Below are positions 1 through 64,000 of a stretch of DNA of 64,000 bases, one piece after another. The notes beneath the pieces were generated by a model. That model made no database searches. It had not been told where the DNA came from and worked only from the letters and a program-made list of their open reading frames with translations. Source of the DNA: a virus (lineage: Duplodnaviria; Caudoviricetes); the IMG/VR virus record IMGVR_UViG_3300013121_000017, positions 1 through 64,000 of that record; one strand, written 5' to 3'. A program made the translations under genes and the position numbers. How positions within the stretch are numbered: position 1 is the stretch's first letter; each line of letters starts with the position of its first letter.

Positions 1-353
1 CAGACTTGGCGCGGGAAGTGGCCGCAGCCTGGGTTCGTATCAAGAAAGACAAGCACAAAGACAAACAGCGTGTGCTGAAGATAGCGTTCAAGGAACTGCT
101 AGACAAAAAAGAATGGGATACGGCATCAAGTTTCGGCCTCGACATTGATGACAACGATGAATTGGGGGAAATACTCAGGGACGAAAATTTCAAGCCACGA
201 CAGCGAACATTGTTGGAAGGACTCAAGACAAGACTGAGGCTCCAACGTGAGGGCAAGGCGAAAGCCTGGGAGCCGTTGCCAAACAGGGTGACGCCTCGCA
301 TGCTGATCGAAAGGTTGAGGCAAAAATCCAAGGCGTTGTACGCCGAAGTCTAA
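1..353 (+). CDS. hypothetical protein, 5'-truncated by the window edge
   Basis: The frame is open from the window edge to TAA at 351-353 and has a charged, helical composition; it converges on the 350..730 gene. Confidence 0.6.
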   Translation, partial: DLAREVAAAWVRIKKDKHKDKQRVLKIAFKELLDKKEWDTASSFGLDIDDNDELGEILRDENFKPRQRTLLEGLKTRLRLQREGKAKAWEPLPNRVTPRMLIERLRQKSKALYAEV

Positions 354-730
354 CGACGCAGCTTGCTTAACGAGTCGATGTCAACAAAAGGTGATTTCTG
401 AGCTTCAGGCTCGGGAGGCGTGGTAACAGGTGTGCCACGCCTTTTTTCTTCCAGTTCCGCAATCAGCTTGGCATCTTCGGGTTTCTCTGGATGAAGAACC
501 TGTTCCTCGGAGATGGCGCAAATCTGACTGTAGAAGTAGTAGTTCTTGCAGCCGGTGATCGGGTGCAACGTCATGATACCCAACTCGTCTACCGATTCCA
601 CGACACCCAGAAAGTAATCGCATTTCTGACGTTCGTCAAAGTCACGGTTGATGGCAGTTGTGATGACGGTCACTGCCTTGCCGACGAAGTATTTGAGATT
701 CTTCAGAGCCTCTTTCATTGTGCCTTTCAA
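350..730 (-). CDS. hypothetical protein, possibly Sm/LSm-like beta fold
   Basis: 126 aa, coupled to the upstream gene. VGKAVTVIT...FLGVVESVDELGIM resembles an Sm1 motif (weak). Confidence 0.6.
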   Translation of the reverse strand: MKGTMKEALKNLKYFVGKAVTVITTAINRDFDERQKCDYFLGVVESVDELGIMTLHPITGCKNYYFYSQICAISEEQVLHPEKPEDAKLIAELEEKRRGTPVTTPPEPEAQKSPFVDIDSLSKLRR

Positions 731-2070
731 TGCGGCATCACGCCACGCTTACGCATCGACCGAATGTACTTGTTGATGTAGGCCATGTAGTCCTTCGGGA
801 CTGTCGGGATGCCTTCGGGGTTGGCCCGATACGGAGGTCGCACCGACAGGTTCGAGAACACGTCCATGTTCTTCAGGGGCTTACCGTTACCGTCCACCTT
901 GACGTTCCCCATTGCGTCAAAAACCACCACATCGTCATCATGCTCCATGCCAGGAACCTGGGGAAGGAAGCGGTCATATTCCCAGATCGTTCGCTGGTTA
1001 AGCGGGCGACGACCCATTTGCTTGATCAGGTCTGCAATGGCATTGTAACGCCGGGTGAGGTGGTTGTTGTGCTGGTTGTCCACGACGAAATTCACAAAGT
1101 TCGAGACGATCTCTGGTTCTGTGGTATAACCGCCGGCCATTGGGTGTAAGTCGTCGTCACGATGCGTGCCGTGCAGAATCCGCTTGAGCCGCTGGGCGTA
1201 GGCTTTGTCATCCTCGCCCTTCTTCTGCGGATTCTGCCGTTCGATTTCATGAACGGCCTTGGCCAGTTCGTGAGTCAGGTAAGTGCCATCCGCTGTATCA
1301 CTCTGCCACTGGGAAGCCGTGTTGAGTCTCTTTGTTCCGTTGACGCGGCCCATGTGTACTTGTTTACCCATACGCTGGGCCTTCTCGACAATAGCCTTGG
1401 CTTCGTCGCCGGTTTTGTACTTGTCGTCGCCGCCGATGAAGATCACATCCACCTTGTCGAACGGCACATTGTCAACCGTGGCCCCGTTCTGAATGCAGAT
1501 GGCCACTGGCGCACCGTAGCTGCGAAGTCGCTGAACATCCTCGGCATGTGCCTCGAACTTCTTCAGTGTCTTCTCCCAGTCAAACGGCTCGTCAGGAACC
1601 GTGAAGAAGTTGAGTCGCGGCAAAACCTCACGCTTCTCTTGGGCGAGTGCCAACTTGACCATCTTCTCGTACATGTTCCATGAAAAATTGTCCCTGCCCG
1701 CCTTAGTGAACATGCCGTTGTCGATACCGATGCTGTCAAAGTTGTGCAGCGTTTTGGTACGCAAATAGTGTGCGGTGAAGGGCTGGACGATGAGGCCCAG
1801 GCCAGAGAAGCCGTGTTCGGAAATGCGGCTGGCGGACATGGCCGCGTAGGACTTCGTCAACTGGCCGCTGAGGTATGTCGTGTTGTAGGCCGGCGCGATC
1901 TTGCGGTCGAGCTTCTTGCCGGCCAGAATCGGATTTGTGTCCTCAATCCACTTCTTCAGCATGCTGTTGAAGGTGGACTGCGAGACACGATCACTGATGA
2001 GGGCGTCGAAGATCTCGTCTTCGTAGTCGGCAGTGGTTGTCTCTCTGAGCAGTTTTCTGAAGGTACGCAT
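727..2070 (-). CDS. TGT/DpdA-like (tRNA-guanine transglycosylase-like) TIM-barrel protein with N- and C-terminal extensions
   Basis: Motifs IDNGMF, VPD, IQNG, IFIGG, VHMGRVN and DTADGT occur in the order seen in phage TGT-like proteins. Start placed at ATG 2070 (MRTFRKLLRE), 5 nt after TATATA. Confidence 0.55.
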   Translation of the reverse strand: MRTFRKLLRETTTADYEDEIFDALISDRVSQSTFNSMLKKWIEDTNPILAGKKLDRKIAPAYNTTYLSGQLTKSYAAMSASRISEHGFSGLGLIVQPFTAHYLRTKTLHNFDSIGIDNGMFTKAGRDNFSWNMYEKMVKLALAQEKREVLPRLNFFTVPDEPFDWEKTLKKFEAHAEDVQRLRSYGAPVAICIQNGATVDNVPFDKVDVIFIGGDDKYKTGDEAKAIVEKAQRMGKQVHMGRVNGTKRLNTASQWQSDTADGTYLTHELAKAVHEIERQNPQKKGEDDKAYAQRLKRILHGTHRDDDLHPMAGGYTTEPEIVSNFVNFVVDNQHNNHLTRRYNAIADLIKQMGRRPLNQRTIWEYDRFLPQVPGMEHDDDVVVFDAMGNVKVDGNGKPLKNMDVFSNLSVRPPYRANPEGIPTVPKDYMAYINKYIRSMRKRGVMPH

Positions 2071-2084
2071 GACCTTATATAGTG

Positions 2085-3119
2085 TCACTTCAGCCTCGCC
2101 GAGTAAGCGGTCGCCCCAAATGGGGACTCGGAATCCAGGGTTGTTTCCGCTCGGCGAACATACTCGCCGAGGATCTTGGCCCCGAATTTCTTGAGCATGT
2201 CATTCCAGTCGTTGAATCCTTCCGGCGGCTGTACCAGCCGCAGTTTGTCCTTGCCGAAGCGAAGACTAACACTGAGGATCTTTTCGGCCATCGCCCTGCT
2301 GCCCTGCTCTCCAGCCTTGTCGCGGTCCAGGCAGATAACGAGTTTGTAGTCGTTCAACAGGACGGCCTGCTTCTCGCTCAGGTTCTTGCCACCGGCTGCC
2401 GCTCCGTTCAATTCGGACAAACAGAGGCTCTTTGCATTGAACTCGCCTTCACAAAGATGGACCGTTGCGCCCGCCTCGGGCCATTTTCCATCTGGGAAGT
2501 AGACCACGTCTTCCTTGCCGACGCCGATCTCCTTCGGCGGTCCACGATATTTGAGCTTCGAGTTGCCGAAGTGCCGTCCGTTGAAGTAACAGAGCATCCC
2601 TTCGCGGTCGTAATACGGGATGATGATTCTGGCTTTGTATTTGCCACCTGTGCAGACGTACAGACCTTCAGAAGGCATCATGCGTGCGTGCAGGTACTCC
2701 CTGGCTTTTTTGCCCCACCAGTTGTCGAGGCCATCGATCTGGTAGCAGTCGTCCGGCAGGCTGATGCGGACCTTCGGTTTGTTTTCGATGAACGGCTTGT
2801 CGTACTCGGCAAGCATGTCCTCAACTTGCCGTTCCAGTTCGCGGATGTTTGCTTCGCCCTTCAACAGGGTGGTCGCCTCGTCATAGTCGATCTTGTCAAC
2901 CAACATGACGAGCTTGATGAGTGACCCTTTGGTGTCGGTCTTGAAGCAGTGAAAAACGCCATTCTCACGCTTCTTCTTGCCGCCCGAAGGGCTACACCAA
3001 AGGTGGTAGTTCGTGTCGGTCGTGAAGATCGAGTTGATGCGGATCTCTTTTCCCTTGACGACAGCGTCAGGGAAACGGTCCTCGCACCAATGCCTGAAAC
3101 GGTCGAAGTCAATCGCCAT
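2085..3119 (-). CDS. DNA primase (T4 gp61-like, TOPRIM)
   Basis: N-terminal Zn-ribbon remnant (FHCFK), RIIIPYYD, YFNGR, KY, and TOPRIM motifs CEGEFNA and LDRDKAG, ending FNDWND. Confidence 0.9.
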   Translation of the reverse strand: MAIDFDRFRHWCEDRFPDAVVKGKEIRINSIFTTDTNYHLWCSPSGGKKKRENGVFHCFKTDTKGSLIKLVMLVDKIDYDEATTLLKGEANIRELERQVEDMLAEYDKPFIENKPKVRISLPDDCYQIDGLDNWWGKKAREYLHARMMPSEGLYVCTGGKYKARIIIPYYDREGMLCYFNGRHFGNSKLKYRGPPKEIGVGKEDVVYFPDGKWPEAGATVHLCEGEFNAKSLCLSELNGAAAGGKNLSEKQAVLLNDYKLVICLDRDKAGEQGSRAMAEKILSVSLRFGKDKLRLVQPPEGFNDWNDMLKKFGAKILGEYVRRAETTLDSESPFGATAYSARLK

Positions 3120-3182
3120 AGTTCACCTTACGTCAAGAAGACGGTGGGGGTATAATAGTCGAAGACAGGAGGGCGTCTTTTC

Positions 3183-3980
3183 ATGACTACCACGACCGAA
3201 CCCGAATTCTTGACCATCGAACATATTTCCGTAAGCCGCTACGGGACGATCAACGAGTGTCACCAGAAGTACAAGTACAAGTACCACTTGAAGGTGATCC
3301 CCGACCGTCCCGAGCCGGGCTACTTCGTCTACGGCAAGATCGTCCACCGCGCCGCAGAAGAGTACGTCAAACGGAAGGGACAAACCCCGATTCTACACTG
3401 TGCGGGCGAAGTCTTCCAGGGCAAGTTGAAGCTGGAAGAAGACCAGAAGACCCCACCGAAGCTCCCGCCCGAATACTCCAAGGAAACGCTCATCTCCCAT
3501 CTTAGGCCGATTGAAGCCCTCCATCAACGGATCGGTTTCACCGGGGAGACAGAGTGGCCGTTTTTCTTCGACCTCGATCCGCCCCACAACCGCTGCGTCA
3601 AGGGTTTCATCGACCGCCTGATCCTGACCAAAGACAACACAAAGGCGTTCATCCTCGACTACAAAACAAGCAAGAAGAACGGCTGGCGGAAGACACGGGC
3701 GAACATCAACAAAGACCTTCAGCTTCGGACCTACGCCTACGTTGTCAACAAGACGTTCGGAATAGCCCCAGAGAACATTCGTGGCGCGTTATTCTACCTT
3801 GAAGGGGCCGAGATCATTGACGCCCGCTTCACCCAGGAGAGCATCGAAGCTGCCAGGGACGAGCTTGTGACGGCCTACAAGCAGATCCAAAACATGAAGC
3901 CCGAAGAGGTGTGGGGCAATCCTGGCAATCACTGTTTCCGATGCGAGTTCTCGGGAATCTGCCCGTTCTTTGGAGGATGA
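3183..3980 (+). CDS. PD-(D/E)XK RecB/Cas4-like exonuclease with a 4-Cys Fe-S staple
   Basis: N-terminal Cys, G-x-x-x-H, KGFIDRL, ILDYKTS, QLRTYA and a C-terminal C-x2-C-x5-C. Confidence 0.85.
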   Translation: MTTTTEPEFLTIEHISVSRYGTINECHQKYKYKYHLKVIPDRPEPGYFVYGKIVHRAAEEYVKRKGQTPILHCAGEVFQGKLKLEEDQKTPPKLPPEYSKETLISHLRPIEALHQRIGFTGETEWPFFFDLDPPHNRCVKGFIDRLILTKDNTKAFILDYKTSKKNGWRKTRANINKDLQLRTYAYVVNKTFGIAPENIRGALFYLEGAEIIDARFTQESIEAARDELVTAYKQIQNMKPEEVWGNPGNHCFRCEFSGICPFFGG

Positions 3981-3981
3981 G

Positions 3982-4524
3982 ATGAAAGGCAAGCTGCACG
4001 ACAAGACCCTGGTCATCAATCACATCCTGTACTTCACGCCCGAGCAACGTCTCGCCCTGGTTCGTGACCGAACACCGGCCCAAGTCATTGGCGTCAGCAT
4101 GCCCATCTGGTTCAATCAGGGAAAGTCAAACGAGCCGGGCCACGAAGTCTTCTGCCAGTACACGGTAACGAACGAGTCGAAGGACATGATGTTGACTGCC
4201 TTGCCGACCGGCTATCGGATCAACCTACCACAGCCGAAACCGGACCAGGGGGAAGAAACAGTTCCTGATCCGCGTAGGCTGGGCGACCCAAAAGACGGCG
4301 GCGCGGGCTGGCTGTTGTTCAAGCAGTTTCAAACCCTGAAACAACAAGACCGCGATCTGTCGGTCCTGCACTACGTCGAGTTGCGTGACTGGGAATACTA
4401 CTGGGATAGTGTGAACGAGAAGCCCATCACACAATCGGACAGAACCGAAGAGACAGTGCCATCCTCATGTTCACAGAGTCCCCCGACAGAACTGTCACCG
4501 GAGACGTTAGCTGGGCTGAACTGA
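3982..4524 (+). CDS. hypothetical protein
   Basis: GGAGG RBS before ATG 3982; follows the nuclease directly. Confidence 0.65.
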   Translation: MKGKLHDKTLVINHILYFTPEQRLALVRDRTPAQVIGVSMPIWFNQGKSNEPGHEVFCQYTVTNESKDMMLTALPTGYRINLPQPKPDQGEETVPDPRRLGDPKDGGAGWLLFKQFQTLKQQDRDLSVLHYVELRDWEYYWDSVNEKPITQSDRTEETVPSSCSQSPPTELSPETLAGLN

Positions 4525-4957
4525 TAAGAACGCCCGTGTTGTTCGGCTTGTCTGACAGGAAGATATTCGATACCGGACCCCAACTGCCGCCCGCAGCCGA
4601 AAAGCTTACGATCTGACTGGTGGCGCGGTGAACCCCGCTAACCACGTCCAAAGAGAACCCGTTCGTGGAACTAACTGGTTGTCGGGTGTATCCGTTCACA
4701 AACGGTTCGTTGAAGACGCTGGCCATCGTGTCGGCGACCGCAATGGTTCCTCTGGCATCAAGACCGAGGTAATACTGATCGGGAATGTAGATGCTTGGCG
4801 AGTATCCGCCCATGAAAAGAGCTTGCAGCAGAAACGCCTCGCCCAGGAAATGCAGGGTGTTTTTGATGTTCTCTTCACGATAAAGCACCTTGCCGTCGCG
4901 GATGTGTTCGACAGACAAGATCTCCATCAAGCCGTGCCATTCTTTATTGCTTCCCAT
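4427..4957 (-). CDS. putative virion/tail structural protein
   Basis: Beta-rich pattern (YLGL...GYTRQPV...F.AAGGSWGPV..IFL) like phage tail-associated proteins; TAGATA-N5-ATG at the start. Confidence 0.55.
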   Translation of the reverse strand: MGSNKEWHGLMEILSVEHIRDGKVLYREENIKNTLHFLGEAFLLQALFMGGYSPSIYIPDQYYLGLDARGTIAVADTMASVFNEPFVNGYTRQPVSSTNGFSLDVVSGVHRATSQIVSFSAAGGSWGPVSNIFLSDKPNNTGVLISSAQLTSPVTVLSGDSVNMRMALSLRFCPIV

Positions 4958-4976
4958 GTCACTATCTACTCTTGAC

Positions 4977-5261
4977 ATGCTCACCTTTCATGAATATGTG
5001 CGACTCCGAGAAACGGCTGGCGACTCCTGGGGGACCGCACCGGCCCCGCCGGTACAGATCATGCTCGGCCCCAACGCGCCTATCGCCGGCAACCTGACCG
5101 GATCAAAGCCGCCAACCGAAGACGAGCAGTACCCGCCCAAGGAACTAGAGCGTCAGAAACAAAAGAGAAAGCGGCGGGAGATTCGTACCCAGCCTTACGA
5201 CGACCCGAGAAAGTTGAAACGCGATGTTGAGCGTGCAAGAGAACTGGGTGTGGAACCATGA
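4977..5261 (+). CDS. hypothetical protein with a capsid-targeting-like N-terminus
   Basis: Starts MLTFHEYVRLRE; ATGA overlap with the next gene. Confidence 0.6.
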   Translation: MLTFHEYVRLRETAGDSWGTAPAPPVQIMLGPNAPIAGNLTGSKPPTEDEQYPPKELERQKQKRKRREIRTQPYDDPRKLKRDVERARELGVEP

Positions 5262-5902
5262 TCAGCATTTCTGGAATCAAAATTGTCTGTCGTCCCAACA
5301 GCGTAGATGAAGGCATTGCTTACGATTCCATCGTGAGGGACGACTACAAGATCAGACAGCTTGCACTGAAGGGCAAACTCCTGATCGACGTAGGAGCCTA
5401 TGCAGGGCATGTTTCGCTACTGGCAGCCTCCTTGGGAATGCGTGTGATCGCAATCGAACCATTGCCAGAGAACGTGGCAGCCATCAAGGCCAATATCAAA
5501 GCAAACGGCTTCGAGAATCGAATTGCGGTGGTTCAAGGGGCATTAGGCGTGGAGAAAATCTACTGGAATGACCCCAGTGAGAACATCGTGCGGCATAGAT
5601 TCGTGGCTAATTCTTCAGGTTCTCCGAATGCCGAATGCTTGAATGTGAGAAAACTGAAACTGGATGACGTAATACAAGACGAGATCCATATTTTGAAAAC
5701 CGATTGTGAAGGCGGCGAATGGACATTGGGAGAAGAGCATGCTGCTCAAAAGTCCAAGCACATCGTCGGAGAATTCCATCCCGTTGACGCACGAACCTTC
5801 GCCGACTTCAAGATTCTTTTCCCATCACACACAGACGTGTCAGCCCAGCATGGGATCTCGGCAGGAGATGGATTAAGGCTGTTTGTGTTCACTAGAAACT
5901 GA
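5258..5902 (+). CDS. FkbM-family SAM methyltransferase
   Basis: IDVGAYAG, AIEPLPEN and LKTDCEGGE motifs. Confidence 0.9.
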   Translation: MISISGIKIVCRPNSVDEGIAYDSIVRDDYKIRQLALKGKLLIDVGAYAGHVSLLAASLGMRVIAIEPLPENVAAIKANIKANGFENRIAVVQGALGVEKIYWNDPSENIVRHRFVANSSGSPNAECLNVRKLKLDDVIQDEIHILKTDCEGGEWTLGEEHAAQKSKHIVGEFHPVDARTFADFKILFPSHTDVSAQHGISAGDGLRLFVFTRN

Positions 5903-6530
5903 AGACCGCTGGACCGTATTCGCGGCAGAAGGCAATCTCGCCAGGAATACCGTCGTAGTCGATCATGTACTTCCGCCAGTGCAGCCACTTATGCCAAAGT
6001 TCGGGTTGCGTGTTCATTATCGCAGCCATCAATTCTCGCAGCTTCGCGAACTCGTTTCCGAAAACCCCGATCTCATGCAGCATGTCGCTCATGAACGGCA
6101 AGTAAACCTTCACGAACTCACGAAACACCCACGTCTCTTTGTGATGCGTGTGGATGTCGGTGCGGAGCAAGCTGTCGTAGAGCATCGAGAACTCATCAGC
6201 ACGCATTGGCTTGTTCGGGAAGTTCAGCGAGCTTGCAATGAATGGGCAGTAAAAAGCCATAATCCTGTGTTGAGGGACCACCACAAAATCATGATCGAAG
6301 ATTTCGGCTCTGGGAACGAGCTTTTCGGTTATGGCCGGAAGGGATTGTTCATTGAGGCAATCAGACAGGAGCCAGTGTCGAACAGCTACCAACTCGGGAT
6401 GCCGATAGGCAGCGTTCAACGTGACAACCTTCCGGTCCCCCTGAATGCTTTCCAAGCAAAATGAACAAGGGACCGGAAGGTTGTCGCGCAGTTTGAGACT
6501 TCGGACGTAGAATTCCAGTGCTACGATCAT
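5892..6530 (-). CDS. hypothetical protein
   Basis: 212-aa ORF with CxxC, in a run of minus-strand genes. Confidence 0.55.
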   Translation of the reverse strand: MIVALEFYVRSLKLRDNLPVPCSFCLESIQGDRKVVTLNAAYRHPELVAVRHWLLSDCLNEQSLPAITEKLVPRAEIFDHDFVVVPQHRIMAFYCPFIASSLNFPNKPMRADEFSMLYDSLLRTDIHTHHKETWVFREFVKVYLPFMSDMLHEIGVFGNEFAKLRELMAAIMNTQPELWHKWLHWRKYMIDYDGIPGEIAFCREYGPAVFSF

Positions 6531-6548
6531 GATCCGCCATCGCGACTC

Positions 6549-6890
6549 TCAGAAGTTCACGTCTTCGTCGTCTTCGAGGTCGTCGTCGTCATCGAAGTCG
6601 TCATCGTCATCGAAGTCGTCATCGTCATCGAAGTCGTCGTCATCGTCATCGAAGTCGTCGTCATCGTCATCGAAGTCGTCGTCATCGTCATCGAAGTCGT
6701 CGTCTTCGTCATCGAAGTCGTCGTCTTCGTCATCGAAGTCGTCGTCTTCGTCATCGAAGTCGTCTTCGTCATCGAAGTCGTCATCATCGTCATCGAAGTC
6801 GTCGTCGTCGTCCAGATCGTCGTCCTCGAAGTCATCGACGCCCGCCATCAGCGGAGCGTGCTTCAGGTCTTCGTTCTCAAGAGTTGCCAT
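6549..6890 (-). CDS. extremely acidic low-complexity protein, (D/E)5-6-F repeats
   Basis: GAGGTG RBS; most of the 113 aa are Asp/Glu, punctuated by Phe. Confidence 0.75.
   Translation of the reverse strand: MATLENEDLKHAPLMAGVDDFEDDDLDDDDDFDDDDDDFDDEDDFDDEDDDFDDEDDDFDDEDDDFDDDDDDFDDDDDDFDDDDDDFDDDDDFDDDDDFDDDDDLEDDEDVNF
6560..6838. repeat. tandem 18/21-nt coding repeat, (TCGTCR)n-ATCGAAG type
   Basis: Directly visible tandem repeat that encodes DDDDDF/DDEDDDF on the minus strand. Confidence 0.9.
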
Positions 6891-6912
6891 GAGTCACCTC
6901 TCTGGGGGTTGA

Positions 6913-8571
6913 TCAACACACTTTCTGACGCACGACCTGACAACTCCGCACCGTGCGAGAGCCGCAGACTCGTTCTTTAACGTAGCAACCGAGTTTCGGT
7001 GGAGCCACCACCGGGTCCGGCGTCTTCTTGCATCCACTGCAACAACCCGAGTTGTTTTCAGCCTTCCAGGGCTTCCCGAACTCGGGTGCGCCAGGGAGGG
7101 TCGCGTTGTTGAAGTAGCCATCATCGGAATTATAGCCCGTCCTCGTCAAGAGGCCATCGGCGTCCACCTTGTAAAGGTGGTGTCCTTTTTCTTCTTGGCC
7201 GTGAAGGGATACTAACTCCGACTCCCAAATATAGTCAAGTCCCAGCTTAACTTGGTCAAGAATTTCGGCGTCATCCGCCCCATCCACAACCTGTGCCGTA
7301 CCATCGCTCATGGCCAGCAACATTTCTTCGCGGGGAACCTCGACTTTGCAGTAGTAGAGCGGGTTGTCGCCCATACCAGCCAACACCTTGTCGGCAAGGG
7401 TCATTGTAGCATGACGAACGCGGAGGAAGACCCCTTCGTCCATCTTCAAATCAGTCGGCCTGATCTCTGTCTTCCATCCCGAAGCGGCCTGGACTGTCAC
7501 CAGCCCCCAGTCGGAGAAGACCTTGTTGACCTCGGCGAGGTACGGCGAACCGGCCAGGGCAGTCAACATGCCGTTGGCCAAAGAAGACATGTAGCCAGTT
7601 GTCAACGGGGCAATCTGGATGCCCTGGAAGAGGGCGTTCCCCATCACGTCACGGGCCACAATAAGAGCTTCCCTGGTTCCGATACCGCCCGGAGCCTTCA
7701 CCTTCGCGTACACCGCCATCAGAGCGGCGTAGAACGCACTGCTCAGGATGCGGCTGTAGCTGTGGAATTCACGGGATAGCTGATCCCTTGGAGCTAGTCT
7801 AGGCAAAGTTTCCGGCTTCTGATAGTGGAAGGGTACAGAAGCGTCTCGCAACCCACCAACAACCCTGTTGATGGCGTAGCCGAGTTCTGGGCCGACCGAC
7901 GACGCGATGGTGCTGACGGCTGCCGCATCCAACTGCTGTGCCGCAAATGTCAACGTCGGGTCCATCGTCAAGGCATGCAGGATCGAGCCACAGTCAGCGA
8001 CCCCTTCGTGTGCCGCTGACTGCTCGATCAGCGGGCTGTTGTAAAGCTGAGGCTTCAGACTGTCCAAGACAGCATGGAAGAATTCGTGTACAATCGTATC
8101 GTTCGACAGGCAGGTATGAACGATGTCCCCTGTCACCGGGTTCCGGCCATTGAAGAACTGGAAGGAAACACGATTGTAAAAGGCGTTCAACTGATTGCCA
8201 GCCTGGGGATAGACGCGGATGACGGGGACCGCAACCCATTTCGGCACAGTTCCGAGGTACTTGCGAACCATAGCCTGGGCCGACAACAACGTGACATGGC
8301 AGTTGGCGGCGAGTGCTTGCGGCGAATTGTGGTCCGGGTGAAACCCAACATAGTTCTGCACCGCGAACGGCGGATCAGGCTGGGTCGTGGGAACAGGAAC
8401 GTTTTGAACCAGGGCGGTTGTCCGCTCGTCGTCCATGTAAAACCGGATTTCGCCCGCGCGATTGATTGGATCGTGCGGCGGGGCGGGATTCGGATGAAAC
8501 GGATTGACCGGGCGAGCAGCACCGCTGTCCACCACGATGTTCAGATTCGGCTGCTTCTTCTTGGAACGCAT
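6913..8571 (-). CDS. zinc metallopeptidase (gluzincin, M4/M36-like) with a Cys-rich C-terminal tail
   Basis: NAFY, HEFFH (HExxH), downstream HEGVAD third ligand and EFHSYS; GGAGG RBS before ATG 8571. Confidence 0.85.
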   Translation of the reverse strand: MRSKKKQPNLNIVVDSGAARPVNPFHPNPAPPHDPINRAGEIRFYMDDERTTALVQNVPVPTTQPDPPFAVQNYVGFHPDHNSPQALAANCHVTLLSAQAMVRKYLGTVPKWVAVPVIRVYPQAGNQLNAFYNRVSFQFFNGRNPVTGDIVHTCLSNDTIVHEFFHAVLDSLKPQLYNSPLIEQSAAHEGVADCGSILHALTMDPTLTFAAQQLDAAAVSTIASSVGPELGYAINRVVGGLRDASVPFHYQKPETLPRLAPRDQLSREFHSYSRILSSAFYAALMAVYAKVKAPGGIGTREALIVARDVMGNALFQGIQIAPLTTGYMSSLANGMLTALAGSPYLAEVNKVFSDWGLVTVQAASGWKTEIRPTDLKMDEGVFLRVRHATMTLADKVLAGMGDNPLYYCKVEVPREEMLLAMSDGTAQVVDGADDAEILDQVKLGLDYIWESELVSLHGQEEKGHHLYKVDADGLLTRTGYNSDDGYFNNATLPGAPEFGKPWKAENNSGCCSGCKKTPDPVVAPPKLGCYVKERVCGSRTVRSCQVVRQKVC

Positions 8572-8635
8572 ATTACCTCCTGCCCGCTGAATTTTTCTTT
8601 GCCTCTCATTCTCTACTATGTGTGGAGGAAAGATC

Positions 8636-9211
8636 ATGGCAACCAACCCAGCAGCGTTACAAGCTATCTATTCGCGCGAACTCCGTAAACGGAGGAAAGA
8701 ACTCGGACTCTGCATCCGATGCAAGCAACCAGCAAAATCCGCGTTGTTGTGTGAGAAGCATTTGCAGGAAAAAAGAGATGGCATCAATAAAACCAGGGCT
8801 AAAAGAAGGCGGCAGGGTGTCTGTATCTACTGCGGCGAATCCAAACCGTGTAAGTGCAGAAGTCAGAACCCGGAAAAGTACAACAGACTCAAAGCCTGTG
8901 CGAAAAGACGAAAGATCGAATTCTCGATGACCAAGAAGGAGTTTGAAGAATGGATAGCTTCGATGCCCTTGGCGTGTACATATTGCGGTGTCTCAGTCGA
9001 TCAACTGGCGTCTTCTCGGTGCAGCAAGCGGTCTATCACGGTTGACAGGATGGACAATGGTGTCGGCTACAAAATAGACAACATCTGCCTTGCATGTCAC
9101 AGGTGCAACAACAGCAAGAGCAACTTCTTCACCTTTGAGCAGTGGAAGAAAATCGCCGACGAGTGCATCAAGCCGCGACTGAAAGAATACCACTTGATTG
9201 AGGAAGCATGA
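8636..9211 (+). CDS. HNH endonuclease with N-terminal Zn-binding repeats
   Basis: CTYCG...VDRMDN..GY..DNI.LAC..CNNSK motif; GGAGG RBS. Confidence 0.85.
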   Translation: MATNPAALQAIYSRELRKRRKELGLCIRCKQPAKSALLCEKHLQEKRDGINKTRAKRRRQGVCIYCGESKPCKCRSQNPEKYNRLKACAKRRKIEFSMTKKEFEEWIASMPLACTYCGVSVDQLASSRCSKRSITVDRMDNGVGYKIDNICLACHRCNNSKSNFFTFEQWKKIADECIKPRLKEYHLIEEA

Positions 9212-9750
9212 GAACACAAGAAGACATCATTCGCGATAAGCGAACCAATGAAGCTGTGCGTAAAGGCTTGATGAGCGGGGCCGGTAAGCTGGGCGTTATC
9301 GCCCGGATTCTCGGCGACCGCGTTGCCTCCAAGCACGGCGACAACCACGGAATCAGCCCCGTGTTCGAGAACCTGTTCCAGTTTGATCAGAACTTCATGG
9401 ATGAAGACGAACTGGAAGACGGCGAAATCCCTACTATGGAAGAAGGAGATCGCCACAGGGCAACGGCCAGCCTGTTCAACGGCCTCAGTCGCGGCCTGCA
9501 CATTGAGATCAAACTCGATGGACCAGAAATCTGGGTGCGATGGAAGGGCGAATTGGTCTTTCAGGAGATGGCCGGCGAGCTTCACGCCTATTGCCCTGGC
9601 GAATGGGAGCCGGTTGTGGATAAACTGGCTGTAGAGGCGCGGAACAAAGAGAACGACTACATTGACATCGCCGAAACACGCAGCATCGCAATCGGGCAAC
9701 GCCGCAAAGAAGCGTTCCTCGAAGAGATGAAAAGAAAATGGGGTCTGTAA
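9208..9750 (+). CDS. hypothetical protein
   Basis: 180 aa; ATGA coupling to the HNH gene. Confidence 0.7.
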   Translation: MRTQEDIIRDKRTNEAVRKGLMSGAGKLGVIARILGDRVASKHGDNHGISPVFENLFQFDQNFMDEDELEDGEIPTMEEGDRHRATASLFNGLSRGLHIEIKLDGPEIWVRWKGELVFQEMAGELHAYCPGEWEPVVDKLAVEARNKENDYIDIAETRSIAIGQRRKEAFLEEMKRKWGL

Positions 9751-10061
9751 TGGGATACAAGTGCTGTGAAAAGGGTGCAGTCTTGATTTGTGGCGCACCC
9801 GGCATGTGGGACTTGGGCGACAACAACCCGGCAATCTTGTTTTGCCCCTGGTGCGGCACGAAATTGCCCGAGACAGCAGTCATGAAGTTCGAGGTTGTCG
9901 TAAGGTACAACCGTGGACTCGGTGCGGAGTTCAAGAAGGTCATGGTTGAAGCAGAAACCATTGCCGAGGCGAAGGCTAAGGGCGAAAAAGAAGCCAGCGA
10001 TATTCTCGCTGGCTCCAAGTTCGAGCTTCTCGGCAGTCAGGCTACGCCAATCAAGGCGTGA
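9750..10061 (+). CDS. hypothetical protein with a CPWCG Zn ribbon
   Basis: TAATG coupling; CC...CPWCG. Confidence 0.55.
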   Translation: MGYKCCEKGAVLICGAPGMWDLGDNNPAILFCPWCGTKLPETAVMKFEVVVRYNRGLGAEFKKVMVEAETIAEAKAKGEKEASDILAGSKFELLGSQATPIKA

Positions 10062-10866
10062 TCAAATCACCCGACGTGAGAATGTACGGGATCTCTGCCT
10101 GCTGATCAGCGTAGGTGTTTGCTCCCGAATAGGCATAAGTGATCTTCTTCGCCATATCACCGGCTTTGGCCCCCGCTGGATAGCGAATAACTGAGGTAAT
10201 ACGACCACTTCCATCGTGGGCATACTTCTCGAAGTGAAACGCATCGCTCCTGCCAAGAAGCAACTGCCAGTCAGCCTTTGGTGAGGCGTAGTTGAATCCG
10301 CCGTAAGTGATCACTTCTTGATCAGCCGCCACTGCGGTGTCCAACTTGATGAGAAGGCCGGTTCCCAGGTCAGGATAGCTGGCCGCGTTGGCGATAGTAT
10401 GACGGTCAAAATAAGTAGGAATCTCGCCAACCGGAGCCTTGAGATTGAACCTCAAAACCCTTTCCGCACTGGTGTTGCTGATGTAGGCGCGGATGGTGGT
10501 TTTGGGTCGGATAGATCTGATGAAGACAGTTTCTTTGCCATCGACTTTGCTGAGAGATGCAGCGAATAGTGCGGCAAAGACGGCATTGGCGTTGAGGGTG
10601 TTGACCACTTCGTAAGCACGGGTAGCCGCAGCGGTCGCACCAGCCACGTTGATTGACAAACTGGCAAAGTTTGGGCTGGAAAAGTCCATCGCATAGTTGA
10701 TGGTCAACGTATTATGCGTGGACATGTCATAAGGCTCGGGATTCCACGCAATCATCTGGTCGCTGCGATTGATGTTCGCACCGATGTTGAAGTTGAGGCT
10801 GTACTGCCGGTCGGCCCCAATTAGCGTGCCGCGAAACTCTTGATCGAACAGGTTCTGGAAAAACAT
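10051..10866 (-). CDS. putative virion structural protein
   Basis: Ala/Thr/Asn-rich, 271 aa; TAAATA and GAGGAGG in the leader. Confidence 0.6.
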   Translation of the reverse strand: MFFQNLFDQEFRGTLIGADRQYSLNFNIGANINRSDQMIAWNPEPYDMSTHNTLTINYAMDFSSPNFASLSINVAGATAAATRAYEVVNTLNANAVFAALFAASLSKVDGKETVFIRSIRPKTTIRAYISNTSAERVLRFNLKAPVGEIPTYFDRHTIANAASYPDLGTGLLIKLDTAVAADQEVITYGGFNYASPKADWQLLLGRSDAFHFEKYAHDGSGRITSVIRYPAGAKAGDMAKKITYAYSGANTYADQQAEIPYILTSGDLITP

Positions 10867-10881
10867 GATCCTCCTCAGCCC

Positions 10882-11412
10882 TTATTTAGTCTTGACCCCG
10901 ACCTCTTCGAGGAGCTTTTTAGCGTGGCGGGGGTCAGCCAGGAGCTTGCTGCTGAACCGTTCGTCGTTCCACGCTACCTCATAGATGAGATTGTTCTTCA
11001 CCAGTTTGGGGAACTTGTCCGGTTCCTTCTGGTACTCTGGCATTTCACACTCTGCCATCGCGAAATACGTCTTGTTGTCGTGATCCTTGAAGAAATCGAC
11101 TTCCCACCCCTTGTAGGGGGCGGCGTACTTGTAGCGAATCTTCTCGAATCGCACCAGCGACTGGTTCCACAGATCGGTGTAGTCCCGCTCGTCAATTTCC
11201 TGCTCGATCTCAATCACACGTTTGCCGACGTTGTTCTTGTAGGTGAAGACGTAGGTGTTCTTGTCACCTTCAAGTACACGCCGCACACGGACTGTCATAC
11301 CCCTCATTGCTGAGGGATAGCCTTGCCAGATGTACAGCGGACGCGCTATTCCCGAAAACTGCGGCTCCGCGTCCAGAGCCAAAACATACTTCCGCTCGTT
11401 TTCGGTCGGCAT
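10882..11412 (-). CDS. CYTH-domain protein (triphosphate tunnel metalloenzyme)
   Basis: ENERKY (ExExK), QGY, RVR, TYK, EIE, KIRY, WEVDFF and AECE motifs. Confidence 0.9.
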   Translation of the reverse strand: MPTENERKYVLALDAEPQFSGIARPLYIWQGYPSAMRGMTVRVRRVLEGDKNTYVFTYKNNVGKRVIEIEQEIDERDYTDLWNQSLVRFEKIRYKYAAPYKGWEVDFFKDHDNKTYFAMAECEMPEYQKEPDKFPKLVKNNLIYEVAWNDERFSSKLLADPRHAKKLLEEVGVKTK

Positions 11413-11423
11413 TACTCTCCCTC

Positions 11424-11882
11424 TTAAACCCCGAGTTGCCTGAAGTTATCCGCGTCCTGGCGGCTGTGCAATAGCTGTTCTTCGAGGAAGATCTCGATGA
11501 ACTGCCCATCCACGCCACCGAGTTCCTGGGCCTGCTTGATTCGCTCGGTGTAGTTCGCGACAACTTCGTCCTCCATCATCATGGCGTAACGGACGGCCAG
11601 CGTCGGGTCGTTGAAAACCACGATGGCGTTCACTGCATTCATGTCAATGTTGACGCTAGGTTCATTTGTCATCGTAGCCAAATTGACACCCAGGCCGACG
11701 AGCAAGTCTTGGAACTCCTGCACATGCTTCATTTCGCTGGCCGCTTCTTCGATGAAGAGTTCGCGAATCTCCTGCCGGTGCAGACCCTGGAGGGTCGCCG
11801 CGTTCCGTAGGTAGAACATCATGTGTCGCATTTCGTTCGTCAGATCGCCGACTAACAGCTTGACCATCTCCTCTTTTGTCAT
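11424..11882 (-). CDS. ferritin-like di-iron four-helix protein (bacterioferritin/rubrerythrin-like)
   Basis: E...Y...EE..SEMKH (ExxH), then E..V..NY and EEQ; the second ExxH is degenerate. Confidence 0.8.
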   Translation of the reverse strand: MTKEEMVKLLVGDLTNEMRHMMFYLRNAATLQGLHRQEIRELFIEEAASEMKHVQEFQDLLVGLGVNLATMTNEPSVNIDMNAVNAIVVFNDPTLAVRYAMMMEDEVVANYTERIKQAQELGGVDGQFIEIFLEEQLLHSRQDADNFRQLGV

Positions 11883-11968
11883 GAACACATCTCCTTCGTT
11901 ACTGACTAGATAGGGGTTGAGGGCAAATACCCCTCAATTATAGAGACGTTTCCAACCCAAGGAGAATC

Positions 11969-13879
11969 ATGCCAACACCTTCAAAGTGGAGAGGCAAGTT
12001 CAGGACACTCAAGGAGTATTACGCGAATGCGGTGAACGAGAAAGAAGACGTTCCAGATCGACCGCAGCTTATCGGGCAGAAGAAATACCCCGCCGAATAC
12101 TACGAATTCGACCGCTTTCAGTTGACCATCGACCCGGACGAAACAGCCGAAGACGTTGAGGCTTACAGCAAATCCCAGCAAGACGCAGAAACAATCAAGT
12201 GCGCCCACAGCTTTGCCTACTGGTGTCAGAAGTACGTCAAGATTCTGCACCCGATGCGTGGTCTGGTCCCTTTCCTGCTCTACAAGTACCAGATGAAGGT
12301 CATCAAGGACTACGAAGACCACCGCTTCAACATCATCTCGAAGTTCCGACAGGGAGGTTTGACGACAGTCACCCTGATCTGGGGACTCTGGCGTACCCTG
12401 TTCAAAACCGACCAGCAGATCATGCTTCTCTCAAAGACCGACCGTGAAGCCACGGACATCGGCATGATTGTGGACCGCGTCGTGGAGTATCTGCCGTCGT
12501 GGATGAAGCCCAACAAGAATGCCGGCAAGTGGAACGACCACTTGAAGCAGATCACTGAAACCGGCGGCGCTCTCAAGTTCTACTCGCCGGAAGCTGCCCG
12601 TGGTAAGGCCGTCACATTCCTCATCATTGACGAGGCGGCGTTCATCGACAACATGGAAAGCCACTGGAAGGCTATGTGGCCGGTCCTCTCGACTGGTGGT
12701 AGCTGCACCCTGGTTTCCACGGTCAACGGCCTCGGCAACTGGTACGAGGAAACCTTCCACGGGGCGAAGGAAGGTCGGAACAAGTTCCACGTCATCGAAT
12801 TGGATTACTGGGAACACCCCGACTACAACGACAAGGTCTGGGTCGAAGACCAGAAGGCACAGCTTGGCGAACGCGGTTTCGCCCAGGAAGTGTTGCGGTC
12901 ATTCCTCGGCTCGGGCGAAACATACATTCCGCCGCACATCCTTGCCGAACTTGACCGCCAGACCCGCGACAACGATCCGATTCGCAAGGCGTTCCGCCAG
13001 TGGACCAACAAGGCGACCCGTGCCGAAGACGTTGAAGGTGTTCAGCGTTCCGAAAAAGAACTCGACCAGATTGACCGCATGCCAGAACTGGTCAAGTACC
13101 AGCGTGGCGCGTTGTGGATCTGGCGTGAGGCTATCGACGGCCACGAATACATCGTCTCGGCTGACGTGGCCGAAGGCATGGGTGAGAACGGCGACAACTC
13201 CAGCTTCCAAGTCATTGACTGTGCAACGCTGGAACAGGTTGCCGAGTTTTACTCAAACAGCGTTCCGCCCTACATCTTCTCGCAGATCCTGAACGAAATC
13301 GGCCTGTACTACAACACCGCCCTGATGGTGGTCGAAAACATGGGTCCGGGCGTGGCCGTCATCAGCAACCTCGAAAACGAACTATTCTACGAGAACATGT
13401 TCTTCGATGAACGTGCGGCCCAAAAGGTCAACAAGCCGGGCATCAAGATGACCCGGACCAACCGCCCCGTCATCCTTGAAGCCCTCCAGCAGAGAGTTTT
13501 GACTGGTACGCTTCGCATCAACTCTCGCCGACTCGTCAGGGAACTCAAGACACTTGAGTACAACCCGACGACCAAGCGTGCCGAGGCCCAGAAGGGCAAG
13601 CATGACGACGCGATCATGGCTCTGGCAATGGCCCTGTGGGTTCGCGACCAGATCATGCGTGACATTCCAATGGGTGCTGACGTGCCTGCGGAAGTCATGG
13701 ATACGTTCAAGAGTCAGACCTACGAGGACATCAAGCGTGAAATCCTCGAAGGCGCACCGAAGAACTGGATTGAGGAAGAACCTGATTTCCTGGCCGGTGA
13801 AAGAGGCGATATTTTGCCGGGCGTCATATTCAATTACAAGCGAAGGTATGACGCACTATTGAAGGAGTTCGGATGGTAA
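11969..13879 (+). CDS. terminase large subunit (T4 gp17-like)
   Basis: Q-motif (YKYQ), Walker A KFRQGGLTT, Walker B IIDEAAF, coupling motif STVNG, RNase H-like ADVAEG...DNS and HDDAIMA. Confidence 0.95.
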   Translation: MPTPSKWRGKFRTLKEYYANAVNEKEDVPDRPQLIGQKKYPAEYYEFDRFQLTIDPDETAEDVEAYSKSQQDAETIKCAHSFAYWCQKYVKILHPMRGLVPFLLYKYQMKVIKDYEDHRFNIISKFRQGGLTTVTLIWGLWRTLFKTDQQIMLLSKTDREATDIGMIVDRVVEYLPSWMKPNKNAGKWNDHLKQITETGGALKFYSPEAARGKAVTFLIIDEAAFIDNMESHWKAMWPVLSTGGSCTLVSTVNGLGNWYEETFHGAKEGRNKFHVIELDYWEHPDYNDKVWVEDQKAQLGERGFAQEVLRSFLGSGETYIPPHILAELDRQTRDNDPIRKAFRQWTNKATRAEDVEGVQRSEKELDQIDRMPELVKYQRGALWIWREAIDGHEYIVSADVAEGMGENGDNSSFQVIDCATLEQVAEFYSNSVPPYIFSQILNEIGLYYNTALMVVENMGPGVAVISNLENELFYENMFFDERAAQKVNKPGIKMTRTNRPVILEALQQRVLTGTLRINSRRLVRELKTLEYNPTTKRAEAQKGKHDDAIMALAMALWVRDQIMRDIPMGADVPAEVMDTFKSQTYEDIKREILEGAPKNWIEEEPDFLAGERGDILPGVIFNYKRRYDALLKEFGW

Positions 13880-14424
13880 AGTTCACCGGCGACCTAAGCA
13901 TCAATGATGCCGAACTATTGGAACACTATTCCCGTTGTTCGTCAGACATTTTGGAGTTTGGTGTCGGCGGTAGCACACAGATATTCGCCCAAACTGCAAA
14001 GAAGCCGGGGCTTAGTCTTGATACTGATTTGAGATGGGTCAAGACGACCCAGAACAAAATCGATGAACTCGGTGTCTCATGGAATTTCAAGCCCCTCTTG
14101 GAGTGGGAACCATCTGGCAGTTACGACTTGGTGTTCGTTGACGGCAATGACGCATACAGACGAAGATTTGCCCATCAAAGTTTCCCTCTGCTGCGTGTGG
14201 GTGGACACATGATATTTCACGACACCAGACGAGCAATGGACATTGCCAATGTGACCAGTGTGATTGGGTTGCATTTCAACGAGATCGATGCAGTGTACTT
14301 CAATCAGTGGCACAGCAACATGACCGTCATCAGGAAGAAAACCAACGAGCCTTATGTCAACTGGCACAAGGTCGAAGGCAAGCCTGAGTGGATGTATGGA
14401 GAAATCAATGCCAAGCTACTTTGA
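13873..14424 (+). CDS. class I SAM-dependent methyltransferase
   Basis: ILEFGVGGST, DLVFVDG and IFHDT motifs. Confidence 0.8.
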   Translation: MVKFTGDLSINDAELLEHYSRCSSDILEFGVGGSTQIFAQTAKKPGLSLDTDLRWVKTTQNKIDELGVSWNFKPLLEWEPSGSYDLVFVDGNDAYRRRFAHQSFPLLRVGGHMIFHDTRRAMDIANVTSVIGLHFNEIDAVYFNQWHSNMTVIRKKTNEPYVNWHKVEGKPEWMYGEINAKLL

Positions 14425-15388
14425 ACAATACCTGACGCGGCGCGAACAGCCAACGGTAATTGTCGAAATGGAAGACTACCAACGGCAACTTTTCTCTCAC
14501 GCCCCCACAGAACAAGAGGCCGAGAACTCCTTGATGTTGCAGGTGGAAAACTCCCTGCCCGGCGAGATTGCCGCCATGATCGCGGCAGCCAGCAAGAAGC
14601 CCGGCAAGCTGAAGAAAGTTCCCAGCAGCCCAACTTCGGCAAATCTAAGGATTGTGGTGAACGGCGGGGAAGTACCCAACGCCTGGAAACCCCAGAGTGT
14701 GCTAAGGCAGACAGCCCTCAACATGGGCAAGCTCGGTCGCGTTTTGCAGATGGCGCACGGCAGCATTCCAAATTGGCATGGATCTAAGATCATCGTGATT
14801 CCCGCCCCGAGGATCTGGGCCGAGCCGGCGACCGATGGTATGGTCCGCGTAGACCGCTGTGGAAGCGGCAACACATTCAAGGCTGGCGTGTTGGGCAAGG
14901 GATTGCGAATGCAAGACGTAGGAAACAATCCTTTCGGTGCGTTCGACATGGACCAGAACGGCCAGGAGGACTTCCTGAATCTGATCAATACTCTGCGAGG
15001 CGGTTTCGAGTCGAAGCCGCGTTTGGTCAGGATGTACTTCCATGCTCCGAAGAGCATGCGGAAGAAACTGACCAAGGCTGGCCGTGAGGCGGCGGTGCTG
15101 AGGGCGGCATTCATCCCTCCAGTGCCACTGAAGGCAAAGAAAGAAAAGAAGGAAGGCACGGATCTCTGGCAAGTGCGGGTCGATGAGCGGCTCCTGGGCC
15201 TGCCGATTGACGACACCTATTGGCCTGCCGAAGACGAGCCTCTGGAAATCAGACACTTGGAAATGGTGACCCATGAAGCGACGGAACAAATGTCCTCTGG
15301 TATTGGAGATAGAGATCGACCTGACGGGGTTGGGACGGAGGGAGTACAACCGGAAGATCGACTTGTTGAACCAACTGATGAGAGATGA
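14408..15388 (+). CDS. hypothetical protein with a capsid-targeting-like N-terminus
   Basis: Starts MPSYFEQYLTRRE. Confidence 0.65.
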   Translation: MPSYFEQYLTRREQPTVIVEMEDYQRQLFSHAPTEQEAENSLMLQVENSLPGEIAAMIAAASKKPGKLKKVPSSPTSANLRIVVNGGEVPNAWKPQSVLRQTALNMGKLGRVLQMAHGSIPNWHGSKIIVIPAPRIWAEPATDGMVRVDRCGSGNTFKAGVLGKGLRMQDVGNNPFGAFDMDQNGQEDFLNLINTLRGGFESKPRLVRMYFHAPKSMRKKLTKAGREAAVLRAAFIPPVPLKAKKEKKEGTDLWQVRVDERLLGLPIDDTYWPAEDEPLEIRHLEMVTHEATEQMSSGIGDRDRPDGVGTEGVQPEDRLVEPTDER

Positions 15389-15444
15389 CTCAGACTGTGA
15401 TGAGCATCACGATCATCACTGCTGTCACGAAAAGAAGGAGAAGC

Positions 15445-15804
15445 ATGAAAACAAACACGACTGACGCCAAACGACTGATTCAGCAAGCCCTGAGCAGTAT
15501 GCCAGAGGACTTCACGCTGTCTGAGGCAAGGTATCACCTGAAGGCCGCACTCAGTCACGTTGAACACGTTGAGCAGAAGCGAAACCGGCGTGAGATTCAG
15601 CAGAGACAAAATGAAGTGCAGGCTCGCTTCAACAGCATGGGTCAGCTTCCTGGGAACCCGGCAGCACTGAAAGAAAGCCTGAAGGCGATTGACGACATGA
15701 TCGCCCAAGAGCAGAAGAAGTTGGAAGAACTACAAGCCAAGCGTCAAGCACGGAACGCTCCCCAAGAGATCGAGCCTCTGGAAGACGACCTCATCCGTGA
15801 CTGA
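15445..15804 (+). CDS. hypothetical coiled-coil protein
   Basis: AAGGAG RBS before ATG 15445. Confidence 0.7.
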   Translation: MKTNTTDAKRLIQQALSSMPEDFTLSEARYHLKAALSHVEHVEQKRNRREIQQRQNEVQARFNSMGQLPGNPAALKESLKAIDDMIAQEQKKLEELQAKRQARNAPQEIEPLEDDLIRD

Positions 15805-16405
15805 CGCCTACAAGCGGCAAGCTCTTCAAGAAGAAGAGATGCCGTTCGTAGCAATCCTGACACCAGTCAAGAATCTCCCTTTTGATCACATTGGGCGGCG
15901 GCTTCAAATGATCGAAAGCCTCTGGCAGGTGCAACACATCTTCTTTCAGACCCAGGAAGGTCTTCAGCGGGACGACATGGTCCCCGCGTTGGATGTCGTC
16001 GTAGGTCAGAAGCATACCGTGCCTGACACGCTTGGCGATCTCACAAATACGTCTCAGCCGGTAACAGTAATACATTGCCGCCTCCTTGTGACCATAGAGA
16101 TTGTCAGCGACAAGGAGATTCAACACCGGGGTTGGCTGCCGGACGGTAAAGAGGTAATGGGCGTGCAACGGCAGGTTCTTGGAACCAAGTTGATAATTGA
16201 AGTTTGCCTCCAGCGCGAAGATGGCAGCTACGGATGACAACTTGTGGGTTTGGGCTGTGAACGCCCTGAGATCAACGTAGTTCTGAATAACGGGGTTGGC
16301 CCTGACGAACTGGACCCGTGGATTCCGATTAAGGAGGCCCAACAGCGGTAGCGATCCAGAAGCAAGGTGGGTTACGGAAAGCAGCACTCTTTTTAGTGAA
16401 GACAT
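15791..16405 (-). CDS. sulfotransferase-like protein
   Basis: Degenerate 5'-PSB loop (THLASGS..L..LLNRNP), 3'-PB motif (TVRQP) and LTYDD. Confidence 0.5.
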   Translation of the reverse strand: MSSLKRVLLSVTHLASGSLPLLGLLNRNPRVQFVRANPVIQNYVDLRAFTAQTHKLSSVAAIFALEANFNYQLGSKNLPLHAHYLFTVRQPTPVLNLLVADNLYGHKEAAMYYCYRLRRICEIAKRVRHGMLLTYDDIQRGDHVVPLKTFLGLKEDVLHLPEAFDHLKPPPNVIKREILDWCQDCYERHLFFLKSLPLVGVSHG

Positions 16406-16474
16406 GTGTGGCTCATTTGGTCAAGGGTTGCGGCTATATAACCAGAGCGTGCATGCACTGGATAAAGGAACGAG

Positions 16475-19033
16475 ATGACACCAGTTTGGGCAGACTTTTT
16501 CAAGATCTTCACCTACCAGTTCACGCCGGACCCATACAGCCGGCGTGCCAACACCCGTGACTTGAGGGGTGCGGGTGTAACACAGCCCGACGCCATCCCC
16601 ATGATGGGACCAGACGGTTCCATGCAAGGCGGCGGCGACTCAAGACTGGTCCGTTTCCGCGACACCAACGAAATGATCGACCTCTCGTCGGTCAGCAATC
16701 GCCAATCAAGATACAAAGAGTACCAGCGACTTCTCGGCGTCCCCGAAATCGACCGCGCCCTGACTGTCTTCGCCGACGAAGCATGCCTTGCTGGATGGAC
16801 CAAGGTCCAGACGCCGCACGGCGAATTCACCATCGAACAACTTGCCAAAAACAGGGCCAATGACCGCTTCCTCGTCTACAGTTACGACGAAGAGAAGGGG
16901 GACTACACGCTCGGGTGGGCATTTGCACCACGCAAGACAAAGACCGCCAAGACTATTTGCCTTGTTTTCGACAACGGGAAGACACTGACGCTTACCCACG
17001 ACCACCGCATCATGAAGCGGGACGGCAAATACATTCAGGCTGGCGAGGCCAAAATTGGCGACACGTTCATGCCGTTCTACCGCCTGCGTCCCAACCCAGA
17101 ACTCAACAAGCTCCGCACAGGCCAGCAGCCGCGTATTCGCACATTCCTGAAGGGATGGGTCAATGAACGACAATTCGTTGACGACTGGAAACTCGGCAAA
17201 ACCCAGGAACACTACGAGAAGGCAAACGAGATCGCCCGCATGGCGACTGACGGCCTTGTCATGGAACAGATCCTTCAGCGTGTGCCACACGACTGGAAAA
17301 CGATCAAGCTTCGGCTCGCCAAGGCGGGATTCACTTACAAGGAACTGAAAAAACTCGGCCAGAAGGAAGATTGTCGCAGGATAGTTGACATCCGCCCCGG
17401 CCCGGAAATTGACGTGTACGACATGTCTGTGGAGAAGTACCACAACTTCTGCACCGATAGCATCGTTGTCCACAACTGCCAGAAAGACGAGTTCGGCAAC
17501 CTATTCAAGATCGAGTGCGGCAACGCGGAAGTGCAAGACGAGTTGAAGCACTTCTTCTTCCACCGCCACGCCCTGAACATGAACCGCCGGGCGAGGACTG
17601 AGTTCTGGAAGATGTGTCTCATGGGCGACGTGTTCTGGGAGGCAATCATCAACCCGGAGAAGCCAAGCGACGGCATCTCGAACTTCGCAAGCTTGCCCGC
17701 CGAATCCATGTACCGCATCGAGACGACCAAGGGCAAACTCATCGAGTTCCAGCAAGCCCGTGAGGGACCAGACTACAACGCACTCGTTCGCGCCCCAATC
17801 ATGCAGTCCACGGACGCCGAGATTGCACAAAGCACTGCCATCCGTTTTGCCCCGGAACAGATCATTCACATCCGAATTGGCGACGAACGCAAGACGTTCT
17901 ATCCATACGGTGTCTCGCTGGTCGAGCCGGCCCGTGGTCCGGCCCACCAACTGAGGCTGATGGAAGACGCCATGTTGGTGTACCGTCTAAGCCGCGCCCC
18001 TGAGCGTCGTATTTTCTACATCGACGTGGGTCAGTTGCCGCCGTTCAAGGCTGAGGCATTTGTTGAAAGACTGAAGGACCAGTTCCGCAAGAAGAAGGTC
18101 GCAACCAACAGGTCGCCATACCAGGGTGCAAACCAAGTTGAAGAGCGTTGGCACGCACCGGCAGTTGATGAAGACTACTGGTTGCCAATGCGTAAGGACT
18201 CGCAGACCAAGATCGACACTCTGCCCGGCGCACAGAACCTGGGTGAGATTGACGACGCTGTGTACTTCAGGAACAAGTTGTTCGTCGCCCTGAACTTCCC
18301 GCCGAACTACCTGAGCAACGAAGACCCGAATGCAACTCGCATCACGCTGTCCTCGCAGGATGTGAAGTTCGCGCGTATCATCGAGCGGCTCCAGGGCCAA
18401 TTCGAGGACGGTCTGTGGGAGATAGCCGACCGTCATCTCCAGATGCTCGGTTACCCGCCGGACGTGTACGATGACTTGGTCATCAAAATGACACCGCCGT
18501 CCGACTGGCGCGAACTGAGCCGTGCAGAAACTACGAACAATCGTGTCACAACAGCCAGCAGTTTGAAGTCGGCACAGTTGATGTCTGACTACGATGTTCA
18601 TATCAGGTACTTGCGTCACTCGGAAGAGGAGACGCAGGAAATGATCGCACGTCTGAAGATCCAGAAGCTTGAAGAACTCAAGCTGCAAGTTCTGGCCCAG
18701 AACCCACAACTGTTGGGTGTTGGCACGCCGGGACAACAGGGCCAGGATGGTCAAGAAATCGGCTCGCAGGCCGGTGGTCCTAGCCCGATGTTGGGTGGAG
18801 ATCCGGGTGCGGGCGGTGCGGCCCCAGGTGGCGCACCACCAGCCCCAGGATTGGCGGCTGAGGAACCACCCGAAGGTGGTCCAGGCAATGCCACGCCCGA
18901 GGCGGGGCAAGCTCAAGGTGTTCCTCTGAGCGAACCAGAGGAAGAGGACATCCTCAAGTACGACCTTGAGATCCAAGACTACGACGCTGAACAGGATGTC
19001 GAGGACATCGACTACAGCGTCAACGACGACTAA
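16475..19033 (+). CDS. portal protein (T4 gp20-like) interrupted by an intein
   Basis: QLRLMEDAMLVYRLSRAPERRIFYIDVG, EDYWLP, IDTLPGAQNLGEID, YFRNKLF.ALN.P and KFARII.RLQ are T4-type portal motifs. Confidence 0.95.
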   Translation: MTPVWADFFKIFTYQFTPDPYSRRANTRDLRGAGVTQPDAIPMMGPDGSMQGGGDSRLVRFRDTNEMIDLSSVSNRQSRYKEYQRLLGVPEIDRALTVFADEACLAGWTKVQTPHGEFTIEQLAKNRANDRFLVYSYDEEKGDYTLGWAFAPRKTKTAKTICLVFDNGKTLTLTHDHRIMKRDGKYIQAGEAKIGDTFMPFYRLRPNPELNKLRTGQQPRIRTFLKGWVNERQFVDDWKLGKTQEHYEKANEIARMATDGLVMEQILQRVPHDWKTIKLRLAKAGFTYKELKKLGQKEDCRRIVDIRPGPEIDVYDMSVEKYHNFCTDSIVVHNCQKDEFGNLFKIECGNAEVQDELKHFFFHRHALNMNRRARTEFWKMCLMGDVFWEAIINPEKPSDGISNFASLPAESMYRIETTKGKLIEFQQAREGPDYNALVRAPIMQSTDAEIAQSTAIRFAPEQIIHIRIGDERKTFYPYGVSLVEPARGPAHQLRLMEDAMLVYRLSRAPERRIFYIDVGQLPPFKAEAFVERLKDQFRKKKVATNRSPYQGANQVEERWHAPAVDEDYWLPMRKDSQTKIDTLPGAQNLGEIDDAVYFRNKLFVALNFPPNYLSNEDPNATRITLSSQDVKFARIIERLQGQFEDGLWEIADRHLQMLGYPPDVYDDLVIKMTPPSDWRELSRAETTNNRVTTASSLKSAQLMSDYDVHIRYLRHSEEETQEMIARLKIQKLEELKLQVLAQNPQLLGVGTPGQQGQDGQEIGSQAGGPSPMLGGDPGAGGAAPGGAPPAPGLAAEEPPEGGPGNATPEAGQAQGVPLSEPEEEDILKYDLEIQDYDAEQDVEDIDYSVNDD
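16784..17476 (+). mobile_element. intein (231 aa) in the portal gene, with no recognisable intact endonuclease
   Basis: Block A CLAGWTKV, block B LTHDHRI, block F DVYDMSVEKYHNF and block G VVHN followed by Cys+1. Confidence 0.92.
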
Positions 19034-19047
19034 CCAAAAGAGACGTA

Positions 19048-19848
19048 ATGATCCACAACCCCTGGCTGATGAAAGCAAAAAGGAAGACGGTGAAGGAAGA
19101 GATTACTCGATGCAACAAGGACTTCGCATACTTTGCGAAGAACTACATCAAGTACGGAAACCCGAAGGGAGTCGGCAAGCCTGTAAGGCTCGACCTTTAT
19201 CCATTCCATGAGAGACTGATCGATCACTACCAATCGAACCGTCTATCTCTGGTGAAGAAGTTCCGACAGGCTGGTTACTTGACCTACACCGCAGCATTCA
19301 TGCTTTGGCAATGCCTGCTGAAGCTAGACAAGAGGGTGATGTTTTACTCCAAGACGGACGCCGAGGCCATCGCCATCGGCGAGATGATTCAGGATTGGAT
19401 CAATAATCTTCCCGAATGGTTGCAACCAGAACCGGGCAAGTGGAATGGACACATGAAGGAGTTCAAGGATACGGGCGGGAAGATGTATTTCCATACGCCA
19501 GAGGCGGCGTGCGGGAAAGCGATGGACTGGCTGGTTATTGATGAACCGGCGTTCATACCTAACATGGAGGCCCATTGGAAGGCTGTTTGGCCAGTGCTTT
19601 CAACTGGAGGAGGCTGCATCGCAGTTGGTACAGTCGGCAAGAAGTACGACGACGAAGCCAAAACCCAGAAAAATTGGTTCTACGATCTGCACCAGAAGGC
19701 GTTCAGTGGTATGAACCAGTTTGCTATCTTCGACTCTCATTACAAAGAACACCCGCATTACGCCGACCCGGCATGGTGTAAAACTATGCGTGAGAGGCTC
19801 GGAGAAGAAGGCTGGAAGCAAGAGATCGAGATGGACTTCCTCGACTGA
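19048..19848 (+). CDS. truncated terminase paralog (ATPase domain only)
   Basis: Colinear with the N-terminal half of 11969..13879 (KFRQAG, SKTD.EA..IG, GKWN.H.K, IDEPAFI.NME.HWKA.WPVLSTGG); it stops before the nuclease domain. Confidence 0.85.
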   Translation: MIHNPWLMKAKRKTVKEEITRCNKDFAYFAKNYIKYGNPKGVGKPVRLDLYPFHERLIDHYQSNRLSLVKKFRQAGYLTYTAAFMLWQCLLKLDKRVMFYSKTDAEAIAIGEMIQDWINNLPEWLQPEPGKWNGHMKEFKDTGGKMYFHTPEAACGKAMDWLVIDEPAFIPNMEAHWKAVWPVLSTGGGCIAVGTVGKKYDDEAKTQKNWFYDLHQKAFSGMNQFAIFDSHYKEHPHYADPAWCKTMRERLGEEGWKQEIEMDFLD

Positions 19849-19883
19849 CAAAATGTAGATCGGGTCGGCCTAGATAGGGGAGT

Positions 19884-20963
19884 ATGGGCCACCACAGCAT
19901 TCTCATCATAGACGACAGAGTACCGGACCCCCACTTCGGGGCCGGTTTCCCACGGGCGCACAGGCTGTTACTCAGCCTGTACCGGCTCGGACACCAAATG
20001 TATTTCTATCCCAACATCAAGTCCACACTGAAGGAATTGAATGTTGCCAAGCTGCGTGAGTTTAACATCGAGGTCGTAGAAGACTTGGAAAATCTCCCAC
20101 CAGAGATTGACCTAATCATTGTTTCTCGACCACACAACGCACACTACTACTTGCCACTCGCACGCAAAACCCTGCCGCACGCCAAGGCGATCTACGATAC
20201 CGAGGCGTTGTGGTACAGGCGGTACGACTTGCAGCTTGAGTTCACCGGCAAGTTGCCCGGCTGGGCTTACCGCTACGACGAACTCGGCATGGCCAGGAAT
20301 GTGGACCTGTGCTGGGTTGTGAACGACGAAGAAAAGAAGATCCTTGAAGACAATGGCGTGAAAAAAGTCGTGAAACTCGCTCACGCTCTGGACTGCCACT
20401 GGGAAGGCAAGGACTTCGACTACCGCCGCGACTACTTGGTGGTCGGCGGCATTCTGGAGAACGATTCCTCGAACGAAGATGCCCTTTGGCATTACCTGAC
20501 TCACGGCTGGGAGCAGGTTCGTGAACCTGGGGTATTCATGAATGTTACCGGCCACGCAAGTGCCGACCGTCTGAATACTGATGAGTTCAAGAAGAGGTTC
20601 TTCGACGTGAAGCTGATGGGCCACGTCAACAATCTGATTCCGATGTACGAGTCCCACAGGGTATTCGTGGCAGCGACCAGATTCGCGACGGGCATTCCCT
20701 GGAAGGTACACGAAGCGATGGCCAACGGCCTGCCATGCGTGATCTCACGACTGCTGGCCAACCAACTGCAACTGGTTCCCGACCGGGACGCAATGGTGTG
20801 CGACACGCCATCAGACTACTTCGAGAAGAGCCGATTGCTGTACCACAATCGAAAGATTTGGGAAGACATGAGGCAGGCTGGTTACGAACTGATCAAGCGT
20901 GACTGTGACCCGAACAACTTCAAGAACATCATACACCGATCAATCGAAGGACTTTTTGCTTAA
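19884..20963 (+). CDS. GT-B fold glycosyltransferase (GT4-like)
   Basis: D..VP.P...AG..R N-terminus, IYDTEAL, and RFATGIPWKVHEAMANGLPCV. Confidence 0.88.
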   Translation: MGHHSILIIDDRVPDPHFGAGFPRAHRLLLSLYRLGHQMYFYPNIKSTLKELNVAKLREFNIEVVEDLENLPPEIDLIIVSRPHNAHYYLPLARKTLPHAKAIYDTEALWYRRYDLQLEFTGKLPGWAYRYDELGMARNVDLCWVVNDEEKKILEDNGVKKVVKLAHALDCHWEGKDFDYRRDYLVVGGILENDSSNEDALWHYLTHGWEQVREPGVFMNVTGHASADRLNTDEFKKRFFDVKLMGHVNNLIPMYESHRVFVAATRFATGIPWKVHEAMANGLPCVISRLLANQLQLVPDRDAMVCDTPSDYFEKSRLLYHNRKIWEDMRQAGYELIKRDCDPNNFKNIIHRSIEGLFA

Positions 20964-21945
20964 CCTCTGCGAGGTTCCAGCGATTCTGTCCGACATACAT
21001 GGGGAAGCGAGCTTTCATCTGCTCTGCTTCCCCTTGCATCTTATCAAATGCGGCCATCAAATCCACCTCGACATAATTGCCGCTGCGATCAAAGCAATTC
21101 GCATTCACCCCGCCTCCAGCAGCCTCCAGTAGTTTCTTGACCTTGCGTGTGAAGCTCACACTCATGATCGGCTTGTTGGCGATCATGGAGAAAACGTGCG
21201 AGTGAAAACGCTGACAGATGCAGCAATCCACCTCGGCCAAAACATCGATCAAGTCTTGCGGAGAAAGAAGGTCGTGAACACAGGTCACGTTACCTTCGGT
21301 GAAGGCGCGAACAGACATGTGGACGCGACGATCATCGGCGTGTCCGTCGCCAGAACACGGTAGCATCAAGATGCGATAACCCGCCCTGGTAAGTTCAGTG
21401 CAGAACGCTCCGAAGTGTTCAAGAAACCGACGACCACGATCCCAAAACATCTCGTCCGTGCGAAGCACAGAAGGCATGAGGTAGTCTGTCAAAAGGACAG
21501 CTACAACCTTCTGCTTACCCGGCGTCATGTAGCGACGAAGTATCTTTCTGCCACTGGGCTTCAGATGGAAAGCTAGGTCGGGGGTATACTCGACTGGAAC
21601 CTTGGTTTTAGAACGCACCAAGTCAACGTCTTCGCGGTTGCGAAGGAACCAAGCGGAGAAATTAGCCTGGGCGGCAAGCTCTGATTCGCTCTCGTAGCCC
21701 AGGCCAACACCCAATCCAATTTTTGTTTTGCAAATAGATCGGGAAACAACTGGCAGGTAGTACGGAGTGACTACGTCGCCGCCCCCTAGAACCAAAACAT
21801 CGGGAGCGGGAAACGGGATTTTGCGGTACACGTCGATGTTGATGAACTTCGTATCGTGTCCGTCAAAGAAGTACGACATGGCGGGACGAAAGGCTTCGTC
21901 CCCGACGTTCTTCATGCCGTAATAGCCCAGGATATGAACTTGCAT
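20929..21945 (-). CDS. polysaccharide pyruvyl transferase family protein
   Basis: GYYGMKNVGDE, LGGGD, GVGLG, LRNRED, PDLAF and RFHS motifs. Confidence 0.9.
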   Translation of the reverse strand: MQVHILGYYGMKNVGDEAFRPAMSYFFDGHDTKFINIDVYRKIPFPAPDVLVLGGGDVVTPYYLPVVSRSICKTKIGLGVGLGYESESELAAQANFSAWFLRNREDVDLVRSKTKVPVEYTPDLAFHLKPSGRKILRRYMTPGKQKVVAVLLTDYLMPSVLRTDEMFWDRGRRFLEHFGAFCTELTRAGYRILMLPCSGDGHADDRRVHMSVRAFTEGNVTCVHDLLSPQDLIDVLAEVDCCICQRFHSHVFSMIANKPIMSVSFTRKVKKLLEAAGGGVNANCFDRSGNYVEVDLMAAFDKMQGEAEQMKARFPMYVGQNRWNLAEVKQKVLRLIGV

Positions 21946-21956
21946 GCAATGGACCC

Positions 21957-22685
21957 TCAGTCCTTGGCATAGAAGTTCGGGGTGACCGGCGTCTCAGCCC
22001 GTTCAGCGACATTCACCGGCACACCGCCGCCAAAGTCGAAATCCTGGGTTGTGGTGTTGACCGGACCCTGTTCAACGTTGACGGTTCTGCCAGCCGCATT
22101 CTTGTAGATGATGAGCGTCGAAGTCGTCTGTACGATTTCAAGGCCCGAGTTGTAACCATAGCCATTCGGCTTGTAGCGATACTCGGTAGAAACGACGTAT
22201 GGCAGAGTCATCGTCTTGGACGTGTCAATGGCCACGTCGTTGTTGATCTGCGACTGCATGGCCGCAGCAAGGAATCCCACATCAAGATTCAGACTGCACT
22301 CTTCAGCCACAAGGCCAGTGCCGGCCAGTTGAGCGGTGTCAACAGCAAACTTGCCGTCGTCGTCCATCTTCAAACCGCATGCAGCTACGTCGCCGAAGTC
22401 AACGGCCAGTCTGCACTGATGACCGTCGTGAACAACTCGCAAACCTGAGCCGGCGAGACGTGCGGCGACCGCACATGTGTTGATGCAGAGGGCATCGTTG
22501 TGGTAGGTGAGTCCGCCGTCCTGAAGCAGATTGAGAATCAGGCGACCAAGCTCATTGAACTTCATGCCCGCGCCGCAATCGACGCGAAGCATGCCCAAGG
22601 AACCATCCAAGCCGTCGCCGGCAAACGCAAAGTTTGTCTCGGGCGGGAAAGTAACTCTGATCTTGACTTTATCGGATGATGGCAT
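21957..22685 (-). CDS. putative fibre/structural protein
   Basis: Repeated AG.GL turns typical of trimeric beta-fibres. Confidence 0.55.
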   Translation of the reverse strand: MPSSDKVKIRVTFPPETNFAFAGDGLDGSLGMLRVDCGAGMKFNELGRLILNLLQDGGLTYHNDALCINTCAVAARLAGSGLRVVHDGHQCRLAVDFGDVAACGLKMDDDGKFAVDTAQLAGTGLVAEECSLNLDVGFLAAAMQSQINNDVAIDTSKTMTLPYVVSTEYRYKPNGYGYNSGLEIVQTTSTLIIYKNAAGRTVNVEQGPVNTTTQDFDFGGGVPVNVAERAETPVTPNFYAKD

Positions 22686-22743
22686 GTGACCTCGTTCTTT
22701 CTATGCGTGTGCTTATTATAGGGGTGCTGATCCCCTTTTTGAA

Positions 22744-23085
22744 TCATTCACCGCCGCTCTCTTCGCCCCCTCCTTGAGAGTCCGCCGCATTCGGCGTGAC
22801 TTCGTCGCTATGTCTGTTTCCAAAGTCACCAAGACCTCGATCACTTCCAAGCGATGAACCAGACATGCTTCTCTTCAGGTCTTCAACAGAAGCTCTAACT
22901 TCTGCATCCTGCTCCGCGACCTTTTCAAGCAAACCCATCATCAGCTTGGGATGCTTGTGACAAACTACCTTAGCGATCTGCACCAGTTTTTGGCGTGTTG
23001 CTTCTCTATCACCTTGGGCGTTGTCGTGGTCCGTCGTGGTTTCTGCGTGTTCTCGTTTGTGAACATACTGCCTGAATGTTTTCAT
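22744..23085 (-). CDS. hypothetical protein with a capsid-targeting-like N-terminus
   Basis: Starts MKTFRQYVHKRE; GAGG RBS. Confidence 0.7.
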   Translation of the reverse strand: MKTFRQYVHKREHAETTTDHDNAQGDREATRQKLVQIAKVVCHKHPKLMMGLLEKVAEQDAEVRASVEDLKRSMSGSSLGSDRGLGDFGNRHSDEVTPNAADSQGGGEESGGE

Positions 23086-23277
23086 ACCGTCCTCGTTTTT
23101 GTCGCTCGGTGCATAGATATGTAGCCCTTGTAGAAGAAGAATGGGCCGGCGGTATCCGAATCATTTTCGGTGGTTCCAGCCTATATACGAGAACCGTGAG
23201 GTCGCATCTGGAACTGTGACTGACCAATACTTCGTGCCGCAGATAGGCACAGGAATCCAAGCACCGGAGAACGAGGT

Positions 23278-25128
23278 ATGAAGAGAAAACTGATCAAATT
23301 CGACGCTTTCCGCCGGATCGAAAACGATTCTTTGTCGTCGGCGGAAATCGAACTCACTGAGGCATCGGAAGTATTGGCAACGGCCCTTGCGGTCGATGGC
23401 CTGAATCTGCACTGCTTTGGCGAGAGCGATGTCACCTATGAGACATCGGATGGCGATTACGTCCACGCCAATTACAGCCTCCAGAAGAACCATCTTGTCT
23501 TCGAGAACATCGAGCAGTTGGTTATCGACAACGAGAGTGAGCGAGCCGAAGCTCGCAACATCCTGTCGGGAATCGTGGAGAGCCTGATGGACGAGAATGA
23601 GAACAAGGCAGCCAGTCTGTTCGACCAGTACATGGCCCTTCCTCACACCCGTCAAAACCTGAAGGAAGCCACCCTCAACGAGGGCAAGTCCAAGACTTCC
23701 AAGTCTAACCCGACTGGCAAGCATGGTCACGGCTTCGGCAAGCACCAACCAGAACATGTGGTCAAGGCCCGCATGCTGTCACGCAAGCGGACACTGAACT
23801 CGATGAGCGATGCAGAAAAGAAGCGCCGCAAGAAAGAGTCCTCAACCTTCCACAAGCAGAACAGCAACCCCCGCGCCCGTCTCTATGTCCGCAAGGTCAA
23901 GAAGAGCAAGGTCAACGAGTGGGCAGTCATGTCCGAGAACGTTCTCCAGTTCGTGAAGTTCCAGAACCTGGGTGGCGTTCTTCGTGAAACCAAGCTTCGT
24001 CACGACGACCGTGGCAACGTTGTTGCCGTGGCCATGCCGACGACCAAGCTCCGCAACGAGGGCAAGCTCCTGACCTTCAACTGGAAGGTGCTGGACCACG
24101 AAATCAAGTACAGCCGCAACGGTGCGAAGAACCTCCAGAACGAGGCCGCATTCGCCAAGGCAATCGCTGAACTCAAGCGTTACAACGCCGTATCCGACAA
24201 CGAAGGTCTTGAGACGACCCTGGAAAACATCGTCGCTCGCTGGCCGCAGTTGCTTTACCTCACTCACCAAGAGTTGAGCGAGCGGATCGCAATGGCCTTG
24301 GACAACGCCGGTGTTCAGAACTACGACGATCAGATGTGCGAGTTCATGGCCGAGGGCATCCTGCGGATGGCCCACCACGCCTACTCTGACCGCGCCGACA
24401 AGATTGTCAAGTTGAGCCGCATGTCCGCCGAGGGCGAAGACGCTTACGAGGCATTCCGCTCCGTGGCCGACACGTTCCTCCCGCAAATGGACGAAGCCGA
24501 GAACGCTCAATACCGCGTCTTCGCTGACCTCTACCGCGCCCTGCACGAATTCTACGAAGTCGTGGAGAAGGAAGGCGACGAGGCAATGAAGCAGGAAGTC
24601 TTTGCGTACATGAAGGATTGCGAAGGCATCCTCAACCGCCAGGACGAGCCGGATCTCGAACTCGCCGAAACCATTGCTGTGTTCCTCCACTCGCTGGTCG
24701 AAACCAACATTGACGGCGAAGAGTGGAAGGTGTCGAACGACGTTCACACCACGATCAGTGGCGACCACCCGCGTATGGCTCAGTTGGCCAAGTGGGGCTA
24801 CACGCCTGCAAACGACTTCTCCGGTGACTGGGGTTCGGAAATGCCTGTCTCTGACGGCAAGAACCCGAGGAACAAGGCCGAGGTCGAGAAGATGAAGAAC
24901 TCCTGGGCCAACATCGGCGGCAGCGATACTGCCCCTGAGTTGACGAACCCATACATTCCGAAGCCATTCGGCGACTACAAGATGAAGGGCGAGAAGTCCG
25001 TGGTGGACGACAACGACGCCACTGGCGAGTGGGGTTCCAAGGACACTTGGCCGGCTCTCCAGAACCCGTATGTGCCGGATGCAGTTCGTCCTCCGATGAA
25101 GAGTGACAACCTCGTCCAAGACAAGTAA
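23278..25128 (+). CDS. putative prohead core/internal head protein
   Basis: 616-aa acidic helical protein directly upstream of the protease-scaffold-capsid genes; several [LIV]-x-E sites. Confidence 0.6.
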   Translation: MKRKLIKFDAFRRIENDSLSSAEIELTEASEVLATALAVDGLNLHCFGESDVTYETSDGDYVHANYSLQKNHLVFENIEQLVIDNESERAEARNILSGIVESLMDENENKAASLFDQYMALPHTRQNLKEATLNEGKSKTSKSNPTGKHGHGFGKHQPEHVVKARMLSRKRTLNSMSDAEKKRRKKESSTFHKQNSNPRARLYVRKVKKSKVNEWAVMSENVLQFVKFQNLGGVLRETKLRHDDRGNVVAVAMPTTKLRNEGKLLTFNWKVLDHEIKYSRNGAKNLQNEAAFAKAIAELKRYNAVSDNEGLETTLENIVARWPQLLYLTHQELSERIAMALDNAGVQNYDDQMCEFMAEGILRMAHHAYSDRADKIVKLSRMSAEGEDAYEAFRSVADTFLPQMDEAENAQYRVFADLYRALHEFYEVVEKEGDEAMKQEVFAYMKDCEGILNRQDEPDLELAETIAVFLHSLVETNIDGEEWKVSNDVHTTISGDHPRMAQLAKWGYTPANDFSGDWGSEMPVSDGKNPRNKAEVEKMKNSWANIGGSDTAPELTNPYIPKPFGDYKMKGEKSVVDDNDATGEWGSKDTWPALQNPYVPDAVRPPMKSDNLVQDK

Positions 25129-25148
25129 GTGACCAACAAAGGAGATCC

Positions 25149-25826
25149 ATGTCGAATGAGCGTCTGCTAATCGACTGCTGCACCAACGGTCACTTCATGT
25201 TGAACTTGAACGAAGCAGCCAGTACCTCTGGTAACGGGCTGACCAAGTTCAAGGGCAAGTTTCAAGAGGCTGAGGCAGTCAACAAGAACAAGCGTCTGTA
25301 CCCGTATGCGGTACTGGACGAGAACGTCAAGAAGTTGATGGAATGCGTCAAGGCCCGTGGTCTGATCGGCGAACTCGATCACCCCACAGACAGCATCATC
25401 CACTTCGAGAAGGCATCCCACGTCATCACGAAGCTTTGGTGGGAAGGTAACTCCCTCATGGGCGAGGGGGAAATCCTGAACACGCCTCATGGCCGCATTC
25501 TGAAGAGTCTCATCAACGATGGGATTCGTATCGGAATCAGCAGCCGTGGCGTGGGCAACGGAACAGTTGATGAGAACGGCATTTTGGTTATCGGCGAGTC
25601 CTACAAGCTGATCACCTTCGACGCCGTTGCTGATCCGTCCACATTCGCCGCTTTCCAAGAGAAAGTCGTTAGCGGTAAGCGGGAATCGTTTGAACCCGTT
25701 GAAACTACGACGAAAAAGACAAGCAGCGGCATACATACATCTGCGATCAACAAAGATGCACTGATTGCCTGCTTGGGCGGACTCGTCAGACACCAAACTT
25801 CCAAGATAAGAGCGAGGTTTAACTAA
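25149..25826 (+). CDS. prohead protease (T4 gp21-like)
   Basis: NKNKRLY, GELDHP, GISSRGVG and FDAVADPS catalytic motifs. Confidence 0.95.
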   Translation: MSNERLLIDCCTNGHFMLNLNEAASTSGNGLTKFKGKFQEAEAVNKNKRLYPYAVLDENVKKLMECVKARGLIGELDHPTDSIIHFEKASHVITKLWWEGNSLMGEGEILNTPHGRILKSLINDGIRIGISSRGVGNGTVDENGILVIGESYKLITFDAVADPSTFAAFQEKVVSGKRESFEPVETTTKKTSSGIHTSAINKDALIACLGGLVRHQTSKIRARFN

Positions 25827-26728
25827 TGGACAGAATTCTTGAAGCACTTCGGAAGCTGCTCCCCGAGGATCAACTCAACGAAGTGGCCGGGGCAATCAAG
25901 GCCGAAGTCAATCAGGCCCGCAAGGAACTTGAAGCGGAGTACAACTCGCAGCTTGAGAAGGCATACGCCGAACTCAGCGAAGAGTTGGCTTCTGCGGAGA
26001 AGACCGCCTACCAGGGCTACCAAGAGGCATACGGCATTATTGCCGAGCTTCGCAACCGTCTTGAGACGCAGCGTGACGAGTTCAAGGCTGCTCTCGATGA
26101 AGGTTACGAGGAAGCGTACCAGATGCTTCTCGCCGAGCGTGAGAAGAACCGTACCCTCGAAGTCGAGATGTACGAGGAGTACGACAAGAAGCTCGCTGAA
26201 ATGAAGGACTACATGGTTGACAAGCTCGACCAGTTCCTCCAGTTCAAGGGCGCAGAAATCTACGAGCAGGCCAAGAGGGACGTGATGAACGACCCGCGTA
26301 TGGCCGAACACAAGGTCGCCCTGGACAAGATCGTGGAGATCGCAGGCAACTACCTGTCCGACGAGGATTACGCATTTGCTACCAGCCACAAGCTGGAAGA
26401 GACTCGCAAGTCTCTGGAAGATCTGCGTGGTCAGCTTCGGATCATGGAAGCCCGCAATATCCGTCTGTCTACGGACAACACCAAGCTCACTGAACAAGTC
26501 CGTCACGCTGCCCAGGCCATCAATGAGTCCCGCAAGGTGACCACTGAGAGCCGCCGCCGTGAGACGGCAAAGAATGAAAGAACTGAGAGAGTTGAACGTT
26601 CACGCAATGCGTCGGGGAGAGGCCACACACACACGGAAGAGGGCGTCGTGATCGCGGAGTACGCGAACAACGACTCTTCTGAGATCAACGAACTTCTCGT
26701 CCTCTCGGGCGTGAAGAACGGAAAGTAA
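25826..26728 (+). CDS. prohead scaffold protein (T4 gp22-like)
   Basis: Glu-rich coiled coil between the protease and capsid genes; ends ELLVLSG. Confidence 0.8.
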   Translation: MDRILEALRKLLPEDQLNEVAGAIKAEVNQARKELEAEYNSQLEKAYAELSEELASAEKTAYQGYQEAYGIIAELRNRLETQRDEFKAALDEGYEEAYQMLLAEREKNRTLEVEMYEEYDKKLAEMKDYMVDKLDQFLQFKGAEIYEQAKRDVMNDPRMAEHKVALDKIVEIAGNYLSDEDYAFATSHKLEETRKSLEDLRGQLRIMEARNIRLSTDNTKLTEQVRHAAQAINESRKVTTESRRRETAKNERTERVERSRNASGRGHTHTEEGVVIAEYANNDSSEINELLVLSGVKNGK

Positions 26729-26759
26729 CCAACTACCATCAACCTGTAACAGGAGATAG

Positions 26760-28232
26760 ATGAACGCAAACGCAAAGTTCCTGAACGAGGCACGGGAGTT
26801 GGAATCTCGTTGGGGCCGCACCGGCTTGCTGAACGGCATCGAGGACAAGTATGTCCGCAGTGCGACCGCAGTCTTGCTGGAAAACCAGCGGCTTATGAAC
26901 GAGGTTTCAACTGACACCAGCGACATCGCTCAGTTCAAGAGAATCTCAATCCCCCTGGTCAGAAGGATTTATCCTCAACTGATCGCGAACAAGATCGTGT
27001 CCGTCCAGCCGCTTCTCGGCCCGACCGGCTTGGTCTACTACCTCCGCTTCCGCTACTCGTCCAACAAGGGCGCGATCCGTGGTGCGGACAACAACGGCGG
27101 CTTCCCTGGCGATGACGCAAACTCGCTGATGCAGCGTGCTGACGGTACGGCGAACTTGGACATCTTCTACACGCACCAGTTCGTGCAGAATGAGTCCACC
27201 TCGACCGACGCAGGTGGCGATGTCACCGCGACGTACTCGCCGCTGGAACACACCCCGATCCTCGCAGGCACGGTCACTGGTACTGTGTACGTCGGCTCGA
27301 CCGCCGTCCAGACCTTCGTCGTGTCCTCCGCAGGTGTCTTCACCTTCACTGGCATTGGCAGCCCGTCTGTCTTCGCCAACACTGGTGGTGGCACGCCGAC
27401 CGGCACGGGTGTCGCTGGCACGACACTGAACACGACCACGGGCGAAATGACCCTGGTCTTCAACTCGGCCCCGTCTGCAAACCACGTTGTCCTCTCGTAT
27501 GAGTACAACATGGAGTGCAACCAAGACTTGCCCGAGATCAACTTGGTCATCGAGTCCGAAGAGATCGCGGCCAAGACCCGGAAGCTCAAGGCTGTGTGGA
27601 GCTACGAAGCACAGCAAGACCTCCGTTCCCAGCACAACCTCGACGCCGAGGCTGAACTGACGGCGGTTCTGGCTCAGGAAATCAACCTCGAAATCGACCG
27701 CGAAGTTCTGACTGACCTCAGAAACAACGCCGGTACAATCGCTGCGTGGGACTTCAACACCGCGCTCGGCGAGACGATCAAGGAAAAGTACGAGTCGCTG
27801 TATGTGAAGATTGTCGAAGTCTCGGCAGTCATCCACCGCAAGACTCTGCGTGGTGGAGCCAACTGGCTCGTCACCAGCCCTGAAGTCGCCTCGATCTTCG
27901 AGACGGCAACCGCCGGCTTTGCCCCGGCTCCTTCGGAAACCTTCACCTCGTCGCTGGGCATCCAGTACGTTGGTACGGTCAACAACCGTTGGAGACTGTA
28001 CAAAGACCCGCTGTTCCCGACGAACCAGATCCTCCTCGGATACAAGGGTGACAGCTACATGGACAGTGGTTACTTCTACTGCCCCTACGTCCCGCTGACC
28101 CAGACTCCAGTCGTTCTCGACCCCGAGAGCTTCTGCCCGAGGAAGGGTATCCTCACCCGGTACGGCAAGAAGCTGCTGCGTGAAGGGTCCAAGTTCTACG
28201 GACGTATGTCCATCGCGAACTTCGTCATCTAA
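26760..28232 (+). CDS. major capsid protein (T4 gp23-like)
   Basis: LLENQ, VSVQPL.GPTG..YYLR, TRKLKA.WS.EAQQDL...H, EINLEIDREVL and GYKG....DSGYFYCPYVPL motifs. Confidence 0.97.
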   Translation: MNANAKFLNEARELESRWGRTGLLNGIEDKYVRSATAVLLENQRLMNEVSTDTSDIAQFKRISIPLVRRIYPQLIANKIVSVQPLLGPTGLVYYLRFRYSSNKGAIRGADNNGGFPGDDANSLMQRADGTANLDIFYTHQFVQNESTSTDAGGDVTATYSPLEHTPILAGTVTGTVYVGSTAVQTFVVSSAGVFTFTGIGSPSVFANTGGGTPTGTGVAGTTLNTTTGEMTLVFNSAPSANHVVLSYEYNMECNQDLPEINLVIESEEIAAKTRKLKAVWSYEAQQDLRSQHNLDAEAELTAVLAQEINLEIDREVLTDLRNNAGTIAAWDFNTALGETIKEKYESLYVKIVEVSAVIHRKTLRGGANWLVTSPEVASIFETATAGFAPAPSETFTSSLGIQYVGTVNNRWRLYKDPLFPTNQILLGYKGDSYMDSGYFYCPYVPLTQTPVVLDPESFCPRKGILTRYGKKLLREGSKFYGRMSIANFVI

Positions 28233-28263
28233 GGATGACGGTTCCCGAGAACCGAAAACAAAG

Positions 28264-28293
28264 AACCCAGGCCAGCAATGGCCTGGGTTTTTT
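28264..28293 (+). terminator. rho-independent terminator after the major capsid gene
   Basis: AACCCAGGCCA-GCAA-TGGCCTGGGTT followed by a T run. Confidence 0.9.
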
Positions 28294-28341
28294 CGTTGAC
28301 ATGGACAGTGGGGATTTCTACTGCCCTTATTCGTTTAAGGC

Positions 28342-28629
28342 ATGACTAACAACAGACAAACCGCAATGATGTGGAACTCCCTGGTCTGGAGTTTCATCTA
28401 CTGGCAAATCGAAGCACAGGAACGGCGTCAGCGTCGTTGGGACAAGTTCATGTCTTGGTTCTGGTCTTGGGCCTACACTGACCCTCATGGTTGGGCCAAG
28501 CTCAACCGTCGCGTCGAACAGATCACTTGTTCTTCGCCACCCACTGTTCCAGAGCCTGCCAAAACTTCTCAGGCTCCTCATAAGCCATCGCGTTCTTCAA
28601 GCGATGGTACTCCTTCCAGTACCGCTTGA
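28342..28629 (+). CDS. hypothetical Trp-rich protein
   Basis: Fills the gap after the terminator, with TTGACA at 28296 upstream; its 3' end overlaps the convergent J-domain gene. Confidence 0.35.
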
Positions 28630-29056
28630 TGTACTTCTCTGACTTGGTTTCCATCGCAGCCCATAGATCAATCTCTGGCGGCTCAGGCTCATACTTGGCC
28701 ATCGGCCTGGGAGCGGGCCGAGGCTGGGGACGTGGCTTCGCAGCATGGGGACCAATGGGATCGCCCCAGATGTCGTGAGTAGGCGGCGGTGCATCCCTGA
28801 TCCAGTCGTCCTTCGACCTGGGCTTGGGCGGCTTGGTCTGGTACGTTTGCTTGTACCCAGGCTGCGTCTGGTGCGGCTGACGCTTCTCGTCGGACAGCCA
28901 CTCAAAAGCCTCCTGCACCTTCTTGAATATCTCGACGGCTTCCAGATCACCCGGATTGCGGTCAGGGTGGTACTTCATCGCCATGCGGCGATATGCCTTC
29001 TTGATTTCCTCCTGTGTTGCGGTCGGAGGTACACCTAACGTCTCATGGTATCCCAT
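28523..29056 (-). CDS. DnaJ (J-domain) protein with a Pro-rich linker
   Basis: YHETLGV...[20 protein letters not shown]...F..VQEAFE.LSD; TACATA-N5-ATG. Confidence 0.9.
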
Positions 29057-29061
29057 GTCAT

Positions 29062-29083
29062 TATGTAGTGGGCGTGATAAATA
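29062..29083. promoter_or_regulatory. back-to-back divergent TAnATA elements
   Basis: Minus TACATA (29067-29062)-N5-ATG 29056 and plus TAAATA (29078-29083)-N4-ATG 29088, within a 31-nt gap. Confidence 0.6.
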
Positions 29084-29087
29084 GGAC

Positions 29088-29501
29088 ATGAACTTCCGCG
29101 CATGGCTTGAGTCTGTCGAGCGAGTCATCTCTGTGTCAGAGGACTCGTTCATCCACTTCACCACCGAATCCAGGGCTGAACAAATCCTGCACGACGGTGT
29201 GTTGAAGATGAACCCGCCGTACCCCAAGTTCGGCACGGACAGCGTTGACGCCATCTCCGTGACCTACGGACAGTGGATTCCTGGGACTCAGTTGACACAC
29301 ATCAAGACGACAGACAAAGATCCGGTGGTCGCGATTGTGTTCAAGACCAACGTCCCGCCCTACGCTGGCTACCCGGAAGAAGTGAAGTGGAACAAGGACG
29401 TGAAACTGATCGACCCGCAGATCATCAACGTCCAGAAGGCCAGAGCCATGCTGACCTACAAGACGCATGACGAAGACTACGAAATCAGGTACGATGGCTA
29501 A
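29088..29501 (+). CDS. putative ADP-ribosyltransferase-fold protein with a capsid-targeting-like N-terminus
   Basis: Starts MNFRAWLE; FIHFT...A.QIL..G.LK first-strand motif and a later EEV. Confidence 0.45.
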
Positions 29502-29832
29502 GAGACGCAAGCGTCGAAAGAAGCCCAAGACCAAGTTCGATTTGCAACTCAAGTCGCTTGGCTTCCGCAGCTACGCGGCCTACCTCAAATCAGACCACTG
29601 GCTAGAGTTCCGCGAAGCCTACTTCGCCAAGCACAAGAAGATCTGCTACTGCTGCGGCAAGCCGGCCCGCGACCTCCACCACACCAGTTACGCCAACCTG
29701 GGACGTGAGAAGCACAACGAGGTCGAACCGCTGTGCCGGGGTTGTCACGACAAGGTCCACACCATCATCCGAGAGAACAAAGTACCGCTGGGGGAGGCCC
29801 ACGAAGTAGTCATGTTCATTATGAACGGCTAG
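29494..29832 (+). CDS. HNH endonuclease
   Basis: YLKS.HW...R, CYCCG, LHHTSY and LCRGCH..VH. Confidence 0.85.
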   Translation: MAKRRKRRKKPKTKFDLQLKSLGFRSYAAYLKSDHWLEFREAYFAKHKKICYCCGKPARDLHHTSYANLGREKHNEVEPLCRGCHDKVHTIIRENKVPLGEAHEVVMFIMNG

Positions 29833-29857
29833 GCATAAATAGCTCAACTGGAGGCAC

Positions 29858-30634
29858 ATGGGAAACCCGATCACTCACAAGTACGGTTGGAAACGCGGCT
29901 TGCCCGTTTTCGGCGGCAAGCAATTTGAAATCCCGCCAGCGACCGCAGCACCCATGAGGGCTGACCTCGGCCCAGGCATGCCGCCGGTCTACGACCAGGG
30001 CAACCTCGGCTCCTGCACCGCAAACGCGGGCGGCGGTCTGGCCCAATTTCTCACCAAGAAGCTCGGCTGGAAGAACTACCTGCCCGCCCGGCTGGCCATG
30101 TACTACTGGACCCGGCTGGCCGAGAGCAACGTTATGGACGACACCGGCGCATCACTGTCGGCTACCGCGACCATGATGAAAAACCGTGGCGTCCCGAACG
30201 AAGTCAACTGGCCCTACATCATCAGCAGGTTCCAAGTCAAGCCAACCGCCAACGTCGAAGCCAACGGCAGACAACACCTCGTCCTCGACCCGATGCAGGT
30301 GCGGCAGAAGATGGATGACATCCGCTCCTGCATCTCACTCGGCTACCCGATCATGTTCGGCTTCACCGTCTACGAGTCCTTCGAGACGGACGCCGTCAGG
30401 CTCGGCGGCATCATGCCGATGCCAAGACAGGGAGAGTTGATCCTGGGAGGCCACGCAGTGCTGGCGTTCGCCTACGACGACTACACCCGCATGGTCAAGT
30501 GCCGCAACTCCTGGGGCTACCGCTGGGGTCTGAACGGCAGCTTCTGGATGCCCTACGACTACATCTCCAACCCGTGGTTCGCCGACGACTTCTGGACCGC
30601 GACCAAAATCACCGGCTGGAAACCTCCAGCCTGA
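29858..30634 (+). CDS. papain-like cysteine peptidase (C1A)
   Basis: DQG.LGSCTANA, GGHAV and RNSWG..WG.NG.FW catalytic motifs. Confidence 0.95.
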   Translation: MGNPITHKYGWKRGLPVFGGKQFEIPPATAAPMRADLGPGMPPVYDQGNLGSCTANAGGGLAQFLTKKLGWKNYLPARLAMYYWTRLAESNVMDDTGASLSATATMMKNRGVPNEVNWPYIISRFQVKPTANVEANGRQHLVLDPMQVRQKMDDIRSCISLGYPIMFGFTVYESFETDAVRLGGIMPMPRQGELILGGHAVLAFAYDDYTRMVKCRNSWGYRWGLNGSFWMPYDYISNPWFADDFWTATKITGWKPPA

Positions 30635-30635
30635 C

Positions 30636-30664
30636 AAAAAGGCCGGCAACATGCCGGCCTTTTT
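30636..30664. terminator. intrinsic terminator with A and T flanks (potentially bidirectional)
   Basis: AAAAAGGCCGGCA-ACA-TGCCGGCCTTTTT. Confidence 0.85.
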
Positions 30665-30726
30665 CATTGGGCAAAGAAAATCTACTTTTTATTGTAGAAT
30701 TTGCTGCGGTGATGCTTAGATATTGC

Positions 30727-31473
30727 ATGAAAAGAAAAACCATTTACTTCATCCAAGAAGAGTCTTCTGGCGCTATCAAGATAGGTTTTACCAACGACCT
30801 ATCCATGCGGCAGTCAAACTTGAAGTGTTGCAATCCAAACACACTGAAGCTACTGGCGACGGTTCACGGCAGCATTGCAGATGAAATGAGGCTGCATGAG
30901 AAGTTTGGTCATCTGCGTATTAAGGGCGAGTGGTACAAACCAGAGCCAGAACTCACCGACTTCATCGCCAAGGCGCAATCAAGCGGTAACGTGCCACTCG
31001 ACCTTAACAAGGCCGTCTTGGAGTTCAAAGACGCCGAAGTCACAACGGCTGGAGCAGAGTGCCAGAAGTGGATCGAGATCGCGAACAATCTTCCTTCTAC
31101 CAAGGATACCGACGAGTTGATGAGCATCGGTTCGGCGTCAAGGATGCTTGGTATCTCACAGCAGACATTACGCACCTGGGAGGAGCAAGGAAGGATCAAG
31201 CCCCACTTCACAGCCAAAGGCCATCGAAGGTACACAAGAAAGCAGATTGTCGATTTTCGCAAGCAACAAATGAACCAGAAGGAACTGATCCTTCCTGGCA
31301 TCACGCCGGCTTATTTGATGGACATGGTTCAACAGTTCGTTAAAGGTTTTGATCCGCTTGAAACCATCAACGTTTCACTGGTGCAAGACCCGGTCGCAAA
31401 CAGAGTCAAGATAAACATTGACTCGGCTGATGGGCTAACGTCTATTTCCAAGACTTTCAACGTGAAGGACTAA
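30727..31473 (+). CDS. T5orf172/MUG113 (GIY-YIG-like) domain fused to a MerR-type HTH
   Basis: IYFIQ...IKIGFT...R...L...E..LH.KF...RI.GEWY, then MSIG.AS.MLGIS.QTLR.WE..G.I.P..T..GHRRY. Confidence 0.85.
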   Translation: MKRKTIYFIQEESSGAIKIGFTNDLSMRQSNLKCCNPNTLKLLATVHGSIADEMRLHEKFGHLRIKGEWYKPEPELTDFIAKAQSSGNVPLDLNKAVLEFKDAEVTTAGAECQKWIEIANNLPSTKDTDELMSIGSASRMLGISQQTLRTWEEQGRIKPHFTAKGHRRYTRKQIVDFRKQQMNQKELILPGITPAYLMDMVQQFVKGFDPLETINVSLVQDPVANRVKINIDSADGLTSISKTFNVKD

Positions 31474-31940
31474 TGGTTCATTTCATGCACCTCGATCTGC
31501 TATCGGCGAAGATGGCAGACAACCAACCAAACCTGATGATCTTGGAAATCGAGTTCACGCACCCGTCCCAGCAGGACGGCCACGGGCCGTCGCACGGGGA
31601 CGACGCCAGGGACTTCGCAGAAGCTATCGTCAGAAACTTGCCCCGCGAAAAGATCGTGGCCCTTTTCAAGGAACACGGGATTAAGGGACTGCGGGTGCGT
31701 GACCCGTTGACCGGATGCAAGGTGTGGCCGCTGAACGTGCTGCAAAAAGACCACTACATGCCGCTTATGAAGATGGAACTGCGTGTAAGTGTGTCGCCGG
31801 AAGAAGACACAACCCTGAGTCTTGTGAATCAGGTGTTGGACAACGTTGGCTGGAGAGCCATGAAGGCCGCGATTGCCCGCCCGGAAAAATACTACTACGA
31901 AACCAGAGTCTGCGGACTCGGACCCAAGGAGACGACATGA
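31473..31940 (+). CDS. hypothetical protein
   Basis: TAATG coupling to the previous gene. Confidence 0.65.
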   Translation: MVHFMHLDLLSAKMADNQPNLMILEIEFTHPSQQDGHGPSHGDDARDFAEAIVRNLPREKIVALFKEHGIKGLRVRDPLTGCKVWPLNVLQKDHYMPLMKMELRVSVSPEEDTTLSLVNQVLDNVGWRAMKAAIARPEKYYYETRVCGLGPKETT

Positions 31941-32446
31941 GATTCGACAACCACTGGCTCAACCAGAGCTATCAAGACGTGACCGTTCACCTGAAGAAGC
32001 GGGTGTTCAAGTTCAACAAAGAAGGCAAGGGCAGCGTACTGACAGACGCCTTCACCGGCAAGACCGAGAACCTCGGCTGCCACGAAGAGCTTTACGACGT
32101 GGAAGAAGGCAAGCCCAGGAGCATGACCGTAAGAGTCAAGCGTCACGGCCTGTCCCTGCGTGAGAAGCTCGCCGTCGTCGCAGAAGCGGCCCTGAAGGAG
32201 TTCGGCGAGGATGTGAACCGCTTCTCCCAGTCGCACTACCTTGCGTCAACATACGCCAAGGGAGAGAACGAACCCGACATCGTCATTGATCCGAAGTTCC
32301 TGAAGTGGATCGCCGGGGAGACGGCCACGCCGTACCTCGACAAGGACCACAAACTTCAAGTCGCGCCGCCGCACATGACCACGGCCCAGGCCATGCTTGC
32401 TTCCGTCCCGGCAAAGGAGAAGAATGAACAGCCCGCTACCAAGTGA
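31937..32446 (+). CDS. hypothetical protein
   Basis: AAGGAG RBS and ATGA overlap; starts MRFDNHWL. Confidence 0.65.
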   Translation: MRFDNHWLNQSYQDVTVHLKKRVFKFNKEGKGSVLTDAFTGKTENLGCHEELYDVEEGKPRSMTVRVKRHGLSLREKLAVVAEAALKEFGEDVNRFSQSHYLASTYAKGENEPDIVIDPKFLKWIAGETATPYLDKDHKLQVAPPHMTTAQAMLASVPAKEKNEQPATK

Positions 32447-32786
32447 GCTTTGGCAAGCCATGCTGGTGAACCCGATTTGCTTCGTGTTCACCAACCCGCT
32501 GTCGAAGCAGAAGACGTACTTCTACATCCACGCTTCGGACAAGCTGCCGTTCCACGAACGGGTCGGCCTCGCCATGAAGGAGCTTGCGCCAAAGATCAAT
32601 GCCGTTCACGAAGAGTTGCTCCTCAACGTCATCGGCATCAAGGAACAAGCACAGCCTTCCAAGGAAGTAGATGCCAAGTGGGTCGAGCCGCACCTGATAA
32701 AATGCCTTCCGACAAGGCAAGGCAACGGCGTGGTCTGGGAAGGCCCGCTGCATCACACAACCGGCTATTGGAAAGTCACAAAATGA
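32424..32786 (+). CDS. hypothetical protein
   Basis: AAGGAG RBS before ATG 32424. Confidence 0.6.
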   Translation: MNSPLPSELWQAMLVNPICFVFTNPLSKQKTYFYIHASDKLPFHERVGLAMKELAPKINAVHEELLLNVIGIKEQAQPSKEVDAKWVEPHLIKCLPTRQGNGVVWEGPLHHTTGYWKVTK

Positions 32787-33382
32787 CCCAGTACGTCAAG
32801 AGCCTACGCACTCCACCCGTCGTGGGGGAAACCTACAAGGTGGAATGCGTCTACGGCAGGCCGTCGAACATTGGGCCTCACCATATCCCCGCAGACTGGT
32901 GGCCCGTGTTCACGCCCTCGCACCAAGACTCCATCTACGCCATACGTCACCGGACCCTGTGGAAGGAAACGGAAACGGGGTTTGTCGGCGTGGACGAGGT
33001 CTATTACGAGGACGACCCAAGCACGCCACACCACTACCACATCGACCCGCGTTTCACACCGGAGAGCATGTACACAGCCTACGAGGTACAGCGGAGGAGT
33101 TTTCACTCAACCATCCGGCCAGAGAGCGAGGTCGAAATCAGGGAACTGGTGTGCGTGCGTGAGATGCCCATCCAAGTCCTCTTCACCGGCTTCGGCAAAC
33201 AGTTCGTGGCGGACCACGCCGGCAAAAAGATGAAGGGGTGCGACCGCTGCCCGCACAAGGGTGTGGCCTTGTCGAGCATGCCGGTCGTGGATGGGCGGAT
33301 CACCTGCCCTGCTCATGGACTTCAATTCGACTGCGAGACGAAGGAGTGCGTCTCAAGATGGAGGAACGATGACGATAGGTGA
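32783..33382 (+). CDS. Rieske [2Fe-2S] domain protein with a His-rich N-terminal domain
   Basis: RCPHKG...ITCPAHGLQFD Rieske boxes; N-terminal SHQD and HHYHIDPRF. Confidence 0.85.
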   Translation: MTQYVKSLRTPPVVGETYKVECVYGRPSNIGPHHIPADWWPVFTPSHQDSIYAIRHRTLWKETETGFVGVDEVYYEDDPSTPHHYHIDPRFTPESMYTAYEVQRRSFHSTIRPESEVEIRELVCVREMPIQVLFTGFGKQFVADHAGKKMKGCDRCPHKGVALSSMPVVDGRITCPAHGLQFDCETKECVSRWRNDDDR

Positions 33383-33584
33383 CCTGAAGTGTCATTTCAA
33401 AAACAAGAACCATCTGAACCAGATGATCGAGCGGTTCGGCGAGCGTGACGCGGCGCATCGGCTGGCGTGGCTACATGACTGTTCGGTGGAGGAAGCGGAA
33501 ACGCTGATCTGTCAATTCTTGACAGACGACTACGTCGATGACAAGGGCGTGAAGGGCGGTGACTTCTTCTGGGGCGACCTCTAA
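33369..33584 (+). CDS. hypothetical protein
   Basis: GGAGG RBS before ATG 33369. Confidence 0.55.
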   Translation: MTIGDLKCHFKNKNHLNQMIERFGERDAAHRLAWLHDCSVEEAETLICQFLTDDYVDDKGVKGGDFFWGDL

Positions 33585-33629
33585 TGGCACGGTCTTTGCA
33601 ATGACATCTATCGGAAAGGTAGGTGCAAC

Positions 33630-33863
33630 ATGTATTGCAAGCAACTCAGAACGCTACCCATGATTGCGACCGACTGGCAGATGTACGCCACATGCCCGAA
33701 CTGCGGCTTCTACGACGAGAAAACCGGCCAATGTCATGACCACCGCCGGCCAAACTACGACTCGCCGTGCCAGTTCGAGGTCACTGGCGGCAAGCTCAAG
33801 ACAAAGCTCATTCCGGCCACGCCGATCCGCATCGAAGAAGTTGTGTCTGCTCCGCACATGTAG
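33630..33863 (+). CDS. small Cys-rich hypothetical protein
   Basis: AGGT RBS; CPNCG..C..C. Confidence 0.5.
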   Translation: MYCKQLRTLPMIATDWQMYATCPNCGFYDEKTGQCHDHRRPNYDSPCQFEVTGGKLKTKLIPATPIRIEEVVSAPHM

Positions 33864-33867
33864 TGTG

Positions 33868-33914
33868 CGGAAACGAAAGAAGCGGGTCATTGCGACCCGC
33901 TTCTTTCGTTTCCG
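33868..33914. repeat. perfect 21-bp inverted repeat between convergent genes (probable bidirectional terminator)
   Basis: CGGAAACGAAAGAAGCGGGTC-ATTGC-GACCCGCTTCTTTCGTTTCCG. Confidence 0.85.
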
Positions 33915-33926
33915 ACTCGGCCTTCC

Positions 33927-34034
33927 TCACTTCTTCGGAGTGGCGGACTTCTTCTCCGCAGCCTTCTTGCCCTTGTCGGCCTTCGGCTTCTTCTTGGCCT
34001 TGTCGTTCTTCTGGCTGTTGTTGCCCTTACCCAT
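33927..34034 (-). CDS. small Lys-rich protein (35 aa, MGKGNNSQKNDKAKKKPKADKGKKAAEKKSATPKK), below the ORF-track size cutoff
   Basis: Read by hand: AAGGAG RBS 6 nt before ATG, AAG codons as in the structural genes, and a terminator hairpin downstream. Confidence 0.7.
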   Translation of the reverse strand: MGKGNNSQKNDKAKKKPKADKGKKAAEKKSATPKK

Positions 34035-34128
34035 GACTGTCTCCTTCTTTGGTTGTGAACCCGCACATCGCGGGAATCGTTTAGGATAGTATAGACACGT
34101 CCTTCTTCACCGTCAATTCACATCGCCT

Positions 34129-35361
34129 TCAAATTTCGATCAAACCCGGCGACCGCCCATCGAACTTGACGAGGTCAGCCTTGACGTAGACGATGTTGTG
34201 CAGCTTGTGCCAATCGCTCGGGAAGTAGTTCTTGACGCGGCTCATCTGGAACCGCACCGGCGTGTTGATGAAGCGAGCCTGATCGTTCTTCGTGTAGTAC
34301 CAGAAGCTGTTGCTGTTCCAGAAGCTGACGTGCGTCGGGTCTTGGAACGCACCACGCCCGTCCGTTGACGGCGTGTTCGTCAAGAACCAGCCGTTCGGTG
34401 CTAGAACGCGGTACGCTTCCTTCATGACGTGGATCGGGTCTTTCAGATGCTCCAGGGCGTCCGAGGCTCGAATGACGCCCACGCTGCCGTCCTTGAACGG
34501 CCACGTCGCATTGAGGTCGGCGGTGATGTCACCGTTGAGAACGTCCACGCTCTCGAACCCCTGCGGCTTGTTGTGACCGCCGCACAGGTCGAGCTTGCGG
34601 AGCTTGTTGGTCGTGGCCCACTTCAACGTCAACGCTTCGATGTACTTGTCGTGCAGCATCAGGGTGTCTTCTTGAATCTTCGCGTTCAACTCGCCGTAGC
34701 AGGTGTTGTCCTTGTGCAAATGATAAACGTAGAGTGCCTTGTCGATCTGGTGCATCTTGCCGTGAATGTACGTCCGGCAAAGGATGTCTTGATCGTCCAG
34801 AACCTTCAGATCGGGATTGTGACCGCCGATCTCGTTGTAGAACTGTGTCCGCCATGCCCTGAAATGATTCGGGGCGTACCAGATTTTGCTGATTGATCTT
34901 GGGTCTGCTGGGAACGACTTGATTGCAATAAGTCCGCGACCCTTGTAGGTACAGGGTTGTGTCTCCCACCCCCACACCTTGTCGAAAAGACGACACTCCC
35001 AGTCATCGCGGACTTCCAGGGTGTTCGAGTATGCAAAGTCAACATCGGGATCTTTGAAGGCTGCGACACATTCTTCACAAGCCTCGGGAAAAAGCTCATC
35101 ATCGTGATCGACCTCCATCAGAACTTCGCCCGTTGCTTTCGAGCAGGCGAACTTCTTCAGGAAACCGATGTTGGATGAGTCGTTGGTCGGGAAGACCTTG
35201 ACGCGGTCGTCTTTGAAGTCCGGGCATGAGCCGCCGTTGTTTGGAACGACGACCCATTCCCAGTTGGTGTAGGTTTGGAGCTTGAGCGATTCGTACAACC
35301 GCTCAAGATGCCCCTCTGTGTTGGCGAGCTTGTGGGTTGGTGTGAAAACAGAGATCTTCAT
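34129..35361 (-). CDS. GT2 glycosyltransferase fused to a C-terminal SAM methyltransferase
   Basis: ISVFTPTH, QTYTNWEW, VDHDD (DxD) and LDDQD, then LDLCGG, ALEHL and GAFQDPTH; TATAAT-N6-ATG. Confidence 0.9.
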   Translation of the reverse strand: MKISVFTPTHKLANTEGHLERLYESLKLQTYTNWEWVVVPNNGGSCPDFKDDRVKVFPTNDSSNIGFLKKFACSKATGEVLMEVDHDDELFPEACEECVAAFKDPDVDFAYSNTLEVRDDWECRLFDKVWGWETQPCTYKGRGLIAIKSFPADPRSISKIWYAPNHFRAWRTQFYNEIGGHNPDLKVLDDQDILCRTYIHGKMHQIDKALYVYHLHKDNTCYGELNAKIQEDTLMLHDKYIEALTLKWATTNKLRKLDLCGGHNKPQGFESVDVLNGDITADLNATWPFKDGSVGVIRASDALEHLKDPIHVMKEAYRVLAPNGWFLTNTPSTDGRGAFQDPTHVSFWNSNSFWYYTKNDQARFINTPVRFQMSRVKNYFPSDWHKLHNIVYVKADLVKFDGRSPGLIEI

Positions 35362-35377
35362 GATCTCATTATAGTTC

Positions 35378-38068
35378 TCAGGCTCCAACCCCTCCGTTCA
35401 ACTTCTTGACTAGCTTGGCCAAACGAGTGATGGCATCCGGCCAATCCTCGGGCGGCGGATGGGACCAATCTGCTGCATCGAACACCGGCGATTCCGCCAT
35501 CGCTGGTGGGGCAACAATGACCGTACTGCCTTGTGGCCCCTGTGGACCTTCAGCACCTTGATCACCCTGGCTGCCCTGCGGACCCTGCTGGCCATCTGCA
35601 CCTTGATCGCCCTGGAAGCCCTGGAAACCCTGGCTGCCTGCCGCACCCTGATCGCCTTGCGGACCCTGCGGACCTTGCGAACCATCATTGCCAGCCGCGC
35701 CCTGCGGACCCTGCGCACCCTGATCGCCCTGTGGCCCAGTTCCGCTGCCTTGCCCACCAGAAGCCCCCTGGAAACCTTGCGATCCCTGCGAGCCTTGTGT
35801 ACCTTGTGTGCCAGTGCCAGTCGTTCCTTGATTGCCTTGCGAACCCTGACTGCCTTGGAACCCTTGGAAGCCCTGCCGCCCCTGGTTACCCTGGTTACCC
35901 TGAGAACCCTGAGAACCCTGAGAGCCTTGTGTGCCAGTCGTTCCCTGATTTCCCTGCGTTCCTTGGAAGCCCTGGTTGCCTTGACTGCCCTGCGATCCCT
36001 GCGTGCCAGCACCGCCGGCAGCCCCTTGCTGACCCTGCGTTCCCTGGAATCCTTGCTGACCTTGATTGCCTTGCGAACCTTGAGTTCCCTGCGATCCCTG
36101 TGATCCCTGCGATCCCTGCGTGCCAGTACCGCCGGCAGCCCCTTGCTGACCCTGTGTTCCTTGGAAACCTTGCTGCCCTTGGTTGCCCTGCGAACCTTGA
36201 GTTCCCTGCGAACCTTGGCTGCCCTGAGTTCCTTGCGTACCGCTACCGCCGGCAGAGCCTTGCTGACCCTGCGTTCCTTGGAAGCCTTGCTGGCCCTGGT
36301 TGCCCTGCGTTCCTTGGAAGCCTTGCTGGCCTTGACTGCCCTGAGAACCTTGCGTACCGCCGCCACCGGCAGCCCCTTGCTGCCCCTGCGTTCCCTGGAA
36401 GCCTTGCTGGCCTTGCTGACCTTGCTGGCCTTGAGAACCCTGCGACCCCTGGCTGCCTTGTGTGCCTACACCAATAGTTCCTTGGTTACCTTGATTACCT
36501 TGATTACCTTGGTTACCTTGCGGCCCCTTGATGTTGCCGACGAGCGAGCCAGGAACGCTTGCTCCCGTGTACTGGAACACATCACCTGTTGCTGGATCAA
36601 TGGCAAGGTCGCCATTGATCGATGCAGAGGTGGAGCCGCCAGTGCCTGAGATCGTTTGCGAACCACGGCTGCCCTGGTAGCCTTGACCGCCTTGTGGACC
36701 TTGTGAGCCAATGGGGCTACCGTTGAAACTCAACGTGCCGCCACTGTTCGAGAGCGGAACACCGCTCAGGTAAATGGTCGCGCCCTGAACATAGATTGCG
36801 GCCCACTGCTTGGTAGCCGAGCCGAGGTTGTATGTGTTGTCAGTCGCCGGAAGGATGTCTTGTGCGACAGCACTAAGGTTTACACCAGACCCTTGGCTGC
36901 CCTGTGAGCCTGCCGAACCCTGTGATCCTTGGTTGCCTTGGCTACCTTGCACGCCTTGGGAACCCTGCGATCCTTGGCTGCCCTGAGTTCCTTGCGTACC
37001 GCTGCCACCGGCAGAGCCTTGCTGACCCTGTGTTCCCTGGAACCCTTGCTGGCCCTGGTTGCCCTGCGATCCTTGCGAACCTTGCGACCCCTGCGAGCCT
37101 TGAGTTCCCTGCGTACCAGCACCGCCGGCAGCACCTTGGTTGCCCTGCGTTCCCTGGAACCCTTGCTGACCTTGATTGCCCTGCGATCCTTGCGAGCCTT
37201 GCGAACCCTGACTGCCTTGACTGCCCTGAGTTCCTTGCGTACCGCTGCCACCGGCAGAGCCTTGCTGACCCTGTGTTCCCTGGAACCCTTGCTGACCTTG
37301 ATTGCCCTGCGATCCTTGCGAGCCTTGGCTACCTTGTGAGCCTTGGCTGCCCTGCGATCCTTGCGTACCAGCACCGCCGGCAGCACCTTGGTTGCCCTGC
37401 GTTCCCTGAAAGCCTTGATTGCCTTGGTTGCCTTGCGAACCTTGCGAACCTTGCGAACCTTGCGAACCCTGACTGCCTTGCGAGCCTTGAGTTCCCTGCG
37501 TACCAGTGCCGCCTTGATTGCCTTGTGTTCCCTGGAAACCTTGGTTCCCTTGGTTCCCCTGGTTGCCCTGAGTTCCCTGGAACCCCTGCGAGCCTTGACT
37601 GCCCTGGCTGCCCTGCGAACCTTGAGTTCCCTGCGAACCCTGAACACCGGCAGCACCTTGGTTACCTTGAGTTCCCTGGTTACCTTGGAATCCTTGCTGC
37701 CCCTGGAATCCCTGATGTCCTTGGTAGCCCTGATGTCCTTGGTAGCCCTGATGTCCCTGGTAACCTTGATCGCCTTGATACCCTTGGTTTCCCTGGTAGC
37801 CTTGCGGTCCTTGATACCCTTGGTTTCCCTGGTAACCCTGATCACCTTGGTAACCCTGATCACCTTGATAGCCCTGATGACCTTGGTATCCTTGATGGCC
37901 CTGGTATCCCTGATCCCCTTGATGACCTTGGTATCCCTGATGGCCCTGGTAGCCTTGAACCTGTGATCCGGCGATGGTGATGTTGGTGATACCGCGCACG
38001 ACGCAAAAGCGATCCGCTGGATCGATTGCACCGCCGTCAGCAAAGTCTGAGATTTTCTGATTGGCCAT
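35378..38068 (-). CDS. collagen-like fibre protein with G-X-Q triplets
   Basis: Two long (G-X-Q)n tracts flank a non-collagenous insert ([18 protein letters not shown]). Confidence 0.9.
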
Positions 38069-38815
38069 TTATCTCCTGGCCGTGTTCTTCTCGAATGTCA
38101 CAAGGTAATGCTTCAAGGTCGGAGCCAACTTCTCCCACCCCGCGTAGAACTTGTTCCAGGCTTCGATAAGATCGGCATGCTTATCAGAGTCCTTGCACTT
38201 CTGGACTAGCTCATCCACCTGCGGGAAAATCTTGTAGGCGTCCTTCATCCGCATGATGTTGGTCTGGTAGTTGACGACGTGCGGCTTTGAAGACTCGTTC
38301 ATGTGCAGGAACTGTCGGAAGTTCAACCACAGCTTCGCAAGCGATCTGCACGGCTTGTCAAGCCATACAAACAGATCGGCGCACATATCAAGAAGCGTCT
38401 CCATTGAGTCTGCGTCATGCTCGTAGGTGACGTTGAACCTCTTGCGAGCTTCTTCTGGCGACATGTATCCCGGTGTACCCTGAGCGTCCACCCTCGCCTT
38501 GCCGTCCTTCCTCCGGTCGAGGAGTGCGCCATCGAGGCCGGGCTTGCCTGCATACTGCGGGTATCTCCTTGGGTCCGGCGGGCTGATCAGGAGAGAGATC
38601 TTCTGAATCAGCGTGGCGTCTTCGGCTTCCCATTCGTGAGGCGTGTTACTCACAGTTGACGCGGTTCCGCCGCCCGGCGTGGTGTTCTGGGCGTGACGCG
38701 ACACCATCTGGTCAGTGCGGCTGCCTGATTGTGCTTTGTCAACCCATACAGCCGTAGCGTCAGGATCTTCCTCACGACGGTTCAGGTCTTCCAGCCATTT
38801 TTTGAAGCCATTCAT
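38069..38815 (-). CDS. hypothetical protein with a capsid-targeting-like N-terminus
   Basis: Starts MNGFKKWLE; TAGATA-N6-ATG. Confidence 0.7.
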   Translation of the reverse strand: MNGFKKWLEDLNRREEDPDATAVWVDKAQSGSRTDQMVSRHAQNTTPGGGTASTVSNTPHEWEAEDATLIQKISLLISPPDPRRYPQYAGKPGLDGALLDRRKDGKARVDAQGTPGYMSPEEARKRFNVTYEHDADSMETLLDMCADLFVWLDKPCRSLAKLWLNFRQFLHMNESSKPHVVNYQTNIMRMKDAYKIFPQVDELVQKCKDSDKHADLIEAWNKFYAGWEKLAPTLKHYLVTFEKNTARR

Positions 38816-38885
38816 GAAAGGTATCTATTGACAAGAAGGCCAGAACGGACGATATAGGATGCAGGAACTTCAACCGGAGGAAAAC

Positions 38886-39377
38886 ATGAGCAAAATCGAC
38901 ACGGCTGACATTCGGAAAACCAACAAGACGGACCCTTCTTTGGTGAAGAAGGGCGACCTGATGGCCATCACCTACTACGTCAAAGTTGAAGACGTGCGTC
39001 GAAATGGCGAGCAGCTTTCCGTCCGCGATGTAGTCGGCGACACCGGCGGCATCGATGTGAATGGCAAGAGTCTGATCGTGAACGCTCTCTCCGCTGACCA
39101 AGCTGCCGAGACGGTGAAGGTCACGAAGACACAGTGCGCACAACTTCTGATCGAGTCCACGAACAGACCGTTCACGGTCGTGTTCGAGAAGCAGGATGGC
39201 CAGGAGAGAACGCTTCGCGGTCGTCTCATCAGCCACGAAGCACTCCTGGGCCGTTCGATGGTCGAAGATCTCGACATCGACCAGAACGACAAGAAGGGCC
39301 GCACCCGTCTTGTCGATCACCGGACACTGAAGTCGCTGACCGTGGACGGCGTCAAGTACGAGATCAAGGACAAATAA
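38886..39377 (+). CDS. hypothetical protein (possible SH3/WYL-like barrel at the C-terminus)
   Basis: GGAGG RBS; TTGACA at 38828 upstream; FTVVFEK.DG.ERTLRG motif. Confidence 0.7.
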   Translation: MSKIDTADIRKTNKTDPSLVKKGDLMAITYYVKVEDVRRNGEQLSVRDVVGDTGGIDVNGKSLIVNALSADQAAETVKVTKTQCAQLLIESTNRPFTVVFEKQDGQERTLRGRLISHEALLGRSMVEDLDIDQNDKKGRTRLVDHRTLKSLTVDGVKYEIKDK

Positions 39378-39469
39378 CCCGAAGAGTCACGTCGCCGAAA
39401 AGGCGTGAGGTGTGGACGCGGGGGAGGTCAGAGTGATCTCCCCCTGAGAGAAGCACGATAGGGAGCGAA

Positions 39470-40540
39470 TCAAGCCGGGCGAGCAGCCCGGCTTTTTGCT
39501 TTTGCATACTCCGTCAAATCAACCATCCGGCCCGTCTTACCGAGATGGTGTGGGCTGTAGGCCAATCCCACATCCAGATTGACGGCTTTGTTTTCCGCAT
39601 AGAAGCTCGGCAAGAACTCACCAAACAATCGCGTATGTCCGTGGGCGACCATCGTCGCACCCGGAGCGAAATACTCGATGTGACTTGGGATGTTCTTCTG
39701 ATTGTCTTCCCAGTAACGGCCCGATGTCAGTACGCCCCAAAGGTCAAAAGCCGGCGCACAGCTTGGGTGTAACATGATGCCCGTCGTGGCGTGATTGGCC
39801 TTCTCCATCGGTGTTCCCTCGAACTCCTCGGCAACACGTTCGAGGTACTTGTAGGCCCGATGAGAATCACAATGCTGAAACAGCACGTTGTTCTTCTTGA
39901 ACATTGCCGGCCACGTTACAGCCCAGGTCATGAGTTCCTTCGACTCGGTCACCAACAGCAAATCTTCGAGGTTCATGCCGTTGTAAAGCATGTCGCCGAT
40001 CTGGTCTTGGAAAACGCGAAGTTCTCGCTGCTCATCCGGCAGCATGTTCTCATCAATGCCTTGCGGCTTTGGAAGTTCAGGCTGCTGTGCGTAGGTGAGT
40101 ATGACATTCATGGCCTCGCCGTTCTTGGTATAGCGTGCCATCTTGTACGATGCGGGATCGGCAGACGACATCTCAAAGAACTTCTTGCGGTCGTGCATTT
40201 CATTCTTCGGGATCAGAGCCGCAAACCGTTCACGCAGTTCTGGCCTACGGATCAAGAAGACAGCACAGTTGAGGAAGCCAACGTCATGATTCCCCATCGT
40301 GACAACTACCTCGCCCTTCTTCTGCTCGGCCTGGAGCTTCAGGTCATATACCTTTTTCATGACCTCGTAGCCTTGTGGGCCACGGTCGGTAAGGTCGCCA
40401 ATCAAGACGAGGGTTCCGTTCCTCGCTTTCCAGTCGCCGTTGCCGTCAACGACGCCTTTCTCTTCGAGGTTGATGACCATTTCATCGAGCATGCCGTGAA
40501 TATCACCTATGGCATGAAGGGTGGGCTTTTTCTTTCTCAC
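39470..40540 (-). CDS. calcineurin-like metallophosphoesterase (PPP-like)
   Basis: GDIHG, GDLTDRGP, GNHD and GHT motifs, with a large helical insert. Confidence 0.9.
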   Translation of the reverse strand: MRKKKPTLHAIGDIHGMLDEMVINLEEKGVVDGNGDWKARNGTLVLIGDLTDRGPQGYEVMKKVYDLKLQAEQKKGEVVVTMGNHDVGFLNCAVFLIRRPELRERFAALIPKNEMHDRKKFFEMSSADPASYKMARYTKNGEAMNVILTYAQQPELPKPQGIDENMLPDEQRELRVFQDQIGDMLYNGMNLEDLLLVTESKELMTWAVTWPAMFKKNNVLFQHCDSHRAYKYLERVAEEFEGTPMEKANHATTGIMLHPSCAPAFDLWGVLTSGRYWEDNQKNIPSHIEYFAPGATMVAHGHTRLFGEFLPSFYAENKAVNLDVGLAYSPHHLGKTGRMVDLTEYAKAKSRAARPA

Positions 40541-40557
40541 GATTCTCCTTTACTGAC

Positions 40558-41304
40558 ATGATTATCGTCACCGGCTCGAACGGCCTCCTGGGATCTGCTC
40601 TTCGTAAGAGAGTGGGGGCCAACCCCAACTACATCTGGGCCACCCGTCAACATTTTAACATCGAAGACGAGAACGCCACAAAAGACTTCATCACACCGAT
40701 CCTGAAGGCACACCCAGGTGACGTGGTTGTTGTCCATCTCGCCGCATACACGGCCACTAGCAGGGCTGAAGTCGAGCGAGAGAAGTGCTACCGAGCCAAT
40801 GTGGTAGGTACACGCAATATCGCCAAAGTCAGCCCGTTCATGTTGTATGTTTCAACCGATCATGTCTTCGACGGTACTAAGGGCAATTACAACGAAGGCG
40901 ACGAGCCGTGTCCCTGGAATCACTACGGGTGGACCAAGTTAATGGGTGAGCGTGAAGCTCTGTTGGCGGGAGCGGAACGATGTGCTGAAAGCGGCGACAA
41001 ATGGGGTTCTATGACCCGCATCATTCGCTGTACATTCCGTCCGAAGCCATTTCCGTATCCCGTCGCTTGGAATGACGTGTTCACGACCGCTATGTGGGTT
41101 GAAGACATGTCAGAGGCACTTGAATGGTGCATCAACAACCTCATCCGCCTCCCGCCCGTCCTCCACATCGGCGGCAAAAAGCAGGACTACCACTCGTTTG
41201 CTGTCGAAAACGGCCCGGTCACTGCTGGACCAGCCCCGTCTGGGTTCCCCAAAGACCTCTCACTCGACTCGTCCAATTATACACGCCTCAGAGGGAAGTT
41301 GTAA
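40558..41304 (+). CDS. RmlD-like NDP-4-keto-sugar reductase
   Basis: TGSNGLLG, HLAAYT, NVVGT.N, STDHVFDG and YG.TK..GE motifs. Confidence 0.9.
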   Translation: MIIVTGSNGLLGSALRKRVGANPNYIWATRQHFNIEDENATKDFITPILKAHPGDVVVVHLAAYTATSRAEVEREKCYRANVVGTRNIAKVSPFMLYVSTDHVFDGTKGNYNEGDEPCPWNHYGWTKLMGEREALLAGAERCAESGDKWGSMTRIIRCTFRPKPFPYPVAWNDVFTTAMWVEDMSEALEWCINNLIRLPPVLHIGGKKQDYHSFAVENGPVTAGPAPSGFPKDLSLDSSNYTRLRGKL

Positions 41305-41381
41305 ACCCCTGATGACGTGTTTCACTATGGAAATCATGGTAGTTTTTCGTTAAGATGAAGGCAATCAAGGGGTAGAAGACC

Positions 41382-41867
41382 ATGAAGATCACAAAGATCA
41401 TCTCGGGCGGTCAAAACGGGTCGGATCAAGCTGCTCTTCGCGCTGCCAAAGCACTTGGCTTTCCGACAGGCGGTTGGATGCCGAACGGCTGGCAGACCCT
41501 CGACGGTCCACGCCCCGAGTTCGAGGAAATGTACGGCATGAAGGAATGCTATGCCGGTTACAAGGCCCGCACCGAGGCCAACGTCATCGACTCCGACGCC
41601 ACACTCCTCTTCGCCTCCGACTTCAAGTCTCCGGGCGAACGCTGCACATTCAACGCCATCCGCAAGTTCCAGAAGCCCTATTTCAAAGTCCACCCAACTG
41701 AAGACAAGCTCGAAGAAGCCCTGGCATGGCTACGATGGGTCGAGGGGTCTGTGCTAAATGTGGCCGGCAATAGTGAATCAACCTCCCCAGGCATTGGCGA
41801 ACAAGCCTACCTATTCCTGTTCACGCTCTTTGAACGTCATCGAATAATGGTTGGCGACGGTAAATAA
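41382..41867 (+). CDS. SLOG-superfamily protein (putative molybdenum carrier family)
   Basis: ISGGQ.G.D.AAL, RTEANV.DSDATL and LNVAG motifs. Confidence 0.85.
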   Translation: MKITKIISGGQNGSDQAALRAAKALGFPTGGWMPNGWQTLDGPRPEFEEMYGMKECYAGYKARTEANVIDSDATLLFASDFKSPGERCTFNAIRKFQKPYFKVHPTEDKLEEALAWLRWVEGSVLNVAGNSESTSPGIGEQAYLFLFTLFERHRIMVGDGK

Positions 41868-41880
41868 AGGCTGAGGAGGA
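41861..41880 (+). promoter_or_regulatory. TAAATA plus Shine-Dalgarno leader cassette
   Basis: TAAATAAAGGCTGAGGAGGA is 19/20 identical to the minus-strand leader at 10888-10869. Confidence 0.65.
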
Positions 41881-41882
41881 AT

Positions 41883-42434
41883 GTGTCTGACGAATTCACA
41901 ACATTAAACGTTGGGGCCGGCGGCAGTACGATGGACGAGACGGGAGTTGTATTCCCGACGAGTCCGACAGATCGTAAGCGGCCCCGCGTCGTCATCGGCG
42001 GCGACACTCCAGAATCTCTCGTACCTGTAATCAACGCAGACCCAGCCGCAGATGCCTATGGTGCTGTCGTTCGCAACATCGTCGGCAAAGAACACCCCGG
42101 CACAGCCCTGTGGGAGTGCGGCACAGTCACCCTGGTTCCGGTCGGCCCCGAATCAACAGTCGCAACTTACACCGTTCCAGCAAACAAGACTCTCTACGTC
42201 GCCAGCTTCTATGTTTCCGGCGATGTGAACGCACGGTTTTGCTTCTACTACGGCAGCAGCCAAATCATCATCGTTCGCACGTCTGTGGCCAAACTATCCG
42301 AGTCGGTCTTATTCAGTGTCGTCCGGCCAGCCATTCCAAGCGGTTCAACCGTCACCATCAAAGTCCTACACGGGGCGACAGGCATCCAGGCTAATTTTGA
42401 AGCGACCATTCTCGGCTATCTGGTAGACTCGTAA
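41883..42434 (+). CDS. putative virion structural protein
   Basis: Beta-rich C-terminal domain (YTVP..KTLY) resembling that of 44864..46291; TAAATA and GAGGAGG in the leader. Confidence 0.6.
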   Translation: MSDEFTTLNVGAGGSTMDETGVVFPTSPTDRKRPRVVIGGDTPESLVPVINADPAADAYGAVVRNIVGKEHPGTALWECGTVTLVPVGPESTVATYTVPANKTLYVASFYVSGDVNARFCFYYGSSQIIIVRTSVAKLSESVLFSVVRPAIPSGSTVTIKVLHGATGIQANFEATILGYLVDS

Positions 42435-42446
42435 CTAAGGTAGCAC

Positions 42447-43220
42447 ATGAACATAATCCAACGTTGCAAGCACGGCCTGATGATCTACAATCACAAGGAC
42501 GTATGGCAGGGAAAGTCCTTCGACGTTTATGGCGAATACTCCGAAGAAGAAGTCCGTCTCTACACCAAGGTCTTGAAACCCGACGATACCGTCATCGAGG
42601 TGGGCGGAAACATTGGCTCACTCATGGTTCCGCTTGCACGGATTGTACACGCCGGAATCGTGATGACATTTGAACCGGAACGCACCGCCTTCTACGCCCT
42701 GGCCGGCAACATCGCCATCAACAACCTCCGCAATGTATTCTGCTACCAGCAGGCAATGAGCAGCACAACTGGCGTTCTAAACGTGCCTGAACTCGACCTT
42801 GTCAAGACCAACAATTTCGGCGGTCTGGAACTCGACAAAGACTACTCGAACTGCCCTCACTACCCGGTAGGTGTGAACACCATCGACAACCTCGGGGTCC
42901 AGAAGTGCGGACTGATCAAGATCGACGTAGAAGGAATGGAACTCGGCGTCTTGGAAGGAGCCGTCAACACCCTCGACAAGATGAGTCCACACCTCATCGT
43001 GGAAGATGACCGTGAAGAAAAGTCAGTAGCGTTGCGGGACTTCATCAGATCGAAAGGTTACAAGATGTACCTGCATTGCGCACCCTTCTTCAACCCAAAC
43101 AACTGGAAAGGCGTCAGCGAGAACGTTTTCGGGAATGTGATTTCGATGAACCTCTTTTGTCACAAGCGGGAGATTGATTTTGATCCGGTCGCTGACTTCG
43201 GAATGCAATTAGTTCCTTGA
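42447..43220 (+). CDS. FkbM-family SAM methyltransferase
   Basis: YGEYSE.E, EVGGNIG, FEPE and IKIDVEGME motifs. Confidence 0.9.
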   Translation: MNIIQRCKHGLMIYNHKDVWQGKSFDVYGEYSEEEVRLYTKVLKPDDTVIEVGGNIGSLMVPLARIVHAGIVMTFEPERTAFYALAGNIAINNLRNVFCYQQAMSSTTGVLNVPELDLVKTNNFGGLELDKDYSNCPHYPVGVNTIDNLGVQKCGLIKIDVEGMELGVLEGAVNTLDKMSPHLIVEDDREEKSVALRDFIRSKGYKMYLHCAPFFNPNNWKGVSENVFGNVISMNLFCHKREIDFDPVADFGMQLVP

Positions 43221-44562
43221 CAACCCGAGCCACAACCGGCTCCCACTCAAACAACCTCTCCTGTCGGAAGATACGCATCGAAGGATACCACTCACTTTTC
43301 TCCACGTTCAGCAACCAACGCCAGTCGTTCAACTTGTCAACCAGCAACCACGTCGTTTTGCCCATCGCTCCAGCCAAGTGTGCAATGGATGTGTCCACAG
43401 TGATGACCAAATCCATCTGATCGAGGTAGTACGCAGTGTCGCTGAAATCCCTGAAACAAGGACTGATGTCCAAGACAGGAATTTGGCCACAATCAGCAAG
43501 CAAATTCACCGTTTTGCCGCCCCAATTTCTCGATGCCGCAGCATCCTTTTGGAAAGAATACAGCTTCACGTCGGCATCGAATAATGGCTCGAACATCTTC
43601 AGACGAATGGATCTTCGGAAGTCGTTCGTGTGGCTGGCGTTGCCGGCCCAGCACAACCCCACCTTCAACTTCCCCGTGCTGTCCAGTACGTCAGGAACGT
43701 CTCGCCCAGGAGACTTGATGTACGGCTTGTTGGGGATCGCTTTTGTGCCAGCATCAAACAGCCCAGGAAGGCTACAGATTGAAACTGCGTAATCCACACC
43801 CTCTGGGATCGGCCAAACCTCATCCTCTCTGGCAACGACACCTGAGAGGTTGAAGTTCTTGGCAAGAAGATCTGCTATCGACTTTTGGGATTCAAGAATG
43901 ATCTTGGCTCCCGTGCTGCTCTTCAGCTTCGGTAAGTACCTTGAGAATTGAATCAGGTCGCCTACGCCCTGCTCGTTGTAGACGTAGATCGTCTTGCCCT
44001 TGGTTTTGTCGCCGCGTTTGTAGTGGACAGGGAAGCGGTCGTGGATCATCTTGATCTTCTCGAAGGCGGCAAACCGCGTCTCATAAGCTTCCCAGCCTTC
44101 TTGCCACCGGCCCAGCGTCAGGTACGACGAAGCAATGTTGTATGCTGCAAGATTGTAGCCCGACGCGAACGCGGAGTTGGCATTCTTGTAAGCAGCGATA
44201 GCCCCCTCATGGTCCTCCATGTTGCTGAGGATTACGCCGAGGTTGTAGTACGTCTCGTAGGAATGTCCGTCCAGTGAAAGGGCGGTCATCGCTGCCCTTT
44301 TTGCCTCTTCAAATTTGAAGCCCAGATTCAAAACATGGGCAAGATTGACGTAGAACGCCCAACTTGCCGGATTCACCTTGATCGCGGTACGCAGGTATGA
44401 CTCTGCCTTGCGTAGATCGGCACAGTTATCACCCCAAATCAGGGCCAGTTGAACCAAGGCCCAAGAGATAGTTTGCTCCAGAGCATAAATAGCTTCGGAG
44501 GTTCTGCCGCTACCCGTGAGTGACCTGACCTCGGTGGTGATGTTTTGCAAAAACCGATCCAT
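43114..44562 (-). CDS. TPR-repeat protein with a C-terminal GT-B (GT9-like) glycosyltransferase
   Basis: TPRs, then GW..YE.R, EQG.GD.IQF.RY, KVGL.WAG, DLVITVDTS.AHLAGA.G, WRW and WYPS.R.FRQ. Confidence 0.9.
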   Translation of the reverse strand: MDRFLQNITTEVRSLTGSGRTSEAIYALEQTISWALVQLALIWGDNCADLRKAESYLRTAIKVNPASWAFYVNLAHVLNLGFKFEEAKRAAMTALSLDGHSYETYYNLGVILSNMEDHEGAIAAYKNANSAFASGYNLAAYNIASSYLTLGRWQEGWEAYETRFAAFEKIKMIHDRFPVHYKRGDKTKGKTIYVYNEQGVGDLIQFSRYLPKLKSSTGAKIILESQKSIADLLAKNFNLSGVVAREDEVWPIPEGVDYAVSICSLPGLFDAGTKAIPNKPYIKSPGRDVPDVLDSTGKLKVGLCWAGNASHTNDFRRSIRLKMFEPLFDADVKLYSFQKDAAASRNWGGKTVNLLADCGQIPVLDISPCFRDFSDTAYYLDQMDLVITVDTSIAHLAGAMGKTTWLLVDKLNDWRWLLNVEKSEWYPSMRIFRQERLFEWEPVVARVVKELIAFRSQRPDQNQSPACDKRGSSKSHSRKRSR

Positions 44563-44590
44563 AGCGGTACATAAGTGTCGAAGGAGAAAA

Positions 44591-44830
44591 ATGAGCGACC
44601 TGTTCTCGAAAAGCCGAAACCTGATCATCAAGCGACACGAACACGCCAAGCTTGTGGCGCTCGCCAACATACAAGCTCGGGAGATCAGAATCATCGAGGT
44701 CGAAGAAGAAATTCAACGAAACAAAGAAGACATCGAGGCCCAGAAAAAGGTCATCGAAGAAGCAGACAAGAACATCAAGCAGCAGAAGGAAGAAATCGCT
44801 GCTGAGGCGAAAAAGAACGAAAGCAAGTAA
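44591..44830 (+). CDS. small coiled-coil protein
   Basis: AAGGAG RBS; TACATA at 44568. Confidence 0.7.
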   Translation: MSDLFSKSRNLIIKRHEHAKLVALANIQAREIRIIEVEEEIQRNKEDIEAQKKVIEEADKNIKQQKEEIAAEAKKNESK

Positions 44831-44863
44831 GCGGCAACACAAGCCTAGCAATCAAGGAGAACA

Positions 44864-46291
44864 ATGGCAGACATCCAAACACAGTTGCCGATCAAAATCA
44901 CTGACGGCTCAAACACAGCAGCCATCAGCGGTGCTTCAGCGTTGAAGGTCGATGGTAGTGCTGTAACTCAACCAGTCAGCGGTACGGTTACGTTGTCTTC
45001 GCAGACCGTCACCCTGTCCTCGAACACAGTGACATTATCGTCTCAGACGGTGACGACCACCGCCGATCAAACAGTTGCTCCCGGCACAGTCGGTTCCAAA
45101 TCGTTGCTCGTCGGCATGGTGTACAACACAGCCGCGCCAACCCCGACAAACGGCCAAGGCTTGGCCCTCCAGTCTGACTCCGCAGGTAACCTGAAGGTCG
45201 CCGGTAACCTTACAACGACGCCGTCTGGTACTCAGGCCGTCTCCTACGGTTCTGGCACATTCCCTGTTTCCGGCACAGTGACTCTGTCGTCTCAGACCGT
45301 CACCTTGTCTTCTCAGACCGTCACGGCAGTTCAATCTGGTACATGGACCGTAGCCACAAACGCTGATACGAACCTCGCCGCCGGCACTGCACCGTCGAAG
45401 GCGTTGGTAACCGCCATTCAGTACAACTCGACGCAGCCCACGTTGACAACCGGCCAAACAGTTGCACAACAGTCGGATGTGAACGGCAACACCAAGGTCG
45501 CCGTTCAAGGAACGGCTGCCGTCACCGGCACAGTGACACTGTCTTCGCAGACCGTCACCCTGTCATCGAACACAGTGACATTGTCGTCTCAGACAGTGAC
45601 GACCAATGCCGAGTCTTCCATCGGTGCTGGCGCGGCCCCGACCCGCGCCCTCGTTGGTGCTGTAGTTTACAACACAGCCGCGCCAACACTTACAAACGGC
45701 CAGACAGCCGCTTTGCAAGGCGATGTAAACGCCAACCTCAAAGTTGTACTTCAGGGTACTTCAACAGTAACCAGTGTGCCATCCGGTACACAAACAGTAA
45801 CAGGCACGGTGACGCTTTCGTCTCAGACTGTAACACTGTCGTCTCAGACTGTCACGCTTTCGTCTCAGACTGTCACAGTTGGCAACTCGCCGACCGTCAC
45901 CATCGGAGCGACATCGGTAACACAGCCAGTATCGGGTTCTGTCACGGTTGTGCCAGAAACCTCACAAATTGTGACTTCTGCCGGGACCGCGACAACTATC
46001 GCGTCGGCATCTACTGGAACAATCTCATACACGGTAACGACTGCCAAGACGCTCTATTGGAAGGGATTCACGGCTGCTGCTTCGGGCGGTCCTTGCAAAG
46101 TCACAGTAGATTACGGTGCTGGACCGACACAGGTGTTGGTCGGATTCTTCTCGTCCGCCTCGCCGTTCTTGAACGTGACATTCCCACAGCCAATCTTGGT
46201 TGCGGCTACAACCGTGGTCAACATCAAGATTCAGAACAATGCTGGTTCGGCCCAGGACGTGTACGCGACAATCTTTGGCGCAGAACACTAA
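44864..46291 (+). CDS. Thr/Ser-rich repeat structural (fibre/decoration) protein
   Basis: 11 copies of VTLSS[QN]T and three YN[TS]..PT.T.GQ...Q.D...N.KV modules. Confidence 0.75.
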   Translation: MADIQTQLPIKITDGSNTAAISGASALKVDGSAVTQPVSGTVTLSSQTVTLSSNTVTLSSQTVTTTADQTVAPGTVGSKSLLVGMVYNTAAPTPTNGQGLALQSDSAGNLKVAGNLTTTPSGTQAVSYGSGTFPVSGTVTLSSQTVTLSSQTVTAVQSGTWTVATNADTNLAAGTAPSKALVTAIQYNSTQPTLTTGQTVAQQSDVNGNTKVAVQGTAAVTGTVTLSSQTVTLSSNTVTLSSQTVTTNAESSIGAGAAPTRALVGAVVYNTAAPTLTNGQTAALQGDVNANLKVVLQGTSTVTSVPSGTQTVTGTVTLSSQTVTLSSQTVTLSSQTVTVGNSPTVTIGATSVTQPVSGSVTVVPETSQIVTSAGTATTIASASTGTISYTVTTAKTLYWKGFTAAASGGPCKVTVDYGAGPTQVLVGFFSSASPFLNVTFPQPILVAATTVVNIKIQNNAGSAQDVYATIFGAEH

Positions 46292-46316
46292 TAGTTAGTG
46301 GATCTGAAAGGATGTC

Positions 46317-46805
46317 ATGGGCGACCTAACTCGAATTGACCAAGCTCAAGCCATCGAAATCACCGATGGCGTGTCGCAGACAGCCACCATTGCAACAGGC
46401 TTGCCGGGTGGCTCGGTTGCGGGCCTTGTCGTGCGCGAAGCGGCTCAAGGCCAACAGACTGCGGCCAACAGCCGTCCCGTTGTAATCGCATCTGATCAGT
46501 CAGACATCAACGTTGACATCAATGGTACGGCAATTACTTCCGCTACCTGCACCAACGTCACCGCATCCAACGTAACCAGCACTCAACTATTGGCGTCGAA
46601 CACGTCACGTCGCATGGCGATGTTTCACAACGACAGCAGTACCAACAGTGTGTGGATCAAGTTTGGCACGACGGCATCTGCGACCAGTTTCACCGTCGAA
46701 CTGCAACCACACGCTCTGTTTGAACTGCCGGTCCCCGTCTACTGTGGTGCGATTGAAGCACTCGGAAATGGCGCGACCGTGACAGTTAGAGTAACGGAGA
46801 TGTAA
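46317..46805 (+). CDS. putative structural protein
   Basis: GQ.T.ANS.PVVIASDQ motif and a beta-rich C-terminal domain. Confidence 0.65.
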   Translation: MGDLTRIDQAQAIEITDGVSQTATIATGLPGGSVAGLVVREAAQGQQTAANSRPVVIASDQSDINVDINGTAITSATCTNVTASNVTSTQLLASNTSRRMAMFHNDSSTNSVWIKFGTTASATSFTVELQPHALFELPVPVYCGAIEALGNGATVTVRVTEM

Positions 46806-46808
46806 TCA

Positions 46809-49800
46809 ATGCCAGTATTCAATCCGCCGCTGTTTGAACAAATCGGCGGCAATACTACCGGAACAACTGCTCTCATCCAGTCGGGTACACTCACGCTCGC
46901 TGGCGGCAACAACATCACGCTGTCACAGGCTTCTGGAAACGCCATAACCATCATTGGCGGTGGCGGCGGGATCGGCTACAGTGGCCCACAAGGCAACTCA
47001 GCCGGTATTGCTCAGACTATGACTTCTGGTACGCTCGTACTGGCCGGCGGCAACAACATCACGCTGTCACAGACCACAGACGGCAACGGTGTTACCCTTT
47101 CGGTCGTCGCTGGAGACTACGTCCAGGGTTTCGGTGTGTCTACGGATGGCAACACAGCGGGCTTTACCGGAACATTCAGCACAGGCAACTTGATTTTAGT
47201 CGGTGGCAACAACATCACGTTGTCCCAGGGCGCACCATACATCACCATCAACGGTCCTTCGGCTGATGGCGGAATCTACTACGGCGGCATCGCAGGCAAC
47301 ACAGTCGGTGATGCTGGAACCATGAGTGTCGGTTCGCTGGTACTAGCCGGCGGCGGAAACTACATCACGCTGTCGCAAATTACAGGCACAAACGGACACA
47401 CCGTCTCGATCTTGGGCGCAACTCACCCGTCGCTGGTTTTCTACAATATCGGCGGCAACACGGACGGCGATGTTGGAACCTTGGATAACGGCTCGTTGCA
47501 ACTTGTAGGAGCAGGCGACATTACATTGTCTCAGGGAACGGGCGTAAGCGGCATCACCCTCACAATCTCGTCACCTGTCCAGACTGTGCAGACGCAGAAC
47601 ATGATCGCGGCAAGCCTGAGCGGCAACACGGCTGGCGTGTTGGCTCTGGTTTCGAGCGGCACGTTGATCTTGGCTGGCGGGAACAACATCACCCTGAGCC
47701 AAAACGGTCAAAGCGTCACAATCTCTGGCGGGGCAGGCGGTGCTGGACTAAGTGCTGGCGTGTCCAATGCAGGCAATACTGTTGGAGACACTGGTGTAAT
47801 ATCGACTGGCAACTTGGTGTTCGCTGGCGGCAACAACATTACGTTATCACAGGTAACGGACACTGCCGGCGCGACAATCACGGTTTCGGCCTTCAACCAG
47901 ACATTGCAGACCAGCAACGTCCACAACGTCACCTTGAGCGGTAACACCGCCGGTGTGATGGCACAGGTTTCCAGCGGTACGCTGACCCTGGCTGGTGGTA
48001 ACAACATCACGTTGAGCCAAAACGGCAACGCCGTTACGATCTCGGGCGCGAACATCACCCAGTCAACGCAAACCCAGAACCTGCACAACGTCACCTTGAG
48101 CGGTAACACCGCCGGTGTCATGGCACAGGTTTCTTCTGGAACGCTGACCCTGGCTGGTGGTAACAACATTACGTTGAGCCAGAACGGCAACGCTGTCACC
48201 ATCTCGGGTCCGAACACGGTTGCAGGTGTAGCGGGTGGTATCTCGAACCTGGGCAATACAGCGGGTACGAGCAGTACGTTCAGCACAGGCACGATTGTGT
48301 TCGCTGGTGGCAACAACGTCACGCTCTCTGAGGCGACGGGTGCTGGTGGTGCGACGATCACGATCTCAGCCTTCAACCAGACAACGCAGACACAGAACCT
48401 ACACAACGTCACCCTGAGCGGCAACACCGCTGGTGTGATGGCCCAGGTTTCAAGCGGTACGCTGACGCTGGCTGGTGGTAACAACATTACCCTGAGCCAG
48501 AACGGTAATGCCGTTACGATCTCTGCCTTCAACCAGACGACGCAGACGCAAAACCTGCACAACGTCACCTTGAGCGGTAATACCGCTGGCGTAATGGCAC
48601 AGGTGTCGAGCGGCACGCTGACGCTGGCTGGTGGTAACAACATTACCCTGAGCCAGAACGGTAATGCCGTTACGATCTCGGGCGTCAACACCGTAGCACA
48701 GACGACCCAAACACAGAACCTGCACAACCTGACACTGGCCGGCAACTCGACTTCGGCAGGTGCTGGTTACATTCAGGTTTCGAGCGGAACACTGACGCTG
48801 GCTGGTGGAAACAACATCACGCTGTCGCAGAACGGCAACGCGATCACCATCTCTGCTGGTGCGGGTGCTGGCGGCGTAAACGTCGGTGTATCCACCGTAG
48901 GCAACACGGCTGGAAGCACTGGCGTGTACGGCACAGGAAACGTGGTCCTGGCCGGCGGCAACAACGTCACGCTGTCGCAATCGACAAATGCCGGTGGTGC
49001 TACGATCACCGTTTCGGCTGGTGCGGGCGGCGGCGGCATCGCGGCCAGTATCGGCGGCGGCAACAGCACGTCGGCTGGTGCGGGTTACTCGAACATCACC
49101 AGCGGCACGCTGTTTCTGGCTGGTGGTAACAACATTACCCTGAGCCAGAATGGGGCGTCTATCACGATCAGCAGCCCTAACCATATTTCCGGTTCGCTAT
49201 GGCCGTCGCCGCTGCCAGTCAGCACGTCTGCATCGACCTACGGTAGCGGTAGCACGTCGGCTGGTGCGGGTGGTAACTCAACACAGAGCGGCTACACGTT
49301 CACTCTGTATGCCCAGCCGGTGATGATCCCGACCCCGATTGTCTTCTCCAAACTTCAGGCCGTCATTTCCAACAACACGTCTGCTGGAACTGGTTCTGCT
49401 ACGCAGATGTGGTCGTTCGGTCTGTACACACTCAACGGTGCGAACCTGTCGCTGGTGCAAGATTTTTACGGCGGTGTTGTTGTCTCGCAGAACTCGCAGA
49501 CAAGCGTCATCTACAGCGTGTTTACGTTCAGTACAGCCGGCCAATCGTCGGACGCCCGTGGCTGGGCCGGCATTACCGGATCGGCTGGCAGCATCGCCAG
49601 TGCAAACGGCGTGACGATTAGCTCGGTAGCAGGCGCATATGCGGCAAGGATCGTTGAACTCGATGACGCGGGCCAGAACATCACGCTGTCGGGTGGAAAT
49701 TACTGGCTGGTCAAGGGCTTCTACCAGCTTACGTCTAATGCGAACGTTCTTAGCCATGTCGGGTGGGTGCAACAGGCCCAACTATCTGCGACACACCTAT

Positions 49801-49991
49801 TCGAAATGGGTGCTGCAACGAACGTAACCAATGCTTCGTTGTATGGCTGGGGTGCTGCTTCCACAACGTTTACCTCGGTCAGCAACGCGGCGACGTTCTT
49901 CCCGCTGCCGAGTTCGCTGCCCATCGCCAACCTGTCTACCCAGTCAACTTCGGCCTTTAGGTCGAACTACTGGATGCTGAGAGGCGTGTGA
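46809..49991 (+). CDS. long repeat fibre/adhesin-like protein
   Basis: About 15 copies of G..T..SGTL.LAGGNN[IV]TLSQ followed by a distinct C-terminal domain. Confidence 0.8.
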   Translation: MPVFNPPLFEQIGGNTTGTTALIQSGTLTLAGGNNITLSQASGNAITIIGGGGGIGYSGPQGNSAGIAQTMTSGTLVLAGGNNITLSQTTDGNGVTLSVVAGDYVQGFGVSTDGNTAGFTGTFSTGNLILVGGNNITLSQGAPYITINGPSADGGIYYGGIAGNTVGDAGTMSVGSLVLAGGGNYITLSQITGTNGHTVSILGATHPSLVFYNIGGNTDGDVGTLDNGSLQLVGAGDITLSQGTGVSGITLTISSPVQTVQTQNMIAASLSGNTAGVLALVSSGTLILAGGNNITLSQNGQSVTISGGAGGAGLSAGVSNAGNTVGDTGVISTGNLVFAGGNNITLSQVTDTAGATITVSAFNQTLQTSNVHNVTLSGNTAGVMAQVSSGTLTLAGGNNITLSQNGNAVTISGANITQSTQTQNLHNVTLSGNTAGVMAQVSSGTLTLAGGNNITLSQNGNAVTISGPNTVAGVAGGISNLGNTAGTSSTFSTGTIVFAGGNNVTLSEATGAGGATITISAFNQTTQTQNLHNVTLSGNTAGVMAQVSSGTLTLAGGNNITLSQNGNAVTISAFNQTTQTQNLHNVTLSGNTAGVMAQVSSGTLTLAGGNNITLSQNGNAVTISGVNTVAQTTQTQNLHNLTLAGNSTSAGAGYIQVSSGTLTLAGGNNITLSQNGNAITISAGAGAGGVNVGVSTVGNTAGSTGVYGTGNVVLAGGNNVTLSQSTNAGGATITVSAGAGGGGIAASIGGGNSTSAGAGYSNITSGTLFLAGGNNITLSQNGASITISSPNHISGSLWPSPLPVSTSASTYGSGSTSAGAGGNSTQSGYTFTLYAQPVMIPTPIVFSKLQAVISNNTSAGTGSATQMWSFGLYTLNGANLSLVQDFYGGVVVSQNSQTSVIYSVFTFSTAGQSSDARGWAGITGSAGSIASANGVTISSVAGAYAARIVELDDAGQNITLSGGNYWLVKGFYQLTSNANVLSHVGWVQQAQLSATHLFEMGAATNVTNASLYGWGAASTTFTSVSNAATFFPLPSSLPIANLSTQSTSAFRSNYWMLRGV

Positions 49992-50022
49992 TTCTTCTGA
50001 GCCATCAGACTATAATGATGGC

Positions 50023-50739
50023 ATGAAACCACAAATCGTATTCCAAGATACCGCTGGTGTTCACAATTCTGGGGACGCCAGCGGTAGACTGATGAAGGGC
50101 AACACCTACAAGGACGTTTCCACCGTATGTGTTGTGCCGACCAGGGGTATGATTCCCGCCAAAGTCGTGCAAAGCTGGATGGGCATGATGACGCCCATGA
50201 ACCAGAAGTTCTTCCGCATTTTCGCAATCAACATGGAAGTTGGGGAAGCGTACAACCACACCATCGAGAACATCGTCAACCACCCCGAACTCGGCAAGTG
50301 GAAGTACATTTTGACGCTCGAAGAAGACAACCTGCCGCCGCCGGACGGTCTGTTGAAGCTCTACGAAGGCATGAAGGAATTCGATGTGATCGGTGGTCTG
50401 TACTGGACAAAGGGCGAAGGCGGGCAGCCAATGATCTACGGCGACCCCAAGTCAATCCCTCTCAACTTCATTCCCCAGGTTCCAAGGCCGGATACAATTC
50501 AGGCGTGCTGTGGACTCGGCATGGGTTTCACTCTGTTCAAGATGTCAGTCTTCAAGGAAGGCAAGATCGAGAAACCCTGGTTCAAAACATGTCAGGATTT
50601 TGTTCCTGGCGTGGGAGCAAGAGCATACACTCAGGATTTGTTCTTCTTTGAGAAGGCTCACAGGCAGGGATACAAGATGGCCTGTGATACCCGCGTCAAG
50701 GTCGGACACTACGACGTTGGCGCGGATATTGTTTGGTAG
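50023..50739 (+). CDS. GT-A fold glycosyltransferase-like protein
   Basis: VPTRG, LTLEEDN (DxD-like), GGLYW.K, GMGFTLF, QDLFF and D.RVKVGH motifs; TATAAT-N6-ATG. Confidence 0.75.
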   Translation: MKPQIVFQDTAGVHNSGDASGRLMKGNTYKDVSTVCVVPTRGMIPAKVVQSWMGMMTPMNQKFFRIFAINMEVGEAYNHTIENIVNHPELGKWKYILTLEEDNLPPPDGLLKLYEGMKEFDVIGGLYWTKGEGGQPMIYGDPKSIPLNFIPQVPRPDTIQACCGLGMGFTLFKMSVFKEGKIEKPWFKTCQDFVPGVGARAYTQDLFFFEKAHRQGYKMACDTRVKVGHYDVGADIVW

Positions 50740-50766
50740 CCTGATAGTAGCCCACTATAATTGGGC

Positions 50767-51222
50767 ATGAGCAAGACACCAATCAATGACGGACTCACGA
50801 AGTACGAGAGATACCGTCTCAAAGACGTAGAAGCCTACCGGGCGAAGAAACGCGACCACGCCAAGACTGACGAACAGCGACGGAAACGCTGCGAGTACAT
50901 GAGAGCTTGGAGGGAGAAGAACAGGGCAAGGCACAATGAACTGGCACGGGAAAGCCACGCCAGGAACAAGCACAAGCACGTTGAAAAGAAGCGTGCGCAT
51001 CACTTCATGACGACGTATGGCTTGACGCTCGAAGAGCGTGACGCCTTGATTAAGTCTCAGGATGGGAAGTGCAAGATCTGCCAGGAAATCAAGCCGCTTC
51101 ACTGTGACCACGATCACACAACCGGCGAGTTCAGAGGCATGATCTGCATGACATGCAACACTCATCTAGGATGGTACGAGAAGGTCGGAAAACAAGCCAT
51201 CGAAGATTACCTGAAAGGGTGA
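50767..51222 (+). CDS. endonuclease VII-family nuclease (probable homing endonuclease)
   Basis: YGLT...Q.GKC.IC...DHDHTTG..RG..C..CN..LG motif. Confidence 0.9.
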   Translation: MSKTPINDGLTKYERYRLKDVEAYRAKKRDHAKTDEQRRKRCEYMRAWREKNRARHNELARESHARNKHKHVEKKRAHHFMTTYGLTLEERDALIKSQDGKCKICQEIKPLHCDHDHTTGEFRGMICMTCNTHLGWYEKVGKQAIEDYLKG

Positions 51223-51233
51223 AAGGAAACGAA

Positions 51234-51818
51234 ATGGGAAAGAAAAACAAGATCCAGCCTGTTCCTCCAATGGTCCCCGCTCCTACTGCGACCCCGGCGG
51301 AAGCCGCTCCTGTCGTGGTCAAGCTGGACATTGCCTGTGGTCAGAACAAACAGCCAGGATTCGTCGGCATAGACATCGCACCTTGCGAGGGCGTGGATAT
51401 TGTCCACGACCTTAACGTCTACCCCTGGCCAGTCCAAGACAACTCGGTAGACGAGGCGTTCTGTTCCCACTTTGTCGAACACGTCGGCTGTCTTATGAAG
51501 TTCATGGATGAGTGTTACCGGATCATGAAACCGGGTGCAAAACTGACGGTCATTGCACCGTACTACACGTCCATGCGGTGCTGGCAAGACCCGACGCACG
51601 TCCGCGCCATCTCCGAGGCCAGCTTCCTGTATTACAACAAGGACTGGCGGAAGGTCAACAGGCTGGATCACTACCCCATCACCTGCGACTTCGACTTCAC
51701 CTACGGCTACGTCCTGACCCCGGACTGGGCCAACCGCTCCGAAGAGGCTCGAAACTTCGCAATTCGCCACTACTGGAACGTGATCAGCGACATTCAGGTC
51801 ACACTCACCAAGAAGTAA
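51234..51818 (+). CDS. SAM methyltransferase (Methyltransf_11-like)
   Basis: LDIACG, GIDI, HDLN..PWP, SHFVEH and QDPTH; paralogous to the C-terminal domain of 34129..35361. Confidence 0.85.
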   Translation: MGKKNKIQPVPPMVPAPTATPAEAAPVVVKLDIACGQNKQPGFVGIDIAPCEGVDIVHDLNVYPWPVQDNSVDEAFCSHFVEHVGCLMKFMDECYRIMKPGAKLTVIAPYYTSMRCWQDPTHVRAISEASFLYYNKDWRKVNRLDHYPITCDFDFTYGYVLTPDWANRSEEARNFAIRHYWNVISDIQVTLTKK

Positions 51819-51841
51819 CGGCCAGCAGCGGTAAATAAGGC

Positions 51842-52321
51842 ATGCTGTACTGGTATGCCTTGCAAAATCTGAACATGGGAACCTACACGCTGCACGCCGA
51901 GGGCAGCGGTGGGTTCACCATCGGCGGCATTGCGGCTGTTGTTGTCATAATCAACAGAGAAAAGCCCAAGAAGACCGTCGTCGTCTACTCTTCGCCAAAG
52001 GTTCGCGAAGAGATGCTGGCCCTGGCCGGCGAATACATGGATCGGCTATCTCATCTGGATGGCTTGACACCGCTGCCCGATCCGCCAAAGGGTGTTGTCG
52101 TTATTGAACGACATTCTCCAGCCAACGAATCCCTCAATACAGCTATCCAAAAAGCAACCGCACAACTGTCGCGGCTAAATAGCATGACGCCGCTACCCAA
52201 CCCGCCAAAGGGTGTCATTATTGTCCAGAAGGATGTTCACGGCAATGAAGCCGAGATCAATGACGCTATCCTCAAGGCCAAAAGCAAGCTGTCGCGGCTC
52301 GCAGTAATCTCGGAGGGATAA
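51842..52321 (+). CDS. hypothetical protein with an internal duplication of about 40 aa
   Basis: LS.L...TPLP.PPKGV occurs twice; TAAATA-N4-ATG. Confidence 0.6.
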   Translation: MLYWYALQNLNMGTYTLHAEGSGGFTIGGIAAVVVIINREKPKKTVVVYSSPKVREEMLALAGEYMDRLSHLDGLTPLPDPPKGVVVIERHSPANESLNTAIQKATAQLSRLNSMTPLPNPPKGVIIVQKDVHGNEAEINDAILKAKSKLSRLAVISEG

Positions 52322-52638
52322 TGAGTATCAAAATCGGCGGCTGTGCTGCTTTCAAAATCATCAAGAAATACGAATACGACTTCGCCGAAGGGTCAGTCGT
52401 ATACTTCATTCCCAAGGCAAAGAAGGGGATTCTGGAGCCGCACGCCATCAAGGAAGCGATGATGAAGTTCATCAATGGTAACGACATGTCGCCTATTTTT
52501 CTGTACAAGGACTCATTCAACGCCTACTTCAACGGCAATGAGCTTTGCAGTCAAGCAGACGCCATCGCCTACGCCAAAGCGTTCTACGAGGGGCAGATTG
52601 CAACCCTGGAAAACGCGCTGAGAAATACTTGTCCGTAA
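52321..52638 (+). CDS. hypothetical protein
   Basis: TAATG coupling; GGAGG RBS. Confidence 0.65.
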   Translation: MSIKIGGCAAFKIIKKYEYDFAEGSVVYFIPKAKKGILEPHAIKEAMMKFINGNDMSPIFLYKDSFNAYFNGNELCSQADAIAYAKAFYEGQIATLENALRNTCP

Positions 52639-52708
52639 GTCTGCAAGGTTTCAGAGACAGCTATTCGGCTATCGTGTATGTGTATCGCCCCCCCCAAATT
52701 GGAGGACT

Positions 52709-53242
52709 ATGCACGATCATTTGAAAGCTGAGATTGAACTGATGGGCTACAAGGCCCAGGACATCAAGACCACCACACACGCAGAGCAAGACTTCCTCAT
52801 CATGACGCGGCTGATGAAAATCACCCGCAGTGATGACTTCACCGAGGAAGAGCTTCAATTCTACCAGACTGCTGCCGCCGTCGCTGCCGATGATCGGTAT
52901 GTCGTGGGCAGCCGCATCCTCACCAAAGACTTCTCTGAAGAAGAACTGAAGGATTACCAGTGGTCCGCAGAACACCCAACCGGGTCATGTCGCGGCTTCC
53001 GCCTAACGGAAGACCCCACCGAAGAAGAAGTCAAGGAATGGCAGGAAACAACTGAGTGGTTGAACAAACTGGATCTCGTAGCACTTCGCAAAAAGGTGGA
53101 GTTCGAGCGAGAGGAGCCGGAACCCGTTTTGCCGCAAGGTGAAGATCCCGATTACAACCCGCATAGCTGGGAAGGTGTTGTGGCCCAGTGTCCGCTGGGG
53201 ACCGATCCGTACCACCTCAGACCAGACAACTGGTGCTGGTAG
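52709..53242 (+). CDS. acidic hypothetical protein with three D-[FP]-[TS]-EEE repeats
   Basis: GGAGG RBS; DFTEEELQFYQ, DFSEEELKDYQ and DPTEEEVKEWQ. Confidence 0.65.
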   Translation: MHDHLKAEIELMGYKAQDIKTTTHAEQDFLIMTRLMKITRSDDFTEEELQFYQTAAAVAADDRYVVGSRILTKDFSEEELKDYQWSAEHPTGSCRGFRLTEDPTEEEVKEWQETTEWLNKLDLVALRKKVEFEREEPEPVLPQGEDPDYNPHSWEGVVAQCPLGTDPYHLRPDNWCW

Positions 53243-53972
53243 GCCATCCGTCCAGGCATTCGAGGAGTTCGTCCTGTCGGGCGATGTATTCCCGGCCATC
53301 ACGACCCGGCAGGCAGCCGAGGCGGTTTGGCTGGGCGAGATCGCGCGACGACATGAATCCATGCCAGACGTAGGAGCCGCGCGGGCCGTTGCCCGACCGC
53401 CGGTTCTCCTCATCACGGATGTCGCCGGTCATCAATGACATGACGTGAATGCGGTTGAAGAATGTGTCGTTGTTCTTCCACGTTGCCAGCGTCAGCCGGC
53501 CCGAGGGGTACTCGGTCGTCTTCACGTCGATGATGCGGCCTTCAAGAGTATGATCGCCGTCGTCGTCCTTCACCTTGCGGGCTGCGACAAGAAACTGACC
53601 AGCGGGGTAGATGTTGAAGAGCTTGGCGAACGCCAGTTCACCGGCGAGGCCGTTCTGTTCGATGAACTTTTCTCGCTCAGTTCCTGGCTTGCTGTCCTGA
53701 ATCATGTTCTTCGCGCCGGCTGCCCGAGCCGCCTTGGTTCGCTCAGGACCAACGCGGAGGGCCAGGGCGATCTCGAAGCCGGAAAGCTGCACCCGACAGC
53801 CTTTGGTGGGCTTCTGGGCCTCCCTGTCGGCATTCCAGGGCAGACGGTCCATCGCCTTGTACGGGTAGAGGTTCTTCAGCTTGCAGTAGTTGATGTACTC
53901 GGAAATGGCCGTCCGGTCGGCGTCGTCACGAAGAATGGCCTGTTGTTCAACCACGAAAATCGAGTAGTCCAT
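53217..53972 (-). CDS. putative PD-(D/E)XK nuclease-like protein
   Basis: G.AGELAFA...D.GD...IDVKTT motif. Confidence 0.6.
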   Translation of the reverse strand: MDYSIFVVEQQAILRDDADRTAISEYINYCKLKNLYPYKAMDRLPWNADREAQKPTKGCRVQLSGFEIALALRVGPERTKAARAAGAKNMIQDSKPGTEREKFIEQNGLAGELAFAKLFNIYPAGQFLVAARKVKDDDGDHTLEGRIIDVKTTEYPSGRLTLATWKNNDTFFNRIHVMSLMTGDIRDEENRRSGNGPRGSYVWHGFMSSRDLAQPNRLGCLPGRDGREYIARQDELLECLDGWPTSTSCLV

Positions 53973-54021
53973 ACGTCACCTCCGTATGTCATTCTACCCG
54001 TTTTCGCACGTCTTTACAATG

Positions 54022-54621
54022 TCAGTCGATTTTTCGCGCCTTGCTGAGGTACTGCGAATCACGTTCGTCACCATCTGGTTTCCAGATAATAATTCCGTAG
54101 TGGTCGTAGTCTTCGCCGTCTGCGTCTTGGTCGTACCACCGCTCATCGAACTCTTCGTAGGTGAGGTAGCCACGCCGACCCTTCAGAACCGGGTCTTCAA
54201 AAAAGATGGCCTCGTCGTCGTAACCTATTGCCACGACGTAATGTCCGCTCTGCCGCTTCTTGTAGTATTTCTTCGAGCCGTATGCCTGGATGGGAACGAT
54301 GACGGGCCGCTCAAGGTCGAGCATGTTCTTCAACTGTCGCACCGTCATGTTGTGTTTCTGTTTAACGCAAAGGCCGTAGTCTCTGGCGGTTGCGACGATG
54401 TCTTTGGGGCGAGTTCCGTCGTGGTAGTTGGTGTTCATCATCTTGATGAACTTCTCTTCTTCGTCGGGGCCGACCTTGAAGTATTGGAAAATGGATCTCA
54501 GCGCGGCAGCCCCACAAGAATACTTGGTGGTTTGCCGCACACTTTGGAGCGGAACCTTGATGCTGTCTAGGATTTCCCGCTTCTCCATGATGATCCACAG
54601 CTTGAACGACGGAACTCTCAT
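54022..54621 (-). CDS. C39-family cysteine peptidase
   Basis: VRQTT.YSCGAAAL, GT.P, GHYVVAIGYD and FEDP motifs; TAAATA-N5-ATG. Confidence 0.9.
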   Translation of the reverse strand: MRVPSFKLWIIMEKREILDSIKVPLQSVRQTTKYSCGAAALRSIFQYFKVGPDEEEKFIKMMNTNYHDGTRPKDIVATARDYGLCVKQKHNMTVRQLKNMLDLERPVIVPIQAYGSKKYYKKRQSGHYVVAIGYDDEAIFFEDPVLKGRRGYLTYEEFDERWYDQDADGEDYDHYGIIIWKPDGDERDSQYLSKARKID

Positions 54622-54634
54622 GGGGGTATTTAGG

Positions 54635-54865
54635 TCACCTCTTGGCCATCTTGGATGGGGCCGGGGCCGCAGCCCCTCCACCAGCGGCTCCACCGCCACT
54701 GGCACACGGACCCATCGTTCCCGAGCAACCTTTGTTGTCCTTCTTGTAGCTTTTGCCGAAACGGTCTTCTGCACTCTTCTGGGGCGTGCGGGTATACGGA
54801 TGGCCTGGGCAGCCCATCGTTCCGCACGATTCTTCCGTTTTCAGCCAGTCTTTGAAGTCACCCAT
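54635..54865 (-). CDS. small Cys/Gly-rich protein with a capsid-targeting-like N-terminus
   Basis: Starts MGDFKDWLKTEE; TACATA-N5-ATG; two C/GTMG/C motifs. Confidence 0.7.
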   Translation of the reverse strand: MGDFKDWLKTEESCGTMGCPGHPYTRTPQKSAEDRFGKSYKKDNKGCSGTMGPCASGGGAAGGGAAAPAPSKMAKR

Positions 54866-54870
54866 ACCGA

Positions 54871-54876
54871 TATGTA
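54871..54876 (-). promoter_or_regulatory. TAnATA putative late promoter (TACATA-N5-ATG), representative copy
   Basis: The same hexamer recurs with the same spacing before at least 12 starts (see findings). Confidence 0.6.
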
Positions 54877-54882
54877 GCCGTC

Positions 54883-54917
54883 AAAAGCAAAAGACCCGCA
54901 CTGTTGTGCGGGTCTTT
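54883..54917 (-). terminator. intrinsic terminator
   Basis: Minus strand AAAGACCCGCAC-AACA-GTGCGGGTCTTTTGCTTTT, just after the stop codon at 54920. Confidence 0.8.
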
Positions 54918-54919
54918 CG

Positions 54920-55407
54920 TTACCAGTCCCATTCGTCGTCCAGGGTTCTGAATACCCGGCGTGGGAACTTTAGAATGACTGGTTCTGGCTCGTAGCCTCC
55001 TGGGTCGAGGACCACAGGGGTTTGAGTCAACGGCACATGTGGTGCATAGATGTAGCCCGCATCGCGGAAGTCTTGGGCCGTGACGCCGTGGAGGATTCCT
55101 TTGTACGTCGGGAGGCTTGCAAGCACTTGATTGCCAGCATCTGCTGCCACGGAATCTTGCTCTCGGCCACCACAAGAATCAGCATCGCGCACATCTTGCC
55201 GTCCACCACCGCCATCATGTTCAGAAAAATCCAGGGCCACAGTTGTCCGTGTTCCTCTCGGTTGTAGAGCTTGAGCAGTTGTGGTCCCACTTCCAGGCAT
55301 GTTGAGTAGATGTCCCGTCTGACGGGCTTTGGGAAGAAGTTGCAGGCGATTTTCTTGGCTGCCCGTCGCAGAGTCTTCTGCTGCAACCACACGTTATCGG
55401 TATTCAT
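54920..55407 (-). other. two-frame locus: RBS-led ORF (55027..55407) overlapping an out-of-frame major-capsid C-terminal homology segment that ends at 54920
   Basis: NQVL...YKG...DAGYIYAPHVPLTQTPVVLDP matches the capsid's NQILLGYKG...DSGYFYCPYVPLTQTPVVLDP but lies in a different frame from the GGAGG-ATG 55407 ORF. Confidence 0.6.
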
Positions 55408-55565
55408 TGCTGCCTCCGTTGTAGTGACCTCGGACCTCAACGGAGCAGACTCCGTCACTGTCGGTCGGTCGATTTTCCTTGGTATCTAGGGTCCATGAAT
55501 CTCTGGACACTCCTTGGGTGAGAAAAGCCCCTTCACTGGCATAATAAGAACGATGACGGCCCCCG

Positions 55566-56102
55566 TCAATGTCTAGTCAAAATTGCTTCTGAATAGATGA
55601 AGGTCAGGTCGAAACCCAGGACGGCGTTCTTAGAGGGAGCGATCTGCATGCTTGTCACCCTCCAGTCCTTCAACACCCACGTCCGGTCAGGGGTATCTAC
55701 GCCGAGCCAGTACGTCAATTCCGCAGTGGCGTGATGAACCATCTGAAGCTCTTCATGCTGGTCGATCAGCATAGATCCCACATTGTCGCCGTAGGCGAAG
55801 TAGGTGACCGTTACCGGCCTCCACGTCGGCCTGCCTCCGAACATGTAGCGACCGTTGGTCCCACCTAAGAGATCGACCATTTGAGCATGTTCGTCAAGGT
55901 TGGGTTCGACAGCGCACTCCACCCGCTCCTCGGGGATCAGCGACCACCCGTTGTGAAACACTTCCAGCGTCCAATAGCCATGTGGGATTGAGTACCGACG
56001 TGACTTGTCAGTTGACGGTTCGTACCCGAGATATTTGTTGATCCAGTTGTCATCCTTGGAGGAGATGATGTTCATCTTCTCCAGCACTTTGTCTTCACCC
56101 AT
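55566..56102 (-). CDS. tail tube protein-like (T4 gp19-like), divergent
   Basis: GRPTWRPVTVTYF, W.LK.W.VTS and F.LTF.YS.A pattern. Confidence 0.55.
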   Translation of the reverse strand: MGEDKVLEKMNIISSKDDNWINKYLGYEPSTDKSRRYSIPHGYWTLEVFHNGWSLIPEERVECAVEPNLDEHAQMVDLLGGTNGRYMFGGRPTWRPVTVTYFAYGDNVGSMLIDQHEELQMVHHATAELTYWLGVDTPDRTWVLKDWRVTSMQIAPSKNAVLGFDLTFIYSEAILTRH

Positions 56103-56121
56103 GTTCCCCCTTCATGAGCAA

Positions 56122-56682
56122 TTATAGATACTTGCGGACGCGGTAGGGGTTGCTCCGTTCCTGAAGGTACTTTGGAAAGCAAGGCGTGATGGCCTTCAGG
56201 AACCGCTGTGAGACTTCTGGGTCGAACACGACGATCTTCTTCTTGATCTGGCACGGGTAGTTGACTTCCTCAAACCATCGCTTGATGGTGTCGTGATCCT
56301 CAAGGTTGGCAACCCTGATATAAGCCTTGTTCCCACAGACGCCACCCTTGTCGAGGAACCAGACCGACAAGCCGATGTCCGAGAGTGTGTCAAGCCAAGG
56401 CATATTCACCTTCTTCTTGCACTCATTCTCGTCGTAACAAAGCTCACGAAAATCGTTCCACATCGGGTGCGAGCAGGACTCCCAGGTACGACCTTCCGTG
56501 TACGGATCGCGGGCGTATTCCTCAAGGTGCTTGCACTTGACGCGGAACCAGTTCAAATCGTCCGTGGCACGCATGTATAGAGAGTGATTCTTGCCCCGTG
56601 GATGCTTGCGACAACAAGACGTGCCGAGAAGCGTGCCGAGGATCACCTGTTTTTGGTAGCTGTGAAGTTGAAATGTACGCAT
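56122..56682 (-). CDS. LAGLIDADG endonuclease-like protein with degenerate catalytic motifs
   Basis: QKQVILGTLLGTS and LSDIGLSVWFLDKG helices. Confidence 0.7.
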   Translation of the reverse strand: MRTFQLHSYQKQVILGTLLGTSCCRKHPRGKNHSLYMRATDDLNWFRVKCKHLEEYARDPYTEGRTWESCSHPMWNDFRELCYDENECKKKVNMPWLDTLSDIGLSVWFLDKGGVCGNKAYIRVANLEDHDTIKRWFEEVNYPCQIKKKIVVFDPEVSQRFLKAITPCFPKYLQERSNPYRVRKYL

Positions 56683-56801
56683 GAGGCTATCTAGTCAACC
56701 TCCGCGTATTACTCGCAAACAGCAGACCAAAGAAAAACCGGGGTGCATACCTATTCTCACAAGGCGAGGAATTCGCAGAGTTTCAAACAAGGAGGACTCA
56801 C

Positions 56802-57116
56802 ATGGGTGCTACTTCAGTAACAGGCAAGGGCTTGGGCAGCGCAGAAGGCATGAACAAGGGTACGAGCCGTATGACGCTCGGCACAGGCCATCTGATCGGC
56901 CCGCATATCGTGGCTGCTGGCAACTTCACGTTGACTGGTTCCACGGGTGCGGTCGAGATTCCGACTCTGCCGGGTGTGGTTGGCGATTACAGCTTCCACG
57001 TCACGGCTGACACGGCCAACGCTGTTCACGTCACGTCGAAGGCCGTCACTGGCTTCACGATCAACGGAACCAGCGGCCAAGTCGTAAGCTGGATGGTCGT
57101 CAAGAACGGCCTGTAA
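56802..57116 (+). CDS. small putative structural protein
   Basis: AAGGAGG RBS; Gly/Thr-rich; ends in a gp53-like pattern TGFTING...VSWMV. Confidence 0.7.
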   Translation: MGATSVTGKGLGSAEGMNKGTSRMTLGTGHLIGPHIVAAGNFTLTGSTGAVEIPTLPGVVGDYSFHVTADTANAVHVTSKAVTGFTINGTSGQVVSWMVVKNGL

Positions 57117-57194
57117 CAAAACAACCGGCGAGGGTGTTCCTCGCCGGTCAGAAGGGTCGGCTCGCAAGAGCCGGGAAACGTCTCATCCTTTCGG

Positions 57195-57228
57195 TAAGCC
57201 TCGGGGTCGCTCCCGAGGCTTATTTTTT
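57195..57228 (+). terminator. intrinsic terminator
   Basis: TAAGCCTCGGG-GTCGCT-CCCGAGGCTTA followed by T6. Confidence 0.88.
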
Positions 57229-57277
57229 GGATGTCCAGTATATACACTCGAACTTGATAATCTTGGAGGTTTGAGAC

Positions 57278-57694
57278 GTGCGTTTCGGAACTTGGCTGGA
57301 GGCTGTTGAGAGGTCACGCACCTTCTACCGTGGCTTCAACCCTGGTGACACCCGGCGAATCAAAACCGGATTTGGCCTCTGGGATTCGTTCTTGTTTGTC
57401 GCCGATAATCCAAAGAGTGCAAGTGCTTACGGCCACACCATCGAGGTCTGGCAGGCCAAACCATCGGCTCACATCGTTTACGAAGGTTCAAAAGAGTTCA
57501 GATCCCTGGCCAAGGGATTGACATCCAAGAAGCTGACCTGGGGCCAGTGGTGCGAAGAGATTGCCAAGCGTGCGGTCGCCGCCGGCAACATTGACGCCTT
57601 GTGGTTTCAGAGGCAGACCGACATCGGTACGGCCATCATCAACAAAGACCAATTCGAGCGTGTCGGTATCTTGGACGACATCAATCGTCTATGA
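57278..57694 (+). CDS. putative ADP-ribosyltransferase-fold protein with a capsid-targeting-like N-terminus
   Basis: Starts MRFGTWLEAVE; FYRG...LFVADNPKSASAYG resembles ART strands 1 and 2. Confidence 0.5.
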   Translation: MRFGTWLEAVERSRTFYRGFNPGDTRRIKTGFGLWDSFLFVADNPKSASAYGHTIEVWQAKPSAHIVYEGSKEFRSLAKGLTSKKLTWGQWCEEIAKRAVAAGNIDALWFQRQTDIGTAIINKDQFERVGILDDINRL

Positions 57695-58250
57695 CAATCT
57701 TCTTGCTGGGAATCGTTTTGTCTAGTGAAGGTCGAGAGGCAGGACTTTTCTCTGCTTTCTCTGCTTTCTCTGCTTTTTCAGAGTTGATCTTGATCCGGTA
57801 GTAGTGAATCTGAATTCCGTCTTCAGGCACGTCAACAGTTCGGTTCAAAGAAACCATAGAACAAGACATCTGGTCGCGACCAAGACACTTGGCAAGAGTT
57901 GATACGGCTCGCCTCTCGCCAACGTCGTTCGCATTCTTGAAGGCACGCTTGAAGTCGCTCTTCTTTGTTTCCGCGTCAACAATCACGGGAACCTCAACGT
58001 AGTTCTCGCCGATCTCTTTGATGGAAAGATCGAAGCTTTTGCCACTGGTCGATTTGTAGCTCCCAGACTGCAAGTTGATCTGGTCTGCCTGCTTGTACAT
58101 CTTTGGCATGGTCGGCATGTCTTGTGCGTGTGCGTCCCCGCCCCCGCCAAACAATGAAGCCATACTCAACAAGCCTGCGCCTACAGAACTACGCCACCCT
58201 TCATCAAACTGTGGGTCGCGTTCTTTGAGCCATTCGTGAAATTGTTTCAT
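57681..58250 (-). CDS. hypothetical protein with a capsid-targeting-like N-terminus
   Basis: Starts MKQFHEWLKERD..FDEGW, followed by a hydrophobic/Gly stretch; AEK three times near the C-terminus. Confidence 0.7.
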   Translation of the reverse strand: MKQFHEWLKERDPQFDEGWRSSVGAGLLSMASLFGGGGDAHAQDMPTMPKMYKQADQINLQSGSYKSTSGKSFDLSIKEIGENYVEVPVIVDAETKKSDFKRAFKNANDVGERRAVSTLAKCLGRDQMSCSMVSLNRTVDVPEDGIQIHYYRIKINSEKAEKAEKAEKSPASRPSLDKTIPSKKIVIDD

Positions 58251-58262
58251 AAAATCACCGTG

Positions 58263-58796
58263 TTAGTTGACCACATTTGCATCTTGAAGTGCCTGGAATA
58301 GCTTGATGAGATGCTTGCACATCCCTGGCATCTCCAGCGGGTTGGCTTTCGGACCACCCTTGCCCTCGTACTTCTTTCGCTTGTTCCCATAAAGGGAAGC
58401 GTCCACCCAGTCGTAGTAGTTGAACCTCCACCGGAAATCGGCACAGTCACAGCGAACCATGACATCATGGCCGTCGTGCTTCAACTGCTCGAATGCGTAT
58501 TGTTTTTCATCGCTGGCAACGATCTCGACCATGCCCGCGCCGGGATCACCATACTTGACGCCCTTGAAGAGAATCATGGGTCGGTACTCAGTACCCTTGT
58601 CTGTGTTCTGGGCAAGGCTGGAGATGAAGAGGGTCTTGACGCCTAAATAAGGAACCCACTCCAAACGCACAATTTTGATCGGATCGGTTGCGTGCTGACG
58701 GTAGCGTGTGCGTGGGAAAGCTTGCACCGTGCTGGTGTACAGTTCGGTGCTGGTGCTTTCAGCCAGCCATTGGCCAAAGTGGAGTTGGTGGTTCAT
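58263..58796 (-). CDS. SWIM-type Zn-finger protein
   Basis: VRCDCADF...NP...PGMCKHL; TAGATA-N5-ATG; HFGQWLAE near the N-terminus. Confidence 0.7.
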   Translation of the reverse strand: MNHQLHFGQWLAESTSTELYTSTVQAFPRTRYRQHATDPIKIVRLEWVPYLGVKTLFISSLAQNTDKGTEYRPMILFKGVKYGDPGAGMVEIVASDEKQYAFEQLKHDGHDVMVRCDCADFRWRFNYYDWVDASLYGNKRKKYEGKGGPKANPLEMPGMCKHLIKLFQALQDANVVN

Positions 58797-58828
58797 CGAA
58801 ATATCTAGTGGCCGTGCTATCTTATGAC

Positions 58829-59362
58829 ATGAAAACACACAAAGAAAACAAGGACGCCGCGTCTGCTTTCATGAAGCGACGTAAGCTGGCGTTTTCCAAA
58901 TTCAAGGAAGAAACCGGATGCTTGAATCCGGGTTGTCTCTGGGATGGGCCATACGAGGCCGAACTTCTCGATTTCCACCATCTCGATCCAGAATCGAAAG
59001 TCGCCGGGATCACCGGCCTACGACATTACGGGAAGAAGCTTGCAAAAGAGATTGCCAAATGCACACTGCTGTGTGCGAACTGTCACAGGCTTCTACACCA
59101 CGGCAAATTGAAACTATCTTCTCTGCCTGCTTGCCAAGAATTCAAAACACCGCCGCGACCGGCGTTCGGCACTGTCGTGGGAAGTGGCTACAAGAGGGGC
59201 GTCCATTCTAAATACAGAGGAGTGACAAAGCACACGACCGGCAAATGGCAAGCTCTGGTCAAAGGAAAATACCTCGGCCTTTTCACAACCGAGGAAGAGG
59301 CCGCAGCAAAGTGCTTCAGCTACTGCCAGGATCTTGCAAGAAAGGACTCCATTAAGCCATGA
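58829..59362 (+). CDS. HNH endonuclease with a C-terminal AP2-like DNA-binding domain
   Basis: LDFHHLDP..K...KC.LLCANCHR..H, then SKYRGV...KWQA...YLGLF.TEEEAA. Confidence 0.88.
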   Translation: MKTHKENKDAASAFMKRRKLAFSKFKEETGCLNPGCLWDGPYEAELLDFHHLDPESKVAGITGLRHYGKKLAKEIAKCTLLCANCHRLLHHGKLKLSSLPACQEFKTPPRPAFGTVVGSGYKRGVHSKYRGVTKHTTGKWQALVKGKYLGLFTTEEEAAAKCFSYCQDLARKDSIKP

Positions 59363-59688
59363 GCGAACTTCTCAACCCGGACGGCACTCCCGTCACCCCG
59401 ACACCACCACCCCTCGACGCCAAGGGAAACCCAAAGAAGCGGTTCGAGGTCAAGATGCGTATGCACCCAGGCGGCGAAATCGAGAAGGCGATCTTCATCG
59501 ACGGCGAGAAGCTGGACTGGTCCATTGACGTTTCCTCATACATGGAGGCGTGCAAGATGGGGCTACAGTTCAAGCTGGCCGTCCAGAAGGACATTGCCCA
59601 GCACTTTATCGATTCTTGCAGCGAGGTCGTCGGCAGACACCTAACTATCGAAGACATCAAAACGGCCATCAAGACTGGGTGGCTATAA
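59359..59688 (+). CDS. hypothetical protein
   Basis: ATGA overlap; 109 aa. Confidence 0.7.
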   Translation: MSELLNPDGTPVTPTPPPLDAKGNPKKRFEVKMRMHPGGEIEKAIFIDGEKLDWSIDVSSYMEACKMGLQFKLAVQKDIAQHFIDSCSEVVGRHLTIEDIKTAIKTGWL

Positions 59689-59706
59689 TGTAAGGGAGGC
59701 ACTCCT

Positions 59707-60996
59707 ATGCTTGACAAAATCCACCCGTCTCAGACGCTGGACATCATTCGCCGCCACACCATCGGCGACGGCTATCCCCTGGTAGTTGACACCAAGAACA
59801 GCCACATGTCATGGTTGGTTGACCACACCGGAAAACGATACTTGGATTGTGTCTCCCAATACGCCAGCCAACCCCTCGGCTGGAACCACCCGGCTCTCTC
59901 GCACATGGACGCTGAAGCAGTCCACGCCATCAAACACAAGATCGCCAACTCTGACTTCTACACCGCCGAGAAGGCGCGATTCATCCGTGACATTCACGAC
60001 ACACTTCAGGACTTCAAATACTTCTTCTTCGTTGAGGGCGGTACGCTCGCCGTCGAGAACGCCCTGAAAGTTGCCTTCGACTGGAAAGCTCAGAAGATGG
60101 GTTGTCACCCCGATGTGACGCCCGACATGGACATCATCCACCTCCAGCATGCTTTCCACGGCAGAGGCGGATACAGCCTGTCGTTGACCAACACCACGCC
60201 CGAGAAGACCCGCTGGTTCCCCAGATTCAACTGGACTCGCATTCCATCACCGGCCATCAATCGCAACCGCAATGATGAAGATGTCAAGACTGTCGAGGAC
60301 ATCGCTCTCGGCATGGCCTGGGAATCGATGACCAAAAAGAACGCCGCCGCCGTCATCATGGAACCAATCCAGGGCGAAGGTGGGGACAACCACTTCACCC
60401 CACGGTTCTTCCGTTCGCTCCGAGAGATGTGTGACGAGACGGACACCCTGCTGATCTTTGATGAGGTCCAGACCGGCCTCGGTCTGACCGGGAAAATGTG
60501 GGCTTACCAGCACTACGGCGTCACTCCCGACATCATCGTCTTCGCGAAGAAAACCCAGGTCGGCGGTATTGCCGCTACCAAACGGATTGACGACGTGGAC
60601 AACGTCTTCAAAGTCAGCAGCCGCATCAACAGCACCTGGGGCGGGAACATCGTGGACATGATCCGGTTCTCGGCCATCAAGAAAGCCATTGACAATTACA
60701 AGCTACTCGACCAAGTCAAAAGGGTCGGAGAAAAGCTGGTAGAGGATCTGAAGAAGTTGCCGGTGATTCAGAATGTGCGCGGCCTCGGGCTGATGATCGC
60801 ATTCGATCTGGAGGACGGTAACCAGCGGGACGAAGTGTTGGCCAAGATGGAAGATCATATCTTGGCATTGAAGTGTGGATCTCGGTCAATCCGACTCAGG
60901 CCGCATTTGTCGTTCGATGAAACCGACGCAGAGATTGCGTGCGGTTTCATCGAACGATCTGTCACATGTAACCGGCCTTCGGTTTTGGCGGCATGA
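59707..60996 (+). CDS. lat: L-lysine 6-aminotransferase-like (class III PLP aminotransferase)
   Basis: FFVEGG.LAVENALK.AFDWK, AFHGR.GY.LSLTNT, EPIQGEGGD, FDEVQTG, F.KKTQV and RINSTWGG motifs. Confidence 0.88.
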   Translation: MLDKIHPSQTLDIIRRHTIGDGYPLVVDTKNSHMSWLVDHTGKRYLDCVSQYASQPLGWNHPALSHMDAEAVHAIKHKIANSDFYTAEKARFIRDIHDTLQDFKYFFFVEGGTLAVENALKVAFDWKAQKMGCHPDVTPDMDIIHLQHAFHGRGGYSLSLTNTTPEKTRWFPRFNWTRIPSPAINRNRNDEDVKTVEDIALGMAWESMTKKNAAAVIMEPIQGEGGDNHFTPRFFRSLREMCDETDTLLIFDEVQTGLGLTGKMWAYQHYGVTPDIIVFAKKTQVGGIAATKRIDDVDNVFKVSSRINSTWGGNIVDMIRFSAIKKAIDNYKLLDQVKRVGEKLVEDLKKLPVIQNVRGLGLMIAFDLEDGNQRDEVLAKMEDHILALKCGSRSIRLRPHLSFDETDAEIACGFIERSVTCNRPSVLAA

Positions 60997-61828
60997 TGCT
61001 CTTCATGAAGGCGTCTTCTTCCTGAGCCTTCAGATCGTAGTATTCGTTGATCGCGTAGCCAATGTACGCACGCCAGTCGTGGTAGTGCTTGGCCCAGGCA
61101 AACTTCTTGTTGTCCTTGCCCGAATTGACGTACCGCTGAATCTCGTCGTGGGCCTGCTGCCAGTGGGCCTTCTTATCCCACCAATCATGGCTGTGAAGGT
61201 TGTCGCCCTTCGAGGCATCTCCACGCTTGTGCGCCATTTCCTTTTGTTTCCCGATGTGGGCGGCACGCATGGCGACCCACTTGTCCCACTCAGGCGTACC
61301 TTCCTGCGGTAGCGACTTCAGCCATGCGGCATGTTCGTCGTCAACGGCTGGATGGTCATCAGAGTGGGTGGTCGGCCTGTTGGCACTGACCACGCCAGGA
61401 GGCGTCTCACGTCTCAACTGCCGGCGGCTCTTGCCAAGATCGGCGATAGACTGGGATACATCCTCTTTGGAGATCTGGTCGATAATCTCTTCCAGGGCGG
61501 TGAGGTGATGTTCCATCGCACTCATCCGCTCGTCAATCGCATCGAACTTCTTGCCGTAGATCTCACGCAGGATGTTGCGAAGCGTAGTCGTCACGTCGGC
61601 ATTTCCAGTTTTCTGGACACCGAGATGCTGCGGTTCAGCAAGTGCTTTCTTGAAGTCGCGGAACAGGTGCAGAATATCTTGACCGGGCTTGGCTATCGCG
61701 GAGAGAAAGCTCTCCATCAGCTTGACGCCCTTCTGGTGAAACTCCGCTGCTTTGCCTGTTTCGTGGACGTAAGAACGCACACTGACCGCCTCGTTGACGG
61801 GATACAGGGTGAAGTTCTTTCTCATCAC
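60962..61828 (-). CDS. hypothetical protein
   Basis: 288 aa, coupled to the upstream gene; AGGAG RBS. Confidence 0.7.
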   Translation of the reverse strand: MMRKNFTLYPVNEAVSVRSYVHETGKAAEFHQKGVKLMESFLSAIAKPGQDILHLFRDFKKALAEPQHLGVQKTGNADVTTTLRNILREIYGKKFDAIDERMSAMEHHLTALEEIIDQISKEDVSQSIADLGKSRRQLRRETPPGVVSANRPTTHSDDHPAVDDEHAAWLKSLPQEGTPEWDKWVAMRAAHIGKQKEMAHKRGDASKGDNLHSHDWWDKKAHWQQAHDEIQRYVNSGKDNKKFAWAKHYHDWRAYIGYAINEYYDLKAQEEDAFMKSIMPPKPKAGYM

Positions 61829-62868
61829 TTTCTCCTCCTGCGGGTTGTCGGAATACCAGCCAAGACAAGTGCATCGGCAAAAAAGTTCTCGCTAATGACA
61901 TTTCCACGACGGTGATAGTGATCCCTGCTGGTATCCATTTCCTTGCGATGTTTGTCGGCAAGATACCTGCCAACCTTTTCCCACTTGGCCTTGTCGTCAG
62001 CAGCCTTGTCGCCGGAAGAAGGATGGGTGTCGAGGATTTTCTTGATTTCTGGATCGTGACCTGCGGCCCCAGTATTAGCTGCATGAATAGCGTCACTGAC
62101 GACCTTGGGATCGGTAGCATCTGGATCACCACCATAACCACCGCCAGTACCACCACCGCCAGTACCACCACCGCCAGTACCACCACCGCCAGTACCACCA
62201 CCGCCAGTACCACCACCGCCAGTACCACCGGCAGTACCGTCATCTTCTTTTGGTATCGGTGCTAGTTCTTCGTCGCCCTTCAGACCAGCCAACTGTCCCT
62301 CAAGCTCCTGAACGTAATTCGGATCTCTCTTGATGGCGTCGGCCACCTGAAGCATCCTAGACTTCTCGCTCAGGTTTTTCATGGTTGACAGGACACCATC
62401 AAGTTCTTTGCTGAACTCATCGTATCCTTCAACACCACTGCCCTTGGTTTGTTGAAGATCCTCGGGGATTTTGATGGTCTTGACGACGCTGGCGACTTTG
62501 GTCATTGACGTAAGTGCCTTGTCGAAGTTCTTGGCCGCGCCACCACCACTGAAAAGATCCTTCAACCAGTCAAGAATGCCGCCATGTGGAACTTCGCCCG
62601 GTGGACGGGCGGCATCTCCCTTGGTAGATGCCGCCGCATCTGTCGCTGGTTTTTCACCTGCGGCAGCAACTGTCGGGCCGGGAACAGCATCCGCCTCCAA
62701 ATAGAATGCTTCGAGGAGCGGCTCATACAGGTGCGGGAAGCGTTCCTCGGCAAAATCCAAAATGAACTTCTGAGGATCTTCAGTCTTACGCGCCAGTTCT
62801 CTGGACACCTCACCTAGTTTGAGGAGCCGGCTGCGATCCGACATGTAAGTTTTGAACTTCAGCATCAT
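61825..62868 (-). CDS. hypothetical protein with a (GGGGT)n linker
   Basis: 347 aa; starts MLKFKTYM; LLE/YLE sites. Confidence 0.7.
   Translation of the reverse strand: MMLKFKTYMSDRSRLLKLGEVSRELARKTEDPQKFILDFAEERFPHLYEPLLEAFYLEADAVPGPTVAAAGEKPATDAAASTKGDAARPPGEVPHGGILDWLKDLFSGGGAAKNFDKALTSMTKVASVVKTIKIPEDLQQTKGSGVEGYDEFSKELDGVLSTMKNLSEKSRMLQVADAIKRDPNYVQELEGQLAGLKGDEELAPIPKEDDGTAGGTGGGGTGGGGTGGGGTGGGGTGGGGTGGGYGGDPDATDPKVVSDAIHAANTGAAGHDPEIKKILDTHPSSGDKAADDKAKWEKVGRYLADKHRKEMDTSRDHYHRRGNVISENFFADALVLAGIPTTRRRRK
62137..62226. repeat. six tandem copies of the 15-nt unit ACCACCGCCAGTACC
   Basis: Directly visible; encodes the Gly/Thr linker on the minus strand. Confidence 0.9.
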
Positions 62869-63728
62869 TCCCCTTCGTCGTGTTCGATCTTTTCCCAGTC
62901 GATGGTCTGCCAGCCCAGTGTGGCGTATGGCAGTCTTGGGAGGCCAGTCTTTGGGTTATGTATGAAACTCAGCGTCTGATTCTCCATCGCATCCCAGGTC
63001 TTGAAAGCCCCGATTGGGATCACCATCGAGATGTTGTTCAACATAGCCGGGAAGCCACGGAACGTCGTGACTTTGATGGCCTGGGTCATGCCAATGACCT
63101 TGTTGTTCTTGTAGAACGTCGGCCCGCCACTATCACCAAAGATAGTAAACACGCTTGTGCGATACACATCGGTTGTATGTTTTCCTACCTTGCCCTTCAG
63201 AGAGGTGACTCGACCCAACTCAAGCCTGGGGTCTTCTCCCATACCACACCCGAAATGGAAGATTTCGTTGCCGATGCAAAGTTTGCGAGCAAAGTCGAGT
63301 TCGACGGTGGGTTGTTTGGTTGGCGTTCGGAACAAGAGGATTGCTAGGTCCATATCCTCATTCTGAGCATAGACGAGCAGTGGGTAGCGATCCCAGGTTT
63401 TGAAGGTGGTTCCGTCCTTCTCGTATACGGCAATGTCGGCGAAGAAGTTCTCGTCGGGGTCGTTGATGCAGTGGCAGCAAGTCAGCGCGACGTTGAAGTA
63501 GTCGTCGCCCATCTTCTCGGATCGAACAACGAAGCCGCTACTCTTTTGAGTTATGCCTGTGTTGGAGACACGAATGGTTGGATAGAGGCATTTTTTGTGA
63601 AGTGCTGCGTCAAAGTCACGTTCAACGTGTGCTTTGACAGGGTGAGTTTTGTTTGCCTGGACGGGAGTAAGCAAAAGCGAACTACCGATACACAGGGTTG
63701 CGAGCAGAATTGGAATGAGTTTTGTCAT
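62865..63728 (-). CDS. trypsin-like serine protease with a signal peptide
   Basis: Hydrophobic N-terminus; SSGFV, LTCCHC, DLAIL and GDSGGP motifs. Confidence 0.92.
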   Translation of the reverse strand: MTKLIPILLATLCIGSSLLLTPVQANKTHPVKAHVERDFDAALHKKCLYPTIRVSNTGITQKSSGFVVRSEKMGDDYFNVALTCCHCINDPDENFFADIAVYEKDGTTFKTWDRYPLLVYAQNEDMDLAILLFRTPTKQPTVELDFARKLCIGNEIFHFGCGMGEDPRLELGRVTSLKGKVGKHTTDVYRTSVFTIFGDSGGPTFYKNNKVIGMTQAIKVTTFRGFPAMLNNISMVIPIGAFKTWDAMENQTLSFIHNPKTGLPRLPYATLGWQTIDWEKIEHDEGE

Positions 63729-63770
63729 GTGTATCTAACGGGGTGAGAATACCAGTTTAGAGGAGGCTTC

Positions 63771-64000
63771 ATGTCCATGCTCGAAGATGCCAAAAAACAG
63801 TTGGACGCAGCTTTTCAATACGCCGAGATCGACGCCGAAAGCTGGGAGAAACTTCAACACCCGCAGAGAACTGTACAAGCTAGTCTCCCGATGAGGCATG
63901 ATGACGGCACTCTGAAAATCTACAAGGCTTTCAGATGCCAGTACGACAACAGTCTTGGGCCGACCAAAGGAGGTATTCGTTACCATCTCGGAGTAGACCG
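63771..64000 (+). CDS. gdhA: Glu/Leu/Phe/Val (probably glutamate) dehydrogenase, 3'-truncated by the window edge
   Basis: Translated by hand from AGGAGG-ATG 63771: ...HPQRTVQASLPMRHDDGTLKIYKAFRCQYDNSLGPTKGGIRYH. Confidence 0.88.
   Translation, partial: MSMLEDAKKQLDAAFQYAEIDAESWEKLQHPQRTVQASLPMRHDDGTLKIYKAFRCQYDNSLGPTKGGIRYHLGVD

Follow-up and report, generated by a model that had tools for sequence, protein, structure and literature searches.

Unrelated proteins of a giant T4-like phage share an N-terminal peptide that resembles the T4 capsid targeting sequence

Introduction

Why would proteins that have nothing else in common begin with the same few residues? The question is raised by a stretch of DNA of 64,000 nt (positions 1–64,000 of IMGVR_UViG_3300013121_000017; hereafter, the window), which belongs to a 261,680-bp record representing about half of the genome (~52% complete) of an uncultured giant T4-like phage from wastewater. 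The original prediction was that a dispersed set of proteins in this phage carries a portable signal for loading into the capsid. In T4, such a capsid targeting sequence (CTS) is present on the internal proteins IPI, IPII and IPIII and on Alt (reviewed in PMC9026906 and PMC3012670), and mutagenesis of IPIII has assigned residues 4 and 7 to targeting, and residues 8 and 10 to processing (PMC9026906, section 2.6). The T4 record has IPII and IPIII beginning with MKTYQEFIAE and IPI with MKTFKEF. The T4 capsid targeting sequence was reportedly the subject of work by Mullaney and Black in 1996.

The analysis described here suggests, with a probability of roughly 0.6, that the shared peptide is this phage clade's own version of the T4 CTS and that the tag system adds a large new case to a known mechanism, T4-style capsid loading. 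The tagged proteins are probably packed into the capsid; we infer their entry into the capsid, the cleavage after a Glu and the injection from the comparisons given below.

The tag and its carriers

At least 31 genes in the whole record carry the pattern M-x(0-8)-F-x-x-[WYF]-[LVIM]-x(0-4)-E, and further variants are found beyond these members, e.g. at 83444, 83688, 96437 and 177916. The tagged genes lie scattered along the record but are denser in two patches (54–67 kb and 147–154 kb), and their products span 64 to 447 amino acids and range from acidic to basic. All 12 N-termini originally listed for the window are found where they had been predicted to start, ten of them canonical and two looser (2070 and 62865).

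727–2070, minus strand: tagged gene, 447 aa, loose tag; TATATA box at 2076–2081
4977–5261, plus strand: tagged gene, 94 aa, basic, no family
14408–15388, plus strand: tagged gene, 326 aa, no family
22744–23085, minus strand: tagged gene, 113 aa, divergent from the head operon
29088–29501, plus strand: tagged gene, 137 aa, no family; TAAATA box at 29078–29083
38069–38815, minus strand: tagged gene, 248 aa, no family; TAGATA box at 38822–38827
54022–54621, minus strand: tagged C39-like cysteine peptidase, 199 aa, domain from residue 23; TAAATA box at 54627–54632
54635–54865, minus strand: tagged gene, 76 aa, Cys/Gly-rich, basic; TACATA box at 54871–54876
57278–57694, plus strand: tagged protein, probably of the ART fold, 138 aa, GTG start with a Shine-Dalgarno sequence; tag residues 1–9 unpacked in the structure model
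57681–58250, minus strand: tagged gene, 189 aa, exact T4 geometry (aromatics at 4 and 7, L8, E10)
58263–58796, minus strand: tagged gene, 177 aa, SWIM-like CxC...CxH pattern; TAGATA box at 58802–58807
61825–62865, minus strand: loosely tagged gene, 346 aa, Gly-rich repeat; first Glu far from the core

The start at 4977 is less certain, with an in-frame ATG 21 nt upstream, and the loose tag at 2070 has a canonical counterpart at the N-terminus of the orthologue in a relative, L020 (62% identity). The 113-aa gene beside the head operon keeps both its position and its tag in 32 distinct relatives, across which there is hardly any change in the tag, whereas the bodies have drifted to ~20% identity.

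The enrichment of the motif over shuffled N-termini, on which the prediction depended, is pronounced: the motif as originally defined is present in 19 of the 389 unadjusted gene calls, compared with a mean of 0.27 and a maximum of 3 over 1000 rounds in which residues 2–22 were shuffled. The called proteome contains 27 occurrences of the strict core F..[WY][LVIM].{0,4}E, of which 19 lie within the first 8 residues (0.32 expected), and in 80 related loci, 58 of the 106 occurrences of the core motif are N-terminal (1.7 expected). Among the related huge phages, which form a large clade, the tag is abundant.

The tag positions are conserved to different degrees. The first aromatic, at residue 3–9 but mostly 3–4, is always F (30/30 tags), the second, three residues on, is W, Y or F in all 30 (usually Trp), and the residue that follows is invariably aliphatic (30/30). 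A Glu lies 1–5 residues beyond the aliphatic position in 29 of the 30 tags, and exactly two residues beyond in only 5. With the Glu position variable and a T4-type [LIVM]-x-E site in just 13 of the 31 tags (42%, vs 84 of the 367 other N-termini), the T4 cleavage rule does not hold uniformly. Selection acts on the tag as a peptide, given that nine different codons are used at the aliphatic position; F is encoded by both its codons, and in orthologues, the residues, including both aromatic positions, are kept while codons and flanks change.

No tag was found on the core replication or structural genes of the phage; the primase gene (2085–3119) has a weak tag-profile score and no aliphatic residue, and was not counted as a member. 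Comparison with the closest relative revealed no significant excess in divergence or absence of the tagged genes over other genes.

A detachable module on unrelated proteins

The tag is a detachable module on unrelated proteins. With the first 20 residues removed, BLASTP between the bodies of the tagged proteins detects no similarity at E <= 1e-3, and the sole match of the bodies to the whole called proteome at E <= 1e-2 links 88471–88716 with the variant-tag gene 83444–83680. When complete, the tagged proteins have only tag-level BLASTP matches, plus one small paralogue pair, among the phage's own proteins. The members differ in Pfam family and fold, and many have no known family.

The modularity extends to homologues in other phages, as checked in IMG/VR loci. 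Homologues of the tagged CCA-adding enzyme are in some cases tagged, in some untagged (one of these, in G003, from the same capsid clade, has a stop just upstream), and in some preceded by another clade's leader, which is common to unrelated neighbouring genes of that clade and resembles the T4 gp24 propeptide. The ART-fold family likewise includes tagged, untagged and other-leader homologues. AlphaFold2 models place the tag as a short helix (pLDDT 42–74) ahead of bodies modeled at 82–98, and structural alignments to known folds begin at residues 4–14.

Among the cargo identities originally proposed, the C39 peptidase was confirmed. The ART-like assignment is moderately supported for one protein (57278–57694), for which all 50 structural matches listed belong to the ART superfamily, including an anti-CRISPR protein (6kyf), RES toxins, MbcT, ParT, diphtheria toxin and PARPs; the best match has a Z score of 7.2 and an rmsd of 4.5 over 104 aligned residues, with Foldseek E > 1e-3. 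The proposed SWIM protein shows a SWIM-like cysteine–histidine pattern but has no Pfam match, and the TGT-like protein (727–2070) may be TGT/DpdA-like, a language-model lead from Atlas only; for 14408–15388, Atlas yielded nothing usable. The first 15 residues of the 727–2070 product resemble the T4 gp24 propeptide, but its body is unlike T4 gp24 or the phage's own capsid protein, and its candidacy as a gp24-type vertex protein was rejected. Tagged cargo beyond the earlier list includes the CCA-adding enzyme and a NIF-type phosphatase. A CCA-adding enzyme is unusual as a packaged protein, which counts against the packaging reading.

A promoter-like box ahead of the tagged genes

The TAnATA box reported directly before the ATG of six window genes is exactly there (starts at 2070, 29088, 38815, 54621, 54865 and 58796). 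Genome-wide, TAnATA precedes 16 of the 31 tagged genes, compared with 19 of the 369 other genes (odds ratio 19.6, p = 4e-11), and in half of the tagged genes, the box ends 4–5 nt before the ATG. The boxed tagged genes have no Shine-Dalgarno sequence, and eleven tagged genes have a Shine-Dalgarno sequence but no box. The portal, terminase and head operons are likewise preceded by TAnATA, at a distance of 16–90 nt, and no -35 element accompanies the box.

Since the structural operons are headed by the same box, TAnATA is a probable T4-type late promoter. The T4-type promoter consists of TATAAATA at -13 to -6 (PMC1524935); TAnATA corresponds to the last six bases of this sequence, and the two have in common the missing -35 element and the location upstream of structural operons. 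The difference is that the box here commonly ends 4–5 nt before the ATG, so that the transcript start would fall on or next to the start codon and the mRNAs would probably be leaderless. A search of the record with T4 gp55 found no homologue, another difference from T4 but one that shows little because the record is only ~52% complete. Four wastewater RNA libraries in which the region is represented yielded no transcript ends, their contigs that cross gene starts being of low depth and perhaps containing DNA.

Head genes and known systems

The gp21-like protease that the original prediction had noted is encoded in the head operon (Peptidase_S77, E = 5.3e-28; phrog_207, E = 4.6e-49), and Portal_T4 is also matched in the record.

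23278–25128, plus strand: first gene of the head operon, 616 aa, unknown family; TATATA box ~90 nt upstream
25149–25826, plus strand: prohead protease, Peptidase_S77 (T4 gp21 family); candidate tag-removing enzyme
25826–26728, plus strand: scaffold-like protein, 300 aa, acidic, between the protease and capsid genes
26760–28232, plus strand: major capsid protein, Gp23 family

The 300-aa protein has no family match and is scaffold-like by position and composition only; it is placed as T4 gp22, the scaffold, which also lies between the protease and capsid genes, and has I-L-E followed by A at its N-terminus. The N-terminal region of the capsid protein is conserved, with F7-L8-x-E10-A11 and additional L-x-E sites.

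The likeness to the T4 CTS is extensive. In both cases, the tag occupies the extreme N-terminus (~10–19 residues), aromatics at 4 and 7 are followed by an aliphatic residue and a nearby Glu, the two targeting positions being matched and the two processing positions having counterparts, with the Glu at a varying distance, the bodies behind the tag are unrelated, and a gp21-family protease is encoded; many of the relatives' tags literally begin with M-K-T-F. The probable ART-fold cargo has a parallel in the ADP-ribosyltransferase Alt that T4 packages. The differences are of scale and detail: half a genome already holds at least 31 carriers, where T4 has only a handful, Trp is the usual second aromatic, the spacing of the Glu varies, a promoter box abuts the ATG in many genes, and the predicted cargo includes a C39 peptidase, a phosphatase and a CCA-adding enzyme. 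Of the proposed portable loading signal on diverse cargo, then, the unrelated bodies, gain and loss of the module, T4-mapped positions and T4-type head genes stand, whereas the cleavage site is of the T4 type in a minority of the tags.

T4 gp61.1, to which the T4 record gives no head-protein annotation, also begins with MKTFKEF; therefore, the motif alone does not prove packaging. Nor can common descent with the T4 signal be claimed, because KVP40, S-PM2 and Flavobacterium phage immuto lack M-K-T-[FY] in that literal spelling.

The variability of the internal-protein loci of the T-even phages was reportedly described by Repoila et al. in 1994. These loci encode different basic proteins with CTS-like leaders (PMC9026906, section 3.1) and thus resemble the present case in having a single leader on interchangeable, fast-changing cargo, where the leader may serve cargo swapping; however, the T-evens have a single such locus or a few, for small basic proteins, as opposed to dispersed genes for proteins of widely different size and charge. 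In the giant phages phiKZ, 201phi2-1 and SPN3US, propeptides of head and ejection proteins are cut by a gp21-related protease (PMC5694885). The similarity lies in the many internal head proteins of giant phages, which in those phages are processed after Glu by a T4-related protease, but the propeptides are mostly longer than 100 residues, have no common short tag and are cut at A/S/G-x-E, and in SPN3US, only eight head proteins are processed.

Alternative explanations

The tag could be a docking peptide for a partner other than the prohead, such as a phage or host chaperone, a degron protease, a modifying enzyme or another assembly, with the likeness to T4 reflecting convergence on a generic amphipathic helix. 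The variable Glu and the T4 cleavage rule followed by 42% of the tags would fit this possibility, as would the presence of the motif in gp61.1, its patchiness among T4-like phages and the cytoplasmic action expected of some cargo enzymes. We nevertheless consider it less likely than capsid loading, given that all four T4-mapped positions are conserved jointly, a tagged gene adjoins the head operon throughout the clade, and the tag is strongly linked to the promoter-like box that heads structural operons; an unsystematic look also brought up no partner gene co-occurring with the tag.

Conservation could alternatively operate at the level of the nucleic acid, with a 5' coding element ensuring translation or stability of leaderless late mRNAs and the peptide being a by-product. 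That half of the tagged genes start 4–5 nt past a box and lack a Shine-Dalgarno sequence speaks for such an element, but it would not account for the eleven tagged genes with the opposite arrangement, the nineteen boxed genes without a tag, the codon diversity at the aliphatic and F positions or the retention of the residues in orthologues under changing codons and flanks; besides, the tagged genes of T4 itself are not leaderless, and we regard this explanation as very improbable. Chance, or a paralogous family that shares just its N-termini, has nothing in its favor beyond the shortness of the motif and can be practically dismissed: it is refuted by the shuffle and position tests, and runs against the different Pfam families and folds of the members and the lack of similarity between bodies, apart from the single match at the relaxed threshold.

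A possible route into the capsid and its implications

Capsid loading, the reading preferred here, would proceed as follows. The predicted N-terminal helix, with two aromatics three residues apart, an aliphatic residue and a nearby Glu, would be borne by proteins made late in infection, many of them from their own ATG-abutting late promoter as leaderless mRNAs; the tag would dock these proteins to the core scaffold of the prohead as it assembles, Peptidase_S77 would cut the tag off after a Glu during head maturation, and the mature proteins would stay with the DNA and be carried into the next host.

Should the tag function as its T4 counterpart does, the injected proteins of uncultured huge phages could be listed from sequence alone, yielding a direct inventory of first-minute candidates for takeover and anti-defence and partly explaining the uses of large capsids and genomes. 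Together with its abutting promoter, the tag would be a compact natural capsid-targeting module, similar to the T4 tool already used in protein delivery. The apparent leaderless late mRNAs are a separate feature of gene expression in this clade. A full-text literature search of incomplete coverage turned up neither a virion proteome nor any account of large CTS-tagged protein sets in huge phages.

A broader proposal, which we put forward tentatively and at somewhat less than even odds, is that the injected proteome of the entire huge-phage clade is set by one short tag. Should this be the case, dozens of proteins per genome (~8–10% of the genes), among them the putative ART-fold protein, the CCA-adding enzyme, the cysteine peptidase and the phosphatase, would be loaded by a T4-type targeting peptide, and a ~45-bp cassette (late-promoter box, leaderless ATG and tag) would confer late expression and head loading on any captured gene in one step. 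Other clades would put their own leader on the same enzymes, so that the tag would co-evolve with the head core.

Occurrence of the N-terminal tag

The virus record is 261 680 bp long, with the window as its first 64 kb, and its completeness is estimated at ~52%. Among its genes are those for a large terminase of the T4 type, a portal protein (Portal_T4), a prohead protease (Peptidase_S77), a scaffold-like protein and a Gp23-family major capsid protein. The latter is 78% identical to its counterpart in LR756511.1, an uncultured phage of 595 kb, and about 30–44% identical to those of cultured T4-like phages. At least 372 relatives are present in IMG/VR, of which 80 loci with a capsid protein identity of 81–96% were retained, and near-identical sequence is contained in wastewater and activated-sludge runs.

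The original prediction took a short peptide at the N-termini of unrelated proteins for a capsid-loading signal; all 12 of the N-termini that it listed were found where it placed them. In gene calls made without reference to the motif, the strict core of the tag, F..[WY][LVIM].{0,4}E, occurs 27 times in the 80 797 residues of the called proteome, and 19 of these occurrences lie within the first eight residues, compared with 0.32 expected from the remainder of the proteome. The enrichment also holds over shuffled N-termini: the original pattern, M-x(1-5)-F-x-x-[WY]-[LVIM]-x(0-4)-E, matches 19 of the 389 proteins, against a mean of 0.27 and a maximum of 3 in 1000 shuffles of residues 2–22. After start correction, the set comprises 31 members across the record, and a profile built from these picks up a small number of others, among them variants in which Ala follows Trp. 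Two adjacent small genes (83444-83680 and 83688, both on the plus strand) carry such a variant, F-x-x-W-A; one of them and the tagged gene 88471-88716 are paralogues.

After removal of residues 1–20, no pair of members shows a BLASTP match, and none of the tagged proteins is matched by BLASTP to the structural proteins of the phage. The tagged proteins range from 64 to 447 aa, with pI from 4.2 to 10.8, and no recognisable replication or structural gene carries the tag. The aliphatic position of the tag is encoded by nine different codons and Phe by both of its codons; in the orthologues from the nearest relative, the key residues are kept and the adjacent ones altered. The conservation of the tag acts at the peptide level, and chance or an explanation at the level of nucleic acid is effectively excluded. 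Most of the proteins behind the tag have no family match; the exceptions, including the C39 peptidase that had been anticipated among them, are as follows.

54022-54621, C39-like peptidase (E = 8e-14)
201090-202373, CCA-adding enzyme with a PolyA_pol head domain
154310-155002, NIF-type phosphatase
57278-57694, putative ART-fold protein (best Z 7.2 and Foldseek E > 1e-3; all 50 of the matches listed fall in the ART superfamily)
149957-150400, GNAT, a sub-threshold hint only
727-2070, TGT/DpdA-like, a language-model lead only

Among the structural neighbours of the putative ART-fold protein is a cyanophage pre-ejectosome chain, a curiosity to which no evidential weight is given.

The tag as a detachable module

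The tag is a module, as displayed by two families. In the CCA-adding enzyme, which has hundreds of viral homologues, the PolyA_pol head domain starts at residue 41, and in the alignment the tag forms a block of ~10 residues ahead of a conserved segment, with the untagged homologues starting exactly at that boundary. At the DNA level, the tag is present in 27 of the 80 viral loci of this enzyme, and other loci lack it, with the upstream frame also tag-free; in one relative from the same capsid clade (G003), the untagged enzyme has a stop four codons upstream. In the ART-fold family of 57278-57694, closer homologues carry the tag, which is missing at ~50% identity.

In a separate AT-rich phage group, the CCA-adding enzyme begins with another leader, M-K-x-x-I-K-x-I-L-R-E, which resembles the T4 gp24 propeptide and also begins 39 distinct, mostly unrelated reading frames (loci L124-L179, ~35% GC). 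Judging from these sequences, the AT-rich clade seems to have a tag of its own.

The AlphaFold models agree with a modular tag: it is a short, low-confidence helix (pLDDT 74 and 42) before well-predicted bodies. Structural alignments to known folds begin at residues 4–14, and in the three Pfam-recognised cargos the domain starts 22–40 residues after Met.

One tagged gene adjoins the head genes.

22744-23085, minus strand, tagged gene, divergent neighbour of the operon with genes for a 616-aa protein, the protease, the scaffold and the capsid protein

A small gene occupies the same position in 32 distinct relatives; residues 1–7 of its product hardly vary (M, K and F invariant or nearly so), and the remainder falls to ~20% identity. 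A C-terminal K-G-L-G-D is present in roughly half of the members or more (alignment A4), followed by P-N-x-A-D with an invariant A-D; the other parts besides the tag diverge freely.

Comparison with T4

In the T4 record, IPII and IPIII begin with MKTYQEFIAE followed by Ala, IPI, which is longer, with MKTFKEF, and gp24 with MAKINELLRE. Packaging of IPIII needs only its first ten residues, among which residues 4 and 7 determine targeting, and residues 8 and 10 processing (PMC9026906, section 2.6, a review of Black's work). All four of these mapped positions are those conserved in the tag: the first aromatic residue is F in 30 of 30, the second, three residues on, is W (20), Y (5) or F (5), the next residue is aliphatic in 30 of 30, and Glu follows 1–5 residues later in 29 of 30. 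Some tags, such as that of 57681-58250, have the exact T4 geometry, and many relatives start literally with M-K-T-F. The processing half is matched less cleanly than the targeting half, with Glu exactly two residues after the aliphatic position in five tags only; 13 of 31 tags contain an [LIVM]-x-E site of the T4 type, compared with 23% of other N-termini.

An L-x-E cleavage rule is a plausible candidate for the Peptidase_S77 protease, because the N-terminus of the capsid protein has F7-L8-x-E10-A11 and further L-x-E sites and the scaffold-like protein begins with I-L-E-A. The capsid stretch (26760-26792, plus strand) is conserved across 44 relatives and has the geometry of residues 7–11 of the T4 IPIII tag; its position 4 is not aromatic.

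T4 gp61.1 (NC_000866, 18966-19130, minus strand; locus L099), a 54-aa hypothetical protein adjoining the primase gene, starts with M-K-T-F-K-E-F, and its first 21 nt are identical to those of ipI.

A promoter-like box at the start codon

TAnATA occurs at 135 sites on both strands, below the composition-based expectation, and at 53 of these a start codon opening a frame of 40 or more codons follows 2–9 nt downstream, the spacing peaking sharply at 5 nt. Tagged genes have the box in front in 16 of 31 cases, other genes in 19 of 369 (odds ratio 19.6, p = 4e-11). The spacing peak recurs in the 80 related loci (103 sites at 4–5 nt, 38 of them tagged). In the record itself, no conserved -35-like element was found upstream of the box. 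The T4 late promoter TATAAATA occupies positions -13 to -6 (PMC1524935). With TAnATA aligned to its last six bases and a spacer of 5 nt, transcription would begin at the A of the ATG, so that half of the tagged genes may be transcribed late and leaderless. T4-type late promoters yielding leaderless mRNAs look like a clade-wide habit of tagged and untagged genes alike. A gp55 homologue was sought in this half genome and not found, and contigs from RNA libraries yielded no transcript ends. Eleven tagged genes lack the box and have a Shine-Dalgarno sequence, and the tag is thus independent of the leaderless arrangement.

In about 30 genes of the record, the box ends 4–5 nt before the ATG without a Shine-Dalgarno sequence (in the window, for example, 29078-29090, 54619-54632 and 58794-58807). 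Ahead of the terminase, portal, head-operon and papain-like protease genes, it lies 16–90 nt upstream, with ordinary Shine-Dalgarno sequences.

Interpretation

The best reading of the tag, with a probability of roughly 60%, is a capsid-targeting signal, given the match to the T4 determinants, the protease family, the conserved head-adjacent member, the modular behaviour of the tag and the promoter box common to tagged genes and structural operons. The main rival, a docking peptide for a different partner, is less likely; in its favor are the variable position of Glu, cargos such as the CCA-adding enzyme, T4 gp61.1, which shares its seven starting residues with IPI and carries no head-protein annotation in the T4 record, and the lack of the literal M-K-T-[FY] motif (literal spelling only) in KVP40, S-PM2 and immuto.

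The mechanism proposed under capsid targeting is that of T4 and is not new: loading of varied proteins by T4-like phages via this sequence has been published (PMC9026906). What differs from T4 is the scale, with no fewer than 31 tagged genes on half a genome and a clade-wide spread, the enzyme cargos, the clade-specific leaders on one and the same enzyme, and the promoter-ATG-tag cassette; no published description of such a set was found in the literature searched, coverage of which is incomplete.

Other features of the record

Several further genes stand out in the window.

16475-19033, plus strand, 852-aa portal protein with an Intein_splicing match at residues 156–334, N-terminal to the Portal_T4 domain
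28523-29056, minus strand, just past the capsid gene, 177-aa protein with a J-domain-like N-terminus; a box of its own stands 5 nt ahead of the ATG
29858-30634, plus strand, papain-family (Peptidase_C1) protein that has a Shine-Dalgarno sequence and is preceded by a box at a distance of 16 nt
35378-38068, minus strand, 896-aa tail-fibre protein with collagen repeats
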